Shown: positions 1 through 64,000 of the stretch, one piece after another
Layout of the letters: every line of letters starts with the position of its first letter
Numbering within the stretch: position 1 is the first letter of the stretch
DNA from: Hyaloraphidium curvatum SAG 235-1
Taxonomy: Eukaryota > Fungi > Monoblepharomycota
Assembly (NCBI GenBank): GCA_025558095.1
Contig: JAIVFI010000006.1
Span: 248,001 to 312,000 of the forward strand
Direction of reading: 5' to 3'
DNA: 64,000 bases
The notes under the pieces: generated by a model
The model's database searches: none
What the model was told of the DNA's origin: nothing
What the model saw: the letters and a program-made list of their open reading frames with translations, nothing else
Made by a program: the position numbers and the translations under genes

Positions 1-1477
1 ACGATGGCGCTTGCTCACTGGCAGAAGGCTTGAGGGTTAATTCTACGCTGAAGCTCCTGAGGCTGACCTTCAATACCATTGGAAACATGGGGGTGCAAGC
101 GCTGGCAGAGGCCCTGAAACACAACGTGGTGCTCAGTGATCTCAACTTACGCTGGAACAGCTTCGACGTTGAAGGTGTTCTAGCGCTGGCGGACATGCTG
201 AGAGTGAACTCGACGCTGAGCAATCTGGACCTCAAGATCAATTCCATCGGACGTGACGGAGCTCGCGCGCTCTTGTCGGTTCTGGAGCTCAACCCTTCCG
301 TGGAGGCGCTGGAACTGAGCTCTGGCACCGGTGATGACCTGCTCGATGATCTGGTGGTGCAGATCCGGCGGTTGGTGGTCGATCCAGGCAGGAAGGAACG
401 TGCACTACTGGCAAGGGGACGAATGGCCGGCACCACGAACGGAACTCGTCCTGCCAGCGCTGTTGCTTCGCCAGGTTTGAACGTGCTCAATGGCCAGAAC
501 GTGAGGAGCAGCTACGAAGTCGAACCGAAGCAACTGGTTCGGGGCGAGTTCTTGGGATCTGGAGGCTTTGGCACGGTGTTCGAAGGAACCTACCAGAAAC
601 ATACGCGCGTCGCGCTGAAGGTGCTCAATGGATCGGACTTGGTGGGCAGTCAGCTGGAAGAAGCGGTTTCGGACTTGGAAAGGGAGATGGCTGTGTGGTC
701 GCAGCTGCCTTACCATGCCAACGGTAGGGGACCGTACGCCGGTCTTGGTATTCAGGCAACTCGCAACCTGATGTCGCTTTTCGCAGTCTTACCGCTGATG
801 GGGTGGTGCCGCGAGCCACTTTGCCTTGTGACTACGTTCATGGCACGTGGCACGGCCAAGAACTACCTCAAGTCGCTCCAGCCCCCGTACGAATCGCGAG
901 CCGTGCACCGGCTGCTTTTCCAGGTTGCCCTCGGGATGAACCACCTGCACTCGAGGCCGACCCCGATCCTGCACCTCGATCTGAAGGGGGACAACATCCT
1001 CGTGGACGAGATCGGCATCGCCAAGGTCGCCGACTTTGGGCTGTCCAAGATCAGGGCCACGGCCTCGCTGCATTCCACGAATCGGGGCGGAGGAACGACT
1101 GTTTTCAAGGCGCCCGAGAGTAAGTGATCATTCCGGGACTGGTTGGATATCTGCTAACCAAGTCGCCGACGCTCGCAGCTTTTGCCAGGCCCAATCCGAA
1201 ACCAGGGACGGCCACGGACGTTTACGCCTTCGGCGTGACCATGTGGGAACTCTTCTCGCTCGGCGAGATACCACTCCTGCGCGAAGCGCGTTTGCTTGGC
1301 CCCGACGCCTTCGGCGAGCGGATAAGGACGGACCCCGGTTTCCGGCCGCAGCGGCCGTACGGCTGCCCCGATGCCACGTGGGGTCTGATGCAGAGGTGCT
1401 GGGCGATGGATGCGGCGGAGAGACCGAGATTCGAGGAAGTGGCGGACGAGCTGAAGGCGATCTTCGAAAGCCTGTAG
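1..1477 (+). CDS. LRR (RNI-like) + tyrosine-kinase-like protein kinase, 5'-truncated by the window; introns 724-786 and 1120-1178
   Basis: Repeats of LxxNxxLxxLxLxxNxIGxxGxxALAxxL followed by kinase motifs GSGGFGTV, VALK, HLDLKGDN, DFG, APE, DVYAFG, CW..RP.F. Removing the two GT-AG introns joins ORFs 30..1127 and 1124..1477. Confidence 0.9.
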
Positions 1478-1508
1478 TCAGCAAAAAAAGGGCCCAGATT
1501 CGGAAATA

Positions 1509-3050
1509 TCATTCGATCGTGCACCAGCTCTGCATGGTCGCGCGCACCCCCGCGCCCCTGAGGATCCCCACGAGCCCCACGGCGATGGTGACGAGCGTGG
1601 CCGCGATCCCCCTGACGAACCCGAACGTTACTGGGACGCCGAACAGCCTCGCCAGGTTCTCGTCCACAGCCCGCTCGAAACGTTCGAGCACGGCCACCTG
1701 CGCCGCCGCGGCCGTGGAGACGGGCAGCCGGCGGCCGGCGAACGCGAGCCGGATGTCGGCGGCCGCGCGGCCGTACAGCGCGGCGTTCCGGGCGACGATG
1801 CCATTGGCGGTGGCGAAATTGAGAAGGGCGAAGAGAAGCTCGAGGGTATGGAGGGCGAGGGAACCGATGATCCAGGCCGTTGCGCACCCGGAGCCAAACA
1901 TGAAGACGAGCAGCACCACCACCGAGAGTCCGAAAACCGCAGCGTGTGCGAGATTGTAGTCTTGCGAGGCCTTGGCTCTCGCACGCCACTTTGGCGCCAG
2001 CGTGTGGTGAAGCTCTATGTACGTTTCCCACGTGCCATTTCGTTGGCCTTGGGTTTGGGAGTCTGTCGTCAGCACCGGCTCTCCTTCTTGCGCGTCGGCA
2101 TCGGCGACGCAGAATTGGACGACCTCCGAGAGGGACATCGCGATGGCCCTCGCTTCGAGCCGGCCCTCCAACTCGAGCAGGGCAACATCCGTCGATATGC
2201 CCTCCAGGATGATGGACACGTGCTGCACGACATAAACTACGGGCAGGTAGGAAAACAGCGCGGCCTTCCAAGGCACCCCCCATATGGCATCGCCGAGAAA
2301 GACGGTCGGCGTCCACGACGCGAACAACCAGTAAACCAGCTGGGCAAGGATATTCGTGACGATCTGGCGCGCGAGCTGGATCGCCGACGATCTCCGGGGC
2401 AACCCCCCTGCGCACGACGACCGCGCGCACGGGCACCACGGGTCCCGATCGCGGTGCTCCAGCATCGGCCGCGGCCGGGGTCCCCGCTCCGCCGGCGCCT
2501 CGGCGTCCCCGGCTTGCGCCGTGCCCCAGCCCGACAGCTCGATCCAGCGGGCCAGGCCGCACCACGGGCTCGCGTCCTCCGTCGGCGGCCGGCCCCAAGC
2601 CGGAACGCGCTGCGCAAGGAGGACAACGTGGAAGGCCGCGCATTCGAAGGCGAAGGCTGCGACGCCGACGGCGGCGCCGCGCGCGGAGAAGGCGCCGGAG
2701 GCCAACGCGGGGCCCCAGGCCGCGTACGGGGCGGCGACGGCCACGGGGAGCAGGAAGAACAGCGTGCGCGAGACGGGCAGGCGGTTGAGCCGCGGCCACG
2801 CCTGCGCGGCGACGAGGGCGAACGGGACGCGGAGGGGCGCGAGGGCCGCCAGCAGCCGCGCGCGCGTCATGGGGTCCGCGGCGCGGAAGTCCGCCGCGGG
2901 ATCGCTTTCCATCGGCACGAGGGAGGCAAGCTCCGGCGCCAGCGGCGGTTGCAGGGCCGCGGGCGTCGGCAGCAGCGCGAGCAGTTCCGCGGCGCTGAAC
3001 ATGCCGCCCAGCGCCTGCGGCTCCTTGGGATTCGCCGCCGCCGCGTCCAT
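1509..3050 (-). CDS. multi-pass membrane protein, paralogue 1 of a three-member family (candidate 7TM ion channel/GRL-like)
   Basis: 3' part of ORF 1509..4163 from MDAAAANP; several hydrophobic helices; motifs shared with 17471-19025 and 29013-30563. Confidence 0.8.
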   Translation of the reverse strand: MDAAAANPKEPQALGGMFSAAELLALLPTPAALQPPLAPELASLVPMESDPAADFRAADPMTRARLLAALAPLRVPFALVAAQAWPRLNRLPVSRTLFFLLPVAVAAPYAAWGPALASGAFSARGAAVGVAAFAFECAAFHVVLLAQRVPAWGRPPTEDASPWCGLARWIELSGWGTAQAGDAEAPAERGPRPRPMLEHRDRDPWCPCARSSCAGGLPRRSSAIQLARQIVTNILAQLVYWLFASWTPTVFLGDAIWGVPWKAALFSYLPVVYVVQHVSIILEGISTDVALLELEGRLEARAIAMSLSEVVQFCVADADAQEGEPVLTTDSQTQGQRNGTWETYIELHHTLAPKWRARAKASQDYNLAHAAVFGLSVVVLLVFMFGSGCATAWIIGSLALHTLELLFALLNFATANGIVARNAALYGRAAADIRLAFAGRRLPVSTAAAAQVAVLERFERAVDENLARLFGVPVTFGFVRGIAATLVTIAVGLVGILRGAGVRATMQSWCTIE

Positions 3051-3264
3051 TTGCGAGAAGGCGACGACCGGCAGCGGGATCGATGCGCGATTCGGTGGCG
3101 GTTTGTTATCGCGAAGTGCGACTGGCGCCGAAGAACTTTCGATTTCGGCCCGCCAAGCCTGGCTGGAAGATCCGCGCGAACGGTCGGCAACGTGCGAGGA
3201 TGGCGAACGGGATATCATTCGAGTATTGATACAATTCGCTCCGCACCGCAGCATCCGGCAGCTT

Positions 3265-3987
3265 TCAGTTGGGGCACCTGGGGAAGCAGGCGTACGAGAC
3301 GGGGTCGTTCGCGCCGCCCACCAGCGGGCACCACTGGCCGCCGATACGTTGGCACTGCGTGGCGTTGAACACTCCAGGGGGAGCGCGCTTCGCGATGCGG
3401 GGGTCGCCGTCCCTCTTGGCCTTGGCGGGGAGTGCGGGCGGCAGCGCGACCGGGGCGTCCGTGGGCTCGGGCAGGTTGCCGGGCTTGGACAGCAGGCTGC
3501 AGATGGCCTTGTTCGGGGCGCACGTGCCGTCGGCGCAAAAGACGAGGCCGAATCCGGCGCAGTCCACGGGCGGCCTGTAGTTCTCCGGGCACTGGTCGGC
3601 CGAAGGCACGCAGCCGCCGTCCTGGCAGGTGCTCCAGCCGAGGTCGGCGCAGGTCCTGGGGCACAGGTCGGCGCTGGGGGCGCAGATGGAGCTGCTGGGG
3701 CATAGGGTCCAGCCGGCGGAGGTGCAAGTGTCGGCGAGGGCGGCGGCGAAGGCGTCGGTGGGGTGCGCGTCCGGCGCAACAACCCGGGGGACCACGGGGG
3801 GAGCGAGGCCGCGGGCTCGGAGGCCCTGGCAGGCGTAGATGTTCTGGGCACAGAAGCCGTTGAGGCACTTGACGGTGCCGGGGGGACAGTTCGCGGGGGG
3901 ACTCGGGCGGGCGTGCGCCGCGGGGAGCAGGGACACCGCCAGGGCCGCGAGCAGGAGGGCGGCGGCGAAGGCGCTGAGGCGGGCCAT
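3265..3987 (-). CDS. secreted cysteine-rich protein with CxDGxC-type repeats
   Basis: Signal peptide MARLSAFAAALLLAALAVSLLPAAHA; repeats CLNGFC, CQDGGCV, CADGTCA; two KR sites near the C-terminus. Confidence 0.75.
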   Translation of the reverse strand: MARLSAFAAALLLAALAVSLLPAAHARPSPPANCPPGTVKCLNGFCAQNIYACQGLRARGLAPPVVPRVVAPDAHPTDAFAAALADTCTSAGWTLCPSSSICAPSADLCPRTCADLGWSTCQDGGCVPSADQCPENYRPPVDCAGFGLVFCADGTCAPNKAICSLLSKPGNLPEPTDAPVALPPALPAKAKRDGDPRIAKRAPPGVFNATQCQRIGGQWCPLVGGANDPVSYACFPRCPN

Positions 3988-4648
3988 TGCTGCCGATAGA
4001 GTTTTGGCTTTATTTGAGTGTTGCTGGTTTTGGATTCGAGCTCGCGGTGGTGCTGTGCGGTGCCAAGGGGGTGCTTATGTAGGGTCTCGATTTCGGGAAA
4101 TGCGGCGCAGCAGCGTCCCGAACGGTCGGCAAAGCGGCCGAAGGTTCCAGGCGGCCGAAACACCGCATTCCGCGGTCTATCCGCTTCCGAACGAACTCAG
4201 CACCGCCGCTGCGCCGCGACGGTTCGTGCACAGCGTGGCGGTTCCGAGAGCGGCAGCGCGGTGCGCGGGCGGCTTGACCACCAATTCTCGCCGGGCCGAG
4301 GCGAAGAACAACCGATCGCAAACAGAGACAAGCATAGAGCGGTGCACACACCTGGGAGTCGAAATCTCACCGGCCTGTCTCCGCGGAAGTTCCCGCGGCC
4401 ACGCAGACCCTGCTTTGTGCGGCCAGTGCTTCCGCCCGCACACCTTCGAACAAGCCCAAGGCGCACCGAGCGAGCCCGTGCCATCGCGGACGCGATTCAG
4501 GCAGGTGATGAATCGATTCCCGGGACGGTGGTCGCGCGGCAGACGGAGGTGGTCGGTGACCGCCGTCCCGCCTGTGCGCCCGAACCTCCGCGGGGACGAT
4601 ACCCTTTCTCGCCAGCTCTCCCCCTTTTGCACGGCCGCACGCTCTCCA

Positions 4649-4965
4649 ATGGCAGTGAGCAGATCCCGCCCCCTTTTCCCGCCTGCGCCGCCGACCGCCC
4701 CCCGTCGACAGCGCCTCGTCAAGGCCTCCACCCTCAAGTCGGGCGACCGCCTGGTCCGCGACGACCGCGCCGTCGCGCTCAGCAAAGTCACGACGGACTA
4801 CGACGTGGTGCATGCGGACTATTACGACGAGGAACAGGTGCAGACGGTCACGCTGAGCTTCAGGCCCGACGAGGACGTGGAGGGTGGGTGCTGCGCTGCC
4901 TGGTGGGTAGGGATGGGGGCTGATGGGGTGCGTGGCGGGCAGTACTGGACAAGGATGAGCAGTGA
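4649..4965 (+). CDS. small (~66 aa) hypothetical protein, 3 exons (introns 4655-4711, 4884-4942)
   Basis: ATG GCA|gtgagc...cag| and |gtgggt...gcag| splice to MARLVKASTLKSGDRLVRDD...FRPDEDVEVLDKDEQ*; GC3-rich codon usage. Confidence 0.6.
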
Positions 4966-5395
4966 GCTTGATACCAAGGACGAGCAGCGGCTTGATACCA
5001 CGGTCGCGTTCGCGGGACCGTCGCAAGGAAACAAGGGGGGTCGGCGGGCGGATGTTCCAACTCCGCTTTCGCGATAGCGAATAACTGGCTGTTTAAATAC
5101 TCTCGAAATGGACAGATCCGCCCCGATTTCATTCGTCGCCATTTCCCGCTTGGGCCCGCCTGGCTCGCATTCCGGTCAGCTCTCGGGTCCGAACGGTCAT
5201 GTCCTCCACCGCCCTTCACTCGCACGCAAAAGCAACCAGCGACATCGGACGGGTTACGACGCAAAGCCACCGGATCCGAATGGATCGATCGTCTTTGGAT
5301 CGTCCGCCAGCGGATGCGCCCAGCTCGATCGAGCTGCATGCTTCGCCACCCGCAACAAAGGACGCGTCCCCTGCGCTCTTCGCTTCCCTTCCGCG

Positions 5396-6136
5396 ATGCC
5401 TCCCACCGTCAGCGACCGCGACCCCGCCTCCCTCTTCCTCGCCCTCTGCGCGCGCCTCTCGCCCGCAGTTCCGCCCACCGTCTCCGCCGCCTGGGCCTCC
5501 CGCCTCGCCTCGCTGTACTCCGCGAACGACCGCGCGTACCACACTTTGGCGCACGTCGAATGGCTGTTGAGGCTGCTCCCCGGCTCCCCCGGGCACCCTC
5601 TCGGCGCGTTCACAGACGGCGGGGAGGACTGGACCGCCGCGGAGCTGGCGATCTGGTTCCACGACGCCATGTACGACCCGCGCGCGGGAAAGGGGGACAA
5701 CGAGCGCGCGAGCGAGGCGCTGTGGCGCGAGTTCGCGGACGAGGCGTTGGTTTCCGGAGGGATGGCGGGGAAGGTGTCGCGCATGATCCTGGCCACGGTA
5801 GACCACCGCCTTCCCGAGCCCCACGACGCGACCGACGCCGCGTTCCTGGACATGGACCTCTCCATCCTCGCCGCCCCGCCGGGAAACGGTGCGGGTAGCG
5901 ACGCCTCGGGTAACGCCTCGGGATGGGACATCGGCTACGACGAATACGCCTCCCGCATCCGCCGCGAGTATTTTCACTATCCCGACGAAGCGTACAAAGC
6001 CGGCCGCGCCGCCGTCCTCCGCGGCTTTCTCGCCCGCGACAGGCTCTACTTCTCCTCCCGCGCGCGGGACTGGGAGCCCCGCGCGCGCGATAACCTCGCC
6101 CGCGAGATCGCCGCCCTCTCCCCGCCTCCCTCCTAG
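5396..6136 (+). CDS. predicted metal-dependent HD-superfamily phosphohydrolase (COG4339-like)
   Basis: Motifs RAYHTLAH, LAIWFHDAMYDP, DNERAS, ILATVDH, FLDMDLSIL, YDEYASRIRREY; intronless. Confidence 0.85.
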   Translation: MPPTVSDRDPASLFLALCARLSPAVPPTVSAAWASRLASLYSANDRAYHTLAHVEWLLRLLPGSPGHPLGAFTDGGEDWTAAELAIWFHDAMYDPRAGKGDNERASEALWREFADEALVSGGMAGKVSRMILATVDHRLPEPHDATDAAFLDMDLSILAAPPGNGAGSDASGNASGWDIGYDEYASRIRREYFHYPDEAYKAGRAAVLRGFLARDRLYFSSRARDWEPRARDNLAREIAALSPPPS

Positions 6137-6140
6137 CCCT

Positions 6141-7744
6141 TCACGCGTGCGTGCCGGCCTTTTGTCCGGGCGGCAGCCCCGCTTCCTCCCCGGCGCCGTC
6201 GGCAACGTCGGCGCCGTAGACTTCCCTCCCGCCCGGCCCGCCGCGCGGCGCCAGCACCCCCGCGAACCCCGCGTGCCCGGGCACCCCGAGCGCCGCCTGG
6301 CCCGCGCAGCAGAAATCGTACAGCGATTCCAAGGTGTCGGACCAGATGTCTTCGGGGAGATCGGGGGCGAGGTCGAGGATCGGGGAGGGGAGCGCGGACG
6401 GGGCTGGGGGAGGCGGAGGGTAGAGCGCGAGGAGGTCCGAGAGGGTGGTGGGGGCGGAGGGGGCCGGGAGGTCGAAGTACTTGCCGGGGAGCATGGAGAT
6501 GAAGGAGAGCACGGCGAGTGGGTTCCTAGAACAACCGAGAGCCGTGAGCTCGGAAGCGCACGGACGGGCAGACGGGGCACGAACAGGTTCATCTTGGCGC
6601 CCGCGCTTCCGACCGCCACGAAATCCCCCACGAACTTGCCGTCCGCCTTTTTCTCGACGCCGACCACCGCCAGGGCTTCCGAAACGCCCGCCTTGCCAGC
6701 CTCGGCGCACTCCTTGCAGGCCGCAAGGTCGTGCGGGTGCCGCGCGCACACGGGCACGCTCGCAAACGAGGTGCACACGGGGTGGGGCTCAGCAGGGCCC
6801 GCGGGGCCGAAGGGCGAGGCGCGGCCGCAGCACGTCGCAAAGACGGTTCCCTGCGGGACCTGCGCGCCGTGCGCGAGTCGATCTGAAACGGCGGATCGCG
6901 CGTGGTCAGCGGAAACCGCAGCGAAACCCGGAGAGGACCCACCACGGAGGTACATCCCGACCGCCGCCACCACGCTCCCCACCGCCGTCCCCTCGCCCTC
7001 GCCTCTCGGGAAGAACCCCTCCTCCCCCTCGTCATCCCCCGCTTCCTCCACCAGCGCCCCGCCCTGGACCACCGCGCCCGCGTCCGTCAGCGGGACGATG
7101 CGGCCCGACGAGACCGCGATGTGCCATTGGCGCAGCCACGCGTCGAGCAGCCGCGCGAGGTCCGGCACGGGGGGCGGCGGCGAGCCGGCGAGGCGGCCGA
7201 GGAGGAGGGAGAGGCGGAGGGCGGCGTCGGCGAGGACGTCCGGGGAGAAGGAGGGGTCCTGCTGCCGCAGAGCGGGAGGTTGCGGGGATGGGTGCGGGGA
7301 CATGCCGCCGGCGGGCGATGGGAACAGGGGCGTGTAGTCCGCCGCGGGCTCCGAGAGCGCGGGGGAGAAGCCGGCGAGCTGCGCGGCGCGGAGCCACGCC
7401 TTCTTGCGGAGCGCGTTGAGGAACACGAGGAGCAATTTCGTGCCTTCCGTGGTGGACGAGACTGCCCAGAGGTCGCCGTCGGCCGCGTCCGTGTCCGCCA
7501 TCTTCCTCGCCGAGCGCGCGAACATCGCTGCGTCCCACCGAGATCCGTCATCGCGCGGCGGCAGCGCGTCCGCCGCGACCTCCAGCAGCAGAGCGCGGGA
7601 AACGAGGGCGCCCGGGATCGACGCGCACGTCGCGCAGGGCGGCCGCAGGAACGCCGCGTTGGGGTCGACGTCGGGCGCATCGCGAATGCGGCCGCCGGGA
7701 GACGCGTGGCGCTGGCCGAAGAGGAAGGTGCCGGGGCAGGACAT
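6141..7744 (-). CDS. hypothetical protein with Cys/His clusters; intron 6526-6584
   Basis: The 5' part of ORF 5216..7744 joins the 3' part of ORF 6141..6776 through a 59-nt GT-AG intron (MNL|NPLAVLS); CATC and TCCG...HPVC...VCARHPHDLAACKEC clusters. Confidence 0.55.
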
Positions 7745-7994
7745 GGCGGTTGTTTCGGGTTGTTTTCGGACGCGTCGATCTGTTGACTCGATGTCGCTCG
7801 ATGAGTCTTGGCGTCCCGGTGTTTCCTATGAAGCCAAGCGGATCTACATCCGGCAGCATCGATGAAGATGTGCTCTTGAAAAGATGGCTCAGGACTGGAT
7901 CCTCTCGATGCTCCCTCAGATCGTACCAGACGCACGTCCAATCCCAGCATCAGGCGAGGCGCATGCATACATCTAGAAAGCCCAACACCGTACA

Positions 7995-9602
7995 TCACCT
8001 GCACCAATCCTCCAGCCCCCGCATCGCCTTCTTCGCCGCCGTGCCCTCCATCTCCCTCGCCAGATCCCCGAGCGGCTTCCCGAACCCCCATTCGGACGCC
8101 AGCACCTCCCTCCCCGGCAGCGCCTCCCTCGCGCGCTCCAGCATCGCTTCGCACCTCGACGCGTTGAGCAGGGCCGCGGAGCGCGGGTAGACTGCGGTGC
8201 CCGGGCCCGGAGGCCGGAACGACGGCGACGGCAGCCCCATGTGCGCCTCGGCATGCAGCAGCGCCGCGTGCACCACGAGCGCGAGCTTCCTCGGATCCGG
8301 CTCGATCACCGACAGGTCCCTGGCCGGCTGCACGTGCTCGCCGTATCGCTCCCTGAGCGCTGCGAGCTCCTCCCTCTGCGGTACCCGCGCCTCGTGCGCC
8401 TCCGTGGGGTAGTAGAGGGCGGCGACGGAGGTCGAGGTGCGGAACACGTTTTCGATGCTCCCGGCGCGGCCGGTGGCGGGTTCGTGGTAGCACACGTAGA
8501 CCATGGCGGCGCCGGGGGGGAGGAAGAGGGAGGAGAAGGCAATGCCGCCGCAAGGAGTGATCAGCACCGTAGTGCGCGCCATGGCGTCCATCTGCGCGGG
8601 GAACTTGAGGTCGGATGGGTTGAGGACGTCGGTGGGGACGCCAAAGGTGCGGGCAAGGTGGGCGGCGAGGGCGCGGACGTTGGCCACGGCGCGCTTGCCC
8701 TTCTTTTCCAGGAGGAGGATGCGCTGCGAGCGCGGACGAGCGCTTGGATCGCGTCCCGCGCGGGCGAGGAGATGCGCGCCAAAGTAGACCCAGTCGCCGT
8801 CGCCGGCGTGCTTGATGCCGTAGTGCGAGCCCCCGAGGGCGAGGTTGCGGGCGCAGAAGAAGCCTTCGGGGACGGAGCCCGAAGTGAGCAAGGGCCGGCG
8901 CGTGAGCAGCTGCCGCGTGTTGGCGGCCTGCACTTTGCATCCGATCGGGGGTCCGGCGCCGCCGAGCGTGCAGTTCGGATGCACGATGAGCAGCGGGTCG
9001 GCGGTTGCTGGCGAGCCGGGCGGAGCCAGCATACCGAAGCGCCTCAGCAAGCGGAAGGCGGGGAACAGCTCGTCGCCCAGGTGGTGCCCCCAATTGTGCG
9101 GCCAATAGGTGCCGATCAGCGCCGCGTTGTCCGCGGCCAACCACGGTGCGTCCGCCGGCGGGCTGCCGCGCACCACGTCGACCTCGGCGCGAACCTCCCG
9201 CATGTTCGGGTCCCACGACCGCAGCGCGAGCGGCGGGAGGGCCGGCGAGAGGTTGTCGTCCCGCGGCAGCGCGTCCGCATGCGCGCCCGCGTAGTACCGC
9301 ACGCGGGCGACGGTGACCGCCGCGCCTGCGTTGTGTACGCTGACCTCGCCGCCGTGGTCCCCCAGCCGCACGCAGACGTTCCTGAACGAACACGACCGCA
9401 GCGCTGCCGATCGCATCTGCACGCATCGGTGCGCGGACGCCGCGGGGTTGGGCGGCCGCGGGCCCCACGCGGCCCCCGTCCCGCCGGGCAGCGGGTCGGC
9501 CGGGTCCGCCGCTGGCTCCGGCTCCCGCTCCTCCCGCCGCAGCCGCACGGCCAGGAAACAAACAAACAACACCGCGGCCGCCGCGAGCACGCCGTGCCGC
9601 AT
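7995..9602 (-). CDS. type II membrane glycosyltransferase, GT61-like
   Basis: N-terminal TM anchor; SCSFRNVC, HNWGHHLGDELFP, KRAVANV, FPAQMDAMARTTVLITPCGG. Confidence 0.75.
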   Translation of the reverse strand: MRHGVLAAAAVLFVCFLAVRLRREEREPEPAADPADPLPGGTGAAWGPRPPNPAASAHRCVQMRSAALRSCSFRNVCVRLGDHGGEVSVHNAGAAVTVARVRYYAGAHADALPRDDNLSPALPPLALRSWDPNMREVRAEVDVVRGSPPADAPWLAADNAALIGTYWPHNWGHHLGDELFPAFRLLRRFGMLAPPGSPATADPLLIVHPNCTLGGAGPPIGCKVQAANTRQLLTRRPLLTSGSVPEGFFCARNLALGGSHYGIKHAGDGDWVYFGAHLLARAGRDPSARPRSQRILLLEKKGKRAVANVRALAAHLARTFGVPTDVLNPSDLKFPAQMDAMARTTVLITPCGGIAFSSLFLPPGAAMVYVCYHEPATGRAGSIENVFRTSTSVAALYYPTEAHEARVPQREELAALRERYGEHVQPARDLSVIEPDPRKLALVVHAALLHAEAHMGLPSPSFRPPGPGTAVYPRSAALLNASRCEAMLERAREALPGREVLASEWGFGKPLGDLAREMEGTAAKKAMRGLEDWCR

Positions 9603-9964
9603 CCCGCCCCCGGATGGGACGCGTGTCGTGTTTGCCGGCGTCGATGGTGAATCCTGAATTCAGACTTCAGCGCGCCCCCCATCCCGCACGGCCGCATCCG
9701 ACTGCCGTGGCGATCATGTCGGTTCGGATCCCGTCCTTTACACAGAAAGACCGCAACCGCATTCGCCGCGCCACTCGAGTCGTGGCCGTCCATCGATTGA
9801 GGGCATCCTGGCCCCTATCATCACAAACATCCTTCCTGCAAGCCCACATTCGCAGCCACTGGCATCGGTATATCCTGTCCGCTGCAATTTCTGAAAACAG
9901 ATCCATGCCGATGTCGTCGATTCCATATACCATCACAACTTCGCATCCCGCATCTTTCCCCGCG

Positions 9965-11787
9965 TCACTGACCCCTACCGTCCCTCTCCCTCTCCACCTC
10001 CTCCCTCAGCGACCTCGCAAACGCCTGCAGCTCCCCGAACGCCGGCTTGGCCCTCTCCTCGGGGGGCAGCACGCCCGCGAGGTCCTCGATGCGGTTGCCC
10101 TGCCGGTCCACGCCGCGCACGCCGTGCGCGAGCTTGCCCACCGTCAGCACGGAGAGGTCGTCCTCGAGCTGGCGGTAGTACTTGATGGCCCGGTCCAGGT
10201 CGCCCAACGTCTGTTTCGGCAAGTCAGCGGGTCGCTCGGCGGCGGGGTTGCCCATCCGCAGGTCACACCCACCCGGAACATGGATCCCAGGATCGTCGAC
10301 ACCGACGCCAGGCACTCGGTGCACCCCACCGCGTTGGGAACCCCCGCATCCAGCGATTTGAGCGCCACCTCCCTCGCCTTTTCCCCGAACTCCTCGGCGC
10401 TCGCCGCGCCCATGCGGCCCGTGCTCGCGTACGTCTCCATGATCCCCGTGAGCTGCACCGCGAGCCCGCACGGGTCGTTGACGCCGTCGAGGTCAAGGAG
10501 GACGCCGTGCAGGCGGTACGAGAGGGAGCGGAGCAGGGCAGACGGGGAGAGCTCGGGGAACTTGGGCTGCTCGGCGGCTCCGCCGCGCGGGGGGTGGAGG
10601 GCGGGGTCGGAGGGGGCGGCGTCGAGGACGAAGAGGTACTCGGAGATGTTGTTGAAGGCGGTGATGAGGACGTTGCGGTTCTTGGTGGGGCGGAGGAAGG
10701 GGAGGAGCGGTGATTTCGGTGCCGAGGGCGCGTCGGGTGGCCCGCCGGCCTTGACTCCCGCGGCAGCCTCGTCCAGGAGCTTGCCAAAGTCGAGGGCGGC
10801 GATATCGCCAACCGCGGGTGCCAGAACCTCAACCCAGCCGAGATCGTTGTCGACCGTCTCGGGCGTCACAGCAGCATCGCTGCCGTCCTTGGCGAGGAAC
10901 GCGTTGGCGGCGCGCCGGTTCCACTGCAGCGCCCAATCGATGGCCTCCTGCTCCGTCGCCGTCTCGTCCATCATTTCGGCGCCGCCGGCGGCGTAGAGGG
11001 CGATTAGACCAGCGCGATCCAGGCGAGAGATGCGTGCGTCCTTGGGCTCCACCTTCCACGTTTTGCCGTCCTCCTCCAGGGCGGCGGGCGCCTTGACCAG
11101 AGACCAGAACAGGTTCTCGTACAGCTCCATCGCCTTTTTTCCGTTGCCCAGCCGGGACTCGAGGTTGGCCCACCGCATGATCAGCGCCGTGACCAGCTCG
11201 CCCTGGTGGTCGACGCCCTCCTCGACCGCCTTGCCGAGGGCGACGTAGTACCACTGTCCCGCCAGATGCGGTCTCCCGCCGGTCTCGAGCGCCATCGCGT
11301 TGAGCAGCGGGCGCCGCACCGACCGCGGGAACATTGCCAGCATCGGCGAGTCCAGCGTGCGCTGCACGAGGTACTCCTGCGCCAGCCGCACAGCCGACGG
11401 GCCGAGCAGCAGCCCGACGATCAGCACGACGAATGCGGGATGGAAGTACCACGGCCGCGGCGGCCTGGGCGGCGGGGCGGCGGGCTCGGGTGCCGGGGCC
11501 GGCTGCCCCGCGCCGGGCGCCTCCTTCGCCTCGTACGCGAAGCCGCGCCTAGAGATCCAAGCATTCGATAGGATGTCCCGGCAGATGGCCGGCGACGGGG
11601 CCGGGAAACGCCCGGCGGGCGGCGCGGGCAGCGCCCATCTCGCCGGAGCGGAACGCGTCGAGAACGCGGCGGCGGAGCACGGCGCGGCCCGCAGCAACGA
11701 CGTCCGCAGCAGAGACGCCCTCGGAGGAAAGCACGCCGGCGCGATCTGGCCGCGCGCCGCGGCTAGGAGCCGGCACGTCGCGGACAT
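9965..11787 (-). CDS. mitochondrial inner-membrane TPR-like protein, Mgr3-like (i-AAA protease adaptor); intron 10211-10272
   Basis: Arg/Ser/Ala-rich presequence, one TM helix, then FPRSVRRPLLNA...WYYVALGKAVEEGVD...VTAL pattern. Confidence 0.55.
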
Positions 11788-12038
11788 CGTGGAGGTCCAA
11801 GTTCACCCGGCGCGGCGACGATCATATGCACTCCGCGCCGCCCTCCTCCACAAGATCTGGGGCCGTCTCGCAAAGCACACCGCTCATCCGATCAAAAGTA
11901 GAAGCGCTACATGGTTGCATCCCAGTGCCAAAAGATCGAGATGTGAAGGCACCTGCACGCCTACACACCCGCCCAAGATCCACGCGTCCACCCGCCCAAG
12001 ATCGACCCTTCCACCCGCTCGAGATAACCGGGTACCCC

Positions 12039-14480
12039 TCAGGCCGCGCCCTTCTTCTCCAGCTGGTCCAGCACCCTCCTCAGCAGCCCCTCCAGCTCGC
12101 CCACCTGCTTCGCCCGCACCTCCGCGATCTCCTCGAGCTTCCTCACCGCCCCCTGCAGGCCCCCCAGCACCCGATCCACCTGGTCCGCGAACCCGTGGAA
12201 CTTTTCCTGCCGATCCTCCATCCGGTCCAGCCGCTCGATCACCCGCCTGCCGAGGTCCTTGTCCTCGTCCTGCGTCTCGACCTCGTCCGCGTCGTCGGAG
12301 TCCTGCGACACGATCCGCAGCGACCCAACCTGCTCCGCGCGCGCCAGCGCCGAGACGGGCGGCGGGGAGACGGTCTCGTAGACGGCGATCAGCAGCGCGA
12401 AAGGGAAGGTGACGACGGTCCACACGACCGCCTCGAGGGGCTTGAAGAACGGGAAGGGGCGCAGAGGGAACATGAGCACGTCGAAGAGGTTCAAGGGAGG
12501 GAAAAAGGGGCGGTCGTCGGCCTGCTTCCAGAGCTCCAGCACCCGCACGGCGAACTGGTACTCGTACAGCGTGTCGGCGTTGTCGACGATCGATGCATAC
12601 GACGAGTTGAAGATGGCTGGCGTGACATGTCAGCGCCGTCCCCATGCAGCGCCAAGCAACGCTACCCACCGATGAGCAGGTTCATGAGCACGATCCCCGC
12701 GACCGCGAGCCAGCACATGAACAGCACCGGCCCGTAGATCGGGTGGTACGTCTCGGCCATGTCGTAGTCGGCGGCCTGGAGCACCGCCTTGAGCAGGAAG
12801 TTGATGGTGCTTCCCGGGGCCAGCGCCGGGTTCAGCCCCACGACTGGCATGCGCGACACGTCAGCCCGCATGCCCGGCGGCGGGGCCACCGACACCCACA
12901 GGTCTGCGCGAACCCCACGAGCACGAGGGCGAAAAGCACCAGGAACAGCAGCGAGTCCTTGAGCATCGCCTTGGTGATGAGCATGCTCGTGCCCATGTAG
13001 CGGTACCCCGAGAAGATGGAGAGCATGCGGCACCACAGGAAGATGGCGTTGATGCTGACGAGGTCGTCTGCGGGGCAGATCGCGGTCAGCAGAAGCCACG
13101 AGCAGGCAGATGGGGTTTGCGCACAGGCCATGTCGTTGTAGTACGCTAGGCGGCCGCTGTCGGTCTGGTTGATGGCGTACATCCGGATCGCGAAGGCGGT
13201 GATGAAGATGCCGTACATCTGCGAGGTGCGTGAGCGTCCGTTGCGGCACACGGCAGGGGAAGGCTCACGATGGCGTCCAGGCCGTTCCACAGGTTGAGGA
13301 AGTAGATCGACAGGCCGACCTGCGCGGCCTGGTAGAGCTCGTGGAGGAAGTAGGCGATGGCTTGGGCCCACTGCGATGAAAGTCAGGCTCCCACAGCGTG
13401 CGCGCGGCGCCGGCGCGCCCGTACCATCAGCCACTCCTCGATCTGCGGGTACTTGTCGCGCCCGTTGACGACCAGGGTGAAGTTGAACACGAAGATGGCG
13501 AACACGCCGATCTCGATGAAGTACTGGTAGCGCGGGATACGGAGCCGCCCGTCCAAGATGCCGCCGAAGCCGACGTCCTGCTGCGTAGCCGCGCGGTAGG
13601 TGGGCAGCATGTGCGTCGGCCGAAGCATGAGCTGCCAGGGCGAGGGCGGAGGTGTCAGAATCACAGAGCCGGCAAGCCCCGTTCGGAGACCCACCGAACC
13701 CCGCCAGATCTCGTCAATGCAGTCCTGGACCGCCACGTCGGCTAGGAAATGGTCCGCCTTGATCTCCACCGCCTTTTCCAGGGCCGACGACACCGGCAGG
13801 AGGTACGCCCCGCCGTCCGCGGTCATGATGAGGTTCTGGTTCCCGTCCTCGCCCGGCGAGAACATGGGCAGGTAGCCCTGCCCGTACTCGAAGCCGAAGA
13901 GGCGGACCAGGTTGCGGTACGTGTCGGTCCTCTGGATCCGCTCCGTGAAGGTGAGCTGCCGCCCGACCTCGGTCCCGTCGGCGCGGTACTGCGTCGTCCG
14001 CCGCCAGGGACGCTTCTCCCGGCTCTGAGGCGGCTCGATGACCTCGATGGGGTCCGGCCATTTGTTCGCCAGCACCCAGACGAAGAGCTCGCCCCTGTCC
14101 GAGTAGGTGTGGACCAGCTCCTGGGCCAGCGACTCGGCGTAGGCGGCGCGGGACTCGTTCAGCTGCTTCTTGAACTCGTCCGCGTCCGCCTTGAGCTGCG
14201 CCCGCTCCATGCACACCAGGGCGACGAACACGGCCGCCAGCCCCGCCGCGTCGCGCGCCTCGTCGACGACACTTTGCGGAATCGAGATGCCGACGCGAAG
14301 ATCGGGGTCGATGGGCCGCCGCACGCGCCGGCAGATGAGCGCGTACACGTCGGTAACGGCGGAGACCATGGAAGGCGGAACGCGGGGTCTCTCGCGGGGG
14401 GCATCGTCGTCGCGTTCGGCGGGCGGCGGCGCGTCGTGCGGCGAGTCGGCGATGGAGACGGAACTGCTGGGCGCCGACAT
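12039..14480 (-). CDS. YVC1: TRP-family cation channel, Yvc1/TRPY1-like, multi-exon
   Basis: SALEKAVEIKADHFL..VQDCIDEIWRG, LRIPRYQY, TM segments across ORFs 13383..14480 and 12662..13249, PIYGPVLF...LMNLLI, PFFPPLNL, C-terminal coiled coil. Confidence 0.8.
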
Positions 14481-14929
14481 GGCTCCGGAAGGTTCGATGG
14501 ACGCGTCTGTGGCGCGTCTGTCGGGATGTCGGGCGGCGGGGTCGACAGCTGGCGGACGGGCGGCTTCTTCAGGGTCGTCTCCCTTCCGCCCTCCTCACAC
14601 GATCAGAAGCCTATTGGAGGTACGGATGATCAATGCATCAGAAGAGCATGCATTAAAAATCATCGCCTGTTCAATTCGATGCCTGCAGCTCGCGGCGATC
14701 GTCGCACCCCGTCTCCTTTACACTTTCTCGCACGCGGTTAGGACAGCACATGGAGCCAGAGGCCTTCGGGGACGCGGAGCACTTCGAGGTGACGGATGGG
14801 CACGTGGGAGCACAGGAGCTCGGGCACACGCCGCATGTGGAGGGGGCCGCCGCTGGTTCCGTGATGCACGAAGCTGCACGGAAACCTATAGTACCGTCTG
14901 CTCCCTCTTCTACTCCTTGCATTGTCATG

Positions 14930-16084
14930 TCACGGACCCCTGTTCTCAACACGGAAGACCCGCGGCCCCTCCCACCCCGGCCGCATCACCGTGTACGCAA
15001 ACTCCCACCCCGCAGGTCCCCAGCTCGCGCCCCCGACGTGCCCGCTCCTGTCCATGAGCACCAAGCCCGCATGCAGTCCCGCCGCCTCCCGCTCGCCGAG
15101 GCGTGAAACGATGTGGTCCAGGACGTGCGCGAGGATGGCTTCCAGGCGCGCCGATCGGTCCGGATCTTCGCCGTGCAGGGGCGGATTCTTCCGTTCGAGG
15201 AGCAGCACCGCATGATGGCACGGCAGGAACCTCAGCAGCACGTCCCCGTCCCCTGTCGCCCCGCACGCGCCCGCGCGGTCGTCCGCGTAGCCCCCGCTGC
15301 CCGGGATCGCGGCGTCCCCCACGCGGCCGGGGATCTTGAACGCCGCGCCGTTGGTGGAGGTCGCAACGGCGAGATGGCCGGCGCCGTCGAGGGCGAGGAT
15401 GGAGATGGTGTCGTGGGACGGGTGGGGGGAGTTGGGCGGCAAGAAGTGGTGGTGTGGGTCAGGCTGGTGGGAAAGCGCATGCGCTGTCAGGGTGTCCAGC
15501 TTGTGATAGGGCCCGCAGGATTCGCTCGGGTCCGGAAACACGCGTCCGGCCTTCCAGAAATTGGGCCTGCACTTGTTTTCGCCCCTCCACCGCGCCCAAT
15601 CTGCATCGCTCTCCGGGGTTCGCAGCCGGTCGTCCCCGTGACCCATCTGCCGCGCGAACCCGGCCGCCCCGCAGAGAATCGAGTGCTCCGTCCGCTCGAG
15701 CACGTCCCTCGCCAGCGCCGCCGCGTTCCTGGTTGCGCTCGTGGCCATTACCGAGCCCACGGACACGTCGCGCCCGTCGACGACCATCGCGTCCAGCGCG
15801 ACTTCGCCGTCCTCGTCGGGATGGCCGCCGTATCCGACGCTCCCGTCGCACTGGGCCTTCTCGCAGACCGAGGCGCCGAGCACCACGGCGTCGATTGCCG
15901 CCGTGGTGTAGGGGACGGAGGGCGGATCGCCGACGCGTCCGAAGGCGGCGGCGACCGCGTCGACAAAGGGCCACGTGGCGGCTACGACTGGCGGCCGTGC
16001 CTCATGTGTAATGTCCTCGTGAGCAGAACATTGCAGTATGAATTGGAGCAGACAAGCAGCTAGAAAGGAGATTCGGGGGGCCAT
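14930..16084 (-). CDS. AGA: N4-(beta-N-acetylglucosaminyl)-L-asparaginase (aspartylglucosaminidase, Ntn hydrolase)
   Basis: Signal peptide; CEKAQCDGSVGYGGHPDEDGEVALDAM; autocleavage site HDTIS; TSTNG, KIPGRVGD, ATGDGD. Confidence 0.92.
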   Translation of the reverse strand: MAPRISFLAACLLQFILQCSAHEDITHEARPPVVAATWPFVDAVAAAFGRVGDPPSVPYTTAAIDAVVLGASVCEKAQCDGSVGYGGHPDEDGEVALDAMVVDGRDVSVGSVMATSATRNAAALARDVLERTEHSILCGAAGFARQMGHGDDRLRTPESDADWARWRGENKCRPNFWKAGRVFPDPSESCGPYHKLDTLTAHALSHQPDPHHHFLPPNSPHPSHDTISILALDGAGHLAVATSTNGAAFKIPGRVGDAAIPGSGGYADDRAGACGATGDGDVLLRFLPCHHAVLLLERKNPPLHGEDPDRSARLEAILAHVLDHIVSRLGEREAAGLHAGLVLMDRSGHVGGASWGPAGWEFAYTVMRPGWEGPRVFRVENRGP

Positions 16085-17470
16085 GCTTGGATGAGGACCA
16101 CGGGATCGACCATCGCCAGCGCTGCAACGCTTCGTCGATCCACTTCGCTCCGTTGGTCAAAGAGCTGGGGGACATCCTGAAACACTATCGGTTCTAGGAA
16201 CTCGCCTTTCCAAACGAGGTCCGTAGTAGATTCGTTTTGCCCATTCCGATTGTACGCCGATACTCGGAGTTACAGCTCCCGTTCCACCGGCTGCGCATTT
16301 TCGCTATGCGCGCTCCCCGGATACTTCCACTCCACGTCAATCAGGCCACGTTCTGGTTGAGCGCCTTCAGACCGTTGACTAGGTCCTTCTCGTTTACGCC
16401 GTTACAGGGCACGTGGAAGAGCAGGCGCTCCTTGGAGCTCTCGTGCAAGATGGAGAGGACCGCGGATATGTCGTTGAACTTCACGGTCTTGGCCGAAGGA
16501 ATGACCTCGAAGAGATCTGCTCCATGCATTCCGATTAGCGGCGACCACCAGGTCCCACCTAGCTCATTCTCGTACGGACCATCCACATTGCTAACCCGGA
16601 GCAAAGCCCTCTCTCGTGAACCTCCGAAGGCGTATCACCTTCCTCACAAGCACGCCGGGATCCTCGGGGTCGTCATGGCTCTTGAAAATGTGCTGGAACG
16701 CAGTGCTGGAAGAGGCGTTCAACTTCCCTGCACAGTCTACCGCGCTCGCCAGTTCTCACCACGCATAGGCCGTCTTGTCCTTGAAGCCCGTGCGGTCAAG
16801 TCTGTCTTCCATGGCCATGCGCGCCGACCGAACCGCCGACATGGAGAAATGGTCCTCGACGGGCACAGCAGCTTGGACGCCGGGGCCGGCCACCACTGCG
16901 AGATTGCTTTCCTGGTTCGTCACCCCCGCGGCGTGGCCGACGGCGGTCGAGGGCGTGATTGGGGAGAGTGGCGCGTCGTTGTCCGGGCTGCGAGCGTTGC
17001 GGTCAGAGGGGCGCGTCGGCAGCCGCGGCACTGGCCCACTGCGTGGCCATCGTTTCAGTAGGCGCGAGAAGATGTGGCGATGGCGGCGGACGTGTTCGAA
17101 GATGGCCGCGATGCGGGCAAAAGCGCCTCTTGACCCTCTTGGCCGGGAACGAGTCATCACCAACGCGAGGGCGCCAATTGTAGGTCCCGATCGACGCTGG
17201 AACGGATCCAGCTAGACGGATTCCCGGAGCATAGTCGCGTTAGCATTCAGACAGAGAGTTCGTTATCGATAGAGGATGGTCGAGGCCGGATGCGTGCGAT
17301 CGGCGGAGAAGCCTTTCTCTCGTCGACATTGCATGAGGCGAGTTCACGAGAACATAAACCTCATCATCTGGAACAATTGACGAGCAAGCAATACAATTAA
17401 CGCAATGAACATTAACTCCCCACTTAACCACTCTTGGGAACTAAACCACCGTCCGCCGCGAACTCGCCTT

Positions 17471-19025
17471 TCAGGGCACCGGGCACACATTGTCCACGAC
17501 CATGCTCACCCCCGCCGACCTCAGCACGGACCACAGCGCCGCCGCGATCGTCACCACCGTGACCACAAACACCCTCACCGTCCCCAGCCCAACGCGGCTC
17601 CCCGCGAACCGCGCGCTGTTCCGCTCCGCCGTGGCCATGAGGAGCTCCAACTGCCTGTCGTGCGCGTCGGCGCGGGCCAGGGCGCGCGGGTCGGCGCCGT
17701 TGGGCGCGGCGGCGCACGCCTTGCGGAGGGCGAGGCGGGCAGAGACGTACAGGTCCACGAAGGCGTCGATCTGCGAGTTGCCGATGGCGAGGGGGACGAG
17801 CACGGCGAGCAAGTTCACGAGGAGGTACAGGAGGAAAATGGGGACGAAGGCCGGGATGCAGGAACCCCCGGCGACGGAAACGATGCCCCCGAGCGCGCAT
17901 CCCAGGAACATGATGGCGAAGCGGGTGAAAGAGTAGCCGACGGTTCGGGAGCGGCGTTTCCAGTTCTGCAGGTGAAGCAGTAAGGGGCGGTTGCTGCGCG
18001 CATCGCGGAGAAGACTTTACCTCTGCGATTCGCTCATGCAATTCGAGGTACGTTTCGACGGCGGGCGGCTCCGCGTCCGGCGCTCCGAGCTGGGCGCCGG
18101 GGTCGACGCTCTTTTTCAGCCTTTCGACCAGCTCGTCCAAAGCAAGGGTCATGGCGCGGCGCTGCAGGCGCTTGGCCAGCTTGAGCAAGGGGGCCGACTG
18201 TCCCAGGATCCCGTAAAGAAACGAAGACCCGTGCGCCGATAAAGATATGATGGCCAGCAAGCCCAGGATGGCCGTAAACCACGTTGTCCAGAAAACCGGC
18301 CCGAATGTGACGATGGCAGTGTAGTTCCAAGTGAACTGGATGGCGAGCAGCAAACTGCATTTGAGGCTGGATTCGCCCCAGTAGATCGCGCCCACTTCCG
18401 TCCCCACGCGGCTCAGGCACGTCGGACAAGCGCATTCAGGATCGTCGGGCACGTGGGTGAGCAGCAAGCTGGAGGGTTCGGCGGCAACGAACTCGCGGAA
18501 GCGGACGAGCAGGGCGACGGGCTGCCGCGAGTAGTCGCCGAGGTTCCGCGGATTGGAGGCTTCAATGACCGGTGCAAACTTGTCGATGTGCTGCATTATG
18601 AGCGCGCCGATAATGACCGCCAACGTCGCACCAACGGCGTAGCCGAGCTGCACGCGGGAAAACGTCTTGCCGTTCTCGACGGTGACCCCGCCGCCCGCAG
18701 GAATGAAAGCAAAGAGACAGGCAACAACGGCGGCAGGAAAACTATAAGGTAGAGTCGTGTAGAGTGCGACGATACGAATCGCCTTGTGCAGCGTCAGCGC
18801 GAGTGGATAGAACCGGACTGCGGCGCGAGTCACGGGTTCTGGTATCACAGCCAGCACCTCTGCAAGCGGCAGCCTCTCGGTGTCAGCGAGCTCGACGCTT
18901 CTGGGGTCTTCTTGCGCGGGCCCCGGGTCCTTGTCCGGCCTGTCGTCCGCGAGAAGAGCCGGAGGGGGAGCCGCCCCCGGCAAAAGCGCCGCCCACTCCC
19001 GCCGCGAAAACTTCACGGGAGACAT
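17471..19025 (-). CDS. multi-pass membrane protein, paralogue 2 of the three-member family; intron 17966-18020
   Basis: ORF 17424..19025 joins ORF 17471..17911 via gtaaag...ctgcag (55 nt), giving YLELHERIAE|NWKRR; family motifs present. Confidence 0.8.
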
Positions 19026-19139
19026 AACGAGTGCCTCAGCTCAAGCTGCCATGGCCAGATTGGAGCAGCGCTGCCACTAGGAGTTCCGAGGACGGTCTGC
19101 TCCCTCCGATCGCGCGCGCCCTGATCGAGCCGTGCACAA

Positions 19140-20763
19140 ATGGACTACCGCCCCGCGCTGGAGGTCTGCGTGGCGGCAGCGCGCGCGGCCGGCGCCCTGC
19201 TGCGCGCCGAGTTCCACCGCGCCGGCGGGCCGCGCGGCACGCTCTCGTCGGCGGGCTCGCACGGCGCAAAGGCCGCGGCCGACGACGCGTCCGAGGACCT
19301 CATCCGCCGCGCGCTCGCCGACAGCGCACCGTGCGGAGCGTGGACGTTCGTCGGCGAGGAGTCCGGCTCGCACGGCGCGCCCGCCGAGCACGTCGTGGTG
19401 TGCGACCCGAACGACGGCACGTCGCACTTCCTCAAGGCCGAGCGCGGGTCGGCCGTGTCGATCGGCGTGCTGCGCGGCGGGCAGCCCGTGCTCGGCGTCG
19501 TCTACGCGTTTGGATACCCGGACGACGCGGGCGACCTGGTCGCGTGGGCAGAGGGCTGCCCGCTCACGCGCAACGGCAAGGAGATCGAGGCGCCCAAGCT
19601 GGGAGACATCGCCTCCTTCGACGCCGCCCCCTCCTCCTCCCTGCCCCGCATGATCGCGCTCGTGCCCCGCTCCGTCGACCACCGCCGCCAGCCCGTGGCC
19701 CCCTTCCTCGGGCTGCCGTACGTCTCGCTCCCCTCGGTCGCCTACCGCCTCGCGCGGCTGGCCTGCGGCGACGGCGCGCTCTGCATCTCCCTGCACGGCC
19801 TGAGCTCCTGGGACGTGATCGCCGGACATGCGCTTGTCCGCGCCGCGGGAGGGACGCTGATGAACGACCGCGGGGTGGAGGTCACCTACGCGCCCGACGG
19901 GCGGTTCGCCGACCCGAGCATGGGCGCCTCCAGATCGTTCTTTGCCGGACCGCGGGCCGCCGTCGCACGCCTGCTGCAGGACCGGTCGCCGCAGTTCGCG
20001 GAGCTGCTGGACTTCATCAGGTCCAGGAAGGAGGTGCCGCGCGACCCGGCCCTGCGGCTCATCCCCGCGGTGCCCAAATCGCTGCGGTGCCCCGACCCCG
20101 CGAAGCTGTCGCGCGTGCAGGGCGCGCTGCTCGGGCTCGTTGCGGGCGGCGGCGCCGGGGACGGCCTTCTCCTCGCCAGGTGGGCACAAGCACGTCCTCC
20201 CGCCGCTGCATCCTCGGCTCACGTTCGGCCACAGATCCCTCGTCCACGCCAAATCCTGGTCCCCCGCCTTCTCCTGGCCCGACATGCAGCAGAACTGGCC
20301 CTCCCGCGCCGCCGTCCTCGGCATCTTCGGATCGCTCCTCCCCTCGGCCACGCCCCAATCTGCCGCCCTGCGCGCGGGGCGCGACTGCGCGAGCAAGAAG
20401 CCCGACAGGGAGCTGCCGGCGCGGTGCAGGGCGGTCGCCGCCGCGGTGTGCGCCGGGATACAGCAGGGCACGCTAATGGATGCGGCGGAGGCGGCGGCAA
20501 GGGAGCTCGGCAAGGAGATCGACGCCGGCGCGGGCGACGAAGCCGTGGTTGCCGCGATCGCCGGCCCCGATGCGCCGCGGCAGATCTCCGACGCGGTGCT
20601 CGGCGCCGTCTACGGGCTCGCCCGCTTCGGAGCGGACGTGCTCGTGGGCGCGCAGACGTTCCGCGATGGGCCTGAGGGGGGGTGGACCGCGGACGTGCTG
20701 GAGCTGGCCGAGGCGCTGGCGTTCGGCGGGAGGACGTGGGACGACGAGGAGGGGGGTAGTTGA
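19140..20763 (+). CDS. inositol monophosphatase/CysQ-family domain fused to a degenerate ADP-ribosylglycohydrolase-like domain; intron 20180-20234
   Basis: GEE, CDPNDGT, SAVSIG, PVLGVVYA, SVAYRLA, SSWDV motifs; then SRVQGALLGLVAG...DAVLGAVYG...DVLELAEAL. Confidence 0.8.
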
Positions 20764-21301
20764 CGCCAGGAGGGTGGTCGGCTGTAAACGCAGCTGGCCA
20801 CCGGCTTTCGGGACGAAGGAAAGACATGGTCGATGCTATCCAGTTCCCGTTGCAGTCTGAGAAGTCCGGGCAGCTCGAATAGGCGGATCTCCTAGGCCAC
20901 GGACCTCTGCGAACGTTCTCCAACGAAGTGCAGAGCTCGGGCACAGCGCTAGGGGACTCGATCACCGCGTAGCGGAGCTCGAGAAAGACTCTCGGGGAGC
21001 AAACGACAAAAGGACGGCTCGAGCGGTCAAGGTACGACATCTTCCGCCGTCGATCGACTCCATTATTATCTTCTACTTTGCCGTTTTCCGAGTGTCCGGA
21101 GCTTCGGAGTTGTCGAGCGTGAGCGCGGATCCCTCAAAAAGAGAGTAAACAAACAACCGTCGCTACCCCCCGAATCACGTCGTTTCAAGGTCGATTTCAT
21201 CTCTAATTGCCTACGGCAGGATCCCAAAGAACCCCTATCCTATGCGGCCGGCGCCTGGTCAAGCCCCTCCAGGCGTCCCGGTCTTTCCCACGCCGCCCCG
21301 A

Positions 21302-23044
21302 TCAAGCGTGGCCCGAAGCGCCGTACTGCAGCGACTCCATGACCCGGTTGAGGTTGAAAACGCCGGCCTTTTGCGCGGGAGGGTAGTCCTTGAAGGTCGC
21401 GAGGACTTCGGCGACGATGCTCTGCGAAGGGACCAGGACGTAGGCGTGGTCGATGTACCTGGGGGGCGGACGGCGGAAAAGTCAGCGGACACCGGAAAAA
21501 GTACCAAAAGGACGTGCCAATCCCAGTAAGTGTTACCTAGATACGAAACAGGGGTCAGAAAATGGGTTTTGCACCTTCGGGAGGCCTTACTTGTGATGTC
21601 GGCCTGCTCATACGGATCCGTCCGCAGGTTGAAGAGCTTGGGCGCCCGCAGCAGCGTCCATGGCTCCAGCCAGATCTTGAGGGTGCCCTCTGCGCGCTGT
21701 TCCATGAAGACGACCTTCCAGTTGTCCATCCTGAGGGCGCAGAGCTCGCCCTCGTCGGTGAAGTACAGGAACCCCTTGCGCGGGCTCGGAGCGCCCTCGG
21801 TCAGGTGCGCGAGCAGGTTGTGCCCGTCGAGGTGGCTCCTGTACTGCCGGCCGTTGAGCTCGGTGCCCTTGAGGAGCTGCTCCTTGATGTCGGGGTTGCC
21901 GGCGATGGCCAGGAGGGTGGGGAACCAGTCGAGGTGCGAGACGATGTCGTTGGAGATGCTGCCGGGCTTGATCTTGCCGGGCCAGCGGACCATGCAGGGA
22001 ACGCGGTAGGCGCCCTCCCAGTTGGTGTTCTTCTCGGAGCGGAAGGGCGTCGTGCCGGCGTCGGGCCAGCTGTTGCAGTGGGGCCCGTTGTCGGTCGAGT
22101 ACATGACGAAGGTGTTGTCCTTGATGCCGAGCTCGTCCACGAGGGCGAGGAGCTTGCCGATGGTGTCATCGTGGTCGATCATGACGTCGTGGTACTCGGA
22201 CTGCCAGCGCCCGGCCCGGCCCCTCTGGCCCGTCTTGACGTGCGTGCGGAAGTGCATGTGGGTGGTGTTGAACCAGACGAAGAAGGGCACGCCGGCCTCG
22301 TGCTGGCGCCTGATGAAGTCCGTGGTCTTTTGCATGACCTCGTCGTCGATGGTTTCCATGCGCTTGCGGGTCAGCGGGCCCGTGTCCTCGATGGTCTGCC
22401 CGCCCTTGCCGTCCGACTTGCAGTGCAGCACCCCGCGGGGGCCGAACTTCTTCCGGAAGTTGGGGAAGTCCTTTTCGGTCGGGTAGTCGTCCGTCTCGGG
22501 CTCTTCCTCGGCGTTGAGGTGGTAGAGGTTGCCGAAGAACTCGTCCATGCCGTGCATCGTCGGCAGGTGCTCGTCGCGGTCACCGAGATGGTTCTTGCCG
22601 AACTGGCCGGTCGCGTAGCCCTGCTGCTTGAGCGCCGCGGCGATGGTCGGGATGGTGTTCTGCATTCCCTGCTCCGCCCTTCGGAAGCGGTTCAGGAAAC
22701 GAGATGATCCTGCCCGCTCGTCGCCACCCACCCCGGCATCCCGACTTTGGTCAGGCCGGTGCGCAAGCCGTTGTTGCCCGTGATGAAGCTCGAGCGGCCC
22801 GCCGTGCAGGACTGCTCTGCGTAGTAGTCCGTGAAGAGCATGCCCTCGTTGCCGATGGAGTCAATGTGCGGGGTCTTGTAGCCCATCATGCCCTTCGTGA
22901 AGATCGAAAGGTTCGACTGCCCTGAGGGAGAAAGAGAGAGAGAGAGAGAGAGTTGGAGGCCGCTCCGCACCGCGCCGACCAGGACCCACCAATGTCGTCG
23001 CCCCACATGATGAGGATGTTCGGGCTCTTCGCGCCGCCCGCCAT
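21302..23044 (-). CDS. arylsulfatase (formylglycine type, bacterial-like), multi-exon, no signal peptide
   Basis: PNILIMWGDDIG, TPHIDSIGNEG, signature SCTAGRSSFITG, GQFGKNHLGD, STDNG, EGAYRVP, NLRTDPYE. Confidence 0.92.
22933..22952. repeat. (AG)10 microsatellite, forming the polypyrimidine tract of sulfatase intron 1 on the minus strand
   Basis: Seen directly in the sequence. Confidence 0.9.
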
Positions 23045-23381
23045 AGTGTGGTCGTAACGCGTTCGCGGGGGAAACGGTGCGCGTTGAAGGACAGGAAACG
23101 CCGCGGAGCGGCGGGCGACAGTGTTGTCGGAAGTCGGGCTCAGTCAGGGACTAAAGTCGGACGTGGTCCCTGGGGGACCACGGCCCCGGACGCAGGACGT
23201 CAATCAGAGGAGCGAAGCAAGAGGATGGCGCTATAAATGCGTATTGACCTTGCCGCCGTTGAGCTGGCCGCCGCTTCATCATCAAGTCGGTTGTCCCTTT
23301 CGCGGCAGCTGACGGCGCGCGCGCGCGCGACGGCTTTGCCACACTCGTCGACGCCACCTGAACTCCCTCGAAAGCATCGCG

Positions 23382-24995
23382 ATGTCCGAGACGATTCCGC
23401 TCCTGTTGGTCGGCGGCGCGCTCGGTGCGGCGTGGCAGATGAACAGCGCCGTGGCGTGGACCGCGGCGGCCGTCTTCTCGCTCTACGTCCTCCTCCTGAG
23501 CTTTATCAATGGCCGTTGGTCGAACCGTCGTCCGGACGATCCCCCGTACCTCTCGGGCTGGATTCCGGGGCTGGGACTGGCGCTCTCGCTCTCCGCGCGC
23601 GGGGAGGGGTTCCTGGCGGACTGTGCGCGCCGCCACGGGCCCGTCTTCACCATCTACGTTTCCGGCCGCCGTATGACCTTCGTAACCAGCCCAACGATGC
23701 TGGACGCCATCGTCAAAGACACGCGGCATTTCCAGTACGCGCCCGTCAGGGCCACTTTCTACCACCAGGCCGGCGGCGTGGACGCGTCGCTCCCCGGCCT
23801 CAAGGGCTTCATCGAGGACGAGGCCAAGGTGTTCCAGAAGTTCCTCCTCGACGACGCCTCGGCGATGGCACGGAGGTTCTCGACGTTTGCGCTCCCAAAG
23901 CTGGAGTCGGAGCTGGCGTCGGCCGCGGATTCAGGCGAAGCCGTGGACCTCTTCCACCTGGCCAAGAAGCTCGTCTGGTACGCCGGCACGACGGCCCTCT
24001 GCGGCAGCGATTACCCCATCGCGGGCGACAATGCGGACGCCTTGCTCGCCGCCTTTGACTTTTACGAGGCCGCTTTCCCCCTCATGGCCGGCGGCGCGCC
24101 TGCTTCGATGCTCCCGACCGAGTCGCGCAACGCCCTTAAGGCCTTTGTCGACCTCATGACTCCCAAGGAGGTCGACGGGCTCTGGACGTCCTTCCTGAAC
24201 GGCATTCCCGGGATCACAAAGGGCCGCGCCAGCGGCTCAGTGGCGGACGCCCTGCAGACGTCGCCGAAGCAGCCATCGCCCGCCTTTGCCGCCCGGACTG
24301 TCGCCTTCCTGAAGCGCGGTCTCGCCTCCGATCCTCGGCGGATCGGATCGAGCGATCTCCTGCTCGTCCACGCGGCGATGGCCAACACGGCCCCTGCTCT
24401 CTACTGGACCTTGAAGAACGTTTTGCAGGGGATCAGTGATGGCGCGCCGTGGGCTGCCGACGCGGTCGCCGAATCCAAGGGGTGCTTCCCGGGCGGCAAG
24501 TTCGACCCCGACGTCTCCGCACCGACGTTGGACGCCTGCCTCACGGAATCCCTGCGCCTCGCTTCCTCCCCCTTCGTCACTCGCGCCGCGGTTCCAGACG
24601 CCTCGGACCGGTCCGCCCGCGTCAAGATCCCCGGCACCCGGTTCTCGGTGGCTCTGGGCGAGCAGATCGTCTTCCCCGCGCGGCTGGCGATGCACCTCAA
24701 CCCGTCGCTGTACGAGGGCGGGGCCCCGTTGGATGCGTTCGATCCCGCGCGGCACTTGGGAGCGGGCGCCGCCGAGGCGGCGAAGAGGATGGCGGCTTTC
24801 GGCGCGGGGCAGAGCATCTGCCCGGGGCGCAGGTACGCGGGGAGCGAGATCAGGTGCCTGGTTGCAGCCGCGCTGCGGAGCTGGGATTTCGAGGTCGTGG
24901 AGGACGGGGGAGGAAGGCTGAAGCCGGGGCGGTGGGGATCGGGAGTCCTGCCACCGGTGCAGACGACCAAGGTGCGGATCACGAGGAAAATGTAA
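23382..24995 (+). CDS. cytochrome P450, CYP7/CYP8-like, intronless
   Basis: N-terminal anchor, PPYLSGWIPGLG, I-helix AAMANT, ESLR, FDPAR, heme motif FGAGQSICPG. Confidence 0.92.
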   Translation: MSETIPLLLVGGALGAAWQMNSAVAWTAAAVFSLYVLLLSFINGRWSNRRPDDPPYLSGWIPGLGLALSLSARGEGFLADCARRHGPVFTIYVSGRRMTFVTSPTMLDAIVKDTRHFQYAPVRATFYHQAGGVDASLPGLKGFIEDEAKVFQKFLLDDASAMARRFSTFALPKLESELASAADSGEAVDLFHLAKKLVWYAGTTALCGSDYPIAGDNADALLAAFDFYEAAFPLMAGGAPASMLPTESRNALKAFVDLMTPKEVDGLWTSFLNGIPGITKGRASGSVADALQTSPKQPSPAFAARTVAFLKRGLASDPRRIGSSDLLLVHAAMANTAPALYWTLKNVLQGISDGAPWAADAVAESKGCFPGGKFDPDVSAPTLDACLTESLRLASSPFVTRAAVPDASDRSARVKIPGTRFSVALGEQIVFPARLAMHLNPSLYEGGAPLDAFDPARHLGAGAAEAAKRMAAFGAGQSICPGRRYAGSEIRCLVAAALRSWDFEVVEDGGGRLKPGRWGSGVLPPVQTTKVRITRKM

Positions 24996-25028
24996 TGATC
25001 AAAACAACATCCCAAAATCGCGAGCACC

Positions 25029-26233
25029 CTACAACTTGTTCCGCTTGTCCGTCTTGTTGGCGTACGAGCCCGGGAACCCGCCCGTCCTCAGCAGCTCGGC
25101 GTGAGTCTCCTCGGGCGTGTTCTCCTTGCACGTCCTCATGTAGCAGAAATCGAGGAAAGGCTCGGTGGGCCTCTGAAGGGGGTCCTCAGGGCCGATCGTG
25201 TGGACGACCCGGCGAACGTCGGCCATGGCGCCCGACTGCTTGCGTGTGCGGTCAACGGCATCCCAGGGGAGGTTGGAAGTGCCGCTCATGTAGTGGTTGG
25301 TCAGCTTTGGGCGCAACGAAGAAAAGCGAGAAAGAACGACATCAGCGCCATCAACACCACACACTGCGTGAAAACCTACGACGCGACGGTAGTCCTGGGA
25401 CCGGTTCTTCGTCGATCGGTGGAGCAGGTACCCGTTGAAGAAAAGGACGCTGCCTGGCTTCAGATCCACCGTCACTTCCTCGCCCCAGCCGTCCGACTTG
25501 GCCACGCCGTCGAAGCCGTACGATTCCTTCGCGAAATCGTACTCGTCCACGTTGGTGTGCTCCCGCTGCGGGAAGAGGATCCCCCTCCGGTGCGACCCGG
25601 GCAGCACGCGGAGCGTCCCGTTCTCCGCCGTCGCGTGGTCGATGGCGATCCAGATGGCGGTGAGCGAGCGGTCGCGCGTTGGAATATAGGCCTCATCCTG
25701 GTGCCAGGCCTGCCCCTGGAAGCCAGGAGGCTTCACGAAGAGCATCGTCTGCATGCACTTGACCGAGCCGTCCCACCAGCCGGGCGCCATGTGCGCTCCC
25801 GTGAGCTGGCCGAGGATCGGAGCGATCCGGGGGTGCGAGATGTAGCGCCGCATGACCGGTGAGACGTAATGGGGCATGTGTATGGCCAAAACATTCTTCA
25901 GGACCTCCGAATCGGAGGAATCGGCTGGCAGAGGCTTGATGTTCGACGAAGGATAGCCGCCCTGAGTTTGAGAGACGCCACCAACGACAAGCGAGGGCAG
26001 CCAGTCACTCAGGAGAGGTCTAAGATAGTAACGCAGGTGCCACGCACCTTCGCAATTGTAATGAAGTCGCGCTTGAGTTCCTCGAGCTCAGCGGAGGGGA
26101 CGAGCCCGTCCACGATGAGGAACCCATCCCGCAGGTAAGCGGCCACCTGCTCCTCGCTCAACGGCGGCCTAGAAGCAGTTGACGGCGCCTGCCACGCCAA
26201 ACTCGGCGATTCCAGGGCGGGAGACACGGACAT
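25029..26233 (-). CDS. phytanoyl-CoA dioxygenase (PhyH)-family Fe(II)/2OG oxygenase, multi-exon
   Basis: LSEEQVAAYLRDGFLIV, KPPG..GQAWHQD, WIAID.AT.ENGTL.VLPGSH, LLHRS..N.S..YRR. Confidence 0.9.
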
Positions 26234-26897
26234 TTCGGTGCCGGGCAAGAACTGGCGGACCAATCCTTTGCACCGTAGTTTGCCACACACAGTCACGCTT
26301 CTAGCACGCTTTACTGCTTTCACGCTTATTGTCGCCTCGTGCTACAACCAGTTATGCTGTCCTCTACGCAATCCGGAACCGCCGGCGCCCAGAGCCGCGC
26401 TTCTTCCGAGGGACTTGGCAACGCCCCGACGGGACGAAACGAGGAGCTGGCTTCCGAGGGCTCCGGCCGCGTTCTGACGGGCGTACCCCGCAACGACCTC
26501 GAGGAAAGGAAGGGGCTTCAGCAGATGGCCGAGGTGCGTGTCTTATCTAGTTCGAACGGGAGAGCTCGAGTAACGGCGCGCTGACGTGGACGCCGATGCC
26601 AAAGAAAGCCGGAAAGGGCTCCGAGAACAAAGGTGAAAGGGCAGCGGGGCGAATATTCTTAGCCATTGACATTTTCTGGCCAGCCGGAGTTATCAAGGGG
26701 GAGGAAGACCCGGCCAAAGTCAAATCCGAGGACTCGTCTGTCAATCGCGCTGCTGGCGCCGAGTTCTCGGGAAGCACTGCCGGCGAGCTGCCTTCGACGA
26801 CGGCTTCGGCGATCAAGGAGACGGAAAGCGGTCGCGGGGCTCGCTAGAGGCTGGCTTTTGACGATGATCAAGGTTCAGTCACATACAGCTCACGTGC

Positions 26898-28784
26898 TCA
26901 ATCTGCCCTCTCCCGCTCCGTCCGATCATTCAGCTCCGCAACCCTCTTCCGCCAATCTTTCAGGCCACCTGGCTTCAAAATCTCCTCTACATCGACCGTG
27001 CCGTCCACCACGGAGACCGAGATCGCCGGATCCACCTCCTCCCAGACGGGCTTCTTCCACATAGCCTCCCTCGCCCCGGGCACAGACGGGAGCCCAAAAC
27101 AGATGACCTTATCGGGCCCACGCCGCCAAGCTATCCTCTCCTCCGAGTGCAGGGAATCGTTCGAGTAGTACGCATCGTCGAATGGCCTGCGCCCGCGCTG
27201 GACATCGTCAAAGACGTCGTGCCGATACGCGGTCCGGACGTTGGGCACGATCGCCACGCGGCCCATTCCCAGCGCCCACAGGTCCTTGTCGAGAAGCGAA
27301 CACTCGCTGGCCGGGCACTCGGTGCCGTTGGGCTTCGCCGCGCGGAACCTCAGTCCGAGGAGGAACGGGTGGGGAATGAGGGCGGAGATGCCGTTCCAGC
27401 ACGACCAGACCTGCACCGGCAGGCCCCTTTCGAAGCGAGCGCGGCCGAGAGGATCGCCCAGGAATCGGTCGCGGTACCAGATCTTGGGCACGGCAAGCAC
27501 GTCCCCGGAAAGATCGCGGGCGACCCAGGAGTCGTAAAAGTCGCCGCCGCCGCCAGGGCCCCTTTCGCGGGAACGAATGAAGCGCCAGAAGTCGAGACCG
27601 CATACGTGGGATGCCGCTGCTAGAGAAGCTGGCTGGCTATTGCGACTGGAACCGTCAAACTTGCTCCCTCGTGAACCCTGCACGACAAGAAGCTGGTAAA
27701 CGAGCTCCAGCACATCCTCTGCGCAAAAGAAGACGTCGTTGAGGAAGAGCACGGCGTCCCAGACAGGCCGGTCGTCCTCTAGCCCTTGGTCCAGCAGAGG
27801 CTCCAGCGCGGCATTGCGCATCTTTGCCAGCTCGAGAATTCGGAGCGCGCGCGACCAATCCGTGCGCACGTTGGGTCCGCGAGCGACAATTCGGTGCGGG
27901 ATCTTGTGTTGCGAAAACGAGCGCCGCAAGAGAAGCAGGAGCGGCTGCGTCAGATCGTCCGAGCCATTCTCGTAGATCGAGAGGAAGAGCGGTTCCGCGC
28001 TGGCTGCGGCCAACGACTCGCGAGGCACAAGGCGCCGTTCCAAGATCCTGCCATGTTCCTCAGTCCGGCCTCCCTTCTCTGGCCCTTCAAGACTGAGCAG
28101 GTACTGACGAACGAGCAGGAGCTGCCTCCCAAAGTTGGGCAGGACCGCCTGGGAACCGTGCAGGTTCGCGGCGACGAATATCCGTTTCCCCCTCAGCGAC
28201 GCGTACCTCCGCCTCCTCGAGTCCGTGAACGCGCACTGGGGCAGATGGAAGTAGGCGTGGTCCGGCGGAATCTCGGGCAGGCCCAAAAATGGGAGCGAGA
28301 GAAGCCGCAGCGTGTCGTTCACCGGATCATCCGCGAAAGACTCTCCACGGCCGTCCCTTGCCGCCAAGTCCCCGAGCAGCGCCCGCTGCCATTCGGATGC
28401 CGGCGCAAACTTAGGAGTCACGCCGGGAGGCAGCTCTTCTCCGAATGCCCAATGCCCCAGGATAGCCGATAGTCCGAACGGCGCCCGACGAAACATTGGC
28501 TCCAGGACATAGAACGAGAGCAGGGAAAGCCCGAACGGGTTTCCGGTGGCTGGCACAACGTGTAAAAGGATATGAACGAGCGCTGCCGACGAAAGAACAG
28601 CCAAGAAAAGCACGAAAGCCGCGGCCCGTGGAAGGAGAAGCGCGTCGTCCTCCGACGCGCTTTTCCACCCCAACGCGGTCCGGACGGCCCGCAGAAGCGC
28701 TTGGAGATGCCGCGTCCGACGGACCGCGAGCGCCGATAACCGCCTCAGCACCACCGGCAGTCGGAGGGCGCGCAGGCGGACCAT
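26898..28784 (-). CDS. alpha-1,3-mannosyltransferase, CAP59/CMT1 family (GT69)
   Basis: SIYENGSDD, RILELAKMRNAALEPL, FLNDVFFC, FYDSWVARD, VWSCWNG, ECPASEC. Confidence 0.88.
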   Translation of the reverse strand: MVRLRALRLPVVLRRLSALAVRRTRHLQALLRAVRTALGWKSASEDDALLLPRAAAFVLFLAVLSSAALVHILLHVVPATGNPFGLSLLSFYVLEPMFRRAPFGLSAILGHWAFGEELPPGVTPKFAPASEWQRALLGDLAARDGRGESFADDPVNDTLRLLSLPFLGLPEIPPDHAYFHLPQCAFTDSRRRRYASLRGKRIFVAANLHGSQAVLPNFGRQLLLVRQYLLSLEGPEKGGRTEEHGRILERRLVPRESLAAASAEPLFLSIYENGSDDLTQPLLLLLRRSFSQHKIPHRIVARGPNVRTDWSRALRILELAKMRNAALEPLLDQGLEDDRPVWDAVLFLNDVFFCAEDVLELVYQLLVVQGSRGSKFDGSSRNSQPASLAAASHVCGLDFWRFIRSRERGPGGGGDFYDSWVARDLSGDVLAVPKIWYRDRFLGDPLGRARFERGLPVQVWSCWNGISALIPHPFLLGLRFRAAKPNGTECPASECSLLDKDLWALGMGRVAIVPNVRTAYRHDVFDDVQRGRRPFDDAYYSNDSLHSEERIAWRRGPDKVICFGLPSVPGAREAMWKKPVWEEVDPAISVSVVDGTVDVEEILKPGGLKDWRKRVAELNDRTERERAD

Positions 28785-29012
28785 CTGGCCCGCGTCGCGC
28801 CGAGAGAGCGCGCCGCAAACCGGCCCCTATCTCCGCATCTGGCAAGCTCCTCGGGGCCGGTAACACGGCGACGACGGCGGAATCCTTCGCTCCACACTGG
28901 CTGCCGGCGGCAACGACAACTCGCGTGACGACGGCGCGATTGGGTCCGCGATCGTGTGGCGCGTGCGCACGGCGGGGGGGATCGCGGCGGACAGCTTCCG
29001 CAGAGAGCAATC

Positions 29013-30563
29013 ATGGCGGAATCGAACGTGCCTCTCGAACGCGGTCCTCTCAAGCTGAATGCCGCCGAGCTCGCTGTGGTCTTTCCGCGGCCCGCGCCGC
29101 AGGTCCCGCCCGAGGCATCGTTGCCAGAGGGCCTGAGCCGGGCCTCGTGCAAAACCGAACTGGGTGCGGATGCAGATCGTGAGTCGACCGGACCGCCAAG
29201 TGTCGAATCTGTACTTGTGACGCTGCAAGCGATGGAGCAGCCCGCGCTGGCTTCTATGCTTGCCACGGTCCGCGCGACTTCCGCGCTCCACATCGCGACT
29301 CTGGGGTCGCTTGTCATCTACTGCGCCGGAACTGCAGCAACCGTCATTGCAGCAGCGGGACTCGTATTCTGGCTCAATGACGGATTGTTCGGAACGCGTC
29401 AGATTGCAGCCAGCCTTGCCGGCATTGCCCTGTTTTGGGCCTGCGTGCTGGTTCCCCAAATCATGGGTGCCCAGCTCTCACGTGCACGGCCCGGCTTGGC
29501 TGAATGGTTTGCCGTGAACCTCGTCGCCATTCGCAGCTGGGGCGACGCCGTTCTCGCGCACTCGCCGCTGTTCGACCACGTGGACGGTGATGCAGCCTGC
29601 CCTTGCAGCCGGTGCTGCTCTGGCGTGATAGCATGGTCGTTTTGGGAACGCGTCATCCGCATCGTGCCGATGCACCTCTTCTCGGCCTTTGCGATCTTCA
29701 CGATGGCTTGGACCCCGCTGGTCCACTTCGGATCAGCATTCTGGAGCAGTTGGTGGGGGATCACCTTGGGCTCTTTCCTCGTGATTTTCGATGTAGTTTA
29801 CAATGCGGGCGTTGTTGTCTCACGATTGCCTGGTCCCAGTTCGGCGGAAGTTGCGCTAGCAACTCGTATCTACCTGCGAGCGAGCTTCCGTGCGATGCGT
29901 GACCTTTTGGAGCGATCCCGCTCGTTGCTTCTGCACACTGGTGACCAAATGGGGCCTCCAGATGATCACAGGAACGACGAACCCGGGGACTCAGCATTTA
30001 ATGGGCAGGAGCTCTATGTTCAGCTGCACTTTAGCTACAAGCGCCGCTGGAAACTTCTTGGCTCGCAATCCGCCTTTACGAACTTCTACACCGGAATAAC
30101 GCTGTCCCTTTTCCCTGCTTCCATTCTTGCTGCAATCATTATCAACCTCGCGGCGGGCACCTGCGTGACAGCATGGAGCATTCTCTCGTTTCTCACCGTC
30201 ATCTACACTTTGGCCTCGGACATCGCCTCGCTTCCGGCTCTGAACTCGCAGATCGATGCGCTTGCGCGGCTTTACTCAGATGCGCGGGTCTCGATCCGTG
30301 CAATGCTCGCTGAAGCCGCACACCTTCCCGAAGGCAACCCCGTCCGCTCTGCCGCGGCCAGGGAGCTCAAGGCGCACGCAGAGCTGCTCGCGGTTTTCGG
30401 CGACGTCGAGGGGCTGCGTGCCACGTTTGTTGGGATACCCATCACATGGGGCCTGGCCAAGACCTTGGCCGTCACGATGATCACGCTGGCGGTGGCTTTG
30501 TGGAGCGTGCTCAGAGGCATTGGGGTCGTCTTCACGATGCAGAGCGTGTGTCCTGGAGTTTGA
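29013..30563 (+). CDS. multi-pass membrane protein, paralogue 3 of the three-member family, intronless
   Basis: About 7 hydrophobic segments; HVDGDAACPCSRC; C-terminal FVGIPITWGLAKTLAVTMITLAVALWSVLRGIGV. Confidence 0.82.
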   Translation: MAESNVPLERGPLKLNAAELAVVFPRPAPQVPPEASLPEGLSRASCKTELGADADRESTGPPSVESVLVTLQAMEQPALASMLATVRATSALHIATLGSLVIYCAGTAATVIAAAGLVFWLNDGLFGTRQIAASLAGIALFWACVLVPQIMGAQLSRARPGLAEWFAVNLVAIRSWGDAVLAHSPLFDHVDGDAACPCSRCCSGVIAWSFWERVIRIVPMHLFSAFAIFTMAWTPLVHFGSAFWSSWWGITLGSFLVIFDVVYNAGVVVSRLPGPSSAEVALATRIYLRASFRAMRDLLERSRSLLLHTGDQMGPPDDHRNDEPGDSAFNGQELYVQLHFSYKRRWKLLGSQSAFTNFYTGITLSLFPASILAAIIINLAAGTCVTAWSILSFLTVIYTLASDIASLPALNSQIDALARLYSDARVSIRAMLAEAAHLPEGNPVRSAAARELKAHAELLAVFGDVEGLRATFVGIPITWGLAKTLAVTMITLAVALWSVLRGIGVVFTMQSVCPGV

Positions 30564-30599
30564 ACGACTCCACGTGTGAAGCCTGTGAAGCCAAAGGTC

Positions 30600-31137
30600 C
30601 GCTATCCGCACGCTTCCGAATCCCAAGGAATGCAGGCTCCTCCCCGTCCTGAGAAGCACCCTGCAGTTGATCTTCATCTCCTCGTCCGATTCCGAAGCCC
30701 CCGAGGCTTCCATCCCGGCGATCCATTCGGGCGCCGTCCTCTTGCTCTCCCGCACTAAACCCCTGGCAACCGCCCTGCACCTGGCGTTCCCGTTGCAGTA
30801 CGGCACCCATGCGACCGCAAAAACCCTCTTCTCCTGCACCGGCGCCCCCCGGCACCCAGGCCGCTCGCCTGTGCCCTTCGTACATCCCGCAAGCCTCGCG
30901 GCAGTTTGCGCACGTCCACATCCTGGCTTTCCTGCATCCCTCGGCCCATGCCTTGGGAGCGCCCAGGAGGACGGCCTCGGTTGTTTGCGGCTGGTAGCCA
31001 GCTCGTTCGCTCGCGGCGTATGCGGCGTCGACGGCGACTCGGCGCACGGGGAAGGATTGGCGATGCGAGACCAAGGACGAGGAACGAGCATCAAAAATGC
31101 GACAGATAAAGAGCACGGGGAGTTTCGGCTGGGGCAT
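30600..31137 (-). pseudogene. Cys-containing hypothetical gene with an apparent frameshift in a G6 run (pseudogene or assembly error); 3' end uncertain
   Basis: MPQPKLPV...WTCANCREAC continues as APVQEKRVFAVAWVPYCNGNARC only if one base is removed at 30845-30850. Confidence 0.35.
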
Positions 31138-31290
31138 GGCGGTCTCGGCAGGGGGTCGGATCTGGGGATGACCGGGGTCGTTTGTTTACCCGCGGCGGGC
31201 GTCGCCACCGCGGTCTCTACCGTCTCCTGCGAAGCTGAGCGACACTGTGAGGCCACGCGTCGACCCGGAGGAACCGCATCGTTGGCATAA

Positions 31291-32433
31291 ATGCCCAAGG
31301 TCGTCATCGCCGGCGTATCCGGCCTCGTCGGCCACGCGGCCGCCGAACGTTTCGCTGCCGCCGGCTTCGACGTCGTCGGCGTCTCCCGCCGCGTCCCCAC
31401 GGACCTGGACAAACCCGGCATCACGCTCCTCTCCGTCGACCTGACCGACGCGCAAAAGGTCGCCGACGCGCTCGGCAAGATCGACGGTGTCACCCACGTC
31501 GTCTACGCTGCGCTGCTGGAGAAACCCGGTCTGTTCGAAGGCTGGATCGACGAGGACCAGATCGAGCTCAACGGCACCATGCTGCGGAACTTCTTCGAGC
31601 CGCTGGCAGCTAAAAACGGTTCTAGCATCAAGCACGTCTCGCTCTTGCACGGAACAAAGGCCTACGGCATCCACCACCCTTCCCTGGGATACAACGACGT
31701 GCACATCCCGCTCCGCGAACGCGACCCGCGCCGCCCCCACCGTAATTTCTATTTTGTACAAGAGGATTACCTGCACGAGCGGCAGAAGCAGGGCGACGCC
31801 TTCGCGCTCACTGTCTGGCGCCCGACGGTCATCTACGGCGACGCAGGCGGCTTCGGGGCCAACATGAACCCCGTCCCCGCCATCGCCGTCTACGCGGCCC
31901 TGCTGCGCGAAAAGGGCGAGCCGCTGCACAAGCCGTGGGCGGACGACGGCTCGCACAACCTGCAGGAAGCCGTGGACGCCGATCTTGTCGCGGACGCCCT
32001 CGTCTGGGCCGCCGATGCGCCGTCCGCAGCGGGAGGCACCTTCAACCTCACCAACGGCGACGTGTTCCTGTGGCCCATGGTGTGGCCCGCGATCGCCGAG
32101 ACGCTGGGGATGGAGGTCGGCGAGCACCGCCCCTTCTCGTTCGCCAAGGACCTCCCCCAGCAGGACGCCGAATGGGCCGCCATCGTCAAGAAGTACTCGC
32201 TCCGCGCGCCGCCCTCAATCATGGATTTCGTCGGGCTCAACTCGCTCGTGTACTCGGACATGCTGCTCGGCGGGGGGAGGAGGCAGTATGCCGTCCCGGC
32301 GCTCAACTCGACCATCGCGGCGAGGAAGGCCGGGTTTGGGGAGTGCATGGATAGTGAGGACATGTTCCGGAAGTGGTTCGGGCTGCTGGTCGAGCGCAAC
32401 CTGCTGCCTGCAGCGCCGGCGAAGAAGGAATGA
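31291..32433 (+). CDS. SDR oxidoreductase, progesterone 5-beta-reductase/iridoid synthase (PRISE)-like, intronless
   Basis: GVSGLVG, GVSRR, VTHVVYAA, GTKAYG, NFYFVQED, FNLTNGD, KAGF. Confidence 0.88.
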   Translation: MPKVVIAGVSGLVGHAAAERFAAAGFDVVGVSRRVPTDLDKPGITLLSVDLTDAQKVADALGKIDGVTHVVYAALLEKPGLFEGWIDEDQIELNGTMLRNFFEPLAAKNGSSIKHVSLLHGTKAYGIHHPSLGYNDVHIPLRERDPRRPHRNFYFVQEDYLHERQKQGDAFALTVWRPTVIYGDAGGFGANMNPVPAIAVYAALLREKGEPLHKPWADDGSHNLQEAVDADLVADALVWAADAPSAAGGTFNLTNGDVFLWPMVWPAIAETLGMEVGEHRPFSFAKDLPQQDAEWAAIVKKYSLRAPPSIMDFVGLNSLVYSDMLLGGGRRQYAVPALNSTIAARKAGFGECMDSEDMFRKWFGLLVERNLLPAAPAKKE

Positions 32434-32602
32434 GCATGCCCCTGCCGCCAGACGAAAAAGTGAGGATTCACCACGGAGAGGCGCAAAAGGGATGGAAGAG
32501 AATGCCAAACTGTGGAATGGGAATCGCAAATACACCAAGCCGCCGCAGAAACCCTCGCCGCCTCCGTCCGCCCGCGAGATCCGCACCCGTACTCCCCTCG
32601 CC

Positions 32603-34727
32603 TCAAGCGCTCTGCGGCTTCCCCCCGCTCCAGTCGATCCACAGGCTCGCCGCGCTAAGCAGCTTCCCCGTCCCGCTCCCCTTGCTCCCCGACCCCGACC
32701 CCGAGCCCCCCGCCGACGCATCCTCCCCCCCGGCCGGAACGGCGGTGCTGATCGGCCCCGGCACCAGCGCGTCCAGCGCCGCCGGATCGAAGAACCGCGA
32801 CGGCAACCCCGCGAGCGACGGCGCCGAGGTGGGCGTGGTCCCGGTGCCGGTCCACTCGACGTCCGCGGGGCCGGGCTCGGGGAAGGGGATCGGGCCGTCC
32901 TCGGATCCGCGGCGCAGGGCGGCGGAGAGGGGCTCCTCGGGGGTGGGGTAGCCAAGCATGGGGTCCGCGTCCTGCGCAGGGGTGGGGGGGTCCTGCAGGT
33001 ACGGCGCGCGGGGCCAGTCCGCGGGCTGCTCGGCCTCGACGTCGCTCCCTTCGCCGTCGGCCTCCCCGCCGCCCTCGGGCCACCCTCCGGCGTCCGTGCC
33101 CGTGCCCTCGCTCCGAGGGGACGGCTGCTTCTTGCCGCGGTCCTTCCTCACCGCCGGCGCGACCGACGGGCGGGGCAGCTTGCCGGTCTGCGACAGCTTG
33201 CGCTTGGCGTAGTGGCTCGGGCTGCGGCCGCGCACGACGAGGGGCATCGAGTGCACCTGCGCGATGTGGAGGAGCTCGCCTTCGGGGGTCGAGCCAAGGA
33301 GGTCGACGAGGAGGGAGAAGGTGTTGCCGTCGATGGGCTTGCTGCCGGGGACGGGGTTGTGGCTCGATGCGTGGCGGAACTGGAAGCGGTAGAAGATGGC
33401 GACCTGTAGACGGGCTATCAGCCAATGCGCAGGCTTTTTCGCATCGTTAAACCCACGTCGGCGGTGTCACGCATCTTCTTCTTCTTGCTCCGCGACACGT
33501 CATCCTCCCTGAACGGGTCCCCGCCCGGCACCAGCTGCACCGGCTCCGGCTTGCTCGTCGGCCCAAAGTCCCTCTGCACGCCGCTACCGTCAGCAACAAG
33601 CACGACGGCATGCCCCGGAAGAGCCCACCTTGGAAGTGCACTGCACCAGCTCCACGTTCGCGTTGCGTGCGTCCACGGCCCGCACCTCGACCCACCACTT
33701 TTCGATCCGCTTCTCGCCGTCGTCGGTCTTGACCGCGACCTCCTCCACCGGGTCGTCCAGCGGGCCGAGGAGCTCGACGGCGGCCTTGAGGTGGATGTAA
33801 TTTCTGTTTAGGTGGGGGAGAAGCGGGTCGGACTTTGCGTGCCCGGGCCTGCCCAGCCTGAACGGAGGATGCCCACCTGCGGTAGATGATCCACTCGCCC
33901 CCGTCGTCCTCGCGGAAGAAGGAGCGCTGGCAGTGCAGCAGGATGCGCGAGGTGACGGGGCCGTCTGCGCCGACCAGGGGGAGGATCTGCACGGTCATGG
34001 CGCCGGTGAAAGGGCCGGCCGGCGGGGTGCCTATTTGGCGGGAACCGGGTCAGCAACCCGATGCAAACAAGGGGGCAAAACATGACAGCCCACCCTTGTG
34101 CTCGCCGCGGCGGAGATGCTCGCCGTCCGAGTCGGAGCCTGCGGCCCGCTTGGCCTTGGGCACCCTGGCCTTCTTTGCCGCCTTCTTCGGCTGCGCATCG
34201 TCTCCCCCCTCGGAATCGGATCCCGAGCCGGCGGAGCTGCGGGGTTTGCGCTTGCCGTTGAGGCCGGCGACGCCGCTCAGGCCCAGGCCGACTTGGTTGC
34301 CGGGGTCTGCGGGGTCGGGCGACACCGAGGCGACCGAGGGCGCAGACGGGTCGGGGGTCGGCAGCTGCACGGCGTGCGAGGCGTGGCGGGCGTGGTGCGG
34401 GCGGAGCATGGGGTGGGCGGCGTCGGCGGGGCGCGCGGAGCGGGGGGTAGTTGCGGCAGCCGGTGTGGGCTCCTCCTCGGGGGGAGCGGGCGGCGCGGCC
34501 GGCGGGGCGGCCTCCGCTTCAGGCGCACCGTGCGGAGCGCGGGCGGAGTGTTCGCCGTCGCGCGAGTCGCCGCCGGGCGGAGTGTCGTCGGCGCCGCGCG
34601 GGCCGCGTTGCACGAACTCCGCATTGTCCGCCGCGCCGCCGTCGCCGCCGCCGCCCGCGCCGGCCAGAGCCACGCGCAGAGGCCGCCGCCCCAGCGCGTG
34701 CAGCTCCGTCGCGGACGTGAACCGCAT
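32603..34727 (-). CDS. NDT80: NDT80/PhoG-family transcription factor, multi-exon
   Basis: Spliced IYRR|NY, FYRFQFRHASSHN, SMPLVVRGRSPSHY; low-complexity termini and a basic NLS-like segment. Confidence 0.8.
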
Positions 34728-35011
34728 CGCGGAAAGGGGGGATGGGAGGTGGTTGCGCGAAATCCGCTGCCGGCTCGCCGCGGCCGCAGTCAACACTCGA
34801 ACGACGCCAACTCGATTCGCGTCGTGTGCCCGCCTAATTATATCGGAACCTTTATTTTGTGGCTCTGGACAGCTCAAGCAGCGCCGACCGGCCCTCGGCG
34901 TGCGGTATTCGCCGCGGCCTGCCAACCCGACCACCTCCCGCTGCCTCCCTGTCCCCCGGCGCGAAACTCTCACGCCCAGATAATTGAATCTCAACTCTGT
35001 CGTTGGCCGCC

Positions 35012-35971
35012 ATGGAGACCGTCAGGAAATGGCACCCCGGCATCCCTCCCGAGACGGCCGCGCACATTGAGCGCCTGACCGCCTACCGCCCCCCGGAACC
35101 AGACGACCACGTCGTCTCGAAACGCGCATCCGTCATGGTCGCCCTGACCATCGACCGCCGCACCGGCGAGCTCCACACCCTCCTCACCCTGCGCTCCTCC
35201 AAGCTGCGCACCCAGCCCGGCCAGTGCTCCTTCCCCGGCGGGCGGCAGGACCCCTCGGACGCGAGCAAGTGGGCCGCCGCGCTGCGCGAAGCCCGGGAGG
35301 AGGTCGGCCTGGAACCCGCCGAGGCCGTATACCTCGCGGAACTATCGGCCCGGGTGTCGATGGCCCAGGCGGTCGTCTCGCCCTTCGTCGCCCTCGTCCC
35401 GGACGACTTTATCCCCGTGCCCAACGAGCACGAGGTCGACGCCGTCTTCCGCGTGCCCCTGCGGACCTTCCTCGGCACCCGCGGCAAATCCTACGTCGAC
35501 TTCCGCCTGGACGGCTTCGGGCCAGACGTGTACGAGCGCAACCACGGGTGGCACGTCCAGCCGCCCGTGGGGCAGGCGTGGTACAGCGAGCATTTCCGCT
35601 CGGTGCTCGAGAGGGGCGACCTCCCCACGATCTCGGCGTCGCCGCACTCCCCTTTTGTTTCCCCGCCCACCGCCCCGCGGCCCCCGCCGGGCGTCTTTCT
35701 CGCCCCGCCACCCGAAGGCGGCCCGCCCCTCCCCGTGTTCCGCGTGTTCGGGCTGACGGCCGAGATCGCCATCGAGGCCGCGTGCGCCGCGTACGGGGAG
35801 CAGCCCAAGTACCTCTTTAAGCTGGCGAAGCAGCCCAGCGCGGCGGAGATGGTGCGGATGTGGATGGCGGGGGGCGAGCTGGGGAGGGGTAAGATGGTGG
35901 GGAACGGGAGGGAGGAGGAGGGGGGTGGGGGGACCGATCCGTCGCTGGAACAGTCGGGGGGGAGGCTGTGA
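35012..35971 (+). CDS. Nudix hydrolase, CoA diphosphatase (PCD1/NUDT7-like)
   Basis: LLTLRSSKLRTQPGQCSFPGG, Nudix box AALREAREEVGL, PNEHEVDAVFRVPL, VFGLTA; ends in GRL. Confidence 0.88.
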   Translation: METVRKWHPGIPPETAAHIERLTAYRPPEPDDHVVSKRASVMVALTIDRRTGELHTLLTLRSSKLRTQPGQCSFPGGRQDPSDASKWAAALREAREEVGLEPAEAVYLAELSARVSMAQAVVSPFVALVPDDFIPVPNEHEVDAVFRVPLRTFLGTRGKSYVDFRLDGFGPDVYERNHGWHVQPPVGQAWYSEHFRSVLERGDLPTISASPHSPFVSPPTAPRPPPGVFLAPPPEGGPPLPVFRVFGLTAEIAIEAACAAYGEQPKYLFKLAKQPSAAEMVRMWMAGGELGRGKMVGNGREEEGGGGTDPSLEQSGGRL

Positions 35972-36361
35972 GAGCTCCGGGCGCAGGAAATGCAGCATCA
36001 CGTGCTGGAGATCCACCATCCGTGCTCTTTTAGTAGGATCCGACGAGTGAGAGTCTATTCCCATGGTCATCGGGCAACGGGCTTTTTGGCCGCAGGCCGG
36101 AGCGGAACGTTTGAATCCTTCTCCCAAACTCCGGGCCGGACCATCCGCAGGCGGCCTTTCGAGCATCGGAATCGTGCGCTTTGGGCGCGATTCTTCCGGT
36201 CCTGGCCGTGGTTCGCAAGAGGAAGCGTCCCAGGGGCTCGCCGCGCCGGCCGGCCGCCGGAGGAGTCAACGACGGCGCTGCGCTCCAACTCCGACGTCTT
36301 CTCTGCACTTTCTCCGACGAAAGGACTTCCTTCCCTCCCTGCTTCCTGCTGCCGACGCGCG

Positions 36362-36877
36362 ATGCCGCCCGTGCCGGACCTCCGAACGCAGGACGACCGC
36401 TTCGCCCGCCTCGCCTTCTCCCGCGCGCGCAAGGCCTGCTCCTCGGCCGGCGAGCCCAAAGCCGGAGCCGTGGTCATCTCGTCTTCCGGCGCCGTGGTCG
36501 CCGAGGGGTTCTCCGGGGAGCTCGAAGGGATGCATGCGGCTGAGCTGGCGGTGCTGCGGGCCGGGGCCGGGAGTGCGGGTGGGACGCTGTACACGACCTC
36601 GGAGCCGTGCGAAGTGCGGGCGTCGGGGACTCCGTCGTGCGTGGACAGAATCGTCGAGAGCGGTGTGGCCAGGGTGGTCATCGGGCAGCCCGAGCCGGCG
36701 TGCGTGGGGGTGTGCCACGGGACGCTGAGGATGGAGGCGGCGGGGATCATCGTGGACACGCTGGAGGGGTACCACGGGATCGTCAAGACCGACAGCTGGC
36801 ATTTGCTTCAGCCGCACAGCCCGATTCTGGCGCCGACGAGCCCGCGGAGCCCGGTTTTGGAGCGGAACCTGTGGTGA
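36362..36877 (+). CDS. CMP/dCMP-type deaminase-fold protein (RibD/Rib2-like)
   Basis: GAVVI, GFSGELEGMHAAE, TLYTTSEPC...SCVDRI, VARVVIG..EP. Confidence 0.8.
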   Translation: MPPVPDLRTQDDRFARLAFSRARKACSSAGEPKAGAVVISSSGAVVAEGFSGELEGMHAAELAVLRAGAGSAGGTLYTTSEPCEVRASGTPSCVDRIVESGVARVVIGQPEPACVGVCHGTLRMEAAGIIVDTLEGYHGIVKTDSWHLLQPHSPILAPTSPRSPVLERNLW

Positions 36878-37307
36878 AAGGGACGCGGTGGATGGACACT
36901 TCTTGCGCACTTCTACAGCACGGGAAACGGAAAAACATGTTCTACAGAGAAGATACTGTACAGTCCGACAAAGAACCGAAAATTGGGTCTTCTACTGGAA
37001 CTGGTCGGCGTCGATCTGCAGCTCCGTGAGAATCACATTTGGTCGCCCGCCCTGTTCAAGACGACGTGGCAGGATCCTTCGACAATGCTGGAGGATGAAC
37101 GCCTGCCTCCCCGGATTCGGAAGTGGGTAGCGTCCTTCGTGGCTTCGGCCTTGAAGGTGCGCGAGACGCACCCCGATCCGGAGCTCTGAATCGCCAAGGC
37201 GATGGCGGAGTGGATTTGACAGAAAGGAATTGATGGCGGACACAGCTTTTTGGCGCGATAACCTAGTGGCATCGATCTACGTCGTGTATTACGACGCCGA
37301 CGGAAAT

Positions 37308-37329
37308 ACCAGACCAGACCAGACCAGAC
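37308..37329. repeat. (ACCAG)4 pentanucleotide tandem repeat
   Basis: Seen directly in the sequence. Confidence 0.8.
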
Positions 37330-37681
37330 AGGCCACATATTGCCCCCCTGATCCGTCCAGCCTGCCCAAATCTTGTTCCCAGTCCGCTCGCACCAGCCTG
37401 ATCCACCAGGCCACACAGCGACTTCAAAGTTGCAACGAAGCGAGGGCTTCATGGCCAAAGTCACCTCGAAGGCACCGTTGGACGACATTCCGTTGCTGCA
37501 ACTCCATAAAGCTTCCGAGCAAACACGTCTGACGAAGCCAATCGTCCGTGATATGCTTCAGGGCTCACTCCATAGCCCACAATAGCGAAGACCACGAAAC
37601 GATTCCAGAGACGCGCTCCCTGGTCCCGGCAAGTCGTTCCCTCCGATAACCGCAACAACCCGTCCGTTTTCTTGTCCATAA

Positions 37682-38038
37682 TCAGCTTTCCGTAACCTCC
37701 GGCAGGCCGGCCGCCCGCCACGCGTTCATGCCCCCGGCCAACTGCTTCGCGTCGTACCCCAGCTCCCTCAACCACCTGACGGCCGGGATGCTCCTGTGCG
37801 CCGAAAGGCACACCGCCACCACCGGCCGCGACCTGTCCAGCATCTTCTCCACCGCCGCACCGGAGAACGACGTGATGGGCACGCTGACGGCGCCGTCGAT
37901 GTGGCCCCGCGCGTGCTCGAATGCCGTCCGCACGTCGAGGAGCTGCGGCGGCGAGGGCGACGCGAGCTCGGCGCTCAGCGCGCGGGGGTCGACCTCGGGG
38001 ACCGTGCCGAAGGGGATCCACGAGAAGAGGGAGGACAT
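37682..38038 (-). CDS. single-domain rhodanese (sulfurtransferase)
   Basis: LLDVRT..EH..GHIDGA, active loop VCLSAHRS, LAGGMNAW. Confidence 0.9.
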   Translation of the reverse strand: MSSLFSWIPFGTVPEVDPRALSAELASPSPPQLLDVRTAFEHARGHIDGAVSVPITSFSGAAVEKMLDRSRPVVAVCLSAHRSIPAVRWLRELGYDAKQLAGGMNAWRAAGLPEVTES

Positions 38039-38480
38039 GGCAAGGATATGCGGCGGGGATTTGGGCGACGGGGAAAGGGAGAGGGCTGACCAATCAGGCT
38101 GCCGGGCAACCCGTCGTCGGAGACGAGTGTTCGGAGGTCCGAGCGGATAATTCTGCCATCAGCGATGCCGGGAAGCTATAGATTCACAATAAAGAGATGA
38201 CTTGATAGAGCCGCCTGTGATTGCCACAGGCCTCAAGCATCTGGGCGGTTCAGGCCATCAGATCACCAGCCGAGTCCCAAGCTTGAGGCGGGAAGATACG
38301 ATAGAATGTTGCGGTGGCCTTGATTACTCGAATACTGATTCCCCTGCTGGGTTGCTGTGACTTGCCACTGGCTTCGAGGGCATGCTCGAAGACCCGGTCC
38401 GGCTGAATTGCCGGCCCTTGCGAACAAACGGAACCGCCAGTCACCGCTCGTTTCTGCCCACCGCGGCTCCAGCTACCGCG

Positions 38481-41400
38481 ATGAGCGACCCGACGGCCGA
38501 CGCTGCCGTGCGGCGGCTGGCGCAGGTCGCTGCGTCGTTGCGGGAGGGCCCGACGACGCTCCGCATCGGCGACACTTCCTTGCCGGTTCACGGCGCGGGG
38601 AGCGCCCCCGAGCGCGTGCCGCGCGACGTCTCGGTCGATTTGGGCCGCTCAGACGTGCGTGCGCACCTCGCGTGGATGGCCAAGAAGGAGGCGTTGGCCC
38701 AGGATATGTTCCTGTTGGGCCCGCCCGGCCCGCTGCGGCGGCACCTCGCGCTGGCCTTCTGCGCGCTCGCCCGCCGCGAGGCCGAGTACGTCGTGCTGCA
38801 CCGCGACACGTCGGCCGAGTCGGACCTGAAGCAGCGGCGCGAGATCACGCGGGACGAGCGGAACCGCCCCGCCGTCGTGGACAACGATCCCGCCGTGCCC
38901 GGCGCACCCCCGCCGGACGCCTTCGAGGAGGCGCACGGCGGCATCCGCCTCAAGGCGGAGTGGGTCGATGCCGCAGCAGTCACCGCCGCAATCGAGGGCC
39001 GCGTGCTGATCCTCGAGGGCGTCGAGAAGTGCGAGCTCAACGTGCTGCCCGTGCTCAACAACCTGCTCGAGAACCGCGAGGTCAACCTCGAGGACGGCCG
39101 CCACCTCGTCAACCCGCACTTCTACGACACCCTGCTTTCGTCGACACACCACACGCCCGAGTCGCTGGCCGCCCTCAAGCTGGTCCGCGTGCACCCCAAC
39201 TTCCGTGTGATCGCCCTCGGCCTGCCCGTGCCTCCGTACCGCGGAAACCCGCTGGACCCGCCGTTCCGCTCGCGGTTCCAGGTGCGCTGGGTGGACGGCT
39301 GGGGGATCGGCGCCAGCAGGCTAGGCGAGGGCCGCGTGGTGCGAGGCATCGGCGGCGACGGCCTGGGCGCTGGCGACGGCCGCGACGGCATGCGCAAGGT
39401 CGTCTACCTGATGGAGACGATCCGCTTTAGCAAGAAAATCGGTGGGTAGACTGATTCGTCGGCAGCACCGTGCTGGGCGGCGGACCAATGACGGATCACT
39501 GATCACTTGTCTCCCCGTGATCCACCTCCCTCCGATCGCTTTACTTTCCCGTTCATGCAGACGAACCGCTTTCGTCGACCGGCCCCAGCGGCTCCACCCT
39601 CCCCCCCTTCCCCCAGATCTCTCTCCCCACCCTCCTCCACTTCGCCTCTCTCTTCCCCGCCGACCTCAGCGGGCCGCAGCACCTCCTCTCGGTCGTCGAG
39701 CGCATCTATCCTTACGGCGCCCTCCTGGGCGGCATGAACCGCGACCAGACCGACGCCTGGATCTCGTACCTCGTCCAGTTCGGCCTCGCCCCGAAGGACC
39801 TCGTCCCCCCCAAGAGCGCACTCGGCCCCGCGGAGCCCGAGCAGGCGCCGGCGGACGACAACCCCACCCTCGCGAGCGTGCGCGCCGTCAGGGCGTCGCA
39901 GCAGCGCGCGGCGAGGTTCAGCCAGCAGGCCAAGGAGAGGGCGGCGTTCGATTCGCGGGTGGCGGGGATGAGGAGGAGGGCCAAGAGGAGCGTGTACGAG
40001 GCGAGGGCTGTGCAGGGGGGCAAAGGGGTGGCGAGGGTGGCGTTCGCGATCGCTGGGGGTGGCGAGGCGGTGCTTGAGGTGCCTTGCGGTGGGTCTCGGA
40101 GCGCTCCGATCGGCGGCTACATGGCACTGATCCTTTTCACGCTTCTTGCGACCCACAGGACCGGCGCCCGTCGTCGCTCCGCCCTTCTCCACCGGCGCCC
40201 CCACCGTTCTCGTGCCCTCCCCCGACCCCGCGACCCCCCCGCACGTCTCCACCCCCCGCTTCCGCGACGCCGTCGCGCGCCTCGTGCAGGCCCACGCCAT
40301 GGGCACCGACGCCTGCCTCGTCGGCCCCAAGGGCAGCGGCAAGTCCTCGGCCCTCCGCCAATTCGCCGCCCTGTGCGGCTACGGCTACGGCGCGACCGAG
40401 TACATCCCCCTGTACAAGGAGATGACGGCGCGCGACCTGCTGCAGCGGCGCGGGACCCGCAGGGACGGGAGCACGTACTGGGAGGACGAGCGGCTGGTCG
40501 AGTGCGCCAAGGAGGGCAAGCTGTGCGTGCTGGACGGGGTGGAGATGCTCGAAGGAGGGGTGCTGGCGAGCCTGCAGCGCCTGGCGCAGGACAGGGAGAT
40601 GCCGCTGCCCGACGGCGGGTACCTGATCTCGGAGCGGACGGCGGAGAAGATCCGCGCCGAGACGGGGTGGACGAGGGAGGAGCTGCTGGCCAGGAAGGTG
40701 TTCCCGGTGTCGCCGGCTTTCAGGATCGTGTGCGTGGCGAGCACGCCCAACAGCGCAGGCAGCGGGGGGTCGAGGCTGGAGGAGACGATGCCGTGGTTGA
40801 CGGAGGAGGTGGTCAACATGTTCCACTTTGTCGTTTGGGGCCAGATGGAGCGCGCAGAAGAGGAGGAGATCGTGCAGGGTGGGTTGGGACGAACATTTCG
40901 CGTGGGTCGCGCTGACGCGCGCTGACCATCGATTCGTCGCCTGCCTACAGCCGTGACAGGATGCCCCGCCGGCCCCATGGCCCAGCTCTTCGACTTTGCC
41001 GGCCGCCTGCGCTACATGTCTGACGACGAGGGCCAGGGCAACAACCTCTCCAAGTCGGCACAGCTCTCCACGCGCCAGCTGATCCGGATCGGGCGCCGTC
41101 TGGCCGAGCACGAGGGCGAGGACCTGTGGCGGGCCATCAACCGGGCCTGCCTGGGGCCGTTCCTGCCGATGGCCGCCAAGCAGACGCTGGAGGGGATGCT
41201 GGCCGAGTGCAGCATCCCGAAGCCGCAGGGGACGCGCAGGGTGGGCTTCATTGGGGCGCTGATTGGATCGGCGGTGGAGTTGACGTCTTCTTCGCTCTGC
41301 AGGACATTGGCAAGCCGTACGTCGACGTTGATCCCAACGTGCCCGGCGGGCACGCCCGCCGACTGCACATCGGCGACATCTCGGTCCCCGTCTACGAGAT

Positions 41401-43788
41401 CCCGCCCTCGGACGTCGAAGGCGCCGCGCTGGTGCCCCGCGTCCCGACGCAGTTCTTCGACAACGATCTGCACACCCTGGTGATGCGGGAGATGGCCATC
41501 GACTTCAACGGCGGCGAGCACCTGCTCCTGATCGGCAACCAGGGCGTCGGCAAGAACCGGCTGACGGACCGCTTCCTGGAGCTCATCAACCGCCCGCGCG
41601 AATACATCCAGCTGCACCGCGACACGACTGTGCAGGCGCTCATGGTGCAGCCGACGGTCGAGAATGGCGTCATCTTCTACAAGGACTCGCCGCTGGTCCG
41701 CGCCGTCAAGATGGGCCGCGTGCTCGTTGTCGACGAGGCCGACAAGGCGCCCGTCTACATCACCGCGGTGCTCAAGTCGCTGGCCGAGAACGGCGAGATG
41801 AACCTGACGGACGGCCGCAAGATCCGGCCGCCGGGATCGCAGTCGCTGGGCCGCGGCCACGAGAGGGACATCACCGTGCACCCCGACTTCCGCCTCATCC
41901 TGCTGGCCAACCGGCCCGGGTACCCCTTCCTGGGCAACGACTTCTACAGCCAGATCGGCGACGTCTTTGCCACGCACGCCGTGGACAACCCGGACCCCGA
42001 GTCGGAGCTGGAGCTGCTGGCGCAGGCCGCGCCGGGGATCCTCAAGGGCCGCCTGAGGAGGCTCGTGTCGGTCTTTGGCGAGCTCCGGCAGGCCTTCGAC
42101 GACGGCCTCGTCTCCTACCCCTTCTCGCTCCGCGAGCTCATCAACGTGGTCAAGCACATGCAGGTGAGCCGGTCACGCGGAGCTGGTACCATAATCGCGC
42201 TGATCACTTCGAATTGCAGAAATACCCCGATGAGCCTCTGGACAGCGTCTTGCGCAACGTGTTCGACTTTGACGTGATGCGCAAGGAGTATCACGAGCTT
42301 CTTTTGGACATCTTCGACAAGTTCGAGTGAGTTCGGCGTTTGTGGTCCGTTGTGGCGAATGCTGACCCGGATCCGTGTTCCCAGCGTGCCCAAGCGCGGA
42401 CTTCGTCTCGGTGCCAACGCTCTCGAGGGCAACGCCACCCTGGAAGACAAGGAGCAGATCACCATTGCCTACGAAGGACCGGGTCCGGTGATGGAGATCC
42501 CTCCCCACGGCGGCTTCGTAGACACGGACGCGGACGCGAAGCACAGGGGCGGCAACCAGTTCCAGGCCGGCAGCGGCGGATCTTCCACGCCCGGCCAGGG
42601 CGGCCGCTCCGGAACGCACCGCATGAACGTCTCGGGCGACGTTGTGTTCCAGGTCGCCGAGGAGCTGAAGCAGCAGGTCTCGGACGAGATTCGCAGCGCC
42701 GCGCTGGAGTCGGCCAGGGAGAGCCTGCTGCGGAGGCTCAAGGAGATGAACATGTCGGGCAAGGAGGCGGCGCAGTACAAAGACTTTTACGACAACGTCA
42801 GGAACGAGGTGCAGCAGCTGCGCGTCGTGCTGGAGGGAGTCCAGGCAAAGGTGTGGCGTTGTGCAGCGCAGTGGTTGATGACGAACCTCAACGGCAAATT
42901 GCAGGAACGCGAGCGTGTCTGGTTGAAGAACCAGATCGAGGGCGAGCTCGACGATCGGAAGCTCATCGACGGGCTCACTGGAGAGCACGCCATCTACAAG
43001 CGGCGCGGGGAAGAGAGGCCCGAGTTTGGTGCCCCGCAGAAGAAGCCGAAGAGGCTCAAGTTCCTTTTCGATCTGAGTGGCTCCATGTTCCGCTTCAACG
43101 GGACCGATGGACGTCTCACTCGGAGTCTGGAGGCCGCCATCATGGTACGTGGCGCCGTGTCCTGTGCCATCCAACAATGCTTACACTTGTGATGCGCAGA
43201 TCATGGAGGCACTTACTTCGCTCGGTCACAAGTACTCGTACGACATGATTGGCCATAGCGGATCTTCGGAGGATGTGCCCCTCGTCAGCCACGAGCACCC
43301 GCCTCAGAACGAGATGGAGAGGCTCAAAGTCGTGCAGGAGATGCTTACGCACACCCAGTACACGGGCAGCGGCGACAACACCCTTCCTGGTTGGTTGTCA
43401 GCGCGGGCATGGCTGACTTCGTGACTGACGAACGCAATCCCAGCCACGCGCAAGGCCATCCAGGACATTGCGCAGGAGGATGCCGACGACCACGTCGTCG
43501 TTGTCCTCTCGGACGCCAACCTGCGGCGCTACGGCATCTCCACCAAGGACTTTGGCAAGATCCTGCAGAGCGACCCGAAGGTCACCGCGGTCTGCATCTT
43601 CATCGGGACCCTCCAGGACGAGGCTCAGAACCTCGTGAGTGAGCTGCCGCCGGGCAAGGCGTACATTGCGATGCAGGGCTCGGACATTCCTCGGATCATG
43701 TGGGTACTTGACTGGGCGATCGTGTTGGTCGTTGCTGACAGCCCTGATTCGCAGCCGGGAAATCTTTGCCAGCACCATCGTGACCTAG
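38481..43788 (+). CDS. VWA8: von Willebrand factor A domain-containing protein 8 (tandem AAA+ modules + VWA), multi-exon
   Basis: QDMFLLGPPG..LHRDTSAESDLKQRREI, GPKGSGKS, GNQGVGKN, DEADKAP, GELDDRKLIDGLTGE, MIDAS DLSGSMFRFN, SDANLRRYGI. Confidence 0.93.
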
Positions 43789-44030
43789 TTGGAAAAGGTG
43801 TAAGTAGACTAGAACTGGAAGAGAGTATGCGGGCTGCATCACCTTCGGTTGATCCAAGAGGGGCGACTCGTTGGCCGATCGGCGGGGAGACAAAGCCGAT
43901 CGGCCTGATGCCATCCCGCATTTCACGCCTCGTTTCCCAAGCTCGCATCTCGCACGGACCGACACTCCGCGCCCGAATCGGTACTGAATCGGCCCTTAAA
44001 TCCGCTTCGCTTTGTCCGAGGAAGCCAAGA

Positions 44031-44993
44031 ATGGCCTACTTCTTTTCCGCGGACGCTACGGCGAAGCGGCCCCCGTTCCCGGACGATGCCCCGTTCACCT
44101 TCTCCCAGCCGCCGCATCCCAACTGGAACCCCGGGGACGCGCAGCCGTTTCCCTACGCAGACGATAGCGAAACTTTCTTTGAATCCGACTCGACGCCGAT
44201 GAGCGTACGCTACGGCCTTCTGATCAATGGAGTGCTCCCCCGGCCCATTGCACTTGTCTCGAGCCTGGCGCCGGACGGAAAGACGGTCAACGTTTCTCCT
44301 TACTCGTTCTTTAACGCTCTGTCCTCGGATCCGCCGACCGTGATGTTTTCGGCGATCAACTCGGTCCGTGCCAACGAGGGCAAGACCGTCGCTATCGAGA
44401 AGGACAGCGTTGTCAACGCCCGCACTCACGGCCAGTTCGTCGTGAACCTGATTTCGGAGTGTAGGTCAACGGTACAGGTCTTTTGAGTGTTTTGGGCTGA
44501 CCCAATTCATTTTCAGGGTATATGGAGCAGGCGAACTACTCGTGCGGCAATTTTTTGCCTTCTATCTCCGAGGCGGACTATGTCGGGATGCCGATGCTCC
44601 CATCAAAGCTCGTGAAGCCACCGCGCGTCGCCGCGGCAGCCTTTTCCATGGAGTGCACGTTGCACGACATCTACCAGCTAAAGAACGACAAAGGCATTGT
44701 CACCACCAACGTCGTCATTGGGAGAGTCGTTGGCATGCACGTCAAGAACGCCGTGTACGACAAGGACAAGAACCGGATCCTCCTCGACAAGTACAAGCCC
44801 GTCGGACGCCTTGGAGGAGTTGGTGGGTGCCAGCTGGGTGCCCGCTCTCAACTCCTTCTGACGTGCGGGCGCCCTCGAAGAGTACACGCGGGTGAACCAA
44901 GTCTTCGAGCTGCCGAGGCCCTACTGGCCGGATGGCAAGCCGCCGCCGAAAGAGGACGGAGCCGCGGAGCAAGCCAACGCCGAAAAGCTTTGA
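44031..44993 (+). CDS. flavin reductase-like FMN-binding protein (DIM6/NTAB family), multi-exon
   Basis: PRPIALVSS, NVSPYSFFN, KDS..N, FVVNLISE, PSKLVKPPRV, MEC, PVGRLGG. Confidence 0.88.
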
Positions 44994-45157
44994 AGATCTC
45001 GCTCAAACAGCAAATAGATGTCTATCGAATGCCGGCTCACAAACGTCGCGTCCAAATCTGCGATAGTCGATAGATGAGGTATGGGCCTGCGGCTCGCGAC
45101 CTCGCCTTCCGAACCCGCGAATCTCCTGTGAAGCAGAGGATTGGCTTCACTCGAGCT

Positions 45158-47762
45158 TCACTCGAGGAGGTACCAGTTCCACTGGGGCGCGTTGATAATG
45201 CTGCAAGCATGAGAAAGTTAGAAGAGCGCTCAGCTTCGTGCAATCGACCTGCACTGACAATCCCGTGATCCTGCAAGCGTGAGAAATGCAAACGTTAGAA
45301 GGAGTATGAAAAGAACCGACGTATACTGACCCTCCAGAGATGCAGGCAGAGAGAGGCACGGTGAGGAACCAAGAGATGAAACACCAGCCAAGAAGCTTCC
45401 AGTTGAGGCCCTTCGTTGTGCCGTTGCAGAGCCCTACCGCCGCTGTCGCCCCGGTGATGCACTGCGTGCTTGAGACGGGGATGCCAATGAAGGAAGCGGT
45501 CAGGACCGCAAACGACGCTCCAAGCTCCATCGAGAAACCGCGCGAAGGCGAGTGGTACGTCAGGTGGTTGCCCAGCGTCCGCATAACGTTGTAGCCCCTG
45601 AAGGCCGGCCAGCGTGAACCCATTGTATTCGAGCTGGGCGAACTGCAGCACATACCAGGTCGCGAGGCCGATGGAGATCGCGGCACCACCAAAGGCCTAG
45701 GTTGCTTGCCGTGAATGATGTCATAGTACACGCTGCGGTGGTCACTCACGAGAGTCCAAAGCTCGATCGGCGAACTCTTGGTCAGACGAATGCAGTATCC
45801 GCCGACCGACCAGATGGAGTAGATAGTAGCCAAAGGACCGATCGCGTTGGCAACGTCGTTGGAGCCGTGGCTGCCGGAAGGGGCACGATAAGGATGCGAG
45901 GATCGGTCAAGTACGAGGTCGCATACGCGAAGGACGCCAGCGAGCAGGTGAAGACCTGGAGGAACGAGTAGAGCTCCTCGGCCTTGGAGTCGTACACCAC
46001 GGCGACGTCGTGCAGGTAGGCGTACTTCTCGTTGTCGTGGTTGGCGATCTCCTGATTCATTCCCCACATGATCCTGTCTTTGACGGCGTTTCCCCACTGC
46101 TTCCAGGGGATGATCGGGCGGACCTCCACATTATCCGGAATGGGGATCCCCTCGTTTGCGTACATCTGGGCGGCGAGCTGGTCCGCGACGGGGTCGTTGT
46201 AGCCGGTGAGGGTGCGGCGAACAGTCGTGGTCCTGACGACGGCCTGGGCCGCGGTTCCCGAGCGGATGAGCGTTGGAGTCTCGCCCGTCACCTGGCGAAG
46301 GAGCGACCTCTGCGTCACGATGGCTTCAGGCACGACCTCCTCCTCCTTTCCGTTTGCATCCGTCTTCTCGGCTCCTTCCTCCAGCTCTTTGGCCTTGCGC
46401 TCGGCCTCCAGACGCTCCTGGCCCCCTGGAATGCCGTGAGCAGGAAACCCAAGCGCAAAGCGAAGCCCACGTACAAGGCGTTGAGGCAGAGGTAGCCTTC
46501 GGTTGTTCGGGTGTGCAGTGGATCACAGGAATGTGCCCTGATGCGCACATGCCAACGTCAGTGCAACTGGGAGGAGGGCGTGGAAACCAAAGCGGTTGCC
46601 CCATGGGGTGGTCGCCCTCTTCCCACTAACTCTCCGCACTAGCACTGGAAAACTCACAAAACTTGAGGTCCTCGTTGTTCATCAGGACGCGGCGGATCCA
46701 CGGAACGTAGAAGAAGTGCGCAAAGAGGGCGAGAAGGGCGGCGCCCCCGAGCCCGCCGAAGATGCACGCCAAGAGCTGCCACTGGGGCATGTTTTCCGGC
46801 TTGGGGAGGTTTGGCATGCCCTTGAAGATGATGCTGAAGTGCATGGGTGAGATGACGGCCGAAGGGAGAGCCCAACGAGGCAACTCACTACTCAATCATG
46901 ATCCCGACGCTGGATGAAACGAGTCAGTTGGGCAAGAACAGTCGGTATCCGTTGCAACGAACTTACGCGATGAAAAAGTAGAGCGGAAGGAACTGCAGGC
47001 CCCGCTCGAACGCGTTGTCGCTCGCGAGCACGAGGTACTTGACGGAGAGGTAGATGCCAGCGGCTAGGACGCCGGCAAAGATGGGTGCGGAGAACCAGGA
47101 GATGACGATTTTCAGCACTGCGGGGCGACGCGTCAGCCATTCCGTTCCCGCGACGTGCACAAGTGCGACCCACTCCCGTCCAGGCCCCACTGGACTGAGT
47201 TCCAGCCCGCGATCGCGACGGACATGCCGATGATGCCTCCGACGAGCGAGTGGGTCGTGCTGACGGGCAAGCCGAACCTCGTTGCGGTAATTACGGTCGT
47301 CGCTGAGCCGATCTGGCGGCAAACCATCAAGTCGGGTCCGAATAGGGGGCGGGGAAGTCGTACCAGGGCGCAGAACATGCCGAGCATGAGCATCTCGGGC
47401 TCGTCCTTGAAGTTGTTCAGGTCGGCGATGCCAGACCTGGCGGACGGGGGGAGCATCAGCATGCGGCCGACATCGCGCAGCTTGAAGCCCACTTGATCGT
47501 CTCGGCGGTGGATTTGCCGAGGAGGAAGGCTCCTAGGAACTCGGCGACGACGGCGATGTACACCGCCTGCCGCAAGGTAATCGTCTTCGACGCCACGGCG
47601 GTGGAGAACCTAGCAGCGGATGTGATGAGCGCGGGCTCGGGGGAAGATTCGGGGCCAGGGGACCCACGAGTTGGCGACGTCGTTGGCCCCGATCGCGTAC
47701 GCGTCCGCGAACGCGACGAACAGGCCGCACACGAAGATGTACGTGTAGCCCTGGGGCGGCAT
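45158..47762 (-). CDS. PHO89: inorganic phosphate permease, PiT/PHO89 (SLC20) family, many introns
   Basis: Two signatures, GANDVANS and HGSNDVANAIGP; LPVSTTHS, SPSRGFSMELG, IPVSSTQCITGA. Confidence 0.9.
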
Positions 47763-48704
47763 CGTGGAGAGCGGGTTCGGGGGCTGCGGGGGTGGGATGG
47801 TCGGCGCGGATCGGCGGACGCCGTGGGCGGCCCCCGCGGGCTCGCGCAGGCAGCACTCGCGTACCAGCCCGTCAGGGCACACTGCCGGAGGTTGTGACAT
47901 GGTTCCGGAGTCGCTTGCGGGGGCAGGAAGCTCGGTCGGTGCTTCCGGATCGGGCGGCCAGATGCGAGGATCGGCGCACCACCACCCGGAGCGCGTGGAC
48001 ACAAGGTTGGTCCCTGACCAGCGACTCCATCCGTCAGCGGATCAAACCACGGAGCGCGGTGTCGGGAATCCGCATCCAAGATGAATATATTCAGTAGGTC
48101 TTGGATATCGTGCGCTGTGCGCCGCTCGTGCACGCTCCACGTAGAGCGGAGATGGAACGTCAGATAGGGCGCTGGAAGCCCCGGCAAGCGCGGAACCGAG
48201 ATCGGTCCGATCCAGGACCACGAATGAACCTCACCGGTGCATGTCCGCCTCTTCCGCGTCGCCGGCACGCCCGTGATTCGCAGAGATCGCGAAGATCGGG
48301 AGAAGGAGCGGCACCGGGGCACACGGGCACGTGCGGGGCTGGTGGGTCCGCAAACCGTCGCCGCCCTGCCCTGAAAAGTCCGCCATGGTTCTCGCGGGCA
48401 ATGGAGCATGGCAGCAGACAGTCGGGGTTCATGGCCCACAAACTGCTGGTGTGATTCTGGCGCGTCCTTTCAGGGGATTGAGGCGGCGCAAGCAGAGGGA
48501 CGGCAGACTGGCCACCAGTCGCAACAGCAACCGGAGGGGGTCCAACACAAGGTTTCGCCGAAGGTAGCAAAGACATCACATTCGAAAAGATACGATACAC
48601 GCTGCCGCACTGCTTGCAAATCGTCCAGCTCCGCCGGGTCCTCCGCCCATTGCCCAAAGTCCAGCCAGGAAACGCCTCCACGGCCGCCTCCCGGCCCTGT
48701 CCAC

Positions 48705-49648
48705 CTACAACGGCCATCCTCTTGCCCCCCCCTTCCTTCTAACCTCCCCCCCGCATCCTCCCGGTCCCTCACGCAACCGCCACGTCGAGCTCCCACCACC
48801 CCTCGTCCGCGCCGATTGGACCGTCGAGGTCCCGCGCCTCGAATCCGACCTCTTCTTCGAGAGGAGGGAAAGGGCTGCGAGGACCGAGATCCGCTCGGCG
48901 AGCACGAGGAGGGGCCGGAGCCGCTGCTGGGCATCCGCCTCCCCGCAAAGGGAGGGGGCCGGGAGCGCTGCGGGCTCACCGGGTCCGGCCTGTTCTGGCG
49001 GGAGCTGGACGAGGGCGTGCACGAGGGGGTCCGGGAGGCCGAGTTGGGAGGCCAGCTGGTTGAGGGCGAGGCGCGAGGAGAGCTCGTCGAGGCGGGCGAG
49101 GAGCATGGCGTTGGATTGCTCCAGGGCCGAGAGGCGTGCCTGCAGGAGGGAGTTTTCCTGGGTCAGCTCTGCGTTGCGGGTTTCGAGTTCGGCCATGTAG
49201 CGGCGCTTGCGGTCGCGCGAGTCCTGCGCGGCGGCGCGGTTCTTCATTATCCTGGGTAAAGAGAGAAGTCAGGATTTGCTGCGGAGAGGGCGATGGATGG
49301 TTTGACGCACCTCTCGTGCTGCTTGACGGCCTTCTGCTCTGGCGTCAGCACCTGGCGCTTGCCCTTGGGGCCCGTGCGCTTCTTGACCATGGCGGGCCGC
49401 AGCGGCACGGCGTCGGACGGGCGGGCCTCGGGCGACGGGCTCGGCGACGGCGCGAACAGCGCGGATGGGTCGATTGCCGGCGCCTCGGGCCGCGGCACGG
49501 CGAGCAGCGAGGCGAGGTCGACGCCGGCGGCGGCAAGCGCCTCGACGAGCGAGGCGCCCGGCGGCGCCCACGTGGCGTCGGACGACGACGGCGACGGCGC
49601 CTCGGCGAGCTCGAGCAGGTCGCCAACGGCGAGGTCCGCGAGCGCCAT
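48705..49648 (-). CDS. HAC1: bZIP transcription factor, HAC1/XBP1-like; spliceosomal intron 49252-49310; unspliced form ends at 48705, Ire1-spliced form at 48769
   Basis: KRQVLTPEQKAVKQHER|IMKNRAAAQDSRDRKR plus a leucine zipper; twin CNGCAGC hairpins downstream. Confidence 0.85.
48927..48970 (-). other. predicted Ire1-excised non-canonical 44-nt intron
   Basis: Hairpins GAGC-CCG/CAGC-GCTC and GCC-CAG/CAGC-GGC on the mRNA strand; 44 mod 3 = 2, as in the 26-nt XBP1 and 20-nt hacA introns. Confidence 0.8.
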
Positions 49649-50348
49649 GGTGTCCCTAACTGGTGTCCCTAGACCGTGTGCGGGCGCGCCCTACCGCGGG
49701 AGGGAGCGTCGGTTGGTGGAAGAAGTTTCGCTAAGTTGTCCTCGGCTCCCTCCCGCGTGCGTGGCAGGTTTTATGGCGGGTCAATGTTCGGCCGATTGCG
49801 ACGTGGCAGACTTTGTCGGTCCCTTGCCTTGCGCGGCCCGTGCTCAGCCCCATCGAACCGCAGAGAAAAGTCGACACAGCACCTGCGGCAGCGTAGCCAC
49901 GGCCTTCAACCGGGTCTAATGGCGATTGACAGCTCCAAGGAAAGCTTTTGGCCGGCACCGGAGCGGAACTGGCGCGGATGGGGGTCGCGGTATCCTTGTG
50001 TATTAGCAACAGAACAAGACGTTCGCCGACAAGCAGAACGGTCCAAGCCCTCGGCTCATTATTAATGACCTCAGAAAACACACCCAGGGTCAATCCTGCC
50101 CTGGATGCTTGTCCAGGAGGTGGCCCGCCTTGTCCGTTCCTCGATTGCCACCGATCGCCAGTCTCCTCCACCGCTCGCCGTCGTCCAGCTCCCTTCCGTA
50201 ACCATCCGACGACCAATAGGACCGACTCTGGCAGCTTTTATCTCGAAAGCGTTGCCGGCGATCGCTCAGGGTTCTGAGATGACTCAAATTGACATAAAGC
50301 GAGATTGAGCCGACACCTCTGTCTGTCTCCCGGCCGGAAACACGCGCC

Positions 50349-51743
50349 ATGGACGCTTCAAAGCTGCCGAAAGAGCTCAAGCGCGCCTATCTGGCACGGG
50401 TCGTCGACGGACCGGTGCAGCCGGACCACTTCCGCGTGGAAACCACGCCGTTCGACCCCGCGGCGGCCGAGGTCAAGGACGGCCAGCTCCTCGTCCTCAA
50501 CAACTTCATCAGCGTGGACCCCTCGACACGGACCCTGCTCGAGGCGCCCGTGCAGGCGGCCAGCCACGGCGTGATGGCGGTCATCCGCGTGGGATCGGTC
50601 ATGGGGCCGCGGCCGGCCGTTGCCACTGTCATCCGGTCCAACGTGCCCGACTACAAGGAAGGGGACGTGCTGTGGGTGCGTTGGGCTCGGATACGCGGTC
50701 GATGTATCGGGACCAGCGTTTACTTGGCACCCGCAGGCCCGCGTGAACTACGAGACCTACTCGGTCATCCCTGCCGCCCAGGTCATGAAGAAGATTGCCC
50801 CGCCGACGCCCTCCTACCCTATCAGCTACCACATCGGCCCGCTGGGCTGGATCGGCATGACCGGTGGGTATCCTGCGTTCCCATTTGGTAGGTCAACTGA
50901 TCGATGAGCTGACCAACTGTGCTCCCCCGAATCAAACTTCCATGTTTGGACCACTGCTTTCTCGGTTTGCGCTCTTGTCACACTTCGGAACCTCCAACAG
51001 CCTACTTCCCCCTCCTGGACCCCGCCAACGGCAACCTCCAGCCCGGCCAGACCATCTTCGTCTCCACCGCCGCAGGCGCCGTCGGCCAGCTCGTCTGCCA
51101 GATCGCCCGCCGCATCGTGGGCCCCTCGGGCCGCGTGGTGGGCTCCGCAGGCTCGGATGAAAAGTGCAAATGGCTGCTGGAGGAGCTCAAGGTCGACGCG
51201 GCGTTCAACTACAAGACCCGGGACACGGCGGAGGCGCTGGCGGAGCTGTGCCCCGATGGTATCCACGTCCATTACGACAACGTCGGCGGGGAGATGCTGG
51301 ACGCCGCCATGGGGAAGATGGTGCAGGGCGGGAGGATCATCGCATGCGGGAGCGCGAGCAAATGTGGGTGGTCGCCGTTACCCAATGATCGAGACCCTGC
51401 ATCTCATGGTGGCCTCCTGCAGACGACGGAAAGGCCCCGTCGGCCGGCATTCCGATGAAGAATACAGACCTGATCGTCATGAAGCGGCTCCAGATCAAGG
51501 GCTTCATCGTCGTCGACTACTTTGCGGACAAGCCGCTCGTGGAGCGCTTCTGGACCGACATGCCCAAGTGGGTCGCCGAGGGATCGATCAAGATGAAGGA
51601 GGACAGGAGGAAGGGGATCGAGAGGTTCGTGCGTCCACCGTATTCTTCCTCGGAGCCGGCTGACCGCGATCGCTAGCTTCCCGCAAGCATTTTGCGATCT
51701 GATGAACGGGAAGAACGACGGCAAGCTCATGATTGAAGTGTAG
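50349..51743 (+). CDS. NADP-dependent alkenal/prostaglandin reductase-like oxidoreductase (MDR family), copy 1, multi-exon
   Basis: ISVDP, GWIGMT, VSTAAGAVG, VVGSAGSDEK, AFNYK, PDGIHVHYDNVGG, NDGKL. Confidence 0.9.
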
Positions 51744-51818
51744 CCTTAAAGAGCGCCCGTGTCGAACAGAGCTCTGATGATCGCGAATCGGACCCAAACG
51801 CGTCCGGAACGCGTAATC

Positions 51819-52304
51819 ATGGGATCCGACAAGCTGCCATTTGAGATCCGGGCCGCCGTCGCCGAGGATTTGCCCCGCATCCTCGAGCTCATGCCCCGGC
51901 TCGCGCAGTTTCCCCTCCCACCCGAACGGCATCGCGATGTGGACGCGATTTGGTCCGGCGATGCCGACCTCCTACGTTCATGGGCAGCGGGACCGCTGCC
52001 CGGCTGCGTCGTGCTCGTGGCGGTCTCCGAAACGGAGCTGCTCGGACTCGCGTTTGCTCGGTTTCGGGAGGAGCTCATTAGCCATCGGCCGAGCGCCCAC
52101 TTGGAAGCTCTGGTCGTCGCAGCCTCGGCGGAAGGAAAAGGCATCGGCAGCGCCCTAATGGACGCGGTGGAGAAGAAGGTGGTCGAAGGCGGAGCGACGA
52201 GTCTGACATTGCACGCCTTCGCGACGAACGAACGGGCGAGGGCGGTCTATGAGCGAAAAGGCTTCAACGGCGAGCTGATCCGGTACATAAAGCATCTGGA
52301 CTAG
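51819..52304 (+). CDS. GNAT-family N-acetyltransferase, intronless
   Basis: IRAA..EDL, LVV...AEGKGIGSALM, NERARAVYERKGF. Confidence 0.88.
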   Translation: MGSDKLPFEIRAAVAEDLPRILELMPRLAQFPLPPERHRDVDAIWSGDADLLRSWAAGPLPGCVVLVAVSETELLGLAFARFREELISHRPSAHLEALVVAASAEGKGIGSALMDAVEKKVVEGGATSLTLHAFATNERARAVYERKGFNGELIRYIKHLD

Positions 52305-52391
52305 GCGGCCGGTGGCTTGTCGGAAGGGACCGTTTGTGTTGTTGGGAGCCCCGGCCCCGACTTCCCGCACATTTCCTCCGAAATTCCCGCT

Positions 52392-54028
52392 ATGCCGACG
52401 GTCGAAGAGGACAACGTGGTCGCCGCCGTGCTCGAGCGGCTCAATGCCAGGTCGCCTGGGCCCCCTAACCAGGGCTCGACGGCGTGGATGATGATGTCCA
52501 CGGTGCGTCGCAGACCCTTGCCACATGGCGCTCCACGAGGATGACCTCGCCGGATCCCGGCAGGCGCTCGTCTTCCTCATGATTCCCGGTCTCGGCTACT
52601 TCTATTCCGGCCTGGCCCGCCTCCGGCACGCCCTGTCGCTGGTCTTTATGTGCTTTCTCTCCATTACCGTGGTCGCGATTCAGTGGTTTCTCTTCGGCTA
52701 CTCACTGGCATTTGCCCCGTCGTCGAGCATCTGGATTGGTGGCGGGAGCTTCTGTCTCCTGCGCGGAATTTGGTACGATGTCCCGGTTGGCGAGGCGTCC
52801 TCGCTCGTCTTCATGATTCTCCAGCTCATGTTTGCCACAATCGTGAGTTGGACTAGGTCTCACCCCCTGCTGAATACCTTTGTTGAGGCCTCTCCCCGCA
52901 GACACCCGCGATCATCTTTGGCTCGGCCGCGGAGCGGATCCGCATCGTGCCTGCCGCCGTCTTCATCTTCATCTGGTCCACCGTCGTCTACTGCACGATT
53001 GCGTACTGGGCCTGGGGCCCGTCTGGCTGGGCCAAGACCATGGGCGTGCTCGACTTTGCCGGTGGTACCGTCGTGCACATTTCCTCTGGCTTCGCGGCGC
53101 TGGCTTATGCCCTGGTTCTGGGGAAGCGCCACGGACACAAGGACGAGTTCAAGCCGCACTCGGCTTCCAACGTCGCCCTCGGGACGGCTCTTCTTTGGTT
53201 CGGATGGTTTGGCTTCAACGGAGGATCCGCGCTCGACGCAACGGATCGTGCTGTCATGGTAAGCCACACTGGACTCGCGCCTGTCAAGGCGATAGGCCAA
53301 CACGTTCCCTGCAGGCCATAATCGTCACCCACCTGTCGGCGGCGGTCGGCGGAGGCACCTGGGCCCTGCTCGACAGGCTGCGCAAGGGCAAATGGTCCCT
53401 CGTCGGCTACTGCTCCGGCGCCGTCGCCGGCCTCGTCGGAATCACCCCCGGCTCCGGCTTCGTCTCCCCCGCCTCGGCTCTGGCCATCGGCGCCTCGACC
53501 GCCGTCGCGTGCCACTTTGGTGTGGAGCTCAAGCACAAGCTCGGCTTCGACGACGCGCTCGACTGCTTCGGCGTGCACGGGATCGGCGGCATCTACGGGT
53601 GCATCGTCGCCGGCATCTTTGCCGAGAACTCAATCGCCCAGCTCGACGGGGCGACCATCCCCGGCGGCTGGCTGGACGGCAACTGGGTGCAGGTGCCGAT
53701 CCAGATCCTGGGCGCCTTTGCGGGGGCCGCGTGGTCCTTCGTACTCAGCTACGCGCTGCTCTGGCTGATGAACAAGGTGCCCGCGTTGGAGCTGCGGCTC
53801 AAGAAGGAGAAGGAGATCATCGGGACCGACCAGGCCGAGCACGGCGAGGACGCGTACCAGTTTGTGACGACCCTGTCAAAGCCGCAGGAATGGGCCGCGC
53901 GCGCACAGGACGGCAGTCAGCGACCCGAGCTGATCGTCGTCGCGACCAGCTACCTCGCGGAGGAGGCAGCGACGGAGCCTGAATCCCCCGTCACTGCCCC
54001 GGAGGCGCCCCACGATCATTCGAACTGA
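52392..54028 (+). CDS. MEP: ammonium transporter (Amt/MEP), multi-exon
   Basis: LVFLMIPGLGYFYSG, DFAGGTVVHISSG, WFGWFGFNGGS, GAVAGLVGITP, DDALDCFGVHG. Confidence 0.95.
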
Positions 54029-54082
54029 CAATGATGCAAGAATGCTAGAATGCTAGACTGTACATTGCCCTGCCCATTATGC

Positions 54083-56704
54083 TCAATCCTCCGCAATGCC
54101 CATCCCCCCCACGGACGCCACCAGTTCGTCCAGCTCCTCCTCCACCGCCGCGCCCAGCTCGGACGCCTGCGACGACTGCGAACCATCCCCGCCCTCGGCG
54201 CGGTACCTCGCCGACACGATCTTCATGAGCTCCCCGTGCGCCACCCCCGGGTTCTCTTTCTTGATCGACGCAAAGTTGGCGGCCATGAAGAGCTGGAACT
54301 TCGAAGGTGCCCGCTGCTTGTACGGCGTGCCATCCTTCTTGAGCTTCTCGAGTGGCTCGAGGCGGGAGCGGCACGCGCCGCAGGCATGCACGGCCACATC
54401 GATCGACTTGGAGTGCCTGCCGTATCTTGTCCCGCCGCGTCAGCCCCCCCCACCGCGACCAGGGCAAAGAAAGCACCCACATCTTCCCGCACGCCTCGTT
54501 GACGCACCTCCACCTGAACCTGTAGTCGATCTCGTACTCGTGGCACGTCGCCACCTCGACGTCCGGGTAGGCCCGCTCCGCCTTGGCCCCCCACCTCTTG
54601 AACTCCTTCCCGTGCGGCGGCCTGTCCACCCTGTCCACCAACCACGCCGCGGCATGGCACATCTCGTGCACCAGCGTGCTCCGCAGCTTCCCTTCGGCGT
54701 CGAGGACCTTGGTCGACAGCTCGATCCGCGCGTGGTAGGTCCATTCGCTCCCCCCGAGCGGCCGCTCGCGCCGCGTGTGGGTGCGGCCGGCGGTGGTGTT
54801 GAGCTTGTTGCTCCATTCGATCGGGAGCGAGGCGGGGAGGAGGGAGGAGAAGATGCGGGCGTTGAATTCGGCGTAGAGGTCGCGCGCGAGGCGCTCCCGT
54901 TCGCGGCGGAACTTGGCCTTGGCGGCCGGGGTCTGCGAGCCCGAAGGGGCGGGGGAGGAGGGGGCGGGTTTGGAGCGCGGGGTGCCGGGGAGCGAGGGAG
55001 CTCTCGGGGCGGTGGTCCGCGGGGATGGGGGGATGCTGATCCCCGCCGCGACCGCACCGCCCATCTTGTTCCTGATCCCCGGGCTCGACGGCACCAGCAC
55101 GCTCGGCCGATCTTCCGGGGACCTTCGCCTCAGCTCCCACTCGGGGCTCTTCTTGGGCGTCCAGACGTCCCCCTCGTCGTCGTCGTCCAGGGGGATCGGT
55201 GCACGGGAGGGCGTCCGGGGGTGCAGCGGGGGACGCATGAGAACGGGGATCCGGCTGGCGGAGCCGGGCGCGGAGGGAGGAGGAGGCACGCCGCCGGCGA
55301 TCTTGACGGGCCGCTTGGAGGTCGTCCCTTCGCTGGACGAGGGAATGGAGTCAACCGAGCGAACCATGCAGCAAACCGCATGGGAGCTCACAAGACGATC
55401 AGCGGGCTGTCGTCCTCCTCGTCCCCGTCCTCGGCGGCCGACGACGCCGACCCGTCCTCAGACCCGGGCTCAAACTCCCCGTCGCTCGACCCCGAACCTT
55501 CCTCGGATCCTTCGTCCTCCTGCGATTCCTCCGATTCCTCCGACTCCCCGCTGCTGCTCCCCTCCCAGCTCCCCGCGCTCCTCCTTGAAGCCCTCCCCGC
55601 CCTGTCGAAAAGCGAAGGCGTCTTTGGCGGCGGCGACAGCCTGTCCGTCGGAGAGGACCTGCTGGCCGAGGAGCTGCTGGTCCCGCTGTCCCCCTTGCGC
55701 GCCGTCTCAAACGGTTGCGGGGCATCGTTTTCGTCGTCGTCGTCGTCGCTGACGATGCGGCGGGAGCGGGACCGACGCGCGGTGGCGAAGACGGGGGAGG
55801 GTGAGGGGCTCGCTGACCTCTGCGCGGGCGCCGGTGCGGGCGGGGTGAGGCTCGGCGAGCCCGAGGGGAGCGGGAGGGACGGCGACGGCGGGGCGGAGGC
55901 GTCCGAGTCGCTGTCGTCGGGCACGGTGCGGCGCACGCGCTTGGCTTTGGTGGAGCGGAAGATGATGGGGGAGGGTTCGTCGTCCGAGGGCGTGGCGGGG
56001 CGCGGGGGAGGGGATGACGGGCCGCAGCCGGCAGGCCGGTTGTCGGCCCCCAGGGGTGCGAAGTTGGGCGACATGATGGTGTCGGCGAAGAAGGCCACGT
56101 CCGAGGCGGCTGATTCGGGCGCTGCTTCGGGGGCGTCGCTGCCTTCCTGCGACCCGGGCAGGTCGTTGTAGGCCTCGACGATGGCCGCCACGGGGTCCGC
56201 GCCCTCCTCGTCGTCGCTCTCCACGACAGCGTAGCGCTTCTTGGTGCGCCTCAGGAAGACGGGCGAGTCGTCGTCCGCGGCGGGCCGTGCGGGCGAATCT
56301 ACGACCCCGGTGGCCCCGGTGCTTTCCAGCGTCAACGCCGCAGCCTCGCGCGCCAGCTCGTCGACGTCCAGCTCGCCCAGCGACTGCCGCGGCTGGCCCG
56401 AGGTGCGCCTGCTCGGCGGCGCGGGCTTGGCCAGCGACCGCCACCGCCGCGGCAGCTCCTTCTCCCCCGCGCCCGCATTCTCCGCGTTCTCCTTGTCGAA
56501 GCCGTCGTCCGACGGTTCGTTTTCGGGCGACGGCGGGTCCCACGCGGCGAACGACGCCTTGAGCGGCGACCCGCTGCGGGGCCGCGTCGGGCTGCCGGCG
56601 GGGCTCGCCGGCGGCGAGAAGAACACGTCGGACCCCGCGGACGACGCCGCGCTGCCCAGAGAAGCCCGCCCGAAGGAGCCGCGCCGCGATTCCGCAAACG
56701 CCAT
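54083..56704 (-). CDS. GCNA: SprT-domain protein with a long acidic disordered N-terminus, Zn ribbon and HMG-like tail (GCNA/ACRC-like), multi-exon
   Basis: Acidic/Ser-rich ORF 55388..56830, then WSNKLNTTAG, IELSTKV, HEMCH, PHGKEFK.W, CHEYEI.YRF.WRC, CGACRS, F..F.A.NFASIKKENP. Confidence 0.82.
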
Positions 56705-56819
56705 GGCGGTACACGCGGTTGATTCGGGACTTGGGCGCGGAGGGCGCGGCGACCACAACAACGCGCCCCGGCAAACAATCACGAAGCCGGTGCCCGAGCA
56801 CCGCCGAAACCCCGGCAAG

Positions 56820-57717
56820 ATGCCCGGCAACCCCGGCAGCTGGTGGGCGTGCGACGCCTACATTGACTTCCGCGACCGCGAGCTCGCCTGGCTCCGCTCG
56901 CTGTCCCCGGACGCGCTCGCCCGCCTGGCCACCAAAGACGGCGAGTTCGAACCCCACACCATGCTCACATCGGGCGAGGTCGGCCTGCTGCTAGCCGGCG
57001 TCAAACCAGCGGTGCTCTTTGCCTGCTTCTCCTGGCCGCACGACGGATCCGGCCGGGGGTCGTACTCGGGCCACCTGGCCCAGGCGGTCTTAGCACCCTG
57101 GTTCGAACAGTGGGACCTCGAGGCGCGAGGGTTCCGGTACCGCCAAATCACGGGTGCCTGCACGGTGCCCGAGATAAAAAAACTACGGGTTCGCCGAGGA
57201 GGTCGTGCTCCACAACGGACGGCACCCGCGCGCCGGCGCCGTCCGCGCGGCGTTTGCCTCGGACAGGGCGGTCGTGCCCTGGGCAGAGATCGGCAAGGCG
57301 CTGGGGTATCCGTCCGCTGCGCTCGGCCACGACAACGCAAGGATCAGGTACCTCGCCAAGGACCCCTCGCCGTTCGGCCCGATGGCCGAGGAGGACGAGA
57401 ATGGCGCGGTGATGCTCGAATACGACGCGGACTCGTGGGACGCCGAGGCCGTCGGGAAGCACTTCCGCACGTGTGCCGATGCTGTGCATCCCTTGGGTCT
57501 GGAGCTCGTGCTGGACGCCAGGGAGTGCGGGAGCTGGGAGCTCGAAGACGTGCAGGAGCTGGAGCCGGCAGCGGCGGCCCCGCCGGCCAGTAGGGGCAAG
57601 GCTGCGGGGCGGGAGTACGATGTGCTCGTGCCGGACGAAGAGAACTACGAGGAGGAGGGCACGGGGGACGAGATGGAGGGGGAAACGGAGGAGGACCACG
57701 ACGAGGACATTTACTGA
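56820..57717 (+). CDS. hypothetical protein with an acidic tail; apparent frameshift at an A7 run (57176-57182)
   Basis: SGEVGLLLAGVKPAVLF in the first frame; IGKALGYP...MLEYDA in ORF 57205..57717; the frames join if one A is removed. Confidence 0.6.
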
Positions 57718-57812
57718 AGGGTGCATCATGAGCTGGATTACGACAAAGCAACGGCATTACATTACGGAAACATACGACAACACATTTGACACATTTGTTA
57801 TCTGAGTCCGGG

Positions 57813-58868
57813 CTAGAAGAAATACTGAACCGTGAAGGCGCTGTCCGCCGGCGCCCCCGCCAGCGTGAAGCACCGCACCACCGCCTCCCCGCTGAACCAT
57901 ATCTCGACCTGGCACCTCGCGCTCCCCGTCCCGTACGCCGACACCTGCACGTGCCCCCCCCTGAGCGCCCCGATCCCCAGCCCGTGGATGAACCGGTACC
58001 TCCCCCTCGCCGTGCGCACGATCGTGCTGTTGCGCGTCCTCGCGACGCTGTTCCACTGGTACGCAGCGGGCGGGGTGTACCGCGCCGTCGAGGGCATGCT
58101 TGCGAATGCGTAGGCGGTGTGGGCGAGGTTGAGCCCGATGATGGTCTGCCTGTCGGCGAACTGCAGCGAAAAGGCCGTGTCGGCGGGCAATCCCCTGTTG
58201 TCCAGGCACAGGATGGTGATCCGCACGGGGGCGCCGGACCACCCGCGCACGCTGCACGCGACCGTGTTGTTGCCCACCGCCGTGACCTTGGCGGTGCCCC
58301 CGGTCCCGGGGATGCCGGGCATCCTGACCTCGTAGTTCCCCCGCGAGCTGCGGAGCACCGAGGCGCGCCCGTTGCCGGTGGTGAACTGCTGCACCGCCGC
58401 GGGGGAGTAGAGCACCGACGCCGCGCGGTCCGAAAAGACGGTGCCGAAGATGCCCCCGGCCCCCTGGCCGGTCGTGAACATCACCGTGAACTGCGAGTCG
58501 GCCGGCGCGCCGGTCGGGAGGTAGCACCGCACGCGGGCGACCATGTCGACTCCGCTTCGCGCCCACGAGACGGGCTTGCAGGTGCGTGGGTCGGGGCCGT
58601 ACGCGGTGACGGCGACGGCGCCGGTGTACACGCCGAAGCCGAGGGAGCCGAAGCGGACGTTGTACTGGCCCCGGCCCGTGCGGAGGATGGAGTTGGCGGC
58701 CGTGGGCACGAAGTTGTAGGAGTAGTACGATACCGGCTGGTACTCGCGGGTGAGGGTTGGATACTCGGCCCACATCCAGCCCAGATAGGCGGGCGAGGGC
58801 AGCTGCGCATCGGCGGGGGCGGCAAGCGCCAGCATGGCGATCAGCAGCGCGGCAATGCCGGGGAACAT
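57813..58868 (-). CDS. secreted protein with three tandem ~100-aa beta-rich repeats, bacterial-like, intronless
   Basis: Signal peptide MFPGIAALLIAMLALAAPADA; three copies of R-x2-RG-x-Y...G...V[TS]A[YV]G...C...W...C...G-x-PAD[ST]-x-F. Confidence 0.8.
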   Translation of the reverse strand: MFPGIAALLIAMLALAAPADAQLPSPAYLGWMWAEYPTLTREYQPVSYYSYNFVPTAANSILRTGRGQYNVRFGSLGFGVYTGAVAVTAYGPDPRTCKPVSWARSGVDMVARVRCYLPTGAPADSQFTVMFTTGQGAGGIFGTVFSDRAASVLYSPAAVQQFTTGNGRASVLRSSRGNYEVRMPGIPGTGGTAKVTAVGNNTVACSVRGWSGAPVRITILCLDNRGLPADTAFSLQFADRQTIIGLNLAHTAYAFASMPSTARYTPPAAYQWNSVARTRNSTIVRTARGRYRFIHGLGIGALRGGHVQVSAYGTGSARCQVEIWFSGEAVVRCFTLAGAPADSAFTVQYFF

Positions 58869-59293
58869 CGCGGGGATGGGTATTTCAAGCGGTGCAAGCG
58901 ATCTGATCTTCGCGCTTTTAGAAGTATCACCCTTAGTCTTTCGGGTCCGACGGCACCGAGCGACTTTCGTCAGCACGGTGTCACGGTGTTCGGAAGCGGC
59001 TGGGCGGGTGGCGTGCGGCGTGGGGGATCGGCGGGCACCGCTGCGGAGCGCCCCGGCGCGAATCCCGGCCGGCGGCGGCGGATCCGATGTCGGCGGGCAA
59101 CGGCTGACTGACGCGGCAGTTGCGCCGGTCGGTCCTCCCGGATTGCCGGAAGGGAGCGGCGAGTCGGTGCACAGCGCAAAGATGATGGGCGGTTGCGCTC
59201 CGCGGGTTCCTTCCCGGCCCGGCACCTGTCACCCGCAAAACTAGACTCTGGTTCTCTAAAACTCCGGCATTGTTTCCTGGGACTCCGAACACG

Positions 59294-60443
59294 ATGGCGA
59301 CGGTCAACAAGCAGGTGCTCCTGAAGAGCGTCCCGAAAGGGATGGTCAAGACCTCGGACTTCGAGGTCGTGAGCACGCCGTTCGACCTGGCCGCGGCCGG
59401 CAACGCGTCGGGGGAACTGGTCGTCCAGAACCTGTTCTTCTCCATCGACCCGTACATGCGCGGCCGGATGAACGTCGGGGCAAAGTCCTACGCCGCCAGC
59501 TGGGCGTTGGGCGAACCGTGCCGCACCTATTCGGTCTGCAAGGTCGTCAAAAGCAACAACCCCAAGTTCGCCGTCGGCGACCACGTCTCTGGCCCGACGG
59601 GCTGGGAGGAGTACACCGTCACGACGGGGGAAGGCTTCAACCCCATCAAGGAGATCCCCGGGCAGCCGCTGTCGATCTACCTCGGCGTGCTCGGCGGCCC
59701 TGGGCTCACGGCGTTCATCGGCCTCTACAAGTACGCCGCGCCGCTCAAGGCCGGCGAGACGCTGTACGTGAACGCGGCCGCGGGGGCGGTTGGGACCGTC
59801 GTGGGCCAGATCGGAAAGGCGCTGGGGATGCGGGTCGTCGGGTCGGCCGGCAGCGACGACAAGGTGGCCCTGCTGAAGGAGATCGGGTTCGACGAGGCGT
59901 TCAACTACAAAACTCCCCCGGGGGGCTCGCTGGAGGCCGCGCTGAAGCAGGCCTGCCCCAACGGGATCGACATCTATTTTGGTGGGCTTCGAGCGAGCTC
60001 CCCTGCCATGTCTGCTGTCGCTCACGTCCGGCCGTCAGAAAACGTCGGCGGCTCGCACTTCGACACCGTTCTTCCCCTTCTCAACGAGTACGCCCGCGTG
60101 CCCGTGTGCGGCTGGATCGCCGAGTACAACACCGAGGGCAAGCTGACTCCCCTCCACAACATGGGGCCTGTGGTCATCCTGAAGAGGATTTCTATCCGGG
60201 GTTTCATCGTTTCGGACGACATTCCCGAGTACATCGGCCAGTTTATGAACGAGATGATCCCCTGGATCACGTCGGGCAAGATCAAGGTCATCGAGGACGT
60301 GCGGGGACCGATCGACATCGCGCCCGAGTATGTTCGCCGTCGTCAATGGCCCGATCCGCGACTGATCTGCCCCCAGGTACTTCGTTGGGATGTTCGCGGA
60401 GGGCGCCAACCGGGGCAAGGCGGTGGTCAAGGTGGCTCCGTGA
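59294..60443 (+). CDS. NADP-dependent alkenal/prostaglandin reductase-like oxidoreductase (MDR family), copy 2, two introns
   Basis: SIDPYMRGRM, LGVLGGPGLTA, AAAGAVG, AFNYK, PNGIDIYF|ENVGG, NRGKAVV. Confidence 0.92.
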
Positions 60444-60506
60444 TACCTCTAGCATATAGGAGAGCCTTTTTTCGATCTACATCCAAAAGAATCGAGGGAG
60501 AATCGA

Positions 60507-61342
60507 TTACTTCTTCTTGCCGCCCGACATCCACTCGGCCATGGCCGCGGCGATGCCGGGGACGGCCTTGAAGCGCTCCTGGTACGCGACGACGTTCTTG
60601 AACTCGGAGATGTCAACCTTGAGGAAGGCGGTCCACGAGAGGACGACGTTGGCGTAGTAGTCTGCGCCGGCGGCGTGTGAACTGCGGTCCGCGAAGCGTG
60701 CCGGGGCGGGCTACCCACCGCCGATCGTCGGGTCCTCGCCAGCCACGAGCCACTTCTGGGAGGCAAGCGTCTCGTCCATCCGCTTCACGATCTTCAGAAA
60801 GCGCGCCTTCTGGAAGTCCGCGACCTCGGCGGGCAGCGCGGGGTTGAAGAGGGCTCCGATGGTCTTGTGCAGATCGGTCGCGACAAGCGAGACGGCCTCA
60901 AGCGCCTTGTAGTACTCCCAGCTGCCCCTGGGGGGGAGGAGCTTGGCCTCGGGCTTGAGGTCGGCGATGTAGCTCAGCACGGCCACGTTCTCGGTGAGAA
61001 TCTTGCCGTCGACCTCGAGGGCGGGCACGGCGCCGGCGGGGTTGATGGTGTACTGGCGACCGGGGAAGGAAGGCGGAAGCAAAGAGTAGGGGCCGCGATC
61101 AGCGCGACCCAGACGTCCCATTACGGGAGCTACCCACGTAGTCGCGGCCATCAACGGTCTTGTGGGCTTTGAGGTCGACCTGCACGGTCTCGAAATCGGC
61201 ACCGACCGTCGAGAGGGCTGTTGGGTGACAGATCATCATCAGCGCACTTCAAGGAGCCAGCGACGCCCGGCAAACACCCACCCATGTACGACGCGCCGGA
61301 GCAGGAGCCGATCGAGAAGTAAAGGGTAATTTTGGGGGCCAT
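60507..61342 (-). CDS. glutathione S-transferase (beta-class-like), multi-exon
   Basis: LYFSIGSCS, VDLKAHKT, INPAGAVPAL, LTENVAVLSYIAD, ATDLHK, PTIADYY. Confidence 0.9.
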
Positions 61343-62069
61343 CGCGTTCTGGCAGGGCAATGGTCCGTGAGCGATTGCCACGGCGAGCCGAGGTCGGCGT
61401 GCGGGATTCCGCGACTCCGTCGTGCGTCGGGAGCAACGCGACGCGTCCAAATGATGACACCGCACGTCCGCGGACCGTCGGCCGGTCGGCTGCCGCGATG
61501 CATCCGGTGACGCGTCCGAACCCAGGGGTTCGCGGGCAATGCCAGGCGTCTCGCGCGCCGCTCACCTGTTGGGCGAGGTTGCTTTGGGCGAAGAAGGTAG
61601 AGGAGACGAGCGGGTGCACGACGAAGAGGATGAGGAAGAGCAGGAGCTCCGAGCTGCTGCTTTTCATAAAACTCGGTTTCGACGGGTTTCGAAAGATTTT
61701 TTGTTCCGATCCGCCTTTCCGCCCGTCGACGCGCCCCCCGATCTTCCGGACCGCTTGCTTACTAAACAGATGATGGTACAAATGTAAATCAAAAACGGCG
61801 ATTGATCGAGTGAGCTTCAGCGTCGTTCGTTGGTCGCATTGACTGGTTCGTACCCGATCGGACGATTCAACGATCGGCCGGCCGCCATTTCGCGCGAGTA
61901 TCGTAATGAGAAGTCAGAGCGTGTGATTCCCAGGTCAGAGAGTAAGCTGGTGACTTGGAAAAGCGGATCCGATCACCGAAGGGGGAGCTTGCGGCCGGAT
62001 GATGGAGCCGGCCCCATAACTCGCAAGGCCGCACTCTCAACGCCAGTCGCCCAGCTCAAACCACTCACA

Positions 62070-63639
62070 ATGCTCGGCCAATATCTCCCCTCGTGGTTCG
62101 CGGTGCCCCGCCGCGGACGTACCTACGTCTATGTACGACGCCCTGGCGGCGGCGATGCCCCGGTGTGGCTGCAGCTCTTGCTGTTTTCGCTCCTCGGGGG
62201 TCTGGGTTGCCTCCTCGTCGCGAGGATCGAGCGCTCCCTCCACGAGAAGACCCTCTTCTACCCCATCATCGAGAAGAACGTCGTCGAACTTGGTTCCGAG
62301 GCCGTGGATCCCGGGATGGCCGGCAACATGGTCCACTTGAACGCCCGGACTGTTGCCGCATCGGATCCGCCCGTAGACCCGCTGTTCCGGGTCGGCGGGT
62401 TTGACCAGAGCATCAGGCTCAGGCGGCGTGTCGAATTCTGCGAGTGGCGCGAGTTTTCAACGGAATCCTGCCGCAAGACGGGGAGCGGCGACAACGAGAG
62501 GGAGGTCTGCACGTGAGTCGCTGGTGCTCGGTTGTCAACTTCTGCTAACGCTTCGCCCCCTCAGTCGCCAGTACTACTACATCAAAGATTGGCAGTCTTC
62601 GCACGTAACCTCCATGATGTTCGACCAGCCGTTCGGGCACCAAAATCCGTCGAGGCCGGAGCTTATGCAGCTGCTTCGGGACGGCGGCGGCGATGCGCAC
62701 ACCGGCGGCGCCATCTTCGAGGCGCCGCATGTCTACGCCGCCCATACGTCCAACTCGGACCTCGTGGAACTCGACAAGCGTATCGTCTCGGCCTTCGATT
62801 GGTTCCGCAACCTCGTGAAACCGACTCCGTCTATGCTCGAGGAGTTTCGCAGCTCACCTGCATCTTCGGCCGCCCTGCCGCCCGGAGAGCAACCCTCAGA
62901 ATCCAAACCCGTGTTCCGTTACGTCGGCGGCGGCTACTTTGTCTCGTTTTACGCACCGGGGACGGGATGGAAGATCCTCCGCGGGCTCGGCATGGCGTTC
63001 GACGGCTCGTTGCTGGACTACCAAATCGCAGACTTGTTCTCAAAGTGCGAGGCCGGTGATGTGCGGGTGAGCTTCGATGTAGTCGAGGCGTCGCCGGTTT
63101 CGGTCGTCGGGAAGCTCGGGTTCGCCGAAGGAAACGCAGGCACGTCTACACCTCATCTGACCGCCATCAATCCGTCGTGGCTCCTTGCATCTCACGGCAA
63201 AAGGAGCGCAGCTCACTCGGGCGACCCAATCGTGATTGTGCGGCAGGGCCGTTACGGCGCATCGCAGTTGATCTCTGCGGACCTTCGTTTTACGCGTATC
63301 TGGTCGTACGGTTTGAGGCTCGCATTCGCCGCTGTCTGCGTCTTTAGTGCGCGGGCAACGTCGAAGGGTGGCCCTTGGATCCCGCACATAGTTGCCGCGG
63401 CGGCTTTTTCCGTCGCCGTCTTCTGGATTCTCGGCGCGGTTCATTCCGTCGCCGGCACTGGCAGCGCGGGTCAGTGGAGCGCGTGGATGCTGCTCATGGG
63501 GTCTTTGGCGTTGTGGATGTGGCGCATTGCCCCTCGGTTCGCGGAATGGCTGTGGGCTTCCTATCCTTCTTCTTGGGACGCGCCCGCAGATGTTCAGATG
63601 GAACCCATGGGGTTCACGGACGGAAAGAAGGCAGATTGA
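62070..63639 (+). CDS. TMEM43 (DUF1625)-like membrane protein, one intron near 62513-62571
   Basis: N-terminal TM, GNMVHL, DPLF, LRRRVEFCEWRE, YYYIKDW, GHQNP, GDVRVSF, C-terminal TM helices. Confidence 0.78.
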
Positions 63640-63674
63640 CTAGCCTGATGTATTTGAGGTGCAAACAGGGTGTG

Positions 63675-64000
63675 CTACAGCATTTTTTGGGCCTCCAACT
63701 CCTTCTCGAGGAGGGAAGTGCTCAGGTCGAAGAGCCGCACGAGTTCCGTCACCTCGCCCTCCGTGATCGTGAGAGGAGGACTCAGCATTACCCAGTTTCC
63801 TTGAGATGGAGTCAGCGCAACTTCACGAGCAGGTTGCGGGTCGACACGCACCGAAGATGCCGCCGGCCGTGCGCCTGACGTAGAGCAGCAGGCCATTGTC
63901 CTCTGCAATCTCCTGGAAGCGGTACAGGGGGTCGATAGCTTGTCCGAGCTCAAACATTTCCTTCGTGTCCTTGTCCTTGACGATTTCGACAGCCATCAAC
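63675..64000 (-). CDS. 3' end of a class-III PLP-dependent aminotransferase (5' part outside the window)
   Basis: LMAVEIVKDKDTKE and GNWVMLSPPLTITEGEV are typical class-III C-terminal motifs. Confidence 0.75.

Follow-up and report, generated by a model that had tools for sequence, protein, structure and literature searches.

The 64-kb stretch analysed here (the window), from the genome of the aquatic, non-swimming fungus Hyaloraphidium curvatum, contains three related genes, each encoding a protein of about 500 residues. Gene 1 (1509..3050, minus strand; 513 aa, 1.8e-121 against the family HMM) and gene 3 (29013..30563, plus strand; P0001, 516 aa, the member used for the structure model) are intact, intronless open reading frames. 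Gene 2 (minus strand), for which the sequence-only reading had mentioned no interruption, is split by a 55-nt phase 0 intron (GT..AG, 17966..18020) that brings a frame change. Exon 1 (18021..19025, 335 codons) encodes the N-terminal motif, TM1-TM4, a His/Cys cluster and the start of the TM5 extension, and exon 2 (17471..17965, 164 codons plus stop) encodes TM5-TM7b and the C-terminal tail, giving a coding length of 499 codons. Scored separately against the family profile, the two exons reach 1.8e-57 and 1.2e-45, and gene 3 has the same His-to-Trp spacing as is measured over the splice junction. For gene 2 and other spliced copies the exons were analysed one at a time, never as a joined protein.

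The motifs previously quoted for the three genes were all found, each in its place and in the same order. Genes 1 and 3 share 27% identity over 532 columns (BLASTP, E=2e-26), and their likeness is therefore not due to chance. Third codon position GC lies between 0.68 and 0.93 across all four exons. The NCBI model of gene 3 agrees with the frame used here, that of gene 1 is 197 residues longer at the N-terminus (710 aa in total) and is probably over-extended, and the gene 2 locus has no gene in the NCBI annotation. A six-frame HMM scan found exactly these three family copies in the window. In a FastTree phylogeny, used solely to show that the three are not sisters, they sit in three separate subclades, and an origin by tandem duplication was rejected on this basis. 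The copies are nevertheless not unlinked, as the earlier description had it, since all lie on one contig.

The AlphaFold model of gene 3 (pLDDT 89.9, pTM 0.88) contains long helices at residues 247-307, 334-382 and 387-436, followed by a helix at 443-462, a hairpin at 471-476 and a helix at 479-502. Family-mean hydropathy peaks at positions 109, 140, 223, 260, 371, 393 and 491, each on a model helix, indicating seven transmembrane helices. The loops after TM1, TM3 and TM5 are nearly uncharged and about 5-10 residues long, and those after TM2, TM4 and TM6 are charged and about 60-85 residues long; extracellular loops shorter than intracellular loops, seen in both model and hydropathy, are a recognised feature of 7TM ion channels (7TMICs). 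Because of this charge distribution, and because the N-terminal motif co-varies with the TM4 extension and the C-terminal tail with the TM5-TM6 turn, the N-terminus is computationally assigned to the cytosol and the C-terminus to the extracellular side, as in 7TMICs. Co-variation above the shuffled-null maximum links residues within the anchor bundle (Y335-H455, H339-Y421, I428-L452, R301-E333), on the extracellular side (A387-M509, N122-F239, T383-A495) and between the N-terminus and the anchor side (V23-I286). Twenty co-varying pairs join same-side residues versus two that join opposite sides (background 0.57); structure model and co-variation were drawn from the same alignment and are not independent.

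Two further 7TMIC features are present. The cytosolic parts of the segment comprising the TM4 extension, TM5, TM6 with its long extension and TM7a (29841..30416, plus strand; gene 3 residues 277-468) form an anchor-like bundle in the model, with matching co-variation. TM7 is split, a feature of 7TMICs described in PMC12635824: a beta-hairpin (30417..30446, plus strand; residues 469-478) with strands 471-472 and 475-476 lies between TM7a and TM7b, both in this model and in a second one, and its Gly474 is present in 89 of 90 members. The sequence-only reading, which had named a different topology as evidence against itself, had predicted seven transmembrane helices, an N-in/C-out orientation, long cytosolic TM4-6 extensions and a split TM7 with hairpin, and hydropathy, model and co-variation recovered this architecture. 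Helices 64-73 and 77-91 precede TM1 and were considered as an N-terminal re-entrant loop (TM0), which is not among the criteria used by Himmel et al. A co-variation block at 76-78 x 109-117 showed an all-against-all pattern and was put aside as a probable alignment artefact.

Conservation peaks in TM7b, the hairpin and the cytosolic segments and is weakest where TM1-TM5 cross the membrane (0.16-0.20), in agreement with the pattern published for 7TMICs. The N-terminal helix (29058..29087, plus strand; residues 16-25, consensus EWLALFP, column identity 0.49), whose V23 co-varies with I286 in the TM4 extension, equals the pore helix in conservation, as does the cytosolic TM2-TM3 loop cluster H-x3-D-x2-C-P-C-x2-C (29577..29615, plus strand; residues 189-201). 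H189, C196, C198 and C201 of this cluster are invariant (90/90), and it is a probable metal site, putatively for zinc. Also invariant are N411, C384 at the TM5-TM6 turn (30162-30164) and C513 in the extracellular C-terminal tail (30519..30563, plus strand). Strands 384-386 and 506-508 in the model, together with the A387-M509 pair, make an extracellular C384-C513 disulfide probable.

The putative pore helix TM7b (30447..30518, plus strand; residues 479-502) carries a stripe of small or hydroxyl residues at 484, 488, 491, 495, 498 and 502, which fall on one face with perfect 3-4 heptad spacing. The canonical TYhhhhhQF signature had been reported as not intact. Indeed, its Thr is kept in exact register in 90/90 members (T491), Tyr is replaced by V/L, Gln by S/G/T, and Phe by V/I/L, so that only the Thr and a hydrophobic residue at the Phe position are retained. 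Counting from the hairpin Gly, positions +3 (V/I), +4 (D/T/S), +10 (T) and +17 (the invariant T) align ungapped with NvecGRL1 and TadhGRL1 when compared by eye with a published alignment.

Searches with the gene 3 model identified insect Gr/Or channels as the sole credible fold matches. In Foldseek against the PDB, all 14 listed hits with probability of at least 0.5 were Gr64a (8jme/8ze0), Gr43a, BmGr9, AgamOR28, AaegOR10 or MhOR5; these Gr and Or entries scored 0.5-1.0, and other folds, including long-helix membrane proteins, scored at most 0.18 with rmsd above 25 A. The ranking was repeated with an independent shallow-alignment model. The lack of any structural match to 7TM ion channels, named beforehand as evidence against the assignment, was thus not observed, but the match stayed sub-threshold (best E=0.015; TM 0.25-0.42 depending on target length; rmsd 9-17 A). 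Accepted 7TMICs reach higher values, 0.47-0.8, though with TM-align, a different method from the Foldseek TM scores used here, and Himmel et al. caution that permissive Foldseek hits carry a high rate of false positives.

Sequence searches of Pfam, NCBIfam and the PDB gave no significant match, whether the query was a single protein, a profile of the whole family or one of the C-terminal part. In single-pass HMM searches neither the full-length nor the C-terminal profile matched a Pfam 7TMIC model, those for Gr/Or included, or a PDB Gr/Or chain, and none of the 90 members matched the DUF3537 or PHTF-like models at E<=0.1. The transporter or enzyme match that had been named beforehand as evidence against the assignment did not appear in the profile searches; GPCRs/opsins and known transporters (MFS, ABC, ALMT) gave only short matches (E>=0.56) and fold probabilities of at most 0.18. 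GPCRs are N-out/C-in. A GPCR or opsin identity was rejected given the N-in topology and the lack of a profile or fold match, and a weak opsin match near a WTP motif (E>=0.7) was dismissed as chance.

The suspected genome-wide repertoire proved real and larger than guessed. The family HMM retrieved 407, 347 and 225 clusters at E<=1e-3, 1e-10 and 1e-30, and all 30 clusters sampled among the best 150 came from H. curvatum, on many contigs. The genome holds at least about 150 copies, and probably 300-400. Median pairwise protein identity is 27%, and dN/dS, computed per exon, is 0.11-0.45 in the closest pairs, indicating purifying selection. Word-indexed searches returned only 4-5 H. curvatum proteins; because such searches are blind at about 27% identity or to other lengths, their blanks are uninformative on other taxa. 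Metagenome and viral contigs, scanned at the DNA level with sensitivity to close relatives only, gave no match. Our literature search found no paper tying Hyaloraphidium to 7TMICs or ion-channel receptors, although the data of Himmel et al. may include members. This is most likely a so far undescribed family, lineage-specific, very large and old in H. curvatum.

Insect Gr/Ors and the family share seven transmembrane helices, an N-in/C-out orientation, an anchor of TM4-6 and TM7a, the hairpin and the TM7b Thr register, as well as a large divergent repertoire with conserved pore and variable TM1-5. Identity is 10-12%, and the family proteins are longer (about 500 versus about 400 aa). Unlike insect Gr/Ors, they have a longer TM2-TM3 loop with the invariant His/Cys cluster and a probable disulfide from the TM5-6 loop to the C-terminal tail, and they have lost the Tyr and Gln of TYhhhhhQF; the host, unlike insects, is a fungus without nervous system or flagellum. 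The family is not placed in insect Gr/Or proper, as its sequences have neither an intact TYhhhhhQF nor a Pfam Gr/Or match. Closer in setting are the unicellular GRLs or Class-A Euk7TMICs (Spizellomyces GRL1, Thecamonas GRL1-6, Vitrella GRL1-6; PMC7746228, bioRxiv 10.1101/2023.08.30.555482), which likewise occur in early-diverging fungi or protists, have a degenerate TM7 motif (the Spizellomyces proteins retain one of its four positions) and, by eye in the published alignment, show equal hairpin-to-TM7b spacing. That alignment, from which trimming removes loops, gives no clear sign of the His/Cys cluster or of the terminal Cys. Known unicellular species carry 1-6 7TMIC genes (PMC7746228), known chytrids one each and plant families 4-12 members, as against at least about 150 genes in H. 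curvatum. Plant DUF3537 and PHTF-like (Class-B) 7TMICs have the same core fold class, and in PHTF-like proteins the TM2-TM3 loop is lengthened as well.

Taken together, expansion, architecture and fold hits support the proposal of a lineage-expanded Gr/Or-like family, most likely a fungal 7TMIC lineage that is new and has expanded massively; it is placed at superfamily level only. We give a probability of roughly 0.7 to this explanation as a whole, an H. curvatum-specific family with a 7TMIC (insect Gr/Or-like) fold whose gating mechanism is inferred. The predicted fold itself is very probably that of a 7TMIC; that the members are also ligand-gated sensory channels, by analogy, is somewhat favoured. 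By analogy with Gr/Ors, four subunits would assemble via the anchor bundle, four TM7b helices would line a central pore with Thr/Gly/Ser facing inward, and V/I/L499 would form an outer hydrophobic gate. A small molecule in the variable TM1-TM6 pocket would open the cation pore, with different compounds acting on each paralogue. Through the C384-C513 disulfide, the pore helix would be tethered at its outer end to the TM5-TM6 turn; the His/Cys cluster may act as a structural zinc site or as a redox or metal input. With such a repertoire, a cell that does not move would be able to read dissolved chemicals via ion flux. Counting against this explanation, H. curvatum lacks a flagellum and chemotaxis therefore cannot be the output. 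The fullest form of this model, in which about 300-400 ligand-gated 7TMIC chemoreceptors evolved independently in a non-motile unicellular fungus with a metal site, a disulfide-tethered pore helix and a Gln-less gate, we hold at even odds.

Two other functions for the same fold appear unlikely, to a similar degree. The paralogues could sense molecules of antagonists (a bacterium, parasite, virus or other strain), with ion flux triggering defence or cell death. A repertoire of hundreds of scattered, strongly diverged copies in a cell that does not move suits such an arms race as well as it suits chemosensing, and LRR-kinases, ankyrin and MYND genes and NTPases flank family loci; however, each locus has different neighbours, with no consistent defence-gene linkage, and dN/dS is far below 1 in every pair tested, although whole-exon averages could mask selected sites. 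Equally, the proteins could serve other ends than ligand gating, such as the permeation of solutes, a constitutive leak or signalling as receptors through a partner of the His/Cys loop. Loss of the Gln involved in the Gr wetting transition, the pore-like conservation of the cytosolic cluster and N-terminal motif, and the fact that 7TMIC function is known for animal members only, none having been demonstrated for a non-animal one, agree with this; the Gln loss and the restriction of known function to animal members also count against the Gr/Or-like reading. Against the alternative, no membrane elements are more conserved than TM7b and the hairpin, which carry a perfect small/hydroxyl stripe; TM1-TM5 vary most, as expected for a shared pore with variable pockets; and accepted GRLs have also lost most of the TYhhhhhQF motif.

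Less probable still is an unrelated helical membrane family whose Gr/Or likeness arose by convergence or is an artefact that long helices produce in Foldseek. No comparison gave a significant E-value and TM stayed below 0.5, but the fold probabilities separate many Gr/Or entries from other long-helix membrane proteins, and hairpin, split TM7, anchor contacts, sidedness and Gly-to-Thr spacing are concordant. Selfish or decaying repeats without a cellular role (mobile-element cargo or pseudogenes), as high, dispersed copy number, intron poverty and some unannotated or frame-changed copies might suggest, are scarcely credible given the invariant residues at 27% median identity, long intact frames, GC3 bias and called neighbours without transposase, and are largely refuted by purifying selection.

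The family bears on the standing question of what non-animal 7TMICs do. Its growth to hundreds of paralogues under purifying selection, in which the putative pore is conserved and the pocket helices vary, is the strongest evolutionary hint yet of diversifying 7TMIC receptors outside animals, and it indicates that whole 7TMIC lineages can escape sequence-seeded screens. If the fold prediction is right, a fungus has a set of such receptors as large as that of insects; if the fullest form of the model is true, no earlier case is known of 7TMIC receptors expanding on a large scale outside animals, and the ionotropic chemical sensing would be of a kind not known in fungi. The family offers a natural experiment in gating when the conserved Gln is missing, and the cultured fungus offers a panel of mostly intronless genes for direct channel assays. 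The expansion is also a clue to the lifestyle of H. curvatum, which is entered as 'unknown' in PMC6899921.

The sequence-only reading had placed three paralogues of one multi-pass family in the window, and all three genes and their quoted motifs were recovered. Gene 1 (1509-3050, minus strand) and gene 3 (29013-30563, plus strand) each occupy an intronless frame, of 513 and 516 aa respectively, and their proteins are 27% identical (E=2e-26). Gene 2 proved to be a family member at 17471-19025 on the minus strand, but not a single frame: the frame changes at a 55-nt GT..AG intron (17966-18020), and each of the two exons, compared one by one with the family profile, matched it strongly. Window position 1 is record position 248001 of JAIVFI010000006.1 (assembly GCA_025558095.1), where the gene 3 protein maps exactly; its named relatives are all H. 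curvatum hypothetical proteins. In the NCBI annotation gene 1 runs to 710 aa, probably an over-extension, and 16085-19139 has no gene, even though gene 2 lies there as a family member complete with both exons; annotation-based counts of the family are therefore too low. A family HMM scan found no fourth copy within the 64-kb window. The three genes lie in separate subclades of a star-like tree and thus represent dispersed, old paralogues.

Other genes share this neighbourhood. An unannotated 494-aa gene of family-like length (6141-7744, minus strand) gave no match to the family HMM. A 702-aa TRP-type cation channel gene with TRPY1/YVC1 and Ion_trans Pfam matches lies between genes 1 and 2 (~12039-14480, minus strand), with no evidence of a functional link to the family. 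Across 19140-40563 the neighbours are ordinary metabolic genes, listed as inositol phosphatase, sulfatase, P450, PhyH dioxygenase, CAP59 mannosyltransferase, epimerase, NDT80, NUDIX, deaminase, rhodanese and AAA ATPase.

The anticipated architecture of seven TM helices, N-in/C-out, with a kinked TM7 and cytosolic extensions of TM4-6, was borne out by hydropathy, charge pattern, an AlphaFold2 model and co-variation (residues numbered as in gene 3). Averaged over the family, hydropathy peaks seven times (at 109, 140, 223, 260, 371, 393 and 491). Short loops with almost no charge follow TM1, TM3 and TM5, while the N-terminus and the loops following TM2, TM4 and TM6 combine length with charge, indicating an N-in/C-out topology. 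The gene 3 model, built from a 137-sequence alignment (pLDDT 89.9, pTM 0.88), predicts that TM4, TM5 and TM6 run on as long soluble helices; a helix at 443-462, a hairpin of two strands (471-476) and a helix at 479-502 come next. Contacts were probed by mean-field co-variation among 122-163 paralogues, accepting pairs above the shuffled-null maximum. The cytosolic pairs Y335-H455 (TM5ext-TM7a), H339-Y421 (TM5ext-TM6ext), I428-L452 (TM6ext-TM7a) and R301-E333 (TM4ext-TM5ext) together make up what PMC12635824 defines as the anchor bundle in Gr/Or channels, and the pair V23-I286 places the N-terminal EWLALFP helix against the TM4 extension. On the extracellular face, pairs connect the first two loops (N122-F239), the TM5-6 turn with outer TM7b (T383-A495) and the same turn with the C-tail (A387-M509). 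A strong block at 76-78 x 109-117 was set aside as a probable artefact because it lacks helical periodicity, so that a re-entrant TM0 is no more than a candidate feature of the family.

Eight residues (H189, C196, C198, C201, C384, N411, T491 and C513) are invariant in 90 full-length members. The cytosolic cluster H189/C196/C198/C201 is best read as a putative zinc site, and C384-C513, both extracellular and adjacent by co-variation, as a putative disulfide. Column identity is 0.42-0.45 in the hairpin and TM7b, falling to ~0.3 for the anchor extensions and to 0.16-0.20 where TM1-TM5 cross the membrane, a ranking that agrees with that reported for 7TM ion channels (7TMICs: insect Gr/Or, GRLs, DUF3537 and PHTF). 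Topology, bundle, hairpin and conservation pattern are shown by computation. Counted from the hairpin glycine G474 (89/90), TM7b carries V/I at +3, D/T/S at +4, and T at +10 (50/90), +14 (76/90) and, invariably, +17. By eye, this register was aligned with the Nematostella and Trichoplax GRLs of Benton et al. 2020 (PMC7746228), in which +17 is the T column of TYhhhhhQF with no gap and both proteins have T at +4 and +10. As had been remarked from the sequence, the motif itself is not intact: T is kept, whereas the Y, Q and F positions are V/L, S/G/T and V/I/L. Small or hydroxylated residues occupy positions 484, 488, 491, 495, 498 and 502, all of them on one helical face.

The family most likely comprises tetrameric ligand-gated cation channels, a reading in which we infer oligomer, conductance, ligands and cellular output. 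Four subunits would assemble through the anchor bundle, with a hydrophobic residue at 499, the outer end of TM7b, as the gate. The variable TM1-TM6 pocket would set ligand specificity, the pore helix and the TM5-6 turn would be coupled through the putative disulfide, and the cytosolic domain may be stabilised or modulated by the His/Cys site. H. curvatum, a relative of the Monoblepharidomycetes among the early-diverging fungi, has neither flagellum nor rhizoid, and its lifestyle is listed as "unknown" (PMC6899921; PMC8371127). Because it does not swim, an output in growth, spore release, dormancy, uptake or defence is likelier than taxis; that the proteins are specifically defence-type surveillance channels seems unlikely. 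Non-gated or non-channel use of the 7TMIC fold appears equally doubtful.

The proposed resemblance to Gr/Or channels drew support from Foldseek. Against the PDB, the gene 3 model matched Gr64a first (probability 1.00, E=0.015), 14 of the 14 listed matches with probability >=0.5 were insect Gr or Or structures, and all other folds had probability <=0.18 and rmsd >25 A; a poorer 8-sequence model returned the same class. Specific as it is, the match is weak: its TM values of 0.25-0.42 stay below the published 7TMIC threshold, although they come from Foldseek alignments in which the 516-residue model was left untrimmed and are not directly comparable with the 0.47-0.8 that accepted divergent 7TMICs reach by TM-align (PMC9998090). 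Single-pass profile searches found no link at sequence level to Gr/Or, DUF3537 or PHTF. Convergence of an unrelated family on a Gr/Or-like form is quite improbable. Anchor, hairpin and motif T in register are shared with insect Gr/Or, but motif Y and Q are not kept; with TYhhhhhQF and Pfam tests negative, the family falls outside Gr/Or proper. All five architectural criteria of Himmel et al. (bioRxiv 10.1101/2023.08.30.555482) for the 7TMIC superfamily are present. The family is probably a new 7TMIC lineage that has conserved elements peculiar to it; no paper describing it was found in the literature, a coverage distinct from the deposited data of the 2023 7TMIC screen.

In a Foldseek search of BFVD, the only high-probability viral matches to the gene 3 model were uncharacterised giant-virus proteins, mostly ~440 aa: Catovirus CTV1 A0A1V0SCD1 (probability 1.00, E 0.012, TM 0.31/0.35), Edafosvirus A0A3G4ZRZ0 (0.63), Yasminevirus A0A5K0UB49 (0.60; 577 aa) and Mimivirus LCMiAC02 A0A4D5XEV6 (0.57). 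These may be viral 7TMIC-fold proteins, on which no literature was found.

The large repertoire hinted at by three copies was substantiated. An 8-row profile searched against 1.84 billion representatives clustered at 50% identity matched 407 proteins at E<=1e-3, 347 at 1e-10 and 225 at 1e-30, counts inflated by split gene models and deflated by clustering and missed genes. Sampled across the best 150 of the 407, 30 of 30 proved to be singletons from H. curvatum, spread over many contigs, 29 of them identified by name and one by its place on the contig of the window; most of the 347-407 matches are presumably H. curvatum, and ranks 151-407 could include other fungi. Independent scans of DNA added six further copies, namely gene 2 and five in sequence flanking other loci; two of the six are unannotated or annotated on the wrong strand. 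None had a full-length match of >=50% among the best 150, and the family therefore exceeds 150 members.

Among the other H. curvatum loci, L005 (JAIVFI010000022.1) has four members in 20 kb, with family-bearing stretches at 2751-6526 (minus), 9024-10567 (plus) and 17255-18868 (plus). Among the four is a tandem pair of recent origin (71-88% identical; dN/dS 0.11-0.26). For one copy the annotation shows nothing but a 243-aa ORF on the other strand, and for another it covers no more than the final 189 aa. Paralogues also adjoin the family proteins P0004 (L004:4959-6524, minus) and P0139 (L007:8583-9855, minus). Four longer database models (P0009, with two matched stretches, P0055, P0078 and P0113; 698-788 aa) may result from fusion or over-extension in gene calling, or may be genuine domain fusions.

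Median pairwise identity across the family is 27%, and the closest pairs have dN/dS of 0.11-0.45, computed exon by exon, which indicates maintained genes; that the copies are junk without a cellular role is scarcely credible. Known fungal 7TMICs are single genes in two Spizellomyces species, and protists have <=6 and plants 4-12, in contrast to the >150 of H. curvatum, a repertoire of a size that only animals otherwise show.

Follow-up and report, generated by a model that had tools for sequence, protein, structure and literature searches.

The question raised by this locus of Hyaloraphidium curvatum (Monoblepharomycota) is whether a bZIP gene on the minus strand of the window, i.e., the whole 64,000-nt stretch of DNA analysed, is a HAC1/XBP1 orthologue spliced by an Ire1-type route, with removal of a 44-nt intron switching the encoded protein between two C-terminal tails. 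Taken as a whole, this explanation is regarded as very probable, and the 44-nt switch is a real but expected case of a well-known stress switch.

Gene identity and the 44-nt-deleted mRNA

The gene starts with an ATG at 49648-49646 and contains, besides the 44-nt intron, a single 59-nt intron with GT-AG ends. Exon 1 (49311..49648, minus strand) comprises 112 codons plus 2 nt, corresponds to residues 1-112 of the deposited protein and encodes at its 3′ end the basic stretch KKRTGPKGKRQ...KQHE. The 59-nt intron (49252..49310, minus strand), identified from the sequence and from an RNA contig described below, lies within the bZIP basic region, and the basic region plus leucine zipper (IMKNRAAAQDSRDRKRRYMAELE...; 49083..49250, minus strand), as delineated by Pfam and alignments, is located upstream of the 44-nt intron.

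The original prediction of a HAC1/XBP1-like mRNA from an early-diverging fungus is borne out by the identity of the host and by protein homology. A Pfam search with the exon 2 translation returned bZIP_2 (4.9e-11) and bZIP_1 (3e-9), while alignment over the bZIP gave 48% identity to ‘transcription factor HAC1’ of Spizellomyces punctatus, which is the closest named homologue, and 44% identity to Latimeria XBP1. The two exons were searched separately, and whole-protein searches were performed with the deposited protein, DFJ74DRAFT_657578 (P0001). A word-based protein search with exon 2 returned two proteins at E<=0.001, the family being recovered by an exhaustive representative search; the homologues comprise XBP1 of vertebrates and HAC1 proteins from early-diverging fungi. 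This GenBank entry, a 258-aa “hypothetical protein”, matches the 44-nt-spliced product exactly, so that the supposition that standard gene callers would miss the intron is wrong for the H. curvatum genome: the deposited model already encodes the spliced form and merely leaves it unnamed.

The deleted RNA itself was found in run X1, a public run whose RNA origin is guessed and which is kept as contigs. A 380-nt contig from this run (depth figure 4972) is without both the 59-nt GT-AG intron, the skip having CT..AC ends on the plus strand, and the 44 nt, thereby demonstrating that a 44-nt-deleted mRNA exists. Since only contigs of guessed RNA origin are available, run X1 attests to the presence of this form and not to a spliced-to-unspliced ratio or to conditions. 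The 44-nt skip has a positional ambiguity of 6 nt, is compatible with 48927-48970, and has the 6-nt repeat GCAGCG on either side. The seven equivalent placements of the junction have the ends GC..CA, CA..AG, AG..GC, GC..CA, CG..AG, GC..GC and CT..CG, none of which is GT-AG, GC-AG or AT-AC, in agreement with the prediction of a deletion without spliceosomal ends. Both the contig and the deposited protein are consistent with an unconventional, Ire1-type intron with CA..AG ends at 48927..48970 (minus strand). A retrocopy can be discounted as the source of the joined form in the H. curvatum assembly, because the gene is present there as a single copy, which retains the 44 nt. A wastewater metatranscriptome (run X2) yielded a 177-nt piece of a related bZIP with six differences, which is uninformative on splicing.

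Twin hairpins and their conservation

The two predicted hairpins with CNGCAGC loops were recovered 44 nt apart at the intron borders. The 5′ splice-site hairpin (48963..48977, minus strand) is formed by GAGC (48977-48974) pairing with GCTC (48966-48963) around the 7-nt loop CCG/CAGC (48973-48967; here and below, the slash in a loop marks the predicted cut), and its stem is lengthened by pairing of CCGG with CCGG (48979-48982 and 48959-48962). The 3′ splice-site hairpin (48920..48932, minus strand) is formed by GCC (48932-48930) pairing with GGC (48922-48920) around the 7-nt loop CAG/CAGC (48929-48923). These border stem-loops, gagcCCGCAGCgctc and gccCAGCAGCggc, fit the CNG/CNGN consensus with 7-nt loops at both intron ends. 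The predicted cuts separate 48971 from 48970 in the 5′ hairpin and 48927 from 48926 in the 3′ hairpin; with each loop cut between its third and fourth bases, 48970..48927 is taken out, i.e., 44 nt (2 mod 3). When both strands of the window (128 kb) were scanned, 21 CNGCAGN loops on stems of >=3 bp were found, and only two pairs of such hairpins lie 15-500 nt apart, the HAC1/XBP1 pair being one of them.

In the minimum-free-energy fold, the hairpins are enclosed by a closing helix with a 5′ arm GGCCGGA (48984..48990, minus strand) and a 3′ arm TCCGGCC (48913..48919, minus strand), which also constitute an inverted repeat (I15) and a pairing of the exon flanks. The stem that had been noted inside the intron, CCTCCC ttt gcg GGGAGG (48938..48955, minus strand), is indeed present, with CCTCCC at 48955-48950 and GGGAGG at 48943-48938, although it is weakly supported (fold of -18.8 kcal/mol, z of -0.46); a relative (locus L001) possesses CTCTTCTT paired with AAGAAGAG at the equivalent place in its intron (z of -2.56). 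Folding and a comparison with HAC1/XBP1 models had been proposed as checks. Neither the 91-nt element (z of -0.80) nor the intron (z of -0.46) folds more stably than shuffled sequence, folding thermodynamics failing to single out the element because the DNA is ~67% GC, and a search of positions 48500-49800 against Rfam (E<=10) returned no match to a HAC1/XBP1 intron family. A match to mir-4874 in Rfam was discarded as being at chance level (21.5 bits versus a gathering score of 70).

Conservation of the hairpins in orthologues, on which the original prediction had staked itself in advance, was confirmed at eight further loci, belonging to three close relatives and to Massospora, Spizellomyces, Rhizophlyctis, Calcarisporiella and Olpidium, where the same twin hairpins occur with compensatory stem changes. 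The third pair of the 5′ stem covaries over the nine loci (GC in five, AU in two and CG in two), and the fourth pair of the 3′ stem, which was not imposed by the scan, is paired in eight of nine loci with five pair types. The stem covariation scores of 0.31 and 0.32 were equalled by none of 500 shuffles, the covariation being in part a matter of ascertainment since pairs 1 to 3 of each stem were a requirement of the scan. Furthermore, the flanks pair as a closing helix, with differing sequences, in eight of the nine loci (Spizellomyces excepted), and in five loci this pairing is better than in shuffles (fraction <=0.013).

The introns at the eight related loci measure 17, 17, 17, 26, 38, 41, 131 and 440 nt, all of which are 2 mod 3. 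The intron length had been called atypical, a description that does not hold: with lengths from 17 to 440 nt in relatives, 44 nt is unremarkable, and published Ire1 introns measure 19-29 nt in several fungi and mammals, 56 nt in Cryptococcus HXL1 and 252 nt in yeast (PMC3154848).

Could the spliceosome itself remove the 44 nt, as a very short conventional intron whose ends happen to be non-canonical, the hairpins being incidental? The deposited model does remove it, and the same contig from run X1 also lacks the normal intron; nevertheless, this reading is exceedingly improbable, given that no placement of the junction has recognised spliceosomal ends, that the genuine neighbouring intron is a 59-nt GT..AG intron, that both ends fall in conserved CNG/CAGN loops on covarying stems in nine loci, and that the loops stay constant over introns as different in length as 17 and 440 nt. 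Highly improbable, too, is an origin of the deletion between the GCAGCG repeats, across a stable hairpin, by template switching of the reverse transcriptase or by collapse during assembly, or else its origin as a DNA indel allele. Such an artefact would suit a 6-nt direct repeat in a GC-rich, structured region and a deletion encountered in one run only, kept as contigs, but the joined contig is of high depth, the single assembly copy includes the 44 nt, and intron length is 2 mod 3 in nine of nine loci. The [AR][RQ]DLDG... stretch of the spliced frame, moreover, has been kept in relatives with 17-, 26- and 38-nt introns, with variation at third codon positions.

Two reading frames and their tails

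Removal of 48927-48970 shifts the frame as had been predicted, so that an acidic tail takes the place of a hydrophobic one. Unspliced, the mRNA encodes ...GEPAALPAPSLCGEADAQQRLRPLLVLAERISVLAALSLLSKK... up to a TAG stop at 48707-48705, and the 73-residue tail of this frame holds 7 acidic and 16 basic residues. In the spliced frame (GEPAAAPAPP...GWWELDVAVA), which diverges after ...GPGEPA, the tail comprises 54 acidic and aromatic-rich residues, 12 of them acidic and 5 basic; this C-terminal part (48769..48926, minus strand; ...PLEEEVGFEARDLDGPIGADEGWWELDVAVA) is defined by translation and by the deposited protein, ends at a TGA at 48771-48769 and includes an ARDLDG motif at 48820-48837 (minus strand). 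Translation and Kyte-Doolittle analysis locate the unspliced frame's hydrophobic segment, LRPLLVLAERISVLAALSLL, at 48861..48920 (minus strand), where it overlaps the spliced-frame codons ...APAPPRARRADLGPRSPFPP. The segment includes charged residues (E and R), and its top 15-residue window (1.85) ends 53 residues before the unspliced stop, the corresponding distance in relatives being 35-89. The remainder of the unspliced tail (SKKRSDSRRG...ARGWPL; 48705..48860, minus strand) is basic by translation, and no arrest motif was recognised in the unspliced tail. Across the nine loci, the unspliced tails are basic and, in eight, hydrophobic, whereas the spliced tails are acidic in all nine; Olpidium, with its 440-nt intron, is the one without a hydrophobic unspliced tail.

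The original prediction of a hydrophobic unspliced tail can be extended, as this tail is conserved and, judging by codon-position variation, apparently under purifying selection. Loci L001, L009 and L010 retain ERIS[VI]LAALS in the unspliced frame, and the variable columns of the hydrophobic block are distributed 2/2/7 over the three codon positions (7/11 third), a count from four sequences and a short block. In the spliced frame, [AR][RQ]DLDG is conserved in four loci and the block around DLDG shows variable columns of 0/1/4 (4/5 third), likewise from four sequences and a short block. Since each frame varies mainly at its own third codon positions, both the unspliced and the spliced frame appear to be translated, as with XBP1u.

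A third explanation accepts Ire1 splicing as real and takes the unspliced frame to be non-functional, the hydrophobic segment being a by-product of constraint on the spliced frame or on the RNA, and the unspliced mRNA being silent, for example through pairing of the 5′ leader with the intron as in S. cerevisiae. It would accommodate the lack of a hydrophobic unspliced tail in Olpidium, the perfect 13-nt inverted repeat within the leader, and a 12-nt stretch of 92% complementarity between the leader (49743-49754) and the intron (48950-48961). The last of these was set aside, since inverted pairs abound in the region (41 in 1.3 kb) and the complementarity is thus at chance level. Against a silent frame stand the seven of 11 variable overlap-block columns that coincide with unspliced-frame third positions, including a change from CTC to TTA that keeps Leu in the unspliced frame while altering two spliced-frame residues, and the conservation of the unspliced frame in Spizellomyces and Rhizophlyctis, which extends past the spliced-frame stop. 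A non-functional unspliced frame is considered unlikely, though it carries appreciable weight.

Proposed mechanism and relation to known systems

[quoted passage not shown] The 59-nt GT-AG intron would be taken out by the nuclear spliceosome, upon which the cytoplasmic mRNA is predicted to fold into the closing helix of the exon flanks, the two CNG/CAGC hairpins and the small intron hairpin. An Ire1-type kinase-RNase would cut each loop 3′ of its third base, freeing the 44 nt, and an RNA ligase of the Trl1 type or RtcB would join the exons. Candidates for these activities are encoded in the H. curvatum genome, i.e., two kinase plus KEN (Ire1-type) loci, with a weak PQQ-like luminal match at the C7 locus, RtcB (7.8e-58) and a Trl1 CPD domain of a Trl1-type ligase (2.6e-22). 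The acidic spliced tail may then act as an activation domain, while the hydrophobic segment would serve the unspliced form, whose mRNA is probably also translated; its likeliest role would be to hold the complex of mRNA, ribosome and nascent chain at the ER near Ire1, as does HR2 of XBP1u.

It is tentatively suggested, as a possibility somewhat short of an even chance, that early-diverging fungi (Monoblepharomycota, Chytridiomycota, some Zoopagomycota and Mucoromycota) translate unspliced HAC1 and that a conserved hydrophobic region, perhaps with a C-terminal pause, brings the mRNA to Ire1 as in XBP1u and bZIP60u, such nascent-chain targeting being ancestral and the yeast translation block and 3′UTR zip code having arisen later in Dikarya or Saccharomycotina. 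The dual-coding signal is the point of wider value and greater interest: if the unspliced hydrophobic tail is functional, delivery of HAC1/XBP1 mRNA to Ire1 would link fungi with animals and plants, and the yeast mechanism would be dated as derived. The analysis also puts a name to the UPR transcription factor of a deep-branching fungal lineage, for which the database entry still reads ‘hypothetical’, gives exact, testable cleavage sites for its mRNA, and finds the Ire1 twin-hairpin switch and the 2-mod-3 rule to be valid across several early-diverging fungal phyla with introns of 17-440 nt.

Metazoan XBP1 carries a 26-nt Ire1 intron, and XBP1u possesses the hydrophobic region HR2 and a C-terminal pause; the 5′ loop of human XBP1, CCGCAGC, is the same as that of H. 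curvatum. As in XBP1, the H. curvatum intron is short, 2 mod 3 and downstream of the zipper, and the spliced tail is acidic. Its unspliced frame is open, as in XBP1u, with 53 residues from the hydrophobic segment to the stop, compared to about 50 in XBP1u (PMC11077094). Unlike XBP1, the H. curvatum intron is 44 nt long with a hairpin of its own, and the fungal host also has a Trl1-type ligase domain. When the unspliced tail (73 residues) was compared by phmmer with every PDB chain, solved XBP1u chains included, no match at E<=10 was obtained.

Among fungi, the Ire1 introns of Aspergillus hacA and Candida albicans are 20 and 19 nt in length, respectively, and the main survey of Hac1/Xbp1 introns is reportedly that of Hooks and Griffiths-Jones in 2011. 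A literature search found no report of an HR2-like region in fungal Hac1u, which is not proof of novelty. The twin-hairpin Ire1 sites of H. curvatum resemble those of fungal HAC1, hacA and HXL1, with an intron length inside the fungal range, and its layout of a conventional intron at the bZIP followed by an unconventional one downstream is that of HXL1 (PMC3154848). In yeast HAC1u, pairing between the 5′UTR and the intron blocks translation and a 3′UTR element targets the mRNA (PMC11077094), whereas the unspliced frame of H. curvatum is apparently under protein-level selection. Another early-diverging fungus, Rhizopus arrhizus, likewise has a Hac1 candidate with a non-canonical intron, unannotated and recognised from RNA-seq (PMC10946435). 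Mucorales are reported to lack an RTCB homologue and to have a Trl1 that only seals (PMC10946435), in contrast to H. curvatum with its RtcB and Trl1 CPD domain.

The Ire1 twin-hairpin frame switch strips a hydrophobic C-terminal segment in H. curvatum as it does in bZIP60. The plant bZIP60 intron is 23 nt long, and bZIP60u carries its activation domain at the N terminus and also has a true transmembrane domain. The H. curvatum hydrophobic segment differs from that of bZIP60u in containing E and R, and the acidic domain is gained through splicing. In several plants, bZIP60 ribosomes stall about 50 residues downstream of the hydrophobic segment (PMC11077094).

HAC1/XBP1-like gene and its twin hairpins

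The gene lies on the minus strand of a window whose GC content is ~65%. Translation places its ATG at 49648-49646 and a first exon of 112 residues, with a basic stretch at its end, at 49648-49311; this exon is followed by a conventional 59-nt GT..AG intron (49310-49252) and by a second exon whose in-frame start reads IMKNRAAAQDSRDRKRRYMAELE... and which encodes a bZIP domain (Pfam bZIP_2, 4.9e-11; bZIP_1, 3e-9). About 90 codons further into exon 2, the mRNA strand carries a 5' hairpin, GAGC-CCGCAGC-GCTC (48977-48963), and, 44 nt downstream of it, a 3' hairpin, GCC-CAGCAGC-GGC (48932-48920), both with a 7-nt loop matching the Ire1 consensus CNG|CNGN. Cleavage 3' of the third base in each loop would remove 48970..48927 (44 nt), within which a further minus-strand hairpin has the stem CCTCCC/GGGAGG. 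Read with the 44 nt, the unspliced frame runs through ...GEPAALPAPSLCGEADAQQRLRPLLVLAERISVLAALSLLSKKR... to a TAG at 48707-48705, while the spliced frame yields GEPAAAPAPPRARRADLGPRSPFPPLEEEVGFEARDLDGPIGADEGWWELDVAVA with its stop, TGA, at 48771-48769. The hairpins, intron coordinates, reading frames and internal stem of the original prediction are thus borne out in every detail on the sequence.

With a minimum stem of 3 bp, CNGCAGN loops number 21 over both strands of the 64-kb window, and only two of their pairings fall 15-500 nt apart, one being the HAC1 pair, which is placed just 3' of the HAC1-like zipper. Folding energy gave no support relative to dinucleotide shuffles for either the 91-nt element (z -0.80) or the intron (z -0.46), as is expected of DNA so rich in GC. 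In the minimum-free-energy structure a closing helix, GGCCGGA/TCCGGCC, joins the exon flanks (48990-48984 and 48919-48913, minus strand), CCGG/CCGG lengthens the 5' hairpin, and the intron hairpin also forms. No Rfam family matching the element was found.

Joined form in RNA and in the deposited protein

Contigs of X1, a public run from 2018 that is kept as contigs and presumed to be RNA, were aligned on 48300-50100. One of them, 380 nt long (depth figure 4972), lacks 59 nt at 49251-49309, with ends CT..AC on the plus strand, i.e., GT..AG on the gene strand, and therefore derives from processed RNA. The same contig lacks 44 nt at 48922-48965, with a positional ambiguity of 6 nt due to the repeat GCAGCG; the predicted 48927-48970 is among the possible placements, and none of the seven equivalent placements of the gap has GT-AG, GC-AG or AT-AC ends. 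A retrocopy as the source of this joined form is ruled out, since the gene is single-copy in the assembly and that copy has the 44 nt. RNA from which the 44 nt are deleted without GT-AG ends, as had been anticipated, is accordingly present at contig level. At their 3' end the X1 contigs reach ~48594, where depth figures fall ~1000-fold (window 48594-48732), which suggests, at contig level, a 3' UTR of ~175 nt beyond the spliced-frame stop.

A match to DFJ74DRAFT_657578, a 258-aa protein of Hyaloraphidium curvatum in GenBank labelled 'hypothetical protein', came from a word-based search with the translated exon 2; the sequence of this protein is exactly that of exon 1, exon 2 and the 44-nt-spliced tail. 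The annotators' transcript-based model therefore already drops the 44 nt, and the expectation that standard gene callers would miss the intron did not hold for this genome; what is absent from the annotation is the HAC1 name and the recognition of the intron as Ire1-type.

An exhaustive search with this protein (E<=0.001) matched 510 proteins, among them the Spizellomyces punctatus 'transcription factor HAC1' (48% bZIP identity), the Latimeria 'X-box-binding protein 1' (44%), and homologues from Rhizophlyctis rosea, Massospora cicadina, Calcarisporiella thermophila, Olpidium bornovanus, Gongronella, Diversispora, Dispira, Terramyces and Coemansia. These homologues, the Pfam matches and the position of H. 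curvatum in Monoblepharomycota, within chytridiomyceta, agree with the proposal of a HAC1/XBP1-like bZIP of an early-diverging fungus. Judged by its sequence, the gene is a previously unnamed member of the well-known HAC1/XBP1 class, with all sequence-level defining features of that class.

Conservation of the hairpins and of two tails

The hairpins are conserved in orthologues, a condition on which the original prediction depended: in the DNA of eight further loci, a scan for loops of the form CNGNNGN or CNGCNGN on stems of 3 bp or more located one such hairpin pair 3' of the zipper in every case. Predicted introns measure 38, 26 and 17 nt in L001, L009 and L010, respectively, which are the three nearest relatives, 41 nt in Massospora, 17 nt in both Spizellomyces (L012:1896-1912) and Rhizophlyctis rosea (L013:1940-1956), 131 nt in Calcarisporiella thermophila (L014:1824-1954) and 440 nt in Olpidium bornovanus (L015:1487-1926); with the 44 nt of H. 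curvatum, each of the nine lengths leaves a remainder of 2 on division by 3. The Olpidium and Calcarisporiella introns, each predicted from a pair of strong hairpins whose stems have 6-8 bp, would be long ones beyond Saccharomycotina. Published unconventional introns measure 19-29 nt in several fungi and mammals, 56 nt in Cryptococcus HXL1 and 252 nt in yeast (PMC3154848), and, in the CTG-Ser1 (Candida) clade, up to ~850 nt (PMC6222058); that of Rhizopus Hac1 was discovered through RNA-seq (PMC10946435). Given this range, and the 17-440 nt of the relatives, a 44-nt intron is of unexceptional, intermediate length and not atypical as it was taken to be.

The third pair of the 5' stem is GC in five, AU in two and CG in two of the nine loci, and the fourth pair of the 3' stem, which lies outside the scan requirement, is paired in eight of nine with five pair types. 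Covariation scores of 0.31 and 0.32 for the two stems, which are in part ascertainment because the scan demanded three stem pairs, were reached by 0/500 shuffles, and slid controls scored much lower. An exon-flank closing helix recurs in most of the loci, built from quite dissimilar sequences, e.g., GGAATCTGGA/TCCAGATTCC in L009 (z -6.9).

In L001, L009 and L010, ...PLLLL.ERIS[VI]LAALS... is preserved in the unspliced frame and ...[AR][RQ]DLDG... in the spliced frame, near the tail end. In the unspliced frame, the 30-nt ERISVLAALS block has 2, 2 and 7 variable columns at first, second and third codon positions, including a CTC to TTA change that retains Leu in this frame and alters two spliced-frame residues; the 18-nt ARDLDG block has 0, 1 and 4 in the spliced frame. 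Although these numbers are small, both blocks agree in direction and point to protein-level selection on the unspliced frame just 3' of the intron and on the spliced frame further along.

Spliced tails are acidic in all nine loci (acidic/basic 12/5 in H. curvatum), whereas unspliced tails are basic in all nine (4/13 to 10/22). Across 15-residue windows, a hydrophobic segment (Kyte-Doolittle 1.76-2.54) occurs in the unspliced tail of eight of the nine loci and was not found in that of Olpidium; it ends 35-89 residues before the stop, 53 in H. curvatum. The unspliced-frame tails of Spizellomyces and Rhizophlyctis align well (score 183), with aligned blocks partly past the spliced-frame stop (STQAHPLA..SMV.MI, G..PDLNGY) and a common C-terminus, FP[VI]LR.IW, a candidate arrest-like motif.

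This layout is like that of animal XBP1u, in which a hydrophobic HR2 is followed after ~50 residues by a pause at the end, and also like plant bZIP60u, and unlike the untranslated HAC1u of S. cerevisiae (PMC11077094). Solved XBP1u chains gave no sequence match to the H. curvatum unspliced tail, and a literature search found no published account of an HR2-like region in a fungal Hac1u, so that the likeness to XBP1u is a putative one, of mechanism. The hydrophobic unspliced tail of the original prediction is upheld. What may be new is the evidence that early-diverging fungi retain an apparently translated, hydrophobic unspliced tail; should it work like XBP1u, nascent-chain targeting would be the ancestral state and the mechanism of yeast a derived one, an outcome we consider possible but somewhat short of probable.

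Ire1, ligases and an upstream inverted repeat

The H. curvatum genome assembly (G000) holds two kinase+KEN (Ire1-type) loci. That on contig 7 (G000:C7 ~264700-268400; L016, L004) is preceded by an ORF that gives a weak PQQ-like match (E 7e-4), of the kind often seen with Ire1 luminal domains, and is likely to encode a membrane sensor. The other (G000:C12 ~409400-411400; L017, L003), a single 653-aa ORF without a luminal part, is possibly a soluble Ire1/RNase L-like paralogue. Genes for RtcB (7.8e-58) and a Trl1-type CPD domain (2.6e-22) are present at G000:C3:482830-483921 (L006/L007) and G000:C23:322186-322818 (L008), so that either ligase, both being encoded, could join the HAC1 exons and serve tRNA splicing; RtcB is reported absent from Mucorales (PMC10946435), unlike in H. 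curvatum.

A perfect 13-nt inverted repeat, CGCGGGAGGGAGC / GCTCCCTCCCGCG (window 49695-49707 and 49745-49757, arm spacing 37 nt), is located 5' of the HAC1 ATG, at a distance of 47-110 nt, and may form a hairpin in the 5' leader or serve as a palindromic site in the promoter. To intron positions 48950-48961 one arm is 92% complementary, which is reminiscent of the 5'UTR-intron pairing of yeast, but complementary stretches of this sort are common in the GC-rich DNA here.
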